Shown one piece after another: positions 1-24,000 of a stretch of DNA of 24,000 nt. The stretch is taken from assembly GCA_030605805.1 (NCBI GenBank), contig JAUWHQ010000049.1:6863-30862 (forward strand), read 5' to 3'. Source of the DNA: Methanosarcinales archaeon (GTDB taxonomy: Archaea > Halobacteriota > Methanosarcinia > Methanosarcinales > Methanogasteraceae). Both the position numbers and the translations under genes were made by a program. Each line of letters starts with the position of its first letter. Within the stretch, counting starts at the first letter, position 1. Under the pieces are notes generated by a model. It saw nothing but the letters and a program-made list of their open reading frames with translations, made no database searches and was not told where the DNA came from.

Positions 1-1
1 T

Positions 2-163
2 CCTATTGCGGATAGGTTCAGGGCGCTTGGAACGACCATCTTTGAGAATGGGAGCGGTGTAACCCCGCAACCACTCTCGAAGGAGAAGCTGGCTGAGCTC
101 GCACGAAGGATACGGGAGAAGACGCGGGAAGCTGCGGATAAAGATGGAGGCACCGCGGTATAG
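2..163 (+). CDS. 3' end of an upstream gene entering the window; product not recognisable
   Basis: This is the only frame open from position 2. It reads PIADRFRALGTTIFENGSGVTPQPLSKEKLAELARRIREKTREAADKDGGTAV and stops at TAG 161-163. A hairpin and a promoter-like spacer follow. Confidence 0.35.
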   Translation, partial: PIADRFRALGTTIFENGSGVTPQPLSKEKLAELARRIREKTREAADKDGGTAV

Positions 164-176
164 CGATCGGAATGTA

Positions 177-212
177 TGCATGAGCAGGGAATTTTATGAA
201 GGCTCATGCATG
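177..212 (+). terminator. Perfect 10-bp inverted repeat hairpin after the upstream gene; possible terminator or regulatory hairpin
   Basis: ATGCATGAGC (177-186) pairs with GCTCATGCAT (203-212) across a 16-nt loop. T-rich ggTCTTCTGTTTGTATT follows. Archaeal terminators are mainly oligo-T, so the role of the hairpin is uncertain. Confidence 0.4.
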
Positions 213-235
213 GTCTTCTGTTTGTATTATGGTAT

Positions 236-346
236 TGACCAGAAGTTTTAAGTACTGAATTGGATACCTATAATTCGTACGCGTGATGTGACATGTATTG
301 CGCGTCTGACCCTACAAGAATAAAACCGTAAGGAGGTAATTACACA
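236..346 (+). promoter_or_regulatory. Leader cassette copy A: BRE/TATA-like box, conserved hairpin/palindrome, Shine-Dalgarno site
   Basis: tgaccAGAAGTTTTAAGTActgaat (TATA-like, 243-254) is followed by cTATAATTcg. The hairpin arms ACGCGTG/TGCGCGT (279-305) enclose ATGTGACAT (286-294). AGGAGG lies at 331-336, 10 nt before ATG 347. The same block recurs at 8151-8266 and 12403-12511. Confidence 0.6.
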
Positions 347-1612
347 ATGAGAATTGATAGAATATTGGCTGGAATAGCCATGGGTTTGCTGCTGCTGGCG
401 TCGCCGGCATCCGCATCAGACTACACGCTCGAGATCTTCGGAAACGCAAACGAGGACGACACGATCAACATGCAGGATGTGACCTACACCGAACTGATCA
501 TCCTCGAATACAGAGACAGAACAGAACTGTCGGACGCCAAGTACGACGACAAGATCAACATGCAGGACGTGACGCAGATCGAGCTTGTCATTCTCGGGAA
601 GGAGAAGGAGATAACGCTCATAGATACGGCTGAAAAGATCGTGACTGTGAATAAACCACTGACAAGAATCATTCCCACCTATCCGCAAGCCATTGAGACG
701 TTGCGGTCGCTCAAGGTGCCGAAGGATACCATAGTCGGGATAGGTACATGGCCCACCCCTCTGGATCCGGTCTTCTTCGGAGAGTTCAGTGATACGCCAT
801 GCATCGGAACCGGATGGAATCCCGATGTGGAGGTGATACTGGAACTGGATCCGGATGCTGTCATCCTCTTCGGGATCGGGCGTGTCGATCTTGATCCGGT
901 CCAGGATGTGCTGGAAGTGGCAGGAATAACGGTGCTTCGTTTCAATCTCCAGACGCTGGACATTCATCGAACCGAAGTGGAGAAGCTTGGATATGTCTTT
1001 GGAAAGCGGGACGAAGCTGAAGAGTACCTTGGCTGGCGTGCAGACATTCTGGATTCGATCGAAGAGAGTGTTGCGGGACTCTCCGAAGACGATAAACCGG
1101 ATGTATACTTTATGCCCTCTTTCAAGGACGGTCTTTACTACATCTATGGGCAGTATGCCTACATCGATATGGCGGGCGGCAGGGACGTCTTTGCCGATCA
1201 GCCCGGAAACTACATGTTTGTGGATCCTGAAGAGGTGATAACGCGAAACCCTGATATCATAGTCAGGGTGGCATCATGGGATGCTGGTGGTTATGGTGTT
1301 GCTGCGGGCGAGACCGCAGAGTTTGAAGCGATGAGAGATGAGATCATGAGCCAGCCCGAACTGGAGAATGTCAGGGCTGTGGATGATGGGGAAGTGTACA
1401 TAATCGCTGATCACTTTGTATCGTTCTTCGCAGCCAGCGGATGCAGACAGTTCGTCCAGATAGCGTATCAGGCGAAGTGGTTCCATCCCGAACTCTTCGA
1501 GGATCTGGATCCGGAGGCGATCCACCAGGAGTATCTGACCGAATATCAGGGACTGGACTATGACCTGAGTGAGAACGGCGTATTCGTGTATCCGCCGCTC
1601 GCGGAGAGTTGA
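347..1612 (+). CDS. Secreted ABC-importer substrate-binding protein (Peripla_BP_2 / FhuD-BtuF-like, metal-chelate type) with N-terminal dockerin-like module
   Basis: The signal peptide MRIDRILAGIAMGLLLLASPASA|SDY has no lipobox Cys. A duplicated EF-hand-like dockerin follows. The body shows typical class-III binding-protein blocks (RIIP..P.AIETLRSL...IVGI, LDPDAVILFG, AGITVL) and has no C-terminal TM segment. The SD site is strong. Confidence 0.85.
   Translation: MRIDRILAGIAMGLLLLASPASASDYTLEIFGNANEDDTINMQDVTYTELIILEYRDRTELSDAKYDDKINMQDVTQIELVILGKEKEITLIDTAEKIVTVNKPLTRIIPTYPQAIETLRSLKVPKDTIVGIGTWPTPLDPVFFGEFSDTPCIGTGWNPDVEVILELDPDAVILFGIGRVDLDPVQDVLEVAGITVLRFNLQTLDIHRTEVEKLGYVFGKRDEAEEYLGWRADILDSIEESVAGLSEDDKPDVYFMPSFKDGLYYIYGQYAYIDMAGGRDVFADQPGNYMFVDPEEVITRNPDIIVRVASWDAGGYGVAAGETAEFEAMRDEIMSQPELENVRAVDDGEVYIIADHFVSFFAASGCRQFVQIAYQAKWFHPELFEDLDPEAIHQEYLTEYQGLDYDLSENGVFVYPPLAES
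416..610 (+). other. Dockerin-like module (class A) of the first binding protein
   Basis: SDYTLEIFGNANEDDTINMQDVTYTELIILEYRDRTELSDAKYDDKINMQDVTQIELVILGKEKE contains two Ca-loop-plus-helix segments (N.N.DD.IN..D.....L.IL), as in type-I dockerins. Confidence 0.7.
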
Positions 1613-1641
1613 TTGGAACAAATAGAAAGGAAATGATAAAT

Positions 1642-2934
1642 ATGAGAGCAAGTATACGGGTTGGAATAACTATGACTTTGCTGCTGCTGGTGCTCCCAGC
1701 CGCGGCATCAGACTACACGCTTGGCGTCTTCGGCAATGCGAACGAGGACGACACAGTAAACATGCAGGATGTGACGTACACCGAACTGATCATCCTCGAA
1801 TACAGAGATAGAACTGAGCTTGCAGACGCCAAGTACGACGACAAGATCAACATGCAGGATGTGACGCAGATCGAGCTTGTCATTCTTGGAAAAGAGAAGG
1901 AGCTCACATTCGTGGACGGCTTCGGTGAAGCGATGACTGTCGAAAAGCCAGTGGAACGTATTGTCAGCGTATGGTGCACCAATAATGAACTGTTGAAGGT
2001 GCTTGACGCAACCGACAAGATCGTTGGCATAGACGCCGGCATGACCGGGAAGAGTACAACCCTCTTCCCAGAGATCAGTGCTCTGCCGGATTGCGGAGGC
2101 TGGCATGCACCAAATTTCGAGGCGATACTGAGCCAGCATCCTGACATGTACATCCCGTGGCTCATCACAACGGATGATCCAGAGTCCAGCTATGGCATCA
2201 TACGCAAGAGATTCCTGGAGGAGAAACTCGTAAGTGTTCCGGTTCTCTGCATCGACAATAGCGAATACCGCACAGGAGAGTACTTTGTGGAAGAACTGGA
2301 ACGGCTTGGATACATCCTTGATAGGCGAGACGAGTCTGAAGAGTTCACCGAGTTCTATAAAGAGTGCACGGATCAGGTCGCAGAGCAGACAGAGGGACTG
2401 ACCGATGATGAGAAGCCGAGGGTGTGGATCACATCGCTCTTCTTCTCAGGTGGCGAGGTGACAGGTTCGCCTTACGCTTACTCCATCTTTGACCCGGTCG
2501 ATCTCGCAGGTGCAAGAAACATAGCCGAGGGTCTGCCCGGGGGTATGAGGGTGGATCTTGAATGGGTGATTGAGCAGAATCCTGAGTACATATTCATACA
2601 GATATGGGCTGCCGGGAACAGAAAATCGCCTTATGCGCCAGATTACTCGATATCAACGGTAGAAGAACAGGTGAACACAGTCCTGAACTGTCCTGAACTC
2701 GCAAATGTGGATGCTGTGAAGAACGAGAGGGTCTACGTTGTGCAGTATTCACATTTCAGTAAAGGGACATCCCGGTGTTTATGCGTTGCCTACCTGGCAA
2801 AACTGCTCCACCCGGAACTATTCGAGGAGATGGATCCACAGGCGATGCATCAGGAGTATGTAGACCGATTCCTGGGCATGGATGTCAGCGTTGAGAGTGG
2901 TAATTTCCTGTATCCAGCGTTGGAGGAGAGTTGA
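1642..2934 (+). CDS. Second secreted ABC-importer substrate-binding protein (Peripla_BP_2-like) with the same N-terminal dockerin-like module
   Basis: The ORF opens at 1609, but ATG 1642 matches the paralog starts (MRASIRVGITMTLLLLVLPAAA|SDYTLGVFGNANEDD...) and the SD spacing. The dockerin at 1708-1902 is about 89% nucleotide-identical to 416-610 (about 21 mismatches in 195 nt by hand alignment). The binding domain is strongly diverged from gene 1. The C-terminal block LHPELFEEMDPQAMHQEY is shared. Confidence 0.85.
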   Translation: MRASIRVGITMTLLLLVLPAAASDYTLGVFGNANEDDTVNMQDVTYTELIILEYRDRTELADAKYDDKINMQDVTQIELVILGKEKELTFVDGFGEAMTVEKPVERIVSVWCTNNELLKVLDATDKIVGIDAGMTGKSTTLFPEISALPDCGGWHAPNFEAILSQHPDMYIPWLITTDDPESSYGIIRKRFLEEKLVSVPVLCIDNSEYRTGEYFVEELERLGYILDRRDESEEFTEFYKECTDQVAEQTEGLTDDEKPRVWITSLFFSGGEVTGSPYAYSIFDPVDLAGARNIAEGLPGGMRVDLEWVIEQNPEYIFIQIWAAGNRKSPYAPDYSISTVEEQVNTVLNCPELANVDAVKNERVYVVQYSHFSKGTSRCLCVAYLAKLLHPELFEEMDPQAMHQEYVDRFLGMDVSVESGNFLYPALEES

Positions 2935-2964
2935 TGGGAATAAAACCCTAAAGAGGTAATATAC

Positions 2965-3452
2965 ATGAGACTAACTACAATAGTGGTTGGAATAACCATG
3001 TCGTTGCTGCTGCTCGCACTGCCAGCAGCAGCGTCAGACTACACACCATACTTCTGGTCTGCATCCCGTTACTGTTATGGAAATCGTGGGACCTCAATGT
3101 GATGGGTGTAGGAGAGGAGACTGCAAAGAGCCTTGGTGTAAATGTCGAGCGGACCCGAATCGGTGGGATGATGCTTGCATCGTTCATCACCGCAGTTATT
3201 ATATGTTTCACCGGAATGATCGGGTTTATAGGTCTGGTTGCTCCGCATATCACCCGTATGTGCATCGGTGGAGATAACAGATTTGTACTCCCGGCTTCGG
3301 CACTCTTCGGGGCTGCTTTTCTGGTTGCAGTGGGTATCATCGCAAGAGAAGTCGTAGCACCGGTGATCATCCCCGTGGGGATCATCACATCCTTCGTGGG
3401 AGGTCCTCTCTTCCTTTATCTCATAATACGAAAGAAGAAGGAGTACTGGTGA
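2965..3452 (+). pseudogene. Chimeric remnant: leader, signal peptide and first 4 dockerin codons fused out of frame to the last quarter or so of a FecCD-type permease
   Basis: 2965-3044 encodes MRLTTIVVGITMSLLLLALPAAASDYT, preceded by AGAGG. From 3045 a different frame reads TILLVCIPLLLWKSWDLNVMGVGEETAKSLGVNVERTR...GGPLFLYLIIRKKKEYW, colinear with the C-terminus of 8847-10220. The 45-codon leader ORF stops at 3100-3102, overlapping the GTG/ATG of ORF 3099-3452. Confidence 0.8.
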
Positions 3453-3454
3453 AG

Positions 3455-3690
3455 ATGAAACCGGATATACATGACATAGACTGGAATGGTATGTGGAAGG
3501 ACGCGATAGGGGAGTCGAACTGGAAGCAGAAAGCCGGGATGCCTGAGTTTCAGGGACTGGACGGGTTGACTGGTTCGAGGAACTGGTCCGGCAGAGTGAC
3601 CGTGCAGGGATGATCATGAACCGGATCGAGGTGAAACCGGACTACACGGTTCTTGACATCGGTGCAGGTCCGGGCACGGTTACAATTCGT
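3455..3690 (+). pseudogene. Degraded 5' fragment of a class I SAM methyltransferase, paralog of 5206-6030
   Basis: MKPDIHDIDWNGMWKDAIGESNWKQK... runs to a stop at 3611-3613. A second frame then reads MNRIEVKPDYTVLDIGAGPGTVTI (SAM motif I), after which similarity ends. Compare MIEEIDWNKMWMDATENASWRKR...CTVLDIGAGPGTLTI in the intact gene. Confidence 0.75.
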
Positions 3691-3745
3691 GACCGCTTCC
3701 GATTCACTTATTATGACGGATATGACTCAAAAAGGAGGAAGAACA

Positions 3746-4174
3746 ATGGAAATGAGTAAAGAGATACAGGATATGATAAACGAGAACGTGGTCCATCTGG
3801 CAACCACATCCGGAGATGGCGTACCGAATGTGGTTCCTGTGGGCGGCATACGTGCGATAAGTGACAGCGAGCTCTTGATCGTGGATGTCTTGTTTGACAA
3901 GACGAAGAAGAACCTGATCGAGAACCCGCGTGTTGCAATCGCTATTGAGGTGCTCGGAAAGGGAGCGCCGCGTGGATACCAGCTCAAAGGGCGGGCAACG
4001 ATTCACACGAGCGGTAAGCTCTTCGATGCGGCAGAGAAGATGGTGGAGAGGATGGCAGAGGAGATGCGAAAGAGAGGCTCCGGTCACCATCCGAGCCTGA
4101 CTGTGAAATCCGCGGTTCACGTGGACGTGGAAGCGATATACTCTACGGTCCGCCAGAAGAAGGAGGAGAACTGA
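3746..4174 (+). CDS. Pyridoxamine-5'-phosphate-oxidase-like (split-barrel FMN-binding) protein
   Basis: The ORF opens at 3653, but its first 31 codons derive from the methyltransferase remnant. AGGAGG lies 7 nt before ATG 3746. VVHLATTSGDGVPNVVPVGGIRAISDSELLIVDVLFDKTKKNLIENPRVAIAI is the typical PNPOx-family N-terminal pattern. Confidence 0.7.
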   Translation: MEMSKEIQDMINENVVHLATTSGDGVPNVVPVGGIRAISDSELLIVDVLFDKTKKNLIENPRVAIAIEVLGKGAPRGYQLKGRATIHTSGKLFDAAEKMVERMAEEMRKRGSGHHPSLTVKSAVHVDVEAIYSTVRQKKEEN

Positions 4175-4175
4175 T

Positions 4176-5201
4176 ATGCGAGTCATGGACACGATCCCGG
4201 AGATCGGTTCGGAACCGCTGGACCGGATGACGAAAGGCTGCGAAGCATCGAATATACTGCGAACAGCCATTGATTTTGACCTCTTCGATCTGCTCGAGGA
4301 GTCAAAGACCGCGGAGCAGGTATCATCAGAGACCGGAACCGTTGCATCATTTACAGAGAAGTTTTTAAATGCGCTCTGTACGATAGACCTCCTCTCAAAA
4401 CGTGATGGGAAGTATGCGAACACAAAGCTTGCTTCAACCTTCCTTGTGAAGAAGAGCCCGTTTTACCAGGGAAATATGATCAGACTTTTCAAAAACAGCT
4501 CTCTCAACTGGTCAAGACTGGGTTCGGCAATGAAAGGAGATCTGCCAGATGAGACCGGTGAAAGACCTGAAAGGGTCTTTGATTCCGGTTTTATTCTGGC
4601 GATGGCTGAGGGTTCAATGCGGGGAAGCCTTCATCAAACCGTAAAAGAAGTGTCGGCTCTTCCCGAATTTAAGAGAGCAAGAACGCTTCTTGATCTTGGC
4701 GGCGGGCACGGGCTCTATGCGATAGCGTTTGCTGAGACGAATCCGGAACTTGATGCCACGGTCTTTGATCTGCCGCCTGTAACAGAGGTCACACAAGAGT
4801 TCATCGGAAGGTACGGCATGGACGAGAGGGTCAGTGTCATCGGAGGGGACTTTGCCATGGATGAGATCGGACAGGGATATGACATCGTCTTTGCGTCCGA
4901 CGTCTTCTACCGGAAGCCGGATGCGCTTTCGGGTATTTTTGAGAAGATACACGGTGCGCTGAATGATGGCGGTTCAATCATGCTCAAGCACTGGGTCTTG
5001 AACGATGACCGGACCGCCCCACCCACATCGGTTCTCTTCGATCTGATGCTCTCCCTGCGAGGGGGGAATTGGCATCACATCTATACCGAGGTTGAGTATA
5101 TCGAGCTACTCAAAGGTGCGAGGTTTTCAGATATTCGCGTTCTGGACGTATCATCCCAGGTAAGCCCGTCTGTTGTCATCGTCGGAAATAAAGAGGCATG
5201 A
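4176..5201 (+). CDS. SAM-dependent O-methyltransferase (family 2 type, with N-terminal dimerisation/wHTH-like region)
   Basis: LLDLGGGHGLYAIAFAETNPELDATVFDLPPVTE...RVSVIGGDFAMDEIGQGYDIVFASDVFY matches the Methyltransf_2 pattern (DvGGG.G, FDLP.V, GDFF). AAGGAGGAG lies upstream of the ATG. Confidence 0.8.
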   Translation: MRVMDTIPEIGSEPLDRMTKGCEASNILRTAIDFDLFDLLEESKTAEQVSSETGTVASFTEKFLNALCTIDLLSKRDGKYANTKLASTFLVKKSPFYQGNMIRLFKNSSLNWSRLGSAMKGDLPDETGERPERVFDSGFILAMAEGSMRGSLHQTVKEVSALPEFKRARTLLDLGGGHGLYAIAFAETNPELDATVFDLPPVTEVTQEFIGRYGMDERVSVIGGDFAMDEIGQGYDIVFASDVFYRKPDALSGIFEKIHGALNDGGSIMLKHWVLNDDRTAPPTSVLFDLMLSLRGGNWHHIYTEVEYIELLKGARFSDIRVLDVSSQVSPSVVIVGNKEA

Positions 5202-5205
5202 GATC

Positions 5206-6030
5206 ATGATCGAAGAGATAGACTGGAATAAGATGTGGATGGATGCGACTGAGAATGCCTCGTGGAGAAAGCGACGTGGGAATATGACAGAGTTCTGGAA
5301 TAAGAGATCCCGGCGGTATAGCGAGTCACTGAAGCACAATGATCGCTCTATGCAGATAATATCAAAATTGGATATTGATCCGGAGTGCACCGTACTTGAT
5401 ATCGGTGCAGGACCGGGTACGCTCACAATTCCACTCGCAAGAATCGTTAAACACGTAACGGTCGTGGAACCATCGATCGGAATGCTCGCCTGTCTGAAAG
5501 AGAATACGGCAGATGAGGGACTTACGAACATAACCTGCATAAACCGGAAATGGGAGGATGCCGTGCCCGGTGTGGATTTTGATGAGCACGACATTGTGAT
5601 AGCATCCTATTCGCTTGCGATGCTCGATATGAAAGCGGCACTATCGAAGATGAATGAGGTTGCAAGACGATCTGTTTACCTGTTCACCTTTGCAGGAGGT
5701 CGTGCATGGGATTATAACGAACTCTGGCCCAGATTGTATGACGAGGAGTATCGAGCAGCGCCCGATTACATCTATCTCTACAACATCCTCCACGGGATGG
5801 GTATCCACGCTGATGTTGAGATCAGAGAGACCGAGTACAAAGAGCGTTTCTCAAGCATGGACGAAGCGGTGGAGCAATGGATGGAGAACCTTGATTCCAC
5901 AACTTCGGGGGCAGAGGAAGTGATCAGATCGCACCTATCAGAGAATCTGGTTAAGGAAAACGGGGCATTCTGGTCGAAACATGAAATGAAGGGCGCTATG
6001 ATACACTGGAGGAATGACAATGGGAATTGA
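5206..6030 (+). CDS. Class I SAM-dependent methyltransferase
   Basis: The ORF opens at 5173. ATG 5206 fits both the SD (AAGAGG) and the paralog fragment start. Motif I is VLDIGAGPGTLT, followed by VVEPS and DIVIASYSL. Confidence 0.8.
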   Translation: MIEEIDWNKMWMDATENASWRKRRGNMTEFWNKRSRRYSESLKHNDRSMQIISKLDIDPECTVLDIGAGPGTLTIPLARIVKHVTVVEPSIGMLACLKENTADEGLTNITCINRKWEDAVPGVDFDEHDIVIASYSLAMLDMKAALSKMNEVARRSVYLFTFAGGRAWDYNELWPRLYDEEYRAAPDYIYLYNILHGMGIHADVEIRETEYKERFSSMDEAVEQWMENLDSTTSGAEEVIRSHLSENLVKENGAFWSKHEMKGAMIHWRNDNGN

Positions 6031-6394
6031 GATAAGAACGATCGACGAAGCCGAAGGTCTTGAGACTTCGGAAGGTGTGATGAAGCCACTCTTATTCGGC
6101 GAGAATCTGGCGGTTATGCATCTTCTGATTCCGGCGGGTCTTGAGGTCTCACCTCATGCGCACCCGGGAGAAGGCGTTCTGTACTGTCTGAGCGGCGAGC
6201 TGGATGTTGTATCGGGAGGCGAAACTGTGACGATTTCCAGTGGAACTGCGATGCTGGTTCCGCCCGGCACAGAGGTTGGCATCAAGAACCAGAAGGATGC
6301 AGCCGTGAATGCGCTGCTGATCTCATCTCCGCCAACTGTGAGATCGGTTGAGGAACTCACAAATCTTATAACCAGTCACAAAGAAGGTAAATAA
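6014..6394 (+). CDS. Cupin-domain protein
   Basis: The two-motif cupin pattern is present (H.HPGEGVLYCLSGE...G.....G....P.G......N). GGAGG at 6008-6012 favours ATG 6020 as the true start over 6014. Confidence 0.7.
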   Translation: MTMGIEIRTIDEAEGLETSEGVMKPLLFGENLAVMHLLIPAGLEVSPHAHPGEGVLYCLSGELDVVSGGETVTISSGTAMLVPPGTEVGIKNQKDAAVNALLISSPPTVRSVEELTNLITSHKEGK

Positions 6395-6396
6395 CG

Positions 6397-6525
6397 ATGT
6401 GTAGGCACGAAGAATGCTTGAACGATCATGGACACGATCCTGAGAAGTGTACGTCAGAGCAGATACGAAAGTGCCACGGCGACGCCGGGACGCACCCATG
6501 CAACTGCGAATGTGATTGTAGATGA
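6397..6525 (+). CDS. Unlisted 42-aa Cys/His-rich small protein; candidate metal-binding peptide
   Basis: It reads MCRHEECLNDHGHDPEKCTSEQIRKCHGDAGTHPCNCECDCR, with 8 Cys and 5 His. It starts 2 nt after the cupin stop, and its stop overlaps the ATG of the ABC ATPase (ATGA at 6522-6525), exactly filling the intergenic gap. It falls below the ORF-track length cutoff. Confidence 0.55.
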   Translation: MCRHEECLNDHGHDPEKCTSEQIRKCHGDAGTHPCNCECDCR

Positions 6526-7301
6526 TCGAAGTTGTTAACCTCACCAAGAGATTCAGGGACTTCACAGCCGTGGATCGCATAAGCTTTGAGGTATCTGCAG
6601 GCGAGATATTCGGGTTTCTCGGTCCGAACGGTGCTGGAAAGACGACTGCGATCATGATGCTCACAACCCTACTGCGCCCGAGCGGTGGCAGGGCTACGGT
6701 CTGCGGACTCGATGTCTCAAGAGAACAGGGAAAGATCAGGCGGAAGATCGGCGTGGTCTTTCAGGACCATACCAGCGATGACTGGCTGACTGGAAGGGAG
6801 TATCTAAAGCTTCATGCCGGGATATATGATGTCAGCATGGACCGGGTCAATGATCTCCTCAGACTCTTTGACCTGAAGAAGTGGGAAACTTCGGTCATAA
6901 AGGAGTACTCGAGCGGGATGCGGCGGAGGCTGGAGATCGCACGGGGGCTGATCCACTATCCGGAGGTTCTATTCCTCGATGAGCCGACACTGGGGCTCGA
7001 CGTCCAGACAAGGCAGAGGATCTGGGACCACATCGAGTCGCTCAGAAGAGATGATGGGCTCACCGTCTTTCTGACCACCCATTACATGGATGAGGCTGAT
7101 AAAGTCTGCGACAGGATCGCGATCATCGACCATGGGCAGATCGTTGCAATCGGCACACCTGAGGAGTTGAAATCGGTCGTGGAGGGGGCTCGCACAACGC
7201 TGGACGAGGTCTTTCTCCATTATACAGGCAGAGATACGCGAGACCGGATATCTGCAACCGGATTCAATCACCCGATGGGTTTCGGGAGGCTGCACCGGTG
7301 A
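6522..7301 (+). CDS. ABC transporter ATP-binding protein (ABC-2 / DrrA-NatA-like exporter type)
   Basis: Walker A is GPNGAGKTT, the signature is YSSGMRRRLE, Walker B is VLFLDEPTLGLD, and the H-loop is TTHYMDEA. Confidence 0.9.
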   Translation: MIEVVNLTKRFRDFTAVDRISFEVSAGEIFGFLGPNGAGKTTAIMMLTTLLRPSGGRATVCGLDVSREQGKIRRKIGVVFQDHTSDDWLTGREYLKLHAGIYDVSMDRVNDLLRLFDLKKWETSVIKEYSSGMRRRLEIARGLIHYPEVLFLDEPTLGLDVQTRQRIWDHIESLRRDDGLTVFLTTHYMDEADKVCDRIAIIDHGQIVAIGTPEELKSVVEGARTTLDEVFLHYTGRDTRDRISATGFNHPMGFGRLHR

Positions 7302-8071
7302 ATCATGGCGCAAACTGGCGGGCTGATCTGAAGGCGGTGCATGCGATCGCCAGAAGAGAGGTAATACGGTTTCTGCGTGCAAAGTCACGGATCGTGGCAT
7401 CGGTAGCGATGCCGCTCATCTGGTTTTGTGCATTCGGACTCGGGCTTGGCTCGGCATTCGGAATGAAACATGGCGAAATCGGCTATGCAGAGTTCCTGGC
7501 TCCGGGAATCGTTGCGATGACTGTCCTCTTCGCAGCAACCTTCTCTGGCATGTCGATCATCGTGGACAAGGAGTTCGGAATCTTAAAAGAGCTCCTCGTC
7601 GCCCCTATATCGAGGGTTTCTCTCGTTTTAGGGAAGCTCCTCGGAGGCATGGCAACGTCGCTCATCAGAGCGATACTGATAGTGATTCTGTTCTGCGTGA
7701 TGCTGGAGATAGAGATGGGCGTTCTCGAGTACTGCGGAGTGTTTGTTGTTGTATGCCTGATAGCCATCGGATTCGGAGGACTGGCGATTGCGATCGCAAC
7801 AAGGATGGAAAGCATGGAGGGATTCGGACTGATCGTGGAGCTTATCGTCATGCCCATATTCTTCTTAAGCGGTGCTTTCTTTCCGGTTGAGGGGTTGCCG
7901 GGGTGGTTCTCAACTGTGGTCGTTTTAAATCCGCTCACGTATGGTGTGGATGGGCTCCGGCTTCTCATGATCGGCGCAGGGAGCTTTAGTTTACTGCATG
8001 ACTTTGGCGTGCTCATCGTCTTTGATCTGGTCGTTGTTCTCTTCGCGGCATACCTCTTCGGGAAGGGGTAG
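7298..8071 (+). CDS. ABC-2 type transporter permease
   Basis: The GTG start overlaps the ATPase stop (GTGA). The product is 257 aa with about 6 hydrophobic segments and the usual ABC-2 layout, adjacent to a DrrA-like ATPase. Confidence 0.8.
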   Translation: MNHGANWRADLKAVHAIARREVIRFLRAKSRIVASVAMPLIWFCAFGLGLGSAFGMKHGEIGYAEFLAPGIVAMTVLFAATFSGMSIIVDKEFGILKELLVAPISRVSLVLGKLLGGMATSLIRAILIVILFCVMLEIEMGVLEYCGVFVVVCLIAIGFGGLAIAIATRMESMEGFGLIVELIVMPIFFLSGAFFPVEGLPGWFSTVVVLNPLTYGVDGLRLLMIGAGSFSLLHDFGVLIVFDLVVVLFAAYLFGKG

Positions 8072-8150
8072 AGACGTAGGCTAAGACTCGGATTGTCGAA
8101 GTGTGGGGTGTGAAAGAGTGGGTGGTTTGTCTACTGATTCATGTTATGCT

Positions 8151-8266
8151 GATGATCGAAAGTCTTAAGTAATGAATTAAGTATCTATAATTCGCATGCG
8201 CTATGTAACATATATCGTGCATATAACTACATAAAGTAAAAATCCGCCATAAGGAGATATTATACA
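8151..8266 (+). promoter_or_regulatory. Leader cassette copy B
   Basis: gatgatCGAAAGTCTTAAGTAatgaat is followed by cTATAATTcg. The hairpin arms ATGCGC/GTGCAT (8196-8222) enclose ATGTAACAT (8203-8211). AAGGAG lies before ATG 8267. Confidence 0.6.
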
Positions 8267-8842
8267 ATGGGAATGAATACAACATTGGTTGGAATAGCCC
8301 TGGCAATGCTCTTGCTGGCATTGCCCGCGGCTGCATCTGACTACACGCTCGGCATCTTCGGGAATGCAAACGAAGATGACACAATCAACATGCAGGATGT
8401 GACGTACACCGAGCTAATCATCCTCGAATACAGGGACAGAACAGAGCTTTCCGATGCAAAGTATGATGATAGGATCAACATGCAGGAGGTCGATGACTGG
8501 ATCTTCGATGACATCACAAAGACGTTCATCCTCGACGATGAGATGCGGAAGTTCTTCGAGGAGAACAACCCGTGGGCGCTCGAAGAGATCGGAAGAATGC
8601 TCCTTGAGGCTTATGAGCGAGGACTGTGGGATGCAGACCCTGAGGTGATCGACGGACTGAAGAACGCATACCTCGAGATGGAGGGCTGGATCGAGGAGCG
8701 CATGGGCGACGTGAAAGGCGACTTCCAGGGCGGATCGATCGATGTGATGACGATGGCGGATGTCGCCGGCTGGAAGGAGAAGGTCGAGAAGGTCCTGAAG
8801 ACCGGATCCGATATACGAGTCAGTCAAGGAGAGGTGACGTGA
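8267..8842 (+). CDS. Chimeric ORF: signal peptide plus 1.5 dockerin repeats fused in frame to a CobN / Mg-chelatase-H C-terminal tail
   Basis: Residues 1-75 (to nt 8491) are MGMNTTLVGIALAMLLLALPAAA|SDYTLGIFGNANEDDTINMQDV...DAKYDDRINMQEV. The remainder, DDEMRKFFEENNPWALEEIGRMLLEAYERGLWDADPEVIDGLKNAYLEMEGWIEE, matches the conserved extreme C-terminus of CobN/ChlH/BchH (..EMR..L.E.NP......FLEA..RG.W......I..L...Y.E.E..IE). Confidence 0.7.
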   Translation: MGMNTTLVGIALAMLLLALPAAASDYTLGIFGNANEDDTINMQDVTYTELIILEYRDRTELSDAKYDDRINMQEVDDWIFDDITKTFILDDEMRKFFEENNPWALEEIGRMLLEAYERGLWDADPEVIDGLKNAYLEMEGWIEERMGDVKGDFQGGSIDVMTMADVAGWKEKVEKVLKTGSDIRVSQGEVT

Positions 8843-8846
8843 TAAT

Positions 8847-10220
8847 ATGGCTACGGCAACGGGAGAAAGTCACACAGTAACCGCAGACGAGATCAGAGAG
8901 CAGTACAAGAAGTTCGTCGGAAGGAAGATATTCTTCATCTTCTTCTTCATAGCCCTGATCGTCGGAATAACAGGAGTCTCCACATCGCTCGGGTCTGCAG
9001 ACCTCACGGTCTGGGACTCTTATTCATCGATACTCAGAAAACCGTTCCCGAATACGTTCGAGTCAAAGTATATCTTCACATTGGACGATGTTCCTGGAAG
9101 CGATGGTGAGAGACTCAAACAATACCTCATAGATGAATACGGTATCGTCTGGGTGCAAAGTGCAGAGATCAGCAAATCCGCGGACGGTAAAATCACTATT
9201 ACCGGTGAAGGTGACAATAACGTCGAAATCATGCTTGATGAAAGGGATACGGAAAAAATGACCGTAAAAATCAGCGGTGATATAGATCCGGGTCACAGAG
9301 TCAACGATTTCAAAGTTAAAGAGGTGAACGGCGAGCTCCACATACACGAGTCGACATGGCTTGCAGATGTCTGCGTCTGGAATCTCAGGCTCCCCAGAAT
9401 CATCCTCGGCATCGTGGCAGGCATCGGTCTTGGACTTGCAGGTGCGGTGATGCAGGCGATACTCAGAAATCCGCTTGCAAGCCCGTACACGCTCGGAATC
9501 TCGTCAGGAGCGGGGTTCGGCGCTTCGCTTGCAATTCTCGCTGGTGCAGGCTTCGTCGGTGGGAAATATCTTATCATCGGAAACGCATTCGTATTCGCGC
9601 TGCTGGTTTCGTTTATCATCCTCGGATTATCGAGCCGCAAAGGCGCAACGCCTGAAACGATGATTCTCGCGGGTATTGCGATGATGTACCTATTCGGCGC
9701 GATGACAACAATTCTTCAGTACTTTGGCGAGGCAGAGGCTGTGAAGGAAGCTGTCTTCTGGATGGTTGGTGACCTCAACAGGGCATCGTGGTCCGTTGTG
9801 ACGATCGTGTCGGTTGTGATCGCTCTCTGCACCCCATACCTCCTGGCAAAGTCCTGGGACCTGAACGTGATGGGCGCAGGAGATGAGACTGCGAAGAGTC
9901 TTGGTGTGAATGTGAAGCGCACCCGGGTCACAACGATGATTGTCTCAACAGTAATGGTCGCAACCATCGTCTCTTTCACAGGCACGATCGGGTTCATCGG
10001 GCTCGTTGCCCCGCACATGACACGTCTGGCTATCGGAGGCGATAACAGGTACGTGCTTCCGGTTTCAGGTCTCTTAGGTGCGGTGATTCTCATCAGCGCA
10101 GACCTTGTGGCAAGAAGGATCATAGCTCCTGTAATCCTCCCTGTTGGAGCGGTGACCGCATTTATGGGAGCTCCACTCTTTCTTTACCTGATAATGAGAC
10201 GAAGGAGGGAATACTGGTGA
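8847..10220 (+). CDS. FecCD/BtuC-family ABC importer permease with a ~96-aa insertion in the first extracytoplasmic loop
   Basis: The C-terminal 330 aa or so are typical FecCD (WNLRLPRI, NPLASPYTLGISSGA, GDETAKSLGVNV, FIGLVAPH, EYW). 9066-9353 has no counterpart in the paralog 11002-11997. Confidence 0.85.
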   Translation: MATATGESHTVTADEIREQYKKFVGRKIFFIFFFIALIVGITGVSTSLGSADLTVWDSYSSILRKPFPNTFESKYIFTLDDVPGSDGERLKQYLIDEYGIVWVQSAEISKSADGKITITGEGDNNVEIMLDERDTEKMTVKISGDIDPGHRVNDFKVKEVNGELHIHESTWLADVCVWNLRLPRIILGIVAGIGLGLAGAVMQAILRNPLASPYTLGISSGAGFGASLAILAGAGFVGGKYLIIGNAFVFALLVSFIILGLSSRKGATPETMILAGIAMMYLFGAMTTILQYFGEAEAVKEAVFWMVGDLNRASWSVVTIVSVVIALCTPYLLAKSWDLNVMGAGDETAKSLGVNVKRTRVTTMIVSTVMVATIVSFTGTIGFIGLVAPHMTRLAIGGDNRYVLPVSGLLGAVILISADLVARRIIAPVILPVGAVTAFMGAPLFLYLIMRRRREYW

Positions 10221-10984
10221 AACTAAGAGTAAACAATGTCGAATTCGCATACAATAGCACGCCAGTTCTTGAAAGCATATCCATGGAACTGGATCGATCA
10301 GAGATGCTCGGCATCGTGGGTCCGAACGGTGCCGGCAAATCCACGCTGATCCGGTGTGTCGACCGGATCCTGACTGCAAGAGGAGGAACCATCCTCCTGG
10401 ATGAGAATGACATCAGCAAGATGACGAGAATGGAGATTGCAAGGAGGATGGGCTATGTGCCCCAGACCACGACACGCGTCTTTCCTGCCACGGTCTTTGA
10501 CACCGTCCTCATGGGAAGACGCCCGCATCTCGGATGGAAGAGTAGCGAGGAGGACGTGGACAAAGTTCTGGAGATTCTGGAACTCCTCGGGATCATGGAG
10601 TTTGCGATGAGGGACTTTAACGAGATCAGCGGAGGTCAGCAGCAGAAGGTCCTGATCGCACGGGCGCTTGCGCAGGAAGCGGATATTCTTCTACTGGATG
10701 AGCCCACAAGCAATCTCGACATACGGCACCAGCTCGAGGTGATGGATATCATGAAGGGCATCGTGAGGAAGAAGGGGATCTCTGCGATCGTTGCGATCCA
10801 TGACCTGAACCTTGCTTCGAGATACACCGATAGACTGCTCATGATGAATGGCGGCAGGATCTTTGCAGCAGGGGATCCTGAGTCGGTGCTCACTGTTGAG
10901 AACATCAGGCGTGCTTATGGTGTGGAAGCACTGGTGAAGAGCGATGGAGAGAGACCGTACATCATTCCGGTGAGACCGGTGTGA
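10217..10984 (+). CDS. ABC importer ATP-binding protein (FepC/FecE/BtuD-like)
   Basis: The GTG start overlaps the permease stop (GTGA). Walker A is GPNGAGKST, the signature is ISGGQQQKV, Walker B is ILLLDEPTSNLD, and the H-loop is AIHDLN. Confidence 0.9.
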   Translation: MKLRVNNVEFAYNSTPVLESISMELDRSEMLGIVGPNGAGKSTLIRCVDRILTARGGTILLDENDISKMTRMEIARRMGYVPQTTTRVFPATVFDTVLMGRRPHLGWKSSEEDVDKVLEILELLGIMEFAMRDFNEISGGQQQKVLIARALAQEADILLLDEPTSNLDIRHQLEVMDIMKGIVRKKGISAIVAIHDLNLASRYTDRLLMMNGGRIFAAGDPESVLTVENIRRAYGVEALVKSDGERPYIIPVRPV

Positions 10985-11001
10985 TCGGGAGACTATAGAT
11001 C

Positions 11002-11997
11002 ATGTCGGTATCAACAGGGAGGATAGCGCTCTTTGTGGTCGTTCTCCTGCTCACAATCGTGGCTTTGGTGGGCAGTTCCGTAGTCACCGGATCTTCAGCT
11101 GTAACCGTGGACGATGCCCATTCTGCAATCCTGCACAAGTTCTTCCCGGACCGCTATGAGCCGAACTGGCTTGCAGATGTATGCGTCTGGAATCTCCGGT
11201 TTCCCCGCATCCTCCTTGCCATACTGGCAGGCATCTCTCTCGGGGCTGCGGGCGCTATCATGCAGTGGGCACTTAAGAATCCGCTTGCTTCGCCATACAC
11301 GCTTGGAATTTCACACATAGTGGCGTTCGGCACATCTATTACCATACTCTTTGGCTTTGGATATATTGGAGGGAAATTCGTTATCATAGGGGCTGCCGGA
11401 ATCTCTGCCCTGATAGCGACAGTGATCATCCTTTATATCTCAAGCCGCAGGTGGGCGACCCCTGAACGGGTCGTACTGATAGGCATCGTGATGATGATTC
11501 TCTTCGGTGCATTGACTACGATACTCATGTACTTTGGCGCGGCAGAGGCTGTGAAGGAGGCGGCATTCTGGATGGTAGGTAGCCTCAACCGGGCATCGTG
11601 GAACGTGCTGGCATACATGGCTGGCACAATTGTGCTCTGTGCGATTCTCCTACTCCTGCTGATCTTCCTGCCATCACTCTTCGGTGTAGATGAGAGGCGT
11701 ATCAGAACATCTGCAATGGTTGTTGCGAGTCTTCTTACCGCAATCACGGTCTGTTTCACAGGAACGATTGGATTCGTCGGGCTATTGGCTCCGCATATCT
11801 GTCGTCGGGTCATCGGAGATTATCCCAGGTTTGTAATTCCGGTATCAGGACTTGTTGGCGCGGTACTGCTACTTGGATCGGACCTGGTGGCAAGAACGGT
11901 CATTTCACCGGTTATTCTCCCTGTGGGTGTGTTGACAACACTGATGGGTGCTCCGTTACTTGTGTATCTCATAGTGCGAGAGGGGATAAGAGGTTGA
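11002..11997 (+). CDS. Second FecCD-family permease, probable heterodimer partner
   Basis: WLADVCVWNLRFPRILLAILAGISLGAAGAIMQ, NPLASPYTLGIS and GFVGLLAPH are present. The conserved L..G...A.SLG.N block is replaced by LFGVDERRIR, a roughly 10-aa deletion relative to 8847-10220. Confidence 0.8.
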   Translation: MSVSTGRIALFVVVLLLTIVALVGSSVVTGSSAVTVDDAHSAILHKFFPDRYEPNWLADVCVWNLRFPRILLAILAGISLGAAGAIMQWALKNPLASPYTLGISHIVAFGTSITILFGFGYIGGKFVIIGAAGISALIATVIILYISSRRWATPERVVLIGIVMMILFGALTTILMYFGAAEAVKEAAFWMVGSLNRASWNVLAYMAGTIVLCAILLLLLIFLPSLFGVDERRIRTSAMVVASLLTAITVCFTGTIGFVGLLAPHICRRVIGDYPRFVIPVSGLVGAVLLLGSDLVARTVISPVILPVGVLTTLMGAPLLVYLIVREGIRG

Positions 11998-12054
11998 AAT
12001 GACATAAAAAATATACCAGGAGTCTTAATTAAATGAATAAACACGAAACAGACG

Positions 12055-12269
12055 CGATCCGTCGCTTTCACGTACGTGCACGGATGTATCAGCCAGCAGC
12101 AATGCTCGTTCATGGTATAGCATCGATGCCTGCGAAGAACGCGGGCGCACTGATGGCTGTCGGCGGCATCGAGGGGCAGAGAACATCAGACATGCGTATG
12201 GCGGTGGAGGCTATGGTGAAGAGCGGTGGAGAGAGACCGTGCATCGTTCCGATAAGACCTGTCAATTAG
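12055..12269 (+). pseudogene. Frameshifted 3' remnant of a FepC-like ABC ATPase
   Basis: The ORF end MRMAVEAMVKSGGERPCIVPIRPVN parallels IRRAYGVEALVKSDGERPYIIPVRPV of 10217-10984. An adjacent frame reads AENIRHAYG. The upstream ARMYQPAAMLVHG resembles ASRYTDRLLMMNGG. No Walker motifs remain. Confidence 0.7.
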
Positions 12270-12402
12270 GTGAGGTGGTCGAGACTGCAAAAAAAGGCAG
12301 GAACTTGCTTGATGAAGAATCCTGCAAGGTCTCCAGCGTATGGTCTGAAAGATCGTGGGTATGGATAGCGGGCAACAGATTTACTGGTTTATGATACGAT
12401 AC

Positions 12403-12511
12403 TGATCGAAAGTTTTAAGTTCTGAATAAAAAGATTCACAATTTACACGCGTGATGTAGCATATATTGTGTATGTAATCACACAAAATAAAAAATAAGAG
12501 GTTAATATACA
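12403..12511 (+). promoter_or_regulatory. Leader cassette copy C
   Basis: tgatCGAAAGTTTTAAGTtctgaat is present. The hairpin arms ACACG/TGTGT (12445-12471) enclose ATGTAGCAT (12454-12462). AAGAGG lies before ATG 12512. Confidence 0.55.
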
Positions 12512-12787
12512 ATGAGAATAAATACAATATTGATTGGGATAATCATGCTGTTATCAACATTACCAGTGGCTGCGTCCGACTGCACACTCGAGATCTCCGG
12601 CAATGCCAACGAGGATGACACCATAGATATGCAGAATTTGACTCATACCAAATCCATCATCCTCGAATACGGAGATCAGACCCAAGCTCGGAGATGTAAA
12701 CAACGATGGCAGGATCACCACAGCAGACTCGCTGCTCGCACTCCGGATGGCTGCCGGGAGTGTGGCTCCGGACATGGAACGCGCTGA
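12512..12787 (+). CDS. Signal peptide plus half a class-A dockerin; apparently the frameshifted 5' end of the giant surface-protein gene
   Basis: MRINTILIGIIMLLSTLPVAA|SDCTLEISGNANEDDTIDMQNLTHTKSIILEYGDQT is homologous to the other leaders up to about 12680. Beyond that point this frame is noise, and the +1 frame reads KLGDVNNDGRITTADSLLALRMAAG. Confidence 0.6.
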   Translation: MRINTILIGIIMLLSTLPVAASDCTLEISGNANEDDTIDMQNLTHTKSIILEYGDQTQARRCKQRWQDHHSRLAARTPDGCRECGSGHGTR

Positions 12788-15700
12788 TGTGAATGCCGAT
12801 GGCAGGGTGAACTCGCTTGATGCGCTCATGATACTGATGATGGCAGAGAAGACGCAAGTGTGTGTCAATGCTCCGGAAGTTGTGTCTGGTACGTTTGAGG
12901 TCACGATCGACATCCACAATGTTGCTGATCTCGATTCCGGGCAGTTCGATCTCTCGTTTGATCCGGGTGTTGTAAACGTGACTGCGGTCTATGACGGAAA
13001 CATAGCCGGCAGACAGGTGCCGGTAGAGTCATGGAAGTTCATGGACGCAGGTACGATTCGCGTGCTCTTCAATACCATCGGTATCTGCGGGGTCAGCGGG
13101 TCCGGATATGTGGCAAGGATAGACTTTGAGGTAACCGGATCGCATGGGGATATTAGCGTTCTGGACTTATCGGATGTGGGGCTTGTTGATACGGGCGCAG
13201 GTGCGATACCAGCAGTCCGGATTGATGATGAGGTGACCATTGGAGAGCATACTCCGGTAAATCAGGTTCGCAACATAAACACTGGTGAAATCTTTTCCTC
13301 CATCAAGGACGCAATCAATGACTATGATACATCGGATGGGCATACAATCGAGGTCGGAGATGGTGTTTACCACGAGAACGTGAAAGTCACCAAATCCCTA
13401 ACGATTCGGTCTCTGAATGGGTCCGCTGATTGCATTATTCAGGGTGCAAGGCGACGTGAGCATGTCGTTACAGTAACCGCAGATTGTGTGAATGTGAGCG
13501 GTTTTACGGTGAATGGAGCAACATCCCGTAAAGCCGGGATATATCTTAATGCAGGTTACTGCAACGTTTCCACAAATAACTGTTCAAATAATTATATCGG
13601 CATCCACCTCGATGGTTCAAACAACAACATCATATCGGGCAATGACTGCTCAAACAACGGGGGTGAAGGTATCTACCTTGACGGTTCAAGCAACAACCGC
13701 GTATCAAGCAATAATTGCTCGAACAACAGGGGCGATGGCATCTACATCAGTGGTTCAAGCAACAACAAATTAACAGGCAATATCATGTTTGAAGGTGGGA
13801 TATTTATCGGGGGCGACTCACTGAGTGATTACACGCATGAGATAGACGAAACGAATACGGTGAACGGAAAACCAGTTTATTACCGGAAGGATATTGAATG
13901 TGGGAGAATCCCCGACGGAGCTGGTCAGGTAATACTTGTGAATTGCAGGGACGTTCTGGTTGAAAATCAAGAATTGAACAATGGGGGCGTTGGTGTAGAA
14001 GCGGTCTTCTCTTCAAATATCACAGTAAGAAACAACAATTGCTCGAACAACCGACATGATGGCATCTATTTCTTTCATTCAAGTAACAGCGCCATATTGG
14101 GCAATAATTGCTCGAACAACCGACATGATGGCATCGACCTCGATGGTTCAAGCGACAACAGCATATCAGGCAACAACTGCCCAAACAACCAACGCGGCAT
14201 CGACCTCGATGGTTCAAGCGACAACAGCATATCGAGCAATAATTGCTCGGATAACTGGGTTGGCATTGACCTCGATGGTTCAAGCAACAACAACATATCA
14301 GGCAACAACTGCTCAAACAACCAACGCGGCATCTATTTCTCTCATTCAAGCAACAACGCCATATTGGGCAATAATTGCTCGAACAACCACGGGGGTGGCA
14401 TCTGCCTCTATTGTTCCAGTAACAACGATATATCACGCAATAATTGCTCAGATGGTGGGGCTGGCATCCGTCTCTGGGGTTCAAGCAACAGCAAATTAAC
14501 AGGCAATATCATGTTTAAAGGTGGAATAGTTATTGAGGGTGGTTCACTGAGCGATTACGCGCATGAGATAGACAAAAGCAACATAGTGAACGGTAAGCCG
14601 GTTTATTACTGGAAGGATGTGGACGGGGGACGCATTCCAGATGGTGCCGGGCAGGTAATTCTCGTTGATTGCAGTAATGTTTTGGTTGAAGAGCAGAACT
14701 TAAACGATTTGGACACCGGTATAACAGTCGCTTTCTCTTCCTATCTTACTTTAAAAAACAACAACTGCTCAAATAACCGGGGTGGCATCCGCCTCTATGA
14801 ATCAGGTAACAACCGCATATCTGGCAACAATTGCTCAAACAACAACCAACGTGGCATCGACCTCGATGATTCAATCGACAACAGTATATCCGGTAATAAT
14901 TGCTCGAACAACCACTGGAATGGCATCAGCCTCGGTGGTTCAAGCAACAACCGTATATCGGACAATACTTGCTCAAACAACTGGAATGGCATCAGCCTAT
15001 ATGGTTCAAGCAACAACCGCATATCGGACAATACTTGCTCAAACAACGAGGGGGATGACGTCTGCCTCTGCAGTTCAAGCAACAGCAAATTAACAGGCAA
15101 TATCATGTTTGGGACTGGAATAATCATTAGTGGCAGATCACTTAGCTGTTACATGCATGAGATCGACAAAACGAACACGGTGAACGGAAAACCGGTTTAT
15201 TACTGGAATGATATCAAATCCGGGAGAATTCCCGAAGGAGCGGGTCAGGTAATACTTGTGAATTGCAAGGATGTTCTGGTTGAAGATCAGGAATTGAACA
15301 ATGTACGCGTTGGTATAGACGTGGTATTCTCTTCATATATTGTGATACGAAACAATGATTGCTCAAAAAACAAGCATGTGGGCATCCGCCTCTATGAATC
15401 CTGCAACAACGCGGTATCAAGCAATAATTGCTCAAACAGCCGGAATGGTATCTATCTCGAGGAATCATACAGCAATGCTATATTCCTTAACAATTTTATA
15501 AACAACACCGATAACACCTATTTCCGTTCCTCCACAAACATCTGGAACTCAACAGCAAGGATAAACTACACCTACAAAGACATGCCGTTCACGAACTATT
15601 TAGGCAACTACTGGGATGATTACGAAGGAAGCGATTTGGGCGGGGATGGAATTGGCAATTCGCCCCATGATATATGTCCGGACGTGGATAATTTCCCGTT

Positions 15701-18700
15701 GATTGCGCCTTTTGAGAATTACTCTGCACAAACAGAGAATATGATGATAGTCGATGTCAATGCTCCGGAAATCATATACGGCAGATTCGATGCAACGATC
15801 GACGTCCACCATGCTATCAATCTCGATTCCGGGCAGTTCGATCTCTCATTCAATTCAAGCATCGTGAACGTGACCGGTGTCAATGCAGGAAACATAAACA
15901 GCACAACGGTACCAATCGCCCGCTGGTATTTCACGAATGCGGACACGGTCAAGGTGATCTTCAAACTGGATGGTGGGGGTGGGGTCAGCGGATCAGGATA
16001 TGTGGCAAGGATAGACTTTGCGACGGTAGGACCGCAGGGTTATTCATGCGTTCTGGATATATCAAACGGAAAGCTTGTTGATACGGGTGGAGTGGAGCTA
16101 TCAGCTGTCTGGTTTGATTGCGAGGTTGAGGCACCCATCGGAGTGCCGGTTATCGTTAACGCTCCTCCGGTTGTATCTGGTGCATTTGAGGTTATGATTG
16201 ATACCGAGAACGTGACTGATCTGGACGGCGGGCAGTTCGAGCTCTGGTTCGATTCGGATGTTGTGACTGTTGAAGATGTGGGGGTGGGAAGTATAGGCGA
16301 TACAGAGATACCAGTTATGTGGAGTTTTAGGAATGCAGATACTATTATGGTTGCCTTCAATCTTCCTGGTCTCCGTGGGGTCAGCGGGTCCGGATATGTG
16401 GCGAAGATAAGCTTCGCGATAAAGGGATCGCAGGGTGACATGAGCGCCCTTGATATATCCCATGGGCTGCTTGTTAACAACCGTGCGGATAAGATACCAG
16501 CGATCTGGATTGATGATGAGGTGACCATTGGAGAGCATATTCCAACGAATCGTGTCCATAACATCAACACCGGCGAAGATTTCTCATTCATCCAGGGTGC
16601 AATAGACGATCCTGATACATCGGACGGGCATATAATCGAGGTCGAGGATGGCGTTTATCGTGAGAATGTAAAGGTCACCAAATCCCTGACGATCCGGTCT
16701 CTAAATGGGTCTGCAGATTGTATTATTCAGGATGCGGGAAGTGACAATGTCGTTAAGATAACCGCGGATCATGTCAATATCAGTGGTTTTACGGCGATGA
16801 GACGATTAGTAGGAACCGCATTCTATAGCGCAGGAATCTACCTCGGTGCAAGTTACTGCAACGTTTCCAACAACACTTGCTCAAACAATGGTATCGGTAT
16901 CCGCCTCGATGGTTCGAGCAACAACCAGATATCAAGCAACGATTGCTCGAAGAACGAGCGGGCTGGCATCCGCCTCCATAGATCATGCAACAATAGCATA
17001 TCGAACAATAATTGCTCAAACAACAGCCGCAATGGCATCGACTTCTATTATTCGGGCAACAACCGGATATCAAACAACGATTGCTCAAACAATGAGCAGG
17101 CTGGCATCCGCCTCTATTATTCACGCAACAACAGATTAACAGGTAACGCCATGTTTGAGAATGGAATAGTCATCCGTGGTGATTCACCGGACGATTACAC
17201 GCATGAGATCGACGAAACGAACGTAGTGAACGGAAAACCGGTTTACTACTGGAAGGATATCGAATCCGGGAGAATTCCTGAAGGGGCGGGACAGGTAATA
17301 CTTGCGAATTGCATGGGCATACTGGTTGAGAACCAGGAATTAAATAATGCAAGCGTTGGTGTGGAAGTAGCTTTCTCTTCAAATGTCACTGTAAGAGACA
17401 ATACTTGCTCAAACAACCATGATGTGGGCATCCACTTCTTTTATTCAAGCAACAGCAGCATATCAAGCAACGATTGCCAGAATAACTGGAATGATGGAAT
17501 CTACTTCCATGGTTTGAGCAGAAGCAGCGTATCAAACAACACTTGCTCAAACAGCAACTCCACCGGTGTCCACTCTGGCATATACGGCTGGATGCTCCCG
17601 GACAGCGACTCGGATGGGATCCACCTCAATGATTCAAGCGACAACAGCATATCGGACAATAATTGCTCGAACAATGAAGGAACTGGCATCAACATCATTG
17701 ATTCAAGCAACAACAGCATATCAAACAACATCTGCTCAAACAACCATGGTGGCATCTGCCTCAGCGGATCAAACAACAACATATCGAACAATAGTTGCTC
17801 GAACAACCACGAGGGCATCTGCCTCGGTGATTCAGACAACAGCAGATTAACAGGCAACATCATGTCCGAGAACGGAATAGTCATCCGGAGCGGTTCACCG
17901 GGCGGTTACACGTATGAGATCGACGAAACGAACACGGTGAATGGAAAACCGGTTTATTACTGGAAGGATGTGAACGGGAAAAGCATTCCAGATGGTGCCG
18001 GGCAGGTGATACTTGTGAATTGCGAGGGTGTTCTGGTCGAGAATCAGGAATTGAATAATGCAAGCGTCGGCGTAGAAGTAGCTTTCTCTTCAAATGTCAC
18101 CGTAAGAGGGAATAATTGCTCAAACAACCATGATGTGGGCATCCACTTCTGGTGTTCAAACGACAACGCCATATCGGGCAATAATTGCTCAAACAACGGG
18201 CGTGATGGCATATTCCTCTATGATTCAAGCAACAACAGCATATCGGGCAATAACTGCTCAAACAACCAACGTGGCATCGACCTCGATGATTCAAGCAACA
18301 ACCGCATAGCAGGCAATAATTGCACGAACAATGAGTGGACTGGCATCCACCTTGGTGGTTCATATAACAACGTATCAGGCAATAATTGCTCGAATAATCA
18401 TGGTGATGGCATCGGTTTATCCGGATCAGGCAACAGCGTATCGAGCAATGATTGCTCGACGAACCATGACGATGGCATCCACCTCTATGGTTCGGACACC
18501 GCCTGCATATCTAACAACGATTGCTCGACGAACTGCCGGGCGGGTATCCGCCTCTATCGATCAAACGACAACAGCATATTAAGCAACACCTGCTCAAACA
18601 ACCGGGACGGCGTCCTCATCTTTTTCAATGACTCATACAGCAATGTTATATATCTAAATAATTTTATAAATAATTCTGATAACATTGCCACCCAGTCCTC

Positions 18701-19283
18701 CACGACCTCGAACATCTGGAGCTCTCCATCAAAGATAGAGTACGCCTACAGGGGCAAGAGCTTCACGAACTATTTAGGCAACTACTGGAGCGATTACGAT
18801 GGGAGCGATGCCGATTATGACGGGATCGGGGATGAACCGTACGACATCAACCCGGACTGCCCGGACCGGGACGATTATCCACTCATGGAAAGGTTTGAGA
18901 GTTACGTTGCTCCGGAATCGATTTACGTCTCTGACACTTACTCCACGATACAGCAGGCGGTTGATAACGCTACAAAAAGAGCTATCATTACTGACAGGGA
19001 TGGAACATACGTAGAGAACGTAGAAGTGAACAAACGCCTGACGATTCAATCGGAGAATGGCAGCGAAGAAACGATGGTAATCGCCGAGAATTTAAATGAG
19101 CATCTCTTCGAGGTGACTGCGGCTTATACAACCATCAACGAGTTCACGGTTGCTGTAAAGCACGTTTCAGGAAAGGAGGTTGCAACGTATTATGGAGATA
19201 TCAGAGACCCTGATCGTCATGTGGTCCGTGACATAAAGAAATGGAAGAAGGTTGTCCCTTCGAGTGATGCTGATGCCGTATAG
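12747..19283 (+). CDS. Giant cell-surface protein: canonical dockerin, three cohesin-like modules and two long NosD/PbH1 parallel beta-helix arrays. The frame is open from 12642, and the true N-terminus is probably 12512 via a 1-nt frameshift
   Basis: The ORF is 2178 aa. The dockerin GDVNNDGRITTADSLLAL...ADVNADGRVNSLDALMIL spans the annotated Met. There are three cohesin-like modules. About 35 rungs of 22 aa follow the pattern (S/G)NNCSNN...GI.L..SSNN.I. The NosD-type connector TNTVNGKPVYYWKD...IP.GAGQVILVNC..VLVENQELNN occurs six times, and the cap NIW.S......Y......NYLGNYW.DY.G.D twice. Confidence 0.85.
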   Translation: MAAGSVAPDMERADVNADGRVNSLDALMILMMAEKTQVCVNAPEVVSGTFEVTIDIHNVADLDSGQFDLSFDPGVVNVTAVYDGNIAGRQVPVESWKFMDAGTIRVLFNTIGICGVSGSGYVARIDFEVTGSHGDISVLDLSDVGLVDTGAGAIPAVRIDDEVTIGEHTPVNQVRNINTGEIFSSIKDAINDYDTSDGHTIEVGDGVYHENVKVTKSLTIRSLNGSADCIIQGARRREHVVTVTADCVNVSGFTVNGATSRKAGIYLNAGYCNVSTNNCSNNYIGIHLDGSNNNIISGNDCSNNGGEGIYLDGSSNNRVSSNNCSNNRGDGIYISGSSNNKLTGNIMFEGGIFIGGDSLSDYTHEIDETNTVNGKPVYYRKDIECGRIPDGAGQVILVNCRDVLVENQELNNGGVGVEAVFSSNITVRNNNCSNNRHDGIYFFHSSNSAILGNNCSNNRHDGIDLDGSSDNSISGNNCPNNQRGIDLDGSSDNSISSNNCSDNWVGIDLDGSSNNNISGNNCSNNQRGIYFSHSSNNAILGNNCSNNHGGGICLYCSSNNDISRNNCSDGGAGIRLWGSSNSKLTGNIMFKGGIVIEGGSLSDYAHEIDKSNIVNGKPVYYWKDVDGGRIPDGAGQVILVDCSNVLVEEQNLNDLDTGITVAFSSYLTLKNNNCSNNRGGIRLYESGNNRISGNNCSNNNQRGIDLDDSIDNSISGNNCSNNHWNGISLGGSSNNRISDNTCSNNWNGISLYGSSNNRISDNTCSNNEGDDVCLCSSSNSKLTGNIMFGTGIIISGRSLSCYMHEIDKTNTVNGKPVYYWNDIKSGRIPEGAGQVILVNCKDVLVEDQELNNVRVGIDVVFSSYIVIRNNDCSKNKHVGIRLYESCNNAVSSNNCSNSRNGIYLEESYSNAIFLNNFINNTDNTYFRSSTNIWNSTARINYTYKDMPFTNYLGNYWDDYEGSDLGGDGIGNSPHDICPDVDNFPLIAPFENYSAQTENMMIVDVNAPEIIYGRFDATIDVHHAINLDSGQFDLSFNSSIVNVTGVNAGNINSTTVPIARWYFTNADTVKVIFKLDGGGGVSGSGYVARIDFATVGPQGYSCVLDISNGKLVDTGGVELSAVWFDCEVEAPIGVPVIVNAPPVVSGAFEVMIDTENVTDLDGGQFELWFDSDVVTVEDVGVGSIGDTEIPVMWSFRNADTIMVAFNLPGLRGVSGSGYVAKISFAIKGSQGDMSALDISHGLLVNNRADKIPAIWIDDEVTIGEHIPTNRVHNINTGEDFSFIQGAIDDPDTSDGHIIEVEDGVYRENVKVTKSLTIRSLNGSADCIIQDAGSDNVVKITADHVNISGFTAMRRLVGTAFYSAGIYLGASYCNVSNNTCSNNGIGIRLDGSSNNQISSNDCSKNERAGIRLHRSCNNSISNNNCSNNSRNGIDFYYSGNNRISNNDCSNNEQAGIRLYYSRNNRLTGNAMFENGIVIRGDSPDDYTHEIDETNVVNGKPVYYWKDIESGRIPEGAGQVILANCMGILVENQELNNASVGVEVAFSSNVTVRDNTCSNNHDVGIHFFYSSNSSISSNDCQNNWNDGIYFHGLSRSSVSNNTCSNSNSTGVHSGIYGWMLPDSDSDGIHLNDSSDNSISDNNCSNNEGTGINIIDSSNNSISNNICSNNHGGICLSGSNNNISNNSCSNNHEGICLGDSDNSRLTGNIMSENGIVIRSGSPGGYTYEIDETNTVNGKPVYYWKDVNGKSIPDGAGQVILVNCEGVLVENQELNNASVGVEVAFSSNVTVRGNNCSNNHDVGIHFWCSNDNAISGNNCSNNGRDGIFLYDSSNNSISGNNCSNNQRGIDLDDSSNNRIAGNNCTNNEWTGIHLGGSYNNVSGNNCSNNHGDGIGLSGSGNSVSSNDCSTNHDDGIHLYGSDTACISNNDCSTNCRAGIRLYRSNDNSILSNTCSNNRDGVLIFFNDSYSNVIYLNNFINNSDNIATQSSTTSNIWSSPSKIEYAYRGKSFTNYLGNYWSDYDGSDADYDGIGDEPYDINPDCPDRDDYPLMERFESYVAPESIYVSDTYSTIQQAVDNATKRAIITDRDGTYVENVEVNKRLTIQSENGSEETMVIAENLNEHLFEVTAAYTTINEFTVAVKHVSGKEVATYYGDIRDPDRHVVRDIKKWKKVVPSSDADAV
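12858..13247 (+). other. Cohesin-like module 1 of the giant protein
   Basis: VCVNAPEVVSGTFEVTIDIHNVADLDSGQFDLSFDPGVVNVTAVYDGNIAGRQVPVESWKFMDAGTIRVLFNTIGICGVSGSGYVARIDFEVTGSHGDISVLDLS... Confidence 0.7.
13250..15720 (+). repeat. Beta-helix array 1: tandem 66-nt (22-aa) PbH1 coding repeats interrupted by three connector modules
   Basis: ggcaataattgctcgaacaac...ggcatc...ctc...tcaagcaacaac units repeat with 66-nt periodicity. I count about 17 Cys-bearing rungs. Confidence 0.8.
15750..16130 (+). other. Cohesin-like module 2 of the giant protein
   Basis: VDVNAPEIIYGRFDATIDVHHAINLDSGQFDLSFNSSIVNVTGVNAGNINSTTVPIARWYFTNADTVKVIFKLDGGGGVSGSGYVARIDFATVG... Confidence 0.7.
16143..16535 (+). other. Cohesin-like module 3 of the giant protein
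   Basis: VPVIVNAPPVVSGAFEVMIDTENVTDLDGGQFELWFDSDVVTVEDVGVGSIGDTEIPVMWSFRNADTIMVAFNLPGLRGVSGSGYVAKISFAIKG... Confidence 0.7.
16540..18900 (+). repeat. Beta-helix array 2, an internal duplicate of array 1
   Basis: The order matches 13250-15720: an entry segment (NINTGEDFSFIQGAIDD..DGHIIEVEDGVYRENVKVTKSLTIRSLNGSADCIIQ), about 18 Cys-bearing rungs, three connectors and a cap. Confidence 0.8.
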
Positions 19284-19902
19284 CGAAACCTATCAAGTAC
19301 TCATCAGCGCGACAGAACTATCGTTTGGTCTGCTCAGTAACACGGTACCGTTCATGGTGCTCGGTGTGGTCTTCGCCGAGTTCATCGTTGCTTTGAGGGT
19401 TGTGAACAAGATCGCATACATAGCGAGACCGATCTCAAACTTTGCCAACCTGAGAGATGAGTGTGGAGCCAGTTTTATGACCGCATTCATATCTCCGACA
19501 TCCGCCAATTCGATGCTTGCCTCTTTTTACAACGATAAACTGATCGAGAAGAAGGAGCTCTTCGTAGCGTCCATGATGACCTCCTTTCCAGCGATTGTGA
19601 TGCACTGGCGTGCACTGCTTCCAGTGCTTATACCTCTCATGGGTATGACCGGACTCATCCACTTCGGTATACTGATGCTCATCGGATTCATCAAGACGTT
19701 CTTCATCATGCTCGCGGGCAGGTTTCTTCTGGAGAAGAGGGATCATAAGCCTGTAGATCGCCCGACAGAGGGGCGTCCGGAGTTAAAAGAAGCTTTCAAG
19801 ATCAGTTTGCAAGCGTCTAAGGGTACCGTCAAGCGAATACTGTGCATGACCATCCCGATCTTCTTTGTTGTCTGTGTCCTGATAACACTTCGGAGCCTTT
19901 GA
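19252..19902 (+). CDS. N-terminal part of a nucleoside-recognition (Gate/FeoB-C-like) domain membrane protein, interrupted by a frameshift
   Basis: The product is polytopic and hydrophobic. ISPTSANSMLASFYNDKLIEKKELFVASMMTSFPAIV resembles the Gate-domain core. The frame stops at 19900-19902 while the +1 frame stays open from 19886. The start (19252, 19267 or 19273) overlaps the end of the giant gene. Confidence 0.5.
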   Translation: MSLRVMLMPYSETYQVLISATELSFGLLSNTVPFMVLGVVFAEFIVALRVVNKIAYIARPISNFANLRDECGASFMTAFISPTSANSMLASFYNDKLIEKKELFVASMMTSFPAIVMHWRALLPVLIPLMGMTGLIHFGILMLIGFIKTFFIMLAGRFLLEKRDHKPVDRPTEGRPELKEAFKISLQASKGTVKRILCMTIPIFFVVCVLITLRSL

Positions 19903-20023
19903 TCTGCTCGCATGCCACCTGGGTGGCATCTGTGAGTACTTTCCGATACCGGCTGCGGGCTTAAGCATCATCGCAGCACAGTTTGCAAACTTCATAGCAG
20001 CACATTCGACAGCCGGCACTCTC

Positions 20024-20236
20024 TTGTCAACCGGGGTGCTCACCAGCAAAGAAGTCATTCTGACACTGCTTGTTGGTGATGTTCTATCGAGTGTTATGAT
20101 GCTGATGAAATATATGATACCGTACTACATCGGGATATTCGGTCCGAGGATCGGGATGCAGATACTCGTGATAGCAACAGCGATAAGAACGGTGGTCATG
20201 TTTGCGGTGATCTTTGCGCTTGCATTGTTCTGGTGA
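20024..20236 (+). CDS. C-terminal part of the same Gate-domain membrane protein (frame open from 19886)
   Basis: From 19886 the frame reads HFGAFDLLACHLGGICEYFPIPAAGLSIIAAQFANFIAAHSTAGTLLSTGVLTSKEVILTLLVGDVLSS...FALALFW. This hydrophobic sequence continues directly from the upstream ORF and has no ATG start or SD of its own. Confidence 0.45.
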   Translation: MSTGVLTSKEVILTLLVGDVLSSVMMLMKYMIPYYIGIFGPRIGMQILVIATAIRTVVMFAVIFALALFW

Positions 20237-20270
20237 TGTATATCATCCGCACTCTTTGATGCTACTAACA

Positions 20271-20283
20271 GAAAAGTTTATGT
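20271..20283 (+). promoter_or_regulatory. BRE/TATA-like box upstream of the cohesin-anchor gene
   Basis: GAAAAGTTTATGT lies about 30-40 nt upstream of ATG 20314/20323, a spacing that suggests a short-leader or leaderless transcript. Confidence 0.35.
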
Positions 20284-20313
20284 CACAAAGATCGCAAGAG
20301 CATAGAAAATGAG

Positions 20314-21180
20314 ATGACGAGGATGAACCCTATCACAAAGAAGATATTATCAATCGCACTGCTTATGTTGCTCGTAATCGGTGCGGCAGCAGACGATGAG
20401 GTTGAGATCGACCCTGACGCAGATGTCAATGTCACTATCAACGCACCCGAATATGTGTCAGAAGATACGTTCGAGGTCACGATGGATGTTACGGAGGTTA
20501 CCGACTTTGATTCGGGGCAGTTTGATCTCATGTTTGATCCGGACGTCATAAATGTGGTGGATGTCACGGATGGAAACATAGAAGATATCAAAATATCGGT
20601 AGACATGTGGCGTCACATGGATGATGACCGGGTCAGGGTGATCTTCAATGCCGATGCAGGTGCTGAGGGGGTAAGCGGATACGGATATGTAGCTAAGATT
20701 GCATTTGAGGTTGTGGGGGATATCGGAGATACCAGTGCCATTGACATGTCTGATGAGTTTGAGAGGGGGCTCTACTATTTAGAGCCGAGAGAGGGTTACG
20801 ATACGGTAGGCCCAGCTGATCTCCCTGCAAACTGGTTCGGCACCACCGTAACCATCGGCACCGCACCAGCGGTGTCAGATGAGATCCCGACGCCCGCGCC
20901 CGCCGAGACACCAGCGGTCAATGCAACACCGGACTTGGAATCGACATCAGCACCGACGCCGACCGAAACGCCAATAGAGACATCGCTTGAGCTATCATCC
21001 AACCCACTCGGAATGACAGCGCGTGCGGAGAGCGCACCTGCCGCGGCAGTGCCGGGCGCATCATCAGAATCATCAGAAGACGGCGGATTGCCGGATATAC
21101 CAGCAGCGTGCGATCTCATCCCGATCTACTCGCTTGTCGGACTGCTCGCCTTAATTTATGCATTAACACAATTCAAATGA
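20314..21180 (+). CDS. Membrane-anchored cohesin protein: signal peptide, one cohesin-like module, Pro/Thr/Ser stalk and C-terminal hydrophobic anchor
   Basis: The N-terminal hydrophobic segment is KKILSIALLMLLVIGAAA. The cohesin lies at about 20425-20862 (VTINAPEYVSEDTFEVTMDVTEVTDFDSGQFDLMFDPDVINVVDV...GVSGYGYVAKIAFEVVGDIGDTSAIDMS). The stalk reads PTPAPAETPAVNATPDLESTSAPTPTETP, and the C-terminus is IPIYSLVGLLALIYALTQFK. Confidence 0.8.
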   Translation: MTRMNPITKKILSIALLMLLVIGAAADDEVEIDPDADVNVTINAPEYVSEDTFEVTMDVTEVTDFDSGQFDLMFDPDVINVVDVTDGNIEDIKISVDMWRHMDDDRVRVIFNADAGAEGVSGYGYVAKIAFEVVGDIGDTSAIDMSDEFERGLYYLEPREGYDTVGPADLPANWFGTTVTIGTAPAVSDEIPTPAPAETPAVNATPDLESTSAPTPTETPIETSLELSSNPLGMTARAESAPAAAVPGASSESSEDGGLPDIPAACDLIPIYSLVGLLALIYALTQFK

Positions 21181-21187
21181 GGATATT

Positions 21188-22933
21188 ATGTACGCACGAA
21201 ACAACAACCTGAAACGGCTCGGAATGATCGCTGCGATATCGATCATCACGATTGCGTTTGCAGCGCAGGCATCGGCGGCAAATGACCCTGAAGTCAGCGT
21301 CTGCGTCCCGGATTGGACGACCACCGCGTTCGATGCGATCATAAAGATGGAGTATTTTGATGATGGTATAAAGGATCTGGAAGGGCAGTTTGATCTCTCT
21401 TTTGACACAGATGTTGTGGAGCTAAAAAGCGTCGAGGGCATGGAGATTAAAGATAAAAATGCAATAATAGAATGGGATTTTGTTGATGGTTCGGATAATA
21501 AGAAGATCTGGGTAGAATTCGTAATACCTGATGATACGGGTACTCGAACTTACGGAGAATTTGTAAAGATACAATTCAATTTAGTGGGAGATACGGGCGA
21601 TAGCAGCCTGCTGGACATAACAGGTGGGACTCTCGCATACACAGATGGAACCGCAGTGCCATCCGTAAAATGGACCGATGACACGGTTAACATAGGCAGT
21701 TTCGATGTTACGGTCAAGGCTCCCGAATCTGTCTCTACTGACACGTTCGACGCCGACATCGATATCACTGATGTCGTAGATCTTGAGTCAGGGAGTTTTA
21801 AGTTGTCGTTCAATTCGAGCGTGGTAAACGTGACCGATGTCAAACCTGGAAAAATCGGTGGAACAGAGATACCAATAGATATGTGGTGTTTCATGAAAAA
21901 CAACACAATCAGAGTGCTCTTCAATCTTCCTAGCGCAGAAAATGGTGTAAGCGGCTCCGGAACTATAGCAACAATAAGTTTCGCTGTGATCGGGGAAGAT
22001 GGTGACAGCAGCGTATTGGACATAGATAAATATCTAAAAGAGCATTTCACTAACCCAGAGACTGACAGACTGCCCATAAACTGGATCGACGCCACTGTAA
22101 CCATCGATAGTGCAGCGCCTCCGCCACCAAAAAAAACCGATACTTATGTTTATGTGAAAAACCTTGATGACGATAAATTAAATGTATTTCTCTTCATCGA
22201 TGGAGTTTTCAAGGTCAAAAGTTCAATCTTTTCCGTTTCAGCAGGCTCTACAAAAAAGTACGCCAATTATAAGTTGGAGGAAGGATTGCACAGTTTCAGA
22301 ATCGAATGGTACGATCTCGACACTGAAGAACGGTACGAAAAGATCGAAGAACACAACATAACAGGCGAAACGGCTCTTATTATTATCAACACAGTGGAGC
22401 ATACCGATGAGGATACCAGGATCAGCGCCCGTGTTTACGTGAAGAACAATGATGACGATTGTCTGGACGTCTATCTGTATATCGACGATGTATACAAGAA
22501 ATACGAACTCATCGAGTTTGATGATACCTGCGAGTATGAAAAGGAGGGATACGAGTTTGATGAAGATGGAGTGCACACTTTCAAGATAAAATGGCGTGAC
22601 CCGGATACAGAGGAGACGTATGAGAAGCTCACCAGAGAATACATAAAAACCGAGCAGTCGATAACGATGTATGTCGATCCACATACTGAAGATGATCTCA
22701 TCACCACCGCATCTATTCCCACATCATCCTCCGTCCCCCAGTCGTCCTCATCCACGTCAAGCCCTGCACCGGCTACATTGACCACGCCGATCACCGTGCT
22801 GCACACAGACCCGATCTCAGCCGGAGGCAACGACAACGGCGCAGGACAATCGCAATCGCAGTACCACCACCTGTATACGCTCGTGGGGGCTATCGCCATA
22901 CTCGTTGCAGCAACGCAGATCAGAAGAGATTGA
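21188..22933 (+). CDS. Membrane-anchored double-cohesin protein with two copies of an unrecognised ~94-aa acidic domain, a Ser/Thr/Pro stalk and a C-terminal anchor
   Basis: The signal peptide is LGMIAAISIITIAFAAQASA. The cohesin-like modules lie at 21290-21700 (divergent) and 21701-22111 (VKAPESVSTDTFDADIDITDVVDLESGSFKLSFNSSVVNVTDV...GVSGSGTIATISFAVIG). Tandem domains occupy 22136-22696. The C-terminus is HLYTLVGAIAILVAATQIRRD. Confidence 0.8.
   Translation: MYARNNNLKRLGMIAAISIITIAFAAQASAANDPEVSVCVPDWTTTAFDAIIKMEYFDDGIKDLEGQFDLSFDTDVVELKSVEGMEIKDKNAIIEWDFVDGSDNKKIWVEFVIPDDTGTRTYGEFVKIQFNLVGDTGDSSLLDITGGTLAYTDGTAVPSVKWTDDTVNIGSFDVTVKAPESVSTDTFDADIDITDVVDLESGSFKLSFNSSVVNVTDVKPGKIGGTEIPIDMWCFMKNNTIRVLFNLPSAENGVSGSGTIATISFAVIGEDGDSSVLDIDKYLKEHFTNPETDRLPINWIDATVTIDSAAPPPPKKTDTYVYVKNLDDDKLNVFLFIDGVFKVKSSIFSVSAGSTKKYANYKLEEGLHSFRIEWYDLDTEERYEKIEEHNITGETALIIINTVEHTDEDTRISARVYVKNNDDDCLDVYLYIDDVYKKYELIEFDDTCEYEKEGYEFDEDGVHTFKIKWRDPDTEETYEKLTREYIKTEQSITMYVDPHTEDDLITTASIPTSSSVPQSSSSTSSPAPATLTTPITVLHTDPISAGGNDNGAGQSQSQYHHLYTLVGAIAILVAATQIRRD
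22136..22696 (+). repeat. Two tandem copies of a ~94-aa domain (coding repeat) in the double-cohesin protein
   Basis: Copy 1 reads TDTYVYVKNLDDDKLNVFLFIDGVFK...GLHSFRIEWYDLDTEERYEKIEEHNITGETALIII. Copy 2 reads ARVYVKNNDDDCLDVYLYIDDVYK...GVHTFKIKWRDPDTEETYEKLTREYIKTEQSITMYV. Confidence 0.7.
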
Positions 22934-22946
22934 TACATTGATATAT

Positions 22947-24000
22947 ATGAAGATGAAGATACTTCTATCTTTTTTGTTGACCATACTGTGCATCCTGTGC
23001 CTCAGCACTGCCTGCGCTTACGATGAGGATGACCTTGAATGGGCGTGCGGCAAATCAAAGGAACTTCACCTCGGCGAAGGAATAACGTGCGGCAATTACA
23101 CGGTCGTGGCTTACAATTTCCCCCGGTCCGATCAAAAACAATTTGTTGGGATAAAACTGTATGAAAATAACATCCTGGTTGCTGATCAAATGCTGAAGGA
23201 GGGTGAAGATTACATCCACGATGATGAGATCCGGATAACGGCTCTTGAACTGTGGATGACCGATCAGGACTGGACAGATCTGCCAACTGACCAGTGGGCA
23301 AAGATCAGGATAGAACCAAGAGGCTTGCCGCGTTTTGAGGTGGAATTCGAGACTGAAAAGGATGAATATGAACCGTACTCATCCATTGAGGTGGATCTCA
23401 TCATCCAGAACATCGGAGATGCAAAAGCAGAGGACGTGAACGTCTATGTCGATGCAGAGACTCTTGAAACGTTTGAAATGATCCATGGAAAGACCAGATA
23501 CCATCGTTCTGAGATCGAAAAAGGGGAACTCTTTGACAGTAACATAGATACTGCAGCGTTTGATCCGATCACACTGCGATTTGGTGTGCCTTCGGTGATT
23601 GAGGATAGCGTACTCGACCTGACAATAAACATCGAGTACTATGATATAAAAGATACGAAATATTGTTATGCCATATCCTATCCAGTGAAGGTGCTCAGCA
23701 TGTTCAGCATCTCAAAATCAATAAATGATAATGTATACATGGATGAGATTGCCACAGTCACGGTAACGCTCCGAAATGGTGGTACACGTACGATCAACTC
23801 GATCAGGGTGAGCGACACCATGCTGTCCGAATTTGAGTTGAATGAAAACTCGTCACTAAAATGGGAACTGGATCTTGGAGCCGGCGAGTGCAGGAGTTTT
23901 ACATACTCGTTAAAGCCACTCCAGCCGAGCGAAGTGGGATACTTCCTTCCTCCTGCGATTGCGCAATGGAAGGAGGATGGCAGAACATATTCTGCGCGAT
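22947..24000 (+). CDS. Partial (5') secreted surface protein with CARDB / S-layer-domain-like beta-sandwich repeats
   Basis: It is absent from the ORF track because it runs off the window end. The frame is open from ATG 22947 to 24000. It starts MKMKILLSFLLTILCILCLSTACA|YDEDD. EPYSSIEVDLIIQNIGDAKAEDVNVYV and EIATVTVTLRNGGTRTINSIRVSD are CARDB/COG1361-like strand patterns. Confidence 0.65.
   Translation, partial: MKMKILLSFLLTILCILCLSTACAYDEDDLEWACGKSKELHLGEGITCGNYTVVAYNFPRSDQKQFVGIKLYENNILVADQMLKEGEDYIHDDEIRITALELWMTDQDWTDLPTDQWAKIRIEPRGLPRFEVEFETEKDEYEPYSSIEVDLIIQNIGDAKAEDVNVYVDAETLETFEMIHGKTRYHRSEIEKGELFDSNIDTAAFDPITLRFGVPSVIEDSVLDLTINIEYYDIKDTKYCYAISYPVKVLSMFSISKSINDNVYMDEIATVTVTLRNGGTRTINSIRVSDTMLSEFELNENSSLKWELDLGAGECRSFTYSLKPLQPSEVGYFLPPAIAQWKEDGRTYSAR

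Follow-up and report, generated by a model that had tools for sequence, protein, structure and literature searches.

A shared putative promoter, signal-peptide and predicted dockerin cassette at the 5' end of an expanded binding-protein family in a Methanosarcinales archaeon

Several genes in a 24,000 nt stretch of DNA from a Methanosarcinales archaeon (Methanogasteraceae; assembly GCA_030605805.1, contig JAUWHQ010000049.1, positions 6,863-30,862 of the forward strand), here called the window, begin with much the same sequence and continue into regions of quite different sequence. The question raised by this locus is whether selection alone has kept the 5' part alike or whether it has also been exchanged between genes. 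A first-pass annotation had listed five copies of a promoter, leader, signal-peptide and dockerin cassette and had attributed the pattern to gene conversion or modular spread. All five were found where it had placed them, with start codons at 347, 1642, 2965, 8267 and 12512. The sequences compared with the window were MAG contigs throughout, and the window junctions themselves are known from one assembly. The protein encoded by gene 1 is not on record in public assemblies by exact look-up, and its closest relatives are 90-94% identical.

In its 5' plan the cassette runs from a Shine-Dalgarno site through a Sec signal peptide to a module of two repeats at the N-terminus, and in three copies (1, 4 and 5) these are preceded by a BRE/TATA-like block and a leader of ~95 nt (Table 1). 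The module-coding parts 416-610 and 1708-1902, previously aligned by hand at about 89%, are 89.2% identical. Copy 4 is 85.8% identical in nucleotide sequence to copy 1, as far as its junction, and 85.2% identical to copy 2, and copies 1 and 5 share 74.8%; copy 3 retains only the segment from ATG to SDYT. In the signal peptides of all copies an A-x-A motif comes after the hydrophobic core, and a lipobox cysteine was found in none of them. The cargo of genes 1 and 2, by comparison, is 34% identical as protein and ~45-55% as DNA, and a recent duplication of the two genes was rejected, as dS in the cargo is saturated.

Table 1. Positions of cassette parts and associated genes in the window.
Feature	Position	Strand	Basis or remark
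Copy 1 BRE/TATA-like block AGAAGTTTTAAGT	241-253	+	Aligned in 52 cassette promoters from 10 genomes
Copy 1 leader inverted repeat, ACGCG...CGCGT around core GATGTGACATGTATT	278-306	+	Conserved in 52 copies
Copy 1 Shine-Dalgarno site AAGGAGGT	330-337	+	7-9 nt 5' of ATG; conserved in nearly all copies
Copy 1 Sec-type signal peptide MRIDRILAGIAMGLLLLASPASA	347-415	+	Translation; predicted cleavage before SDYT
Copy 1 predicted dockerin module, 64 codons, two loop-helix repeats (GNANEDDTINMQD..., DAKYDDKINMQD...)	416-607	+	AlphaFold2/Foldseek
Gene 1, substrate-binding protein with predicted dockerin tag, 421 aa	347-1612	+	Pfam Peripla_BP_2, 1.9e-21
Gene 2, second such protein, 430 aa	1642-2934	+	Pfam Peripla_BP_2, 1.5e-17
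Gene 2 cassette, without promoter	1642-1707 (signal peptide), 1708-1899 (module)	+	
Copy 3, signal peptide and SDYT only, without promoter	2965-3044	+	Deletion junction at end
FecCD permease remnant, C-terminal ~135 codons	3045-3452	+	117-codon ORF 3099-3452 matched by Pfam
Copy 4 BRE/TATA-like block GAAAGTCTTAAGT (8158-8170), leader and Shine-Dalgarno site	8158-8266	+	
Copy 4 in-frame fusion ORF, 191 aa: signal peptide, predicted dockerin (8336-8490), CobN tail	8267-8842	+	
Copy 5 BRE/TATA-like block GAAAGTTTTAAGT (12408-12420), leader and Shine-Dalgarno site	12408-12511	+	
Copy 5 signal peptide, degenerate first dockerin repeat, linker EYGDQTQ	12512-12686	+	
Canonical dockerin, then giant NosD/beta-helix protein with cohesin-like modules	12678-19283	+	
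Two cohesin-domain proteins	20314-21180, 21188-22933	+	Pfam Cohesin, 1.8e-10 and 8.3e-10

The intact cassette cargo is made up of Peripla_BP_2 (PF01497) proteins, probably of the iron-complex/corrinoid type. By the profile match in genes 1 and 2 and by linkage to FecCD genes (8847-10220, 11002-11997) and to an ABC ATPase gene (10217-10984), they belong with the substrate-binding proteins of FecCD-type ABC importers. The giant protein further downstream matches NosD (1.6e-166) and Beta_helix (1.5e-135) and itself contains cohesin-like modules, and the two cohesin-domain proteins that follow it are candidate docking partners of the cassette module. An integrase or recombinase domain was found in none of the 18 window ORFs scanned, and no attC-like site was found in the window. 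An origin from a mobile element, an integron or a phage was rejected, since the window carries no recombinase or mobile-element genes.

The non-coding blocks ahead of copies 1, 4 and 5 (215-346, 8132-8266 and 12382-12511) are 68-71% identical in pairs, against 51.2 ± 2.2% (maximum 56.7%) in shuffled controls. In archaeal promoters an A/T-rich TATA box comes after a purine-rich BRE and stands ~25 nt ahead of the start of transcription. The sequence R-A-A-A-G-T-T-T-T-A-A-G-T is kept in 52 copies with constant spacing to the ATG, and in the same 52 cassette promoters of 10 genomes the A/T columns of the block are >90% conserved; among 53 copies it lies 150-200 nt, mostly 170-185 nt, upstream of the module start. 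By its agreement with the archaeal consensus the block is a putative promoter. The core motif of the leader, also written TATGTAACATATATT, is nearly confined to cassette leaders, which account for 28 of its 34 matches in 749 kb, while a further three lie behind the same TATA block; no wider regulon outside the cassettes was found with this motif. The leader had been described as a conserved hairpin. What is conserved is an imperfect inverted repeat, and the tests gave no convincing sign of a hairpin working at the RNA level: 75.5% of cells in the named stem pair, as compared with 72.9% in shuffles and 74% when the partners are slid by +2, the z-scores of the leader folds are -1.8, -1.1 and -0.1, RNAalifold predicted zero pairs, and the Rfam and tRNA scans of the leader returned nothing. 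The hairpin was dropped as indistinguishable from an effect of alternating purine/pyrimidine composition.

The label 'dockerin' for the module stands by predicted fold, while Pfam does not detect it. Its two 12-residue loops, N-A-N-E-D-D-T-I-N-M-Q-D in repeat 1 and D-A-K-Y-D-D-K-I-N-M-Q-D in repeat 2, show the dockerin pattern of Ca-binding loops with D/N at positions 1, 3, 5, 9 and 12, each followed by a helix, repeat 2 having Lys at position 3. The AlphaFold2 model built from a 121-sequence alignment (pLDDT 86.4, pTM 0.76) has helices at residues 19-29 and 49-59, and the top 31 Foldseek matches to it in the PDB were all dockerins, with probabilities of 0.87-1.0, target-normalised TM of 0.37-0.83 (0.63-0.83 without three double-dockerin chains) and rmsd mostly of 1.2-2.6 Å, two being at 3.3 and 4.1 Å. 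A model from 34 near-identical sequences (pLDDT 62.8), with beta-strands and meaningless Foldseek matches, was discarded in favour of the larger alignment. PF00404 Dockerin_1 did not match the window module even at E = 10, and for P0073, a Methanothrix-type homologue 62% identical to it, the match was at E = 0.081 (13.6 bits vs a cut-off of 22.9). Likewise, hhalign of the module with the canonical dockerin of the window gave a probability of 0.7%, and a PDB sequence profile search did not recognise the module as a dockerin. Type I cellulosomal dockerins (Clostridium thermocellum Doc48S, 2MTE; C. cellulolyticum, 2VN5) have the same two tandem Ca-loop and helix repeats, on which the modelled module superposes with rmsd of 1.2-2.3 Å over 55-66 residues (Foldseek probability 1.0), and are likewise uniform in sequence across many cargo proteins of one organism. 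The repeats of the module are near-duplicates, as in dockerins capable of dual binding. The cassette module differs in standing N-terminally, after the signal peptide, where cellulosomal dockerins are C-terminal, in having Met-Gln at positions 10-11 of both loops in place of Ser/Thr, and in being attached in an archaeal host to a transport binding protein and not to a glycoside hydrolase.

In ANME-2c-like Methanosarcinales the family is very large: one MAG has at least 40 such genes, and 72 loci in 20 MAGs or records and more than 2400 protein clusters were counted. A search with the 70-aa module alone returned short and partial proteins unsuited to a survey of architectures; it also exposed frameshifted and single-repeat variants. 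Arrays of nine cassette genes in tandem were seen, and 87 of 141 copies lie inside arrays and lack a promoter. The first gene of an array carries the common putative BRE/TATA promoter and inverted-repeat leader, and the genes downstream have the Shine-Dalgarno site, signal peptide and dockerin only. Thirteen contigs of relatives end inside a cassette, and in relatives partial cassettes also occur inside contigs.

Copies 3, 4 and 5 had all been read as ending at illegitimate junctions. This holds for copies 3 and 4, which end at deletion junctions, and not for copy 5, where the junction is homology-guided. Copy 3 is joined at ~3044-3050 to the remainder of a FecCD permease, namely its C-terminal 117 codons; cassette homology in copy 3 ends at ~3044, after which the frame differs from that of the remnant, and ORF 3099-3452 (117 aa) covers FecCD profile positions 202-311 of 311. 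The permease is intact at loci L065 and L064 of relatives, the homology of which to the window begins at 3049. In copy 4 the crossover lies within 8483-8490, at ATCAACATGCAGGA/GGTCGATGAC, with a 5-nt microhomology CAGGA, and leads onto the last ~118 codons of a CobN-type chelatase that is intact in L030, L028 and L061. The dockerin part of this fusion runs to the second INMQ, its tail matches Pfam CobN-Mg_chel (2.4e-19, profile positions 1035-1089 of 1090), and NCBIfam identifies the fusion as CobN (4.7e-51). Comparison of the junctions with the intact orthologues gave the microhomologies CAGGA and TGATCGAC. The promoter and leader of copy 4 are almost identical in alignment to L045:41-157 of the relative CSMAG_1137, and the stretch 12308-12420 upstream of copy 5 resembles L045:2983-3095.

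Copy 5, which has nine substitutions at otherwise invariant positions, is joined at ~12684-12690 to a canonical Dockerin_1 (Pfam 7e-14). At the junction the DNA of cassette repeat 2 aligns with that of canonical dockerin repeat 1, and apart from one extra base at ~12684-12687 (CCCAAG vs CACAG) the two are in frame. Copy 5 is thus a homology-guided fusion to the canonical dockerin with a 1-nt indel, and it has replaced the giant protein's own start and signal peptide; in the orthologues L047, L039 and L048 a separate signal peptide (MKTKY..SAD) directly precedes LGDVN. As to the proposal that the cassette is a recombination hotspot, internal breakpoints show a ~6-fold per-nucleotide excess, to which detection bias may contribute, and AACATGCAGGAyGT lies at or beside 8-9 of 14 of them.

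Synonymous divergence differs between cassette and cargo, being lower in the cassette of distant paralogs and higher in that of close orthologues. Among distant paralogs, 0.30-0.32 of the synonymous codons at identical residues differ in the module vs 0.56-0.57 in the cargo, and in close orthologues the module (0.277) exceeds the cargo (0.169) in 36 of 37 pairs, with an r of only 0.013 between the two values; the smallest module difference, 0.255, is that between neighbouring paralogs of a tandem array. The cassette tree also conflicts with the cargo tree. Of 113 genes from relatives, only 11 have the same nearest neighbour by module as by cargo, as compared with 62-69 of 113 for control cargo segments of the same length set against the remaining cargo. 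The nearest module neighbour lies in the same genome for 7/7 genes of B64_G16, 2/2 of UBA203 and 3/3 of MAG232, and the nearest cargo neighbour for 3/7, 0/2 and 0/3, respectively. Two UBA203 paralogs (L009) share a ~230-nt tract that is 100% identical, with cargo 30% identical; the tract starts inside the module, at codon 4, and its borders are sharp, with a ~75% identical signal peptide on one side and unalignable cargo on the other. Seven B64_G16 paralogs have a common genome-specific module, and the cargo of one of them is 83% identical to that of a MAG266 gene; UBA203 and MAG232 have genome-specific modules as well. L064_3217 and L071_3524 are 83% identical in cargo and 53% in module, and L038, the window and L041 form a three-way mosaic with its breakpoint at the module/cargo border. 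Neither comparison, of synonymous divergence or of trees, speaks against the first-pass reading of conversion or modular spread, which is supported.

Between genes 1 and 2 themselves there are 21 differences over the 192-nt module, or 28 over the 210 nt of module and linker, and 24% of synonymous codons differ. No recent conversion tract was found between window copies. As dS in this module is high (0.56-0.84) and dN low (0.014-0.03), purifying selection explains for the most part why the two modules are so alike as protein. Across 97 paralogs the module hardly varies, and the synonymous positions in AAC ATG CAG GAT GTG and ATC ATC CTC are fixed in 91-97 of the 97 copies among saturated neighbours, GAT being fixed at D21 and GAC at D34. 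Fixed synonymous codons beside saturated ones suggest an added selection at the nucleotide or codon level, unlike the effect of conversion alone. The lower and higher module divergence, the decoupled histories and the identical tract together indicate that the cassette is subject to gene conversion and cargo swapping, over and above extreme purifying selection.

Selection alone, with the protein and some codons immutable and no exchange between genes, would account for a module dN/dS of ~0.02-0.04, for the many synonymous sites fixed to C/G-ending codons at invariant residues, as translational accuracy predicts, and for the synonymous differences between genes 1 and 2. It is highly unlikely, as it leaves unexplained why orthologues differ more in module than in cargo, how a sharp-bordered identical tract arose between 30%-identical paralogs and how seven paralogs acquired a genome-specific module when one cargo is 83% identical across genomes; the different Asp codons fixed at D21 and D34 and the low nearest-neighbour agreement contradict it as well. 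A conserved nucleotide-level element in the module, serving as mRNA structure, as a target of regulation or as a signal for recombination, with the protein domain secondary, would fit the fixed synonymous sites and the position of AACATGCAGGAyGT at internal breakpoints. This too is improbable, since the protein is confidently predicted to fold as a dockerin with its Ca-loop residues in place, Methanothrix and B64_G16 keep the protein pattern and not the DNA, and Rfam gave no match. AACATGCAGGAyGT(GAC), a 14-20 nt sequence that occurs twice per cassette and is fixed even at synonymous positions in >90 of 97 copies, might be a dedicated break or pairing signal, which is a decidedly speculative proposal. 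If true, the cassette would have a homology-based means of cargo shuffling built in, by which these archaea could re-assort, switch on or discard members of a set of 40+ binding proteins under one promoter and docking tag. It would then correspond in function to integron or antigenic-variation cassettes while working without a recombinase.

False mosaics and junctions could also arise if assemblers crossed over between near-identical cassettes. The contigs of relatives that end in a cassette mean that the repeat disturbs assembly, the data are from MAGs, and a search of JGI metagenomes for the copy 4 junction 20-mer gave just three chance matches in unrelated DNA. Such an artefact is nevertheless very improbable, as the junctions match the second parent over 5-8 nt, far below any k-mer size, and within-genome modules are ~87% identical with identical runs of no more than ~35 nt. 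Moreover, two in-frame CobN fusions with different endpoints occur in two assemblies, copy 5 is degenerate at invariant residues, which needs evolutionary time, and the excess module divergence extends across nine MAGs from several sources. A more plausible alternative, though still less than an even prospect, is that the promoter, signal-peptide and dockerin unit was grafted repeatedly onto genes already present, through recombination at its 3' border, so that entire 5' ends moved and no short tracts were copied. Copy 5, a graft onto the gene for a non-binding protein, points this way, as do the L038 mosaic, to which one locus contributes everything from the upstream gene and promoter to the signal peptide and module and another contributes the cargo, and the promoters kept ahead of importer genes in copy 4 and L045. 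The L009 tract is, however, a short conversion tract beginning within the module, and most family members stand in arrays without a promoter. Capture and conversion use the same homology and are compatible. The cassette is probably the common 5' end of an expanded family of secreted binding proteins, shaped by selection, conversion and exchange, with a docking role that is predicted.

Dockerin-bearing substrate-binding proteins, of the NikA/OppA and TroA types, are described as common in ANME, with multi-cohesin scaffold-like proteins beside them, in section 32 of Chadwick et al. 2022 (PMC9012536). That section deals with domain architectures only, and a shared DNA cassette, concerted evolution, cargo swapping and truncated copies are not among its subjects. 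The PGF-CTERM substrate-binding protein TIGR04281 has a homologous binding domain (match to gene 1, 1.2e-16), and gene 1 falls outside this family at 60.9 bits vs a cut-off of 325. In both, a binding protein has to be retained on the surface of an archaeal cell without an outer membrane, in TIGR04281 by a C-terminal covalent lipid anchor and in the cassette protein by a predicted N-terminal non-covalent docking tag. Gene conversion in prokaryotic paralogs is documented for the duplicated mtrA of methanogens (PMC4632066) and in a survey (PMC6053082), and the signs of concerted evolution are the same, namely within-genome paralogs more alike than orthologues and identical tracts with sharp borders. 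As far as the cases treated in these sources go, duplicated or paralogous genes are concerned, whereas in the cassette family dozens of paralogs are pooled, the effect is limited to a 5' module of 200-400 nt, and nothing keeps the cargo from diverging to 30% identity. Integron cassettes and shufflons offer an analogy only, in that a common expression platform stands ahead of interchangeable cargo; here exchange apparently proceeds by ordinary homology.

A likely course of events is as follows. The binding protein would be exported by Sec and cleaved between A-x-A and SDYT, and its N-terminal type-I-like dockerin would hold it on a cohesin-bearing surface scaffold near the FecCD/ABC importer, docking thereby replacing a lipid or PGF-CTERM anchor. 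The extreme purifying selection on the dockerin (dN ~0.02) is proposed to arise because all paralogs must fit the same cohesin. Conversion between paralogs, as seen in relatives, spreads and homogenises lineage-specific dockerin versions, and the common cassette homology would allow exchange of whole cargo between loci and seed deletions and fusions. In the window, copy 3 is an out-of-frame deletion into FecCD, copy 4 an in-frame deletion of ~6.5 kb in which the binding protein, ChlD and most of CobN were lost, and copy 5 a graft by which the canonical dockerin of the giant surface protein acquired a promoter, a signal peptide and half a dockerin.

To our knowledge, ANME-2c archaea have no pure culture, and their metal/corrinoid uptake and surface organisation are deduced from genomes alone. 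As Pfam misses the cassette dockerin, dockerin counts for ANME are underestimates, and so are family sizes in MAGs, because contigs break inside the cassette; phylogenies of cassette genes must exclude the 5' module. A short domain-coding module evolves in concert across 40+ paralogs while the cargo diverges to 30% identity, and arrays are rearranged at the same module. That dozens of binding-protein genes have one promoter and leader and one docking tag suggests that they form one regulon and share one cohesin receptor.

The substantial genes of the window all lie on the plus strand, and five ORFs share one start block (the cassette) of Shine-Dalgarno site, signal peptide and 64-codon dockerin-like module (416-607 in copy 1), which bears out the five copies proposed in the first-pass annotation. 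The ~89% nucleotide identity given there for 416-610 and 1708-1902 was also exact (89.2%). Copies 1, 4 and 5 carry (A/G)(A/G)AAGT(T/C)TTAAGT ~95-105 nt 5' of the ATG and an inverted-repeat leader, and copies 2 and 3 lie immediately 3' of the preceding gene's stop codon. The non-coding promoter/leader blocks are 68-71% identical, versus 51 ± 2% in shuffled sequence. The remainder of each gene is termed the cargo.

Cassette parts, window features and clustered breakpoints (L numbers denote loci of relatives)
Feature	Position	Description
Shine-Dalgarno site		AAGGAGGT; in all five copies
Signal peptide		21-23 codons, P-A-A-A at end
Module start		SDYTL(G/E)(I/V)FGNANEDDTINMQDVTYTELIILEYRDRTELSDAKYDDKINMQDVTQIELVILGKEKE; third part of block
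Gene 1 (copy 1)	347..1612	Peripla_BP_2 substrate-binding protein (Pfam 1.9e-21)
Gene 2 (copy 2)	1642..2934	Peripla_BP_2 substrate-binding protein (Pfam 1.5e-17)
Copy 3	from 2965	Ends after SDYT; out-of-frame join to last ~135 codons of FecCD permease
FecCD remnant ORF	3099-3452	117 codons; FecCD profile positions 202-311 of 311
Gene cluster between transporter gene sets	3653-6394	PNPOx-like protein, O-methyltransferase, second SAM methyltransferase, cupin
Copy 4	8267-8842	191-aa in-frame fusion: signal peptide and dockerin to second INMQ, then CobN-type chelatase C-terminal tail (Pfam 2.4e-19, NCBIfam 4.7e-51)
FecCD permease	8847-10220	Extra ~170-residue N-terminal region; FecCD domain is residues 170-451 of 457
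Copy 5	from 12512	Leads into canonical Dockerin_1 (7e-14), head of giant protein
Giant protein	12747-19283	2178 aa; 11 NosD/beta-helix stretches, cohesin-like modules, extensive internal DNA repeats (families D1-D7)
Rest of window		FecCD permeases, ABC ATPases, ABC-2 exporter, methyltransferases, two cohesin proteins
Clustered breakpoints	window 8483-8490; L020:3258; L038:5907; L034:~2612; L042:~127; L049:~127; L023:6521 and 7888; L033:471/472

A scan of one genome per species gave 72 loci of the cassette family, nearly all in Methanosarcinales MAGs; the hosts are ANME-2c-GOS, several 'Methanosarcinales/Methanobacteriota archaeon' MAGs, Ca. Ethanoperedens, an ANME-3 MAG and Methanothrix. A protein search returned more than 2400 family clusters, 40 complete genes in the loci that were fetched came from a single MAG, and one relative has a tandem array of nine. 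Thirteen relatives' contigs start or end within the cassette (those listed are L008, L010, L011, L013, L016, L021, L023, L025, L036, L061, L063 and L078); the repeat thus fragments MAG assemblies, and family size per genome is underestimated. Dockerin-bearing substrate-binding proteins are described as common in ANME in section 32 of Chadwick et al. 2022 (PMC9012536), and the architecture as such is therefore known.

The conservation of the cassette relative to its cargo had been ascribed to gene conversion or modular spread, as opposed to purifying selection alone, under which synonymous divergence would be equal in both parts. For genes 1 and 2, Nei-Gojobori windows gave dN 0.014-0.03 and dS 0.56-0.84 in the module versus dN 0.5-1.2 and largely saturated dS in the cargo; in that pair purifying selection has thus been very strong and conversion has not been recent. 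The decisive data are those from the wider family. When synonymous codon differences were counted at identical residues in 113 complete family genes, paralogs with cargo <60% identical differed by 0.30-0.32 in the module and 0.56-0.57 in the cargo, while 37 pairs from different genomes, with cargo identity of 85% or more, differed by 0.277 and 0.169, respectively, the module having diverged more in 36 of the 37. Over all pairs, module and cargo divergence were uncorrelated (0.013), and the most similar modules were those of adjacent tandem paralogs (0.255). Nor are the cassette and cargo trees congruent: 64-codon pieces of cargo, used as a control for the shortness of the module, agreed with the remaining cargo on the nearest neighbour in 62-69 of the 113 genes, versus 11 with the module.

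Individual exchanges can be read directly. In the MAG UBA203 (L009), a tract of ~230 nt is 100% identical between two adjacent genes whose cargo is 30% identical, and its sharp borders lie at module codon 4 and about cargo codon 10. Seven tandem paralogs in B64_G16 share a genome-specific module with 53% identity to the common type, yet the cargo of one of them has 83% identity to a MAG266 gene. At locus L038 of MAG266, similarity is to window gene 1 (80-97%) from the upstream gene through promoter and signal peptide to the module, and to L041 (93-100%) in the cargo, changing over at the module/cargo border. Taken together, the 113-gene results amount to concerted evolution through gene conversion, and whole cargos are exchanged as well. 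Both checks suggested in the first-pass annotation, on synonymous divergence and on tree congruence, come out in favour of its interpretation; the pattern is real, and that interpretation is valid at the level of the family.

A complication is that synonymous sites in the module are bimodal among 97 paralogs from nine genomes, as conversion alone should affect neighbouring sites alike. Position-specific codons are nearly fixed (GAT at D21, GAC at D34 and GTG at V22, each 92/97; ATC at I29, 94; TAC at Y32, 97/97) next to saturated sites (six codons at R33, four at G9), and codon diversity at conserved cargo residues is normal. The C/G-ending bias is what selection for accurate translation of critical residues would produce, but GAT at D21 does not fit it.

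Assignment of the module as a dockerin is accepted on its predicted fold. Pfam gave no match to it even at E = 10, a profile search of PDB sequences gave none, and hhalign against the canonical dockerin of the window gave a probability of 0.7%. With an alignment of 34 near-identical sequences, AlphaFold2 produced a poor beta-strand model (pLDDT 62.8), which was rejected; a confident dockerin model of the 70-75-residue module was obtained only with diverged members aligned. The second run, on 121 more diverse family members, predicted two loop-helix repeats (pLDDT 86.4, pTM 0.76), and the top 31 Foldseek matches of this model in the PDB were dockerins only (probability 0.87-1.0), the best superposing with rmsd 1.2-2.3 Å over 55-66 residues. 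The calcium-loop pattern is legible in the sequence itself, and where copy 5 meets the canonical dockerin, repeat 1 of the latter aligns as DNA with cassette repeat 2. The module would bind a cohesin. At positions 10-11 of the loops the common type has M-Q, B64_G16 has M-R and M-L, and the Methanothrix type has E-E and G-E.

Synteny is broken at each of copies 3, 4 and 5. At copy 3, homology of the window to the intact FecCD genes of L065 and L064 starts at 3049, with no clear microhomology. As for copy 4, FecCD is preceded in ANME-2c-GOS (L030), CSMAG_893 (L028) and the ANME-3 MAG (L061) by a complete CobN gene (1249-1290 aa) and a ChlD-like gene, and in L030 and L028 a cassette-bearing binding-protein gene lies 5' of both. 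Copy 4 is therefore an in-frame deletion of ~6.5 kb, joined at ATCAACATGCAGGA|GGTCGATGAC with the microhomology CAGGA in both parents. A further in-frame fusion at this site, independent of that in the window, is present in CSMAG_1137 (L045) with other endpoints (CTGATCGAC|GGACTGAAG, 8-nt microhomology). Both fusions (that of L045 at 3181-3618) lie directly upstream of a FecCD gene; in the window the stop codon is at 8842 and the permease ATG follows at 8847. Promoter drive and translational coupling may in this way have survived the loss of the chelatase genes. The N-terminal extension of this permease is conserved in L026, L045 and L030, and its sequence suggests a soluble segment after a single hydrophobic helix.

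Orthologues of the giant protein, including those in ANME-2c MAGs, have their own signal peptide (MKTKY...SAD), immediately before LGDVN, and a canonical dockerin. In the window this start has given way to the cassette promoter and signal peptide, the first dockerin repeat and the linker EYGDQTQ, joined where the cassette (CAG CTT GCA GAT) resembles the canonical dockerin (ATG CTC GGC GAC), in frame save for one extra base. Nine changes at otherwise invariant positions indicate that this first repeat has been decaying for some time. The order in ANME-2c-GOS is giant protein, Gate-domain gene, cassette-binding protein, ChlD, CobN and FecCD; the window is rearranged relative to this order (window 12308-12720 and 19237-20237, compared with L030, L028 and L045), the promoter/cassette found 3' of the Gate gene in relatives lying 5' of the giant protein. 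Microhomology of 5-8 nt is far below what a k-mer assembler could join on, which argues against chimeric assembly; protein look-up in public assemblies and a junction 20-mer in JGI metagenomes found no independent assembly of the window junctions.

Elsewhere in the window, the cluster at 3653-6394 is syntenic in L065, L064, L035 and L012, cofactor or ligand modification being one possibility for its role. The last ~50 codons of the binding-protein genes (WFHPELFEDLDP..HQEY..G.F.YP.LEES) and the short spacer (1460-1640, 2780-2960) are 70-86% conserved in DNA across many loci, so the homology common to array units spans the gene junction. Some cassettes are preceded by C-terminal cargo remnants (e.g. 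L019:1928-2014).

The cassette had also been proposed to be a recombination hotspot, which is supported but not proven. A DNA profile of the module identified 225 copies in 749 kb: 183 full length, 13 cut by contig ends and ~14 internal partial (~15 with window copy 3, which the profile missed). Of 14 breakpoints read directly, 8-9 fall at or within 3 nt of AACATGCAGGAyGT, a direct repeat present twice per cassette, and single-repeat dockerins (P0049, P0051; L033:432-534) could have arisen through recombination of one INMQDVT repeat with the other. Partial pieces within contigs correspond to ~15 events over 210 nt of module and ~11 over 978 nt of cargo, a roughly six-fold per-nucleotide excess that is an upper estimate, since a truncated module is much easier to recognise. 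Several cassette ORFs on long contigs are frameshifted.

From TATA-like block to ATG, 52 promoter-bearing copies align, with conserved columns at the BRE/TATA-like block, a TAT/GAT stretch ~20 nt downstream and a core, TATGTAACATATATT, with alternating purine/pyrimidine arms on both sides. The conserved hairpin proposed for this leader is doubtful: RNAalifold predicted no structure, stem pairing occurs in 75.5% of cells versus 72.9% when shuffled and 74% when slid by two columns, and the three window copies are no more stable than shuffled sequence. The core is nearly confined to cassette leaders and close to the expected transcription start, near which archaeal repressors usually bind; we therefore lean towards an operator common to all array promoters.

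The products would be exported by Sec and cleaved before SDYT, and docking on a cohesin scaffold would anchor binding proteins that have no lipobox. The shared promoter/leader would provide co-regulation, use of one cohesin by all paralogs would select for a uniform dockerin, and conversion would spread lineage-specific versions of it. The components are each of a known kind, binding proteins with dockerin tags having been described in ANME and gene conversion being an established route to concerted evolution; new in combination are a promoter-to-dockerin DNA cassette common to dozens of paralogs, a module history decoupled from freely diverging cargo, and rearrangement breakpoints located in the cassette.

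Follow-up and report, generated by a model that had tools for sequence, protein, structure and literature searches.

A cohesin-dockerin locus that may tether ABC-importer binding proteins to the surface of an ANME-2-like archaeon

The window analyzed here is a stretch of 24,000 nucleotides from an uncultured methane-cycling archaeon, an ANME-2-like member of the Methanosarcinales, and all features described below lie on its plus strand. Two genes for substrate-binding proteins come first. SBP1 (347..1612) encodes a signal peptide (347-415), a dockerin that we assign to an INMQDVT class (416-610; 140 bits against the dockerin family profile) and a metal-chelate domain (Pfam Peripla_BP_2, 77 bits). 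SBP2 (1642..2934) has a signal peptide, a dockerin of the same class (1708-1902) and a divergent Peripla_BP_2 body (64 bits). Farther downstream are a FecCD/BtuC-type permease gene (8847..10220; Pfam FecCD, 304 bits), whose product has an extracytoplasmic insertion of about 100 residues after TM1, an importer ABC ATPase gene (10217..10984; Pfam ABC_tran) and a second FecCD-type permease gene (11002..11997; FecCD, 244 bits). A Peripla_BP_2 binding protein, FecCD permeases and an ABC ATPase in one cluster identify a Type II ABC importer, comparable to BtuCDF, FhuBCD and FecBCDE, with which it has the cluster-A (Peripla_BP_2) binding protein in common. Matches of the importer to NCBIfam equivalogs all fall far below cutoff; the best of them, all weak, are to corrinoid/B12, heme and ferric-siderophore systems, with BtuC ranking first for the 8847..10220 permease and a corrinoid ABC transporter ATPase for the ATPase. 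We infer that the ligand is some metal chelate, a corrinoid-like compound being the best weak match. A small membrane protein (19252..19902) gives a weak, below-threshold match to the Pfam Gate (nucleoside-recognition) family (22.5 bits) and has homologues in the equivalent neighborhood of relatives (loci L019, L020 and L023).

Two cohesin genes follow. CohA (20314..21180) encodes a signal peptide, a cohesin (about 20404-20868), a Ser/Thr/Pro linker and a hydrophobic anchor (21097-21177) that is also evident from hydropathy; in about 100 orthologues with 36-77% identity, the anchor residues are invariant. CohB (21188..22933) encodes a signal peptide, two cohesins (21272-21703 and 21704-22087), two copies of an unknown domain of ~95 aa (22088-22687), a Ser-rich linker and a C-terminal hydrophobic tail (about 22865-22930). 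Three more cohesins lie in a giant ORF between the importer genes and CohA, at 12855-13256, 15741-16136 and 16143-16535. At the Pfam Cohesin (PF00963) gathering threshold of 24.1 bits, three of these six modules pass (CohA, 41.6 bits; one of the two of CohB, 39.4; the first of the giant ORF, 38.4), and three score below it (the third and second of the giant ORF, 23.2 and 16.9; the other of CohB, 18.8). The first giant-ORF cohesin shares 35-59% identity with each of the others, and a joint profile of all six matches the solved cohesins 4UMS, 1G1K and 2VN5_A. Sequence comparison thus confirmed that all six modules are cohesins, as a preliminary description of this DNA had proposed. The same description gave CohA and CohB a stalk and a C-terminal hydrophobic anchor, and we found both: the linkers are rich in Ser, Thr and Pro, and the tails have the motif Y[ST]LVG..A...A.TQ[FI][KR] in common. 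An NCBIfam scan of CohA and CohB found no match to the archaeosortase/exosortase-type sorting-signal models PGF-CTERM, PEF-CTERM or VPXXXP-CTERM, and the tail may act simply as a membrane anchor or may be a signal of a kind not yet described.

The giant ORF (12747..19283; 2178 aa from its first in-frame ATG) encodes half a dockerin, the three cohesins, and NosD/beta-helix arrays after cohesins 1 and 3 (Pfam NosD, 551 bits, and Beta_helix, 448 bits, with 11 stretches each). Its dockerin (KLGDVNNDGRITTADSLLAL / ADVNADGRVNSLDALMIL; 12684..12857) belongs to the canonical class, which has TA/SL at the recognition positions, and scores 46 bits against Pfam Dockerin_1 (threshold, 22.9). The first repeat of this dockerin lies upstream of the first ATG of the ORF, and the signal peptide is read in a different frame. 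A DNA alignment with the in-frame homologue in L003 (94% identity) contains a single 1-nt indel, an extra base at 12669. Three-frame translation, reading of the sequence and the intact N-termini of homologues agree that the gene as assembled has a frameshift at its 5' end, which parts the signal peptide from the dockerin. At the 3' end, the gene is cut short and continues into a CobN fragment (aa 2119-2165 by Pfam). Homologues in L003, L005 and L020 are intact. The giant ORF is probably adaptor-like, and as assembled it is probably a pseudogene. The dockerin and three cohesins previously ascribed to one giant protein are present as domains, but part of the dockerin is outside the ORF and the gene is broken at both ends.

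The window also holds three further, rearranged copies of the 5' cassette of the binding-protein genes, detected by blastn and alignment. The first (2965..3452) retains a Shine-Dalgarno sequence and signal peptide (2965-3044) that are 76% identical over 80 nt to the 5' end of SBP1 by blastn, as also seen by alignment and translation, and that are out of frame with the 3' half of a FecCD gene (3099-3452). In the second (8267..8842), a signal peptide and 1.5 dockerin repeats (8267-8490; dockerin profile positions 1-53) are followed in frame by the C-terminal ~110 residues of a CobN chelatase (positions 1035-1089 of the Pfam CobN-Mg_chel profile). This architecture of signal peptide, partial dockerin and CobN recurs in protein P0022 and at L001:7797-8048. 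The third (12512..12683) consists of a signal peptide and a degenerate first INMQDVT-class repeat, in a frame that differs from that of the giant ORF.

The module on which the interpretation turns is a duplicated segment of 65 residues, with the sequence SDYTL..GNANEDDTINMQDVTYTELIIL..DAKYDDKINMQDVTQIELVIL, directly after the cleavable signal peptide of SBP1 and SBP2. Its placement there bears out the preliminary description, as do the Peripla_BP_2 assignments and the three rearranged copies of the 5' cassette, the first of which keeps the signal peptide alone. The Pfam searches proposed at that time gave a mixed result: Peripla_BP_2, the canonical dockerin and half of the cohesins passed, but the SBP module matched no Pfam family, PF00404 (Dockerin_1) included, even at E<=10. 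Other evidence places it among dockerins. A profile of its family, compared with PDB sequences, gave 21 matches, all of them dockerins (best E, 7.9e-6), and relatives that this profile matches at E of about 1e-25 exceed the Dockerin_1 threshold, among them P0236 (27.5 bits) and binding proteins of Opp type (23.5-32.8 bits). An AlphaFold2 model of the module (pLDDT 90.6, pTM 0.79) had only dockerins as its top 33 Foldseek matches in the PDB, of which the best ~30 have TM scores of 0.6-0.8; rmsd for the leading matches is 1.4-2.6 A over 54-65 columns.

The dockerin pattern of two tandem loop-helix segments of ~22 residues can also be read from the sequence. Each segment should contain a 12-residue EF-hand-like loop, with D/N at positions 1, 3, 5, 9 and 12, and then a helix. 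The loops are N-A-N-E-D-D-T-I-N-M-Q-D in repeat 1 and D-A-K-Y-D-D-K-I-N-M-Q-D in repeat 2, and helices are predicted at module residues 19-29 and 49-59. Only one residue departs from the pattern in this clade: loop 2 has Lys at position 3 (DAKYDD), where the wider family has canonical DANYDGKID..D; because of this Lys, Ca2+ binding by loop 2 may be impaired. By profile and predicted fold, we regard the module as a true, divergent type-I-like dockerin. Because INMQDVT occurs in both repeats, the dockerin is internally symmetric and might bind in two orientations. SBP1 and SBP2 are 43% identical overall, with near-identical dockerins and visibly much lower identity in the body. Conservation is higher in the recognition-face residues of the module than in its cargo, and the module is portable: it occurs at N-termini, at C-termini and on unrelated cargo. 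It is highly improbable, in our view, that the module is merely a calcium-binding or folding element that has no cohesin partner and is near cohesin genes by coincidence; the lack of a Pfam match and the noncanonical second loop would fit this reading, but the profile, fold and transitive evidence, the portability and conserved recognition face, and the linkage to cohesin genes in about 20 loci (see below) all speak against it.

Neither SBP1 nor SBP2 has a Cys in or near the signal peptide or, by hydropathy, a C-terminal hydrophobic segment, in keeping with the earlier observation that these proteins lack a lipobox Cys and a C-terminal transmembrane segment. Relatives are similar. Of the closest 120 homologues of the SBP body, 114 carry the dockerin, while in one (P0434) a lipobox Cys replaces it; another 3 are truncated sequences. 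None of 92 full-length relatives has a C-terminal TM-like segment, and 4 of the 92 fit a loose lipobox pattern.

Gene order was examined in a survey of relatives, as the preliminary description had suggested. CohA and CohB genes come directly after importer genes at about 20 related loci of ANME-2/GoM-Arc1 archaea. In 12 loci, the gene immediately 3' of the one for the ABC ATPase is CohA-like, and in 16 a CohB-like gene comes next after CohA. The order importer-CohA-CohB is found with two unrelated importer classes, FecCD/Peripla_BP_2 and Opp-like/SBP_bac_5, and the binding proteins of both have N- or C-terminal dockerins of INMQDVT type. Comparison of these loci supports the view that dockerin-bearing binding proteins, importer genes and anchored cohesin proteins form one conserved gene cluster. 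The domain identities, the absence of other anchors and the conserved gene order are direct observations. The gene order could also arise if surface proteins are regulated together and do not pair physically, and because the genomes of these archaea contain many other cohesins, the cognate cohesin may be encoded elsewhere.

We consider it reasonably probable that ABC-importer binding proteins are retained by a non-covalent system encoded in this locus. SBP1 and SBP2 would be exported by means of the cleavable signal peptide, and the new N-terminus would be a calcium-type dockerin. This INMQDVT dockerin would dock into a cohesin of a membrane-held protein, which would be fixed in place by the hydrophobic tail at its C-terminus, with a flexible Ser/Thr/Pro stalk to raise it. 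The candidate sockets are CohA, CohB or both, encoded at the 3' end of the importer cluster. Cohesin-dockerin binding, the choice of partner and the dependence on calcium are what we infer. In a cell without an outer membrane, such a tether would hold a protein without a lipid anchor near the FecCD/ATPase translocator. The stalk is roughly 80-90 residues long and, with the dockerin-cohesin joint, may place the binding protein well above the membrane; delivery from the tethered protein to the permease is assumed. Since paralogous binding proteins with different ligand pockets have a near-identical dockerin, several specificities could use common sockets. NosD/beta-helix proteins with canonical dockerins in relatives may be adaptors that multiply the sockets. 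Because the adaptor gene in the window is frameshifted and truncated, we take direct docking to CohA or CohB as the working core of the system. Direct anchoring is also favored because several related operons have no adaptor in the retrieved sequence: L010, L013, L014, L015 and L018 each contain a binding protein, CohA and CohB.

Those five loci, and the contrast in this window between a broken adaptor gene and intact binding-protein and anchor genes, also count against the three-tier hierarchy of the preliminary description. According to that model, the main docking sites of the binding proteins are on multi-cohesin adaptors or NosD beta-helix proteins, which reach into the S-layer or past it, and CohA and CohB anchor this scaffold and hold the binding proteins only indirectly. 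The scaffold would be an antenna or reservoir by which scarce metal chelates are concentrated or shared within the consortium. Genes for proteins with a canonical dockerin and one to three cohesins, with or without NosD, are conserved beside the operons in L003, L005, L007, L009, L016, L017 and L020; two dockerin classes and several cohesin subtypes exist; and scaffoldin-like proteins with up to five cohesins are described by Chadwick et al. 2022 (PMC9012536). We give this extracellular capture scaffold some weight while holding it unlikely.

A role in cell-cell or matrix adhesion, in which cohesins and dockerins serve consortium architecture or partner recognition and the SBP dockerin is incidental or makes the protein an adhesin, appears quite improbable. 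The ANME literature prefers a role in adhesion or syntrophy and reports high expression in both partners, and a near-identical dockerin is present on lipoproteins of Bacteroidota. However, adhesion leaves unexplained why nearly all members of two unrelated, otherwise anchorless binding-protein families carry the dockerin, and why importer ATPase genes are immediately followed by CohA and CohB. Moreover, dockerin-bearing homologues also occur in Methanothrix/Methanosaeta MAGs, and to our knowledge these organisms do not form consortia of the ANME type.

The contigs that encode the lipoproteins are Bacteroidota-like: their GC content is 31-36%, and they include genes for T9SS and SurA. The lipoproteins carry a C-terminal INMQDVT-like dockerin whose protein sequence is about 75-80% identical to that of ANME. 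In composition this dockerin has come to resemble the bacterial host, and the module is far better conserved than the rest of the lipoprotein. Because of this near identity, the cohesin sockets may accept foreign proteins. That CohA and CohB are a general plug-in dock for interchangeable binding proteins, exploited by other organisms, seems distinctly unlikely; if true, a bacterium could latch onto ANME surfaces or compete for transporter sockets, an inter-domain use of cohesin and dockerin. The presence of the same dockerin on Bacteroidota lipoproteins may be more novel than the tether idea.

The bacterial cellulosome (type I cohesin-dockerin of Acetivibrio/Clostridium thermocellum and relatives; PDB 1OHZ, 2CCL, 2VN5, 4FL4) resembles the locus in several respects: a dockerin fold of duplicated calcium-loop/helix units (TM to solved dockerins as high as about 0.8), an internally symmetric dockerin that suggests a dual binding mode, beta-sandwich cohesins by sequence profile, and a logic of anchor, possible adaptor and cargo. 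Of these parts, the anchored cohesin proteins and dockerin cargo are intact here, and the adaptor is frameshifted here and intact in L003, L005 and L020. There are differences as well. Transporter binding proteins take the place of glycoside hydrolases as the cargo; anchoring is by a hydrophobic tail at the C-terminus where cellulosomes use SLH domains or sortase; the host is archaeal; and the dockerin of the FecCD-type binding proteins is N-terminal, directly after the signal peptide. We rejected the locus as a cellulosome, because Pfam scans of ORFs in the window found no GH or CBM families and the cargo is Peripla_BP_2. Judged by its domains, the locus would work like a cellulosome scaffold without being a cellulosome.

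Binding proteins of the same family that are anchored by a lipobox or by PGF-CTERM (TIGR04281) meet the same need for membrane retention. TIGR04281 is the best, sub-threshold NCBIfam neighbor of SBP1, and kindred proteins are thus anchored by different devices elsewhere. Unlike those devices, retention here would be non-covalent, reversible and modular, and the anchor would be a separate gene product common to several binding proteins.

Earlier reports include counts of dockerin and cohesin domains (Timmers et al. 2017, PMC5244752) and high expression of cohesin/dockerin genes in ANME-2c consortia (PMC10553843). Chadwick et al. 2022 (PLoS Biol, PMC9012536) reports from genomes of the same lineage (ANME-2/Methanosarcinales) that dockerins are common on ABC-transporter substrate-binding proteins (NikA/OppA, TroA-like), along with scaffoldin-like proteins that combine a dockerin with multiple cohesins. 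The novelty claimed in the preliminary description is accordingly reduced: the pattern had been reported and the tether idea is already in the literature. As that description held, no experimentally characterized example is known. The 2022 work is a survey of domain annotation, and the passages of it consulted here make no mention of the importer-CohA-CohB order, the INMQDVT class missed by Dockerin_1 or the anchor motif. The same paper also cites work on Archaeoglobus fulgidus (Bayer et al. 1999; Haimovitz et al. 2008), whose cohesin and dockerin modules are reported to bind specifically in vitro, and states that archaeal multi-cohesin scaffoldins were then unknown. The A. fulgidus pairs, set beside our locus by description alone, are likewise archaeal and non-cellulosomal. 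We know of no reported link between them and transporters.

In archaea without an outer membrane, retention of binding proteins is usually ascribed to anchors made of lipid or of a transmembrane segment. Tethering by a reversible protein-protein contact would solve the problem in another way, one that would let many binding proteins use few sockets, permit turnover or exchange, and possibly place them across the S-layer space. Since the idea was already in the 2022 literature, the locus contributes a clean test case, together with a dockerin subclass that had been missed, rather than a new principle, and synteny is the main new support for the tether reading. The conserved importer-CohA-CohB order provides defined candidate cohesin-dockerin pairs and, if the reading is correct, a testable job for part of the excess of cohesins and dockerins in ANME archaea, which is usually discussed as adhesion alone.

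Every gene of interest in the window lies on the plus strand, beginning with two binding proteins assigned by Pfam to Peripla_BP_2, SBP1 (347-1612) and SBP2 (1642-2934). As the preliminary description had proposed, both carry a duplicated EF-hand module directly after an AxA-type signal-peptide end (...ASA-SDYTL and ...AAA-SDYTL, the hyphen marking that end), and this module is a member of the dockerin family even though it gave no Pfam match at E ≤ 10. When all PDB sequences were searched with a profile of its close relatives, five dockerins ranked first, and a broader profile of 51 sequences matched 21 PDB sequences, all 21 of them dockerins, with both repeats aligned and a best E-value of 7.9e-6. 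Searched exhaustively with an HMM, 1.84 billion cluster representatives yielded 1218 members at E ≤ 1e-3. The majority are binding proteins of 400-460 amino acids with the module at the N-terminus, and some are unrelated proteins that have it at the C-terminus; the module is thus portable. The identification is also transitive: over the exact matched stretch, Pfam Dockerin_1 (threshold 22.9 bits) scores 27.5 bits in P0236, a bacterial lipoprotein and one of ten proteins chosen for this check from 145 profile hits, and 23.5-32.8 bits in Opp-type binding proteins. Finally, the module was modeled by AlphaFold2 with a pLDDT of 90.6, and the top 33 Foldseek matches of this model in the PDB are all dockerins, the best 30 or so at TM scores of 0.6-0.8.

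The module spans residues 24-88 of SBP1. Its calcium loops are NANEDDTINMQD and DAKYDDKINMQD; they are unusual only in having Lys as the third residue of loop 2, where the wider family has DANYDGKID..D. The stretch INMQDVT is identical in both repeats, which places Met-Gln at putative recognition positions 10-11 of each. As for symmetric type I dockerins, the repetition suggests two alternative modes of binding. The canonical dockerin of the giant ORF (12747-19283), located at 12684-12857, instead has Thr-Ala and Ser-Leu at these positions. Judged by established structural work on cohesin-dockerin pairs, the window is thus likely to contain two dockerin specificity classes. Both classes occur in a single protein of 1690 amino acids (P0229), with a canonical dockerin and a cohesin at the N-terminus and an INMQDVT-family dockerin near the C-terminus.

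The six cohesin-like modules reported from inspection of the window are indeed cohesins. Three of them exceed the Pfam threshold (24.1 bits), the other three share 35-59% identity with one of those, and a joint profile of the six matches solved cohesins. Besides the giant ORF, they reside in CohA (20314-21180) and CohB (21188-22933), which have the low-complexity stalks and hydrophobic C-termini previously ascribed to them. The tails, at 21097-21177 in CohA and about 22865-22930 in CohB, have in common the motif Y[ST]LVG..A...A.TQ[FI][KR]. About 100 CohA orthologues (36-77% identity, about 280 amino acids) all end in this tail, and 35 of them show no variation at its Tyr, Gly, Leu, Ala and Tyr positions. 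No curated sorting-signal model in NCBIfam matched either tail, and the tail may be an undescribed archaeosortase-type signal instead of a plain anchor. CohB additionally contains two copies of a domain of about 95 residues (22088-22687) with no significant Pfam match, which is found together with cohesins in CohB-like proteins across almost all of the related loci. In one protein of 678 amino acids (P0315), an anchored cohesin protein reads through into a dockerin-bearing binding protein, which points either to genes that directly adjoin or to a genuine fusion.

How the binding proteins might be retained was assessed by comparison with their relatives. SBP1 and SBP2 lack both a Cys close to the signal peptide and a hydrophobic segment at the C-terminus, in agreement with the preliminary description, and a C-terminal TM-like segment was found in none of 92 full-length dockerin-bearing relatives. 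The ligand-binding body of SBP1 was then used by itself as a query. Its 120 closest homologues, at 46-93% identity, comprise 114 with the dockerin, three that are N-terminally truncated, two with another EF-hand-like N-terminal segment and one (P0434) with a classical lipobox (...LAGVAGC) in place of the dockerin. The nearest NCBIfam family to SBP1, although well below its cutoff, consists of PGF-CTERM-anchored binding proteins. Different lineages thus appear to anchor the same kind of protein with different devices, namely lipid, sorting signal or dockerin. The dockerins of SBP1 and SBP2 are nearly identical, whereas the whole proteins are only 43% identical, as expected if different ligand specificities must fit a common socket. 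Comparative evidence gives good support, but no proof, for tethering of the binding proteins via the dockerin. Methanosaeta/Methanothrix MAGs also encode dockerin-bearing Peripla_BP_2 homologues, annotated there as binding corrinoids or cobalamin, and a Methanophagales (ANME-1) MAG has a truncated homologue (P0339, P0425 and P0450 together); the fusion is thus not limited to ANME-2.

Relatives of the window proteins come from ANME-2c-GOS, the ANME-2 cluster, Ca. Methanogasteraceae and GoM-Arc1. To compare gene order, we annotated 23 related loci (ANME-2c, ANME-2 cluster, GoM-Arc1 and other Methanosarcinales bins) with profiles derived from the window. A CohA-like gene lies directly 3' of an ABC ATPase gene in 12 of the 23, and a CohB-like gene, encoding cohesin plus the repeated domain of about 95 residues, directly follows CohA in 16. 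The importers upstream are of two unrelated kinds. One is the FecCD/Peripla_BP_2 type, represented in the window by a core of FecCD permease, ABC ATPase and FecCD permease (8847-11997), with an ATPase relic 3' of it (12033-12269). Relatives of this type often add CobN or nitrogenase-like genes (Oxidored_nitro and NifH-like), and often also a protein with canonical dockerin, cohesin and NosD repeats. The other is Opp/Nik-like, with two permeases, two ATPases and an SBP_bac_5 binding protein that carries an INMQDVT-type dockerin at its N- or C-terminus. Two transporter families thus converge on one arrangement, in which the dockerin is on the binding protein and CohA-CohB is 3' of the ATPase genes. 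This order is the strongest new support for the predicted retention. In several operons with a binding protein and CohA-CohB, the retrieved sequence contains no adaptor gene, which favors direct docking as the core: the binding-protein dockerin would dock straight onto CohA and/or CohB, with no adaptor needed.

The first FecCD permease has a hydrophilic insertion of about 100 residues after TM1 (residues ~62-168, about 9030-9350), which may be an extracytoplasmic domain. It is missing in the second permease and in the shorter homologues of L001, L006 and L009, and is apparently also present in the L003 homologue, which matches end to end (453 amino acids). Between the binding proteins and the importer lies a cytoplasmic block with an ABC-2 transporter (3653-8071; PNPOx-like protein, BchU-like O-methyltransferase, second methyltransferase, cupin, ABC-2 ATPase and permease), partly kept beside the cohesin cluster of L007 (L007:1-2306). 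According to Pfam, L001:357-7585 has two nitrogenase-like sets (Oxidored_nitro twice plus NifH-like) between the methyltransferase/ABC-2 block and CohA; two such sets also appear to precede CohA at L007:2584-9854, judged by matching ORF sizes alone. These gene neighborhoods hint at a connection with the chemistry of tetrapyrroles or metal cofactors.

The preliminary description had also proposed a cellulosome-like hierarchy with the giant protein as adaptor. Such an adaptor does exist elsewhere: L003, L005 and L020 have intact homologues with a signal peptide, dockerin, one to three cohesins and NosD/beta-helix arrays. However, the window copy is defective. In L003, a signal peptide, a degenerate INMQDVT-type repeat and the canonical dockerin form a single frame. 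Relative to L003, the window has one extra A at 12669, within a stretch that is 94% identical, a frameshift that cuts off the signal peptide and first dockerin repeat from the remainder. The start of the giant ORF at 12747 falls in the middle of the dockerin, with no alternative in-frame start upstream. At its 3' end, the gene stops inside a NosD unit and runs on into a CobN fragment (amino acids 2119-2165); a small membrane protein (19252-19902) follows. As assembled, the gene is probably a pseudogene, or else there is an assembly or sequencing error at 12669. With either cause, the three-tier hierarchy cannot count as working in this genome, where it appears to be partly broken.

A 5' cassette, consisting of a Shine-Dalgarno ribosome-binding site, signal peptide and dockerin, is repeated in the window, with five copies at 76-85% DNA identity. 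Two copies precede the bodies of SBP1 (300-640) and SBP2 (1595-1930). DNA alignment confirmed the three rearranged copies noted earlier: 2918-3044, joined to the 3' half of a FecCD gene in a relic (2965-3452); 8220-8490, joined to a CobN tail; and 12465-12683, joined to the giant gene, with its signal peptide from 12512. The second of these begins a short ORF (8267-8842) in which a signal peptide and 1.5 dockerin repeats are placed on the CobN C-terminal tail. ORFs of this type, with a partial dockerin on the last ~50-110 CobN residues, also occur in P0022 and at L001:7797-8048, and their position upstream of the FecCD gene is conserved in at least two assemblies besides that of the window; L003 has a full CobN of 1251 amino acids at this place. 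In public assemblies, many homologues are partial or frameshifted pieces at contig ends, which suggests that this repeat promotes recombination and causes assemblies to break. That the rearranged cassettes are themselves assembly artefacts was ruled out, because the same junctions (the CobN-tail fusion, and signal peptide plus degenerate repeat plus canonical dockerin) recur in the independent assemblies P0022, L001 and L003.

Cohesin and dockerin domains are numerous in ANME-1 and ANME-2a, where a role in adhesion was guessed (Timmers et al. 2017, PMC5244752), and their genes are highly expressed in ANME-2c and its partner (Murali et al. 2023, PMC10553843). In its passages on these domains, Chadwick et al. 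(2022, PMC9012536) state that NikA/OppA-type and TroA-type binding proteins of ABC transporters are common among ANME dockerin proteins, report a dockerin with up to five cohesins in one protein in ANME-2a, -2c and -1, and call for experiments. A full-text literature search found nothing more specific than these three papers. The statement that no characterised example was known thus needs qualification: dockerin-bearing binding proteins were already published as a genomic observation, and by those passages they are experimentally uncharacterised. New here are the identification of a Pfam-negative module as a dockerin, the importer-CohA-CohB order that two transporter classes share, the near-universal dockerin in the SBP1 clade, including Methanothrix/Methanosaeta and ANME-1 bins, and the defective adaptor gene.

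An INMQDVT dockerin also occurs at the C-terminus of three cluster representatives, P0228 (L024:317-1147), P0230 (L025:1942-3054) and P0236 (L026:8001-8840), each with a bacterial lipoprotein signal (...FGC) and an unknown N-terminal domain. An AlphaFold2 model of P0228 from a three-sequence alignment was unusable (pLDDT 32). The contigs of P0228 and P0230 carry T9SS Por_Secre_tail genes and are thus Bacteroidota-like, one of the two also having a SurA gene; P0236 is the only gene on its contig. Chimeric contigs were ruled out as an explanation, because the dockerin DNA (33-37% GC) matches the contigs (31-36% GC); it is 69-78% identical to the 51% GC dockerin DNA of the window. At the protein level, these dockerins are about 75-80% identical to those of ANME binding proteins, and they are conserved far better than the remainder of the lipoproteins. 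From these similarities, bacteria may plug into ANME cohesin sockets, which would constitute inter-domain docking. The locus in the window is a good, well-defined test case for tethering, and the Bacteroidota lipoprotein dockerin is the more novel lead.

Follow-up and report, generated by a model that had tools for sequence, protein, structure and literature searches.

Gene Content of the Locus

The window, i.e., the whole stretch of 24,000 nucleotides analyzed here, contains at positions 8267–8842 of the forward strand a chimeric open reading frame (ORF) of 191 amino acids (aa). It starts with ATG, ends with the stop codon TGA at 8840–8842, and is preceded by the Shine-Dalgarno (SD) motif AAGGAG at 8251–8256, 10 nt 5′ of its start. 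Directly 3′ lies the gene of a FecCD/BtuC-type permease of 457 aa (8847–10220, forward strand; Pfam FecCD, E = 1.3e-90), which is followed by the gene of the ABC ATPase of the same importer (10217–10984, forward strand; Pfam ABC_tran, E = 3.2e-33) and, 3′ of the latter, by a second FecCD permease gene (11002–11997). The same window also holds two genes with cohesin domains (PF00963), located at 20314–21180 (E = 1.8e-10) and 21188–22933 (E = 8.3e-10). According to the original prediction, which was made from the sequence of this DNA, the ORF is an in-frame chimera that joins a secretion signal and 1.5 dockerin repeats to the C-terminal tail of a CobN-type chelatase, and it ends 4 nt before the permease gene. 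Matches to family profiles, PDB structures, and paralogs confirmed the former claim (dockerin-like leader, aa 1–72; CobN part, aa 73–178), and the latter is correct as well, with the chimeric stop codon ending at 8842 and the ATG of the permease at 8847. Related loci, referred to below by L numbers, were collected via the permease gene from genome and metagenome collections; orthologs of the permease are present in L001, L004, L005, L014, and L028.

The Dockerin-Like Leader

The first 74 or 75 residues of the chimera share 81–85% identity with the N-termini of two substrate-binding proteins (SBPs) of the Peripla_BP_2 family encoded in the window at 347–1612 and 1609–2934. They begin with a signal peptide (aa 1–24, MGMNTTLVGIALAMLLLALPAAAS; 8267–8338, forward strand), which was read from the sequence and is homologous to the SBP N-termini. 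The signal peptide is followed by a first dockerin-like repeat (aa 31–54; 8357–8428, forward strand), which has a calcium-binding loop GNANEDDTINMQD and a helix. The second repeat (8453–8487, forward strand) is truncated: it retains the loop DAKYDDRINMQ(E) and has lost the next helix. Intact cassettes continue with ...DDRINMQDVTQIELIIL at the point where repeat 2 of the chimera stops, and alignment with them bore out the earlier statement that this repeat is cut at ...DDRINMQEV. The calcium-binding loop of repeat 2 is complete, and the replacement affects only the helix after it. The binding domain of the SBPs (PF01497), present in both paralogs, had no match in the chimeric ORF.

Pfam Dockerin_1 (PF00404) did not match the chimeric ORF at E ≤ 10, and even the intact leader cassettes reach only E = 0.07–0.29 with this model, which is below the Pfam threshold. 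When a profile built from 17 intact leader cassettes was compared with the PDB, 12 of the 14 matches were dockerin-bearing proteins (E = 0.012–0.8), and the alignments to the dockerin structures 1daq, 2mte, and 2ccl extended over both repeats (E ~0.012–0.05). The dockerin label for the leader appears reasonable, if statistically weak. The two loop-helix segments recognized by the family profile that define a type I dockerin are not found in the chimeric ORF. Potential cohesin partners do exist in the two cohesin-domain proteins encoded at 20314–22933. In ANME archaea, dockerins are commonly found on the SBPs that serve ABC importers (Chadwick et al., 2022; PMC9012536).

The leader belongs to a repeated cassette that consists of an upstream region, the SD motif, the signal peptide, and the dockerin-like repeats. 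The copy of the chimera spans 8118–8490, and other copies are located at 213–570, 1659–1862, 12382–12720, and 2946–3044. The AT-rich 5′ region of the cassette (8118–8266, forward strand) is conserved: it is common to the paralogous cassettes at 213–346 and 12382–12511, as seen by blastn and alignment, and matches positions 1–149 of L001, whose complete cassette, leader included, is 88% identical. It contains the SD motif and presumably an archaeal promoter and the 5′ UTR. The original prediction had credited the ORF with a full promoter, an SD motif, and an open frame; the SD motif and the frame are indeed seen, whereas the promoter is presumed from the conservation of the upstream region. Rfam models at their gathering thresholds had no match in the whole window; the conserved upstream part of the cassette corresponds to no known RNA element.

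The CobN-Derived Tail

Residues 73–179 of the chimera (8483–8803, forward strand) derive from cobN and correspond to residues 1144–1250 of the CobN encoded at locus L005. This tail is composed of the last helices of domain VI and a family-specific C-terminal stretch of approximately 35 aa. Its similarity to CobN and ChlH, on which the original prediction depended, is significant: the Pfam model CobN-Mg_chel (PF02514) aligned aa 73–127 to the profile positions 1035–1089 of 1090 with E = 2.4e-19 and 69.2 bits (cut-off 24.5), and NCBIfam NF004646 matched aa 69–178 to positions 1167–1276 of 1277 (E = 4.7e-51), with the chimera scoring 173 bits against an equivalog cut-off of 1468. Among the structures in the PDB, residues 1160–1229 of the 1230-residue CobN of M. 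tuberculosis (7c6o; E = 3.4e-13) and residues 1279–1348 of the 1351-residue ChlH (4zhj) align to the tail, which is also matched by the heme dechelatase HmuS (9d26). The identity of the tail amounts to 88.6% with residues 1144–1248 of the CobN of L005 and to 92.8% with the intact cobN of L028. Approximately 117 codons had been assigned to cobN previously. The assignment to the CobN C-terminus holds, but only 106 codons (aa 73–178, plus T179) stem from cobN; alignment with relatives identified the final 12 codons (G180–T191), which had been counted as CobN, as the former spacer between cobN and the permease gene.

Full-length class I chelatases have about 1100–1400 aa, domains I–VI, and a substrate cage, an architecture that the chimera does not possess. 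Of the 1090 positions in the Pfam CobN model it retains 55, or about 5%, without any element of the substrate cage, and it can therefore not be a chelatase. In HmuS, CobN, and ChlH, domain VI is an extended helical domain with two armadillo-like repeats that is packed against the body of the protein (PMC12583661). An AlphaFold2 model of the chimera, calculated from an alignment of 35 sequences, had a mean pLDDT of 52; the tail helices between residues 77 and 146 were its only confident part, with a pLDDT of 74–89, and residues 1–75 of the leader stayed below 50.

Intact Loci in Related Archaea

In three relatives an intact cobN is situated directly 5′ of the orthologous permease and ATPase genes. 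Locus L005 (Ca. Argoarchaeum ethanivorans) encodes a dockerin-tagged SBP (2173–3423), a ChlI/D-like AAA+/VWA protein (3917–6229, 770 aa), and CobN (6220–9972, 1250 aa), and continues with the permease gene from position 10007 and the ATPase gene. The same order of SBP, ChlI/D-like protein, cobN, permease, and ATPase occurs in a Methanosarcinaceae MAG (L007). In a JGI contig (L028), a cobN of at least 997 aa directly precedes a 457-aa permease with 87% identity; this contig starts inside cobN, and its gene order can be read from cobN onwards. The intact relatives have CobN proteins of 1250–1267 aa and ChlI/D-like genes of 711–770 aa.

In comparison, approximately 6.8–7.3 kb of DNA are missing from the window, counted in the coordinates of L007 and L005. 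The missing part comprises the SBP gene body, the ChlI/D gene in its entirety, and cobN up to about codon 1143. A tblastn search with the L005 ChlI/D protein against the window gave no match at E ≤ 1, and the partner AAA+/VWA subunit that stands alongside the chelatase in L005 and L007 is not found in the window. The parent genes of the chimera are thus intact and colinear in L005 and L007 (in L028 for cobN and permease), and the genes between them are absent from the window. This synteny, with an intact cobN between the dockerin-tagged SBP gene and the permease gene in L005 and L007, supports the deletion proposed in the original prediction. Its corollary that a chelatase gene once adjoined the importer genes agrees with the intact cobN-permease pairs of L005, L007, and L028. 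It had, however, placed cobN next to the SBP gene as well, and here it requires correction: cobN adjoined the permease gene, whereas a ChlI/D-like gene, which was also deleted, lay between cobN and the SBP gene.

Deletion Junction and 3′ End of the Chimera

The junction was located at 8483–8487 (forward strand) by a codon-level comparison with the paralogous SBP genes and the cobN genes of L005 and L007. Intact SBP leaders read ...AAC ATG CAG GAT GTG ACG CAG (NMQDVTQ) in this region and intact cobN genes ...ACA ACA CAG GAG GTC GAT GAC TGG (TTQEVDDW), whereas the chimera reads AAC ATG CAG GAG GTC GAT GAC TGG. This three-way comparison places the crossover inside the 5-nt microhomology CAGGA that is common to the SBP gene and cobN, and a junction of this type is the hallmark of illegitimate deletion mediated by microhomology. 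The same junction is present in a second, independent and non-identical assembly (L002, an ENA contig), which has 97.6% identity over the cassette and whose product differs from the chimera by one amino acid. None of the JGI metagenome contigs matched a pattern obtained by back-translating the junction peptide NMQEVDDWI.

At its 3′ end the chimeric ORF has run beyond cobN. The ancestral cobN stop codon TGA, which is still in place in L028 and L001 (...AAG GTC TGA TCC GAT...), reads GGA at 8804–8806 in the window, and translation would continue for 12 codons (G180–T191) through the former cobN-permease spacer to a new stop codon (8804–8842, forward strand; alignment with L028, L001, L005, and L007). 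The spacer in the window carries a 2-nt indel relative to L028 and L001, and the read-through region contains the SD motif of the permease gene (AAGGAGAGGTGA, 8826–8837). In the intact relatives the spacer is untranslated and 28–46 nt long. Owing to the stop loss, the 4-nt spacing to the permease gene is secondary and was not part of the original architecture.

Recurrent Deletions and Further Scars

The window is not the only place where this operon has been shortened. A Methanosarcinales MAG (CSMAG_1137; L001/L003) carries at the orthologous position a 144-aa chimera, P0007, in which aa 1–93 of an SBP, with the two dockerin repeats and the first part of the binding domain, are joined to CobN from residue 1198. 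The junction of P0007 shows microhomology around GATCGAC (...CTG ATC GAC GGA...), and its stop codon lies 33 nt 5′ of the permease gene. Derivation of one of these two chimeras from the other by further deletion can be ruled out, because each keeps a segment that is missing from the other. In L004 a leader-only ORF of 47 aa is joined straight to the spacer, and in L008 an intact SBP gene is followed by a frame-broken 3′ remnant of cobN. A methyltransferase gene abuts the permease gene in L014 and L029, where no remnant was found, and L006 (ANME-2c) begins within a cobN tail.

Intact and deleted loci are interleaved in a neighbor-joining tree of the permease core: L004 is the sister of the intact L028 and L008 that of the intact L007, while L001 groups with the intact L005 and L028. 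From this interleaving it follows that at least four deletions occurred independently and with different end points; they are represented by the window, the L001 chimera, the leader-only ORF of L004, and the broken tail of L008. Among public proteins, the tail also survives in P0005/L039, P0134, and P0234, either joined to different 5′ sequences or with internal deletions. The junctions of the chimeras P0007 and P0134 differ from that in the window.

The window itself holds additional scars of this type. A leader copy at 2965–3045 runs out of frame into the 3′ end of another FecCD permease gene, of which the final 134 codons are left (3048–3449, covering Pfam positions 202–311 of 311), the whole scar spanning 2965–3452, and N-terminal fragments of a methyltransferase occur in two frames at 3467–3687. 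Furthermore, the last ~45 codons of an ORF for a 2178-aa NosD/beta-helix protein (about 19101–19241) are a decayed piece of CobN, which matches Pfam positions 944–990 with an E-value of 5.8e-5, below the threshold, and has 43–57% identity to CobN fragments.

Origin and Possible Roles of the Chimera

We consider it very probable that the chimeric ORF is a deletion scar. The ancestral operon would have encoded a dockerin-tagged SBP, a ChlI/D-like AAA+/VWA subunit, a CobN-type chelatase, the FecCD permease, and the ABC ATPase. Illegitimate recombination at the 5-nt CAGGA would then have deleted about 6.8–7.3 kb, leaving the SBP upstream region, SD motif, signal peptide, and 1.5 dockerin-like repeats in frame with the last 106 codons of cobN. 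Later, a T-to-G change would have abolished the cobN stop codon and extended the ORF through the old spacer to 4 nt before the permease gene. The promoter and translation start of the cassette might now drive the expression of the permease and the ATPase, and this is plausibly what selection has kept; selection would have eliminated deletions that removed these signals or entered the permease gene. At the protein level, the chimera is most likely without function.

The substitutions in the tail are compatible with more than one history. Compared to the intact cobN of L028, the dN/dS ratio of the tail is 0.09 at a dS of 0.29. Polarization with outgroups assigned 6 synonymous and 3 non-synonymous changes to the branch of the window, and 5 and 3, respectively, to that of L028. 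This pattern would fit a recent deletion and equally a continued purifying selection on the peptide. Two observations count against a mere scar: there is no excess of amino-acid changes in the tail, and the two independent chimeras of the window and L001 are in frame with a start codon, SD motif, and signal peptide. The tail also carries an R-to-M change at R118, a position invariant across the aligned tails, and together with the stop loss this change leans weakly towards relaxed constraint.

An alternative to which we assign a low probability is that the chimera acts as a translated upstream leader ORF, which couples or tunes the translation of permease and ATPase and whose frame and length matter while the peptide does not. 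Such a role would agree with the end of the ORF 4 nt before the permease start, with its coverage of the permease SD motif after the stop loss, and with the in-frame junctions of the two independent chimeras, which both end near the permease start. However, intact relatives do with an untranslated spacer of 28–46 nt, L004 has only its 47-aa ORF, and L014 and L029 carry the unrelated methyltransferase gene at this position. Moreover, the chance of obtaining two in-frame junctions is about 1 in 9, protein searches are biased in favor of in-frame chimeras, and the frame is not kept in the second scar of the window. It also appears unlikely that the in-frame fusion was non-neutral, with selection, once the chelatase was lost, repeatedly keeping a short translated secretion-leader ORF directly before the permease gene. 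It would be similarly unlikely that this ORF then either coupled translation or displayed a small fragment of CobN domain VI on the surface in a new role. A non-neutral fusion would, on the other hand, account for the two in-frame chimeras and for the dN/dS ratio of about 0.09.

Less probable still is that the chimera represents a new functional exported protein, in which the last helical repeat of CobN domain VI would be presented on the cell surface by means of the signal peptide and a hybrid dockerin. The start codon, SD motif, and signal peptide are intact, the calcium-binding loop of repeat 2 is complete, the tail helices are modeled with good pLDDT values, dN/dS is low, and cohesin genes are located nearby. 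On the other hand, no conserved family exists, relatives keep tails of varying lengths or none, and the tail is an incomplete part of domain VI that covers little of the Pfam CobN model. Furthermore, residues 1–75 of the leader are modeled with low confidence, and the stop loss adds a translated spacer to the protein. An exhaustive HMMER scan of 1.84 billion cluster representatives retrieved the chimeric ORF's own cluster as the sole full-length match; the other matches covered either query residues 70–178 at the C-terminus of CobN proteins of 1150–1340 aa or query residues 1–77 at the N-terminus of SBPs of ~410–460 aa. The chimeric architecture is thus not conserved as a family, and the 191-aa protein is not the widespread stand-alone family that the original prediction had contemplated as contrary evidence.

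The possibility that the junction is an assembly artefact, joining reads of an SBP gene to those of a cobN gene, was considered since the sequences come from metagenomes and the genome contains several copies of the leader cassette. We regard it as very improbable and rejected it, because the identical junction occurs in the independently assembled and non-identical contig L002 and the microhomology, at 5 nt, is much shorter than the k-mers used by assemblers; analogous but different junctions are also found in other MAGs. Finally, a natural stand-alone family of short CobN-tail proteins, of which the chimera would be a member with an added leader, was suggested by the many CobN-tail proteins of 100–330 aa, some of them on long contigs, in the first homology search, but it deserves hardly any credence and was rejected on genomic context and sequence: both long-contig cases inspected (P0037 and P0033) represent the final segment of a cobN gene that is broken up into three ORFs (L040, 834 + 301 + 132 aa; L041, 412 + 667 + 190 aa), other short proteins are located at contig edges or start with frame-shifted CobN sequence, and the HMMER scan places the tail at the C-terminus of the long CobN proteins.

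As a deletion scar, the chimera documents directly, at the sequence level, that the ancestral operon of this BtuCD/FecCD-type importer in ANME-2- and GoM-Arc1-related Methanosarcinales included a class I chelatase, consisting of CobN and a ChlI/D-like subunit. At least four independent deletions have removed the chelatase genes and spared the transporter, and the chelatase appears to be dispensable for the importer in several lineages. The role of archaeal CobN homologs was raised as an open question in the study of HmuS (PMC12583661), and their repeated loss from this operon bears on what they are for. There is also a practical side to these remnants. As its frame and secretion leader are kept, the chimera would be called an intact gene by automatic annotation, and JGI annotation indeed names related fragments "cobaltochelatase CobN." Remnants that pass gene callers and receive such names can inflate the chelatase counts in metabolic reconstructions from MAGs.

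Comparison with Known Systems

CobN and ChlH are cytoplasmic enzymes. Residues 73–178 of the chimera are homologous to the extreme C-terminus of the large subunits CobN, ChlH, BchH, and HmuS (PF02514; 7c6o, 4zhj, and 9d26), but unlike CobN and ChlH the chimera keeps merely 106 of about 1250 residues, lacks domains I–V and most of domain VI, and is placed behind a secretion signal without a partner ChlI/D gene. A binding of tetrapyrroles or metals of the kind performed by these enzymes is impossible for this fragment.

With the dockerin-tagged SBPs of importers in ANME archaea and other Methanosarcinales (PMC9012536) the chimera shares the upstream region, SD motif, signal peptide, and dockerin-like repeats. 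It differs from them in the truncation of the second dockerin repeat and in the missing binding domain PF01497. By descent, the chimera belongs to both the CobN family and the dockerin-tagged SBPs, but it does not have the defining features of either, namely the architecture and partner subunits of the former and the binding domain of the latter.

Microhomology-mediated deletion scars and chimeric remnant ORFs are known products of decaying operons. The chimera has in common with them a short microhomology shared at the junction, intact relatives, several end points of the deletion, and fragments nearby; in contrast to typical deletion scars, it happens to keep the reading frame and has a secretion leader attached. 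It is thus a further instance of a well-known type of object, a microhomology-mediated deletion chimera that arose in the course of ordinary operon decay.

Additional cobN Remnants

The window holds a second cobN remnant besides the chimeric ORF (8267-8842, + strand), here too as an in-frame fusion with an exported protein. A decayed CobN piece (approximately 19101-19241) lies at the 3' end of ORF 12747-19283 and forms the final ~45 residues (LFEVTAAYTTINEFTVAVKHVSGKEVATYYGDIRDPDRHVVRDI) of a 2178-aa NosD/beta-helix protein, aligning with positions 944-990 of the Pfam CobN profile at an E-value of 5.8e-5, below threshold. Compared with L002, a separately assembled, non-identical contig from ENA that carries the same chimera junction, a 1-nt insertion (indel at about 12686) splits the leader cassette of this gene (12512-12787) from its body (12747-19283); the L002 counterpart was called as a single ORF of 2256 aa. 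The insertion represents either a frameshift that has made a pseudogene of the NosD-like gene or a sequencing error.

The cobN tail present in the chimera also survives in part in three public proteins. One of them, P0134 (98 aa), consists of a leader and the last 52 tail residues and has substitutions at conserved positions, and in P0234 (63 aa) the tail is preceded by an N-terminus resembling a response-regulator receiver domain (MQILIVEDE). P0005, encoded at positions 236-748 of its locus L039, joins CobN positions 798-848 in frame to 1132-1248.

A Second Deletion Scar and an Apparent Pseudogene

A second deletion scar (2946-3452) combines a leader-cassette fragment, present as a 45-aa ORF (2965-3102, MRLTTIVVGITMSLLLLALPAAASDYT...), with the 3' end of a FecCD permease gene, whose last ~134 codons (3048-3449) are out of frame with the leader; the corresponding ORF (3099-3452) covers positions 202-311 of the 311 in Pfam FecCD. 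At this position the related locus L014 has a full third substrate-binding protein (SBP) gene and a gene for a 359-aa permease. Window positions 3467-3687 contain two N-terminal fragments (residues 13-41 and 49-86), in differing frames, of a methyltransferase paralogous to the 285-aa product of gene 5173-6030, and look like a broken pseudogene.

Leader Cassettes and Their Upstream Block

A conserved block of approximately 130-150 nt (GAAAGTYTTAAGTA ... ACGCGnnATGTAACATATATnGTG ... CCATAAGGAG) is repeated 5' of several exported-protein genes (window 213-346, 8118-8266, and 12382-12511; positions 1-149 of the related locus L001). It had no match in Rfam and is probably a common promoter and 5'UTR, possibly including a regulator site. 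The window and L002 assemblies are near-identical apart from a cluster of differences in the signal-peptide region of the chimeric ORF (window 8295-8340, L002 7832-7877), where five of the six differences in this ORF fall within ~20 nt. None of the six lies in the tail. This distribution suggests gene conversion among leader cassettes.

Permease Insertion and Chelatase-Importer Linkage

The permease encoded at 8847-10220 carries an insertion of ~90 aa after the first transmembrane helix (residues ~77-165). This insertion is shared by the permeases of L001, L004, L005 (Ca. Argoarchaeum ethanivorans), L014, and L028; those with a complete gene are 455-457 aa long, and the contig ends within the L004 gene. 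In L006 (ANME-2c), L007, L008, and L009 the insertion is missing or far shorter, and the complete permease ORFs read at these loci have ~360 aa.

In L014 (5360-9991), two copies of the importer flank NifD/K/H-like genes and a methyltransferase gene. The window itself opens within the 3' part of a NifH-like gene (5-133). Taken with PNPOx-like, O-methyltransferase, methyltransferase, and cupin genes at 3653-6394, this gene content appears to represent a cluster for tetrapyrrole or cofactor modification. The linkage of chelatase and importer is not restricted to the archaea compared here, because L040 (GCA_900175145.1, 1427-10079) carries a cobN gene broken up into three ORFs and then, in order, genes for a ChlI-like protein, a ChlD-like protein, a FecCD permease, and an ABC ATPase.
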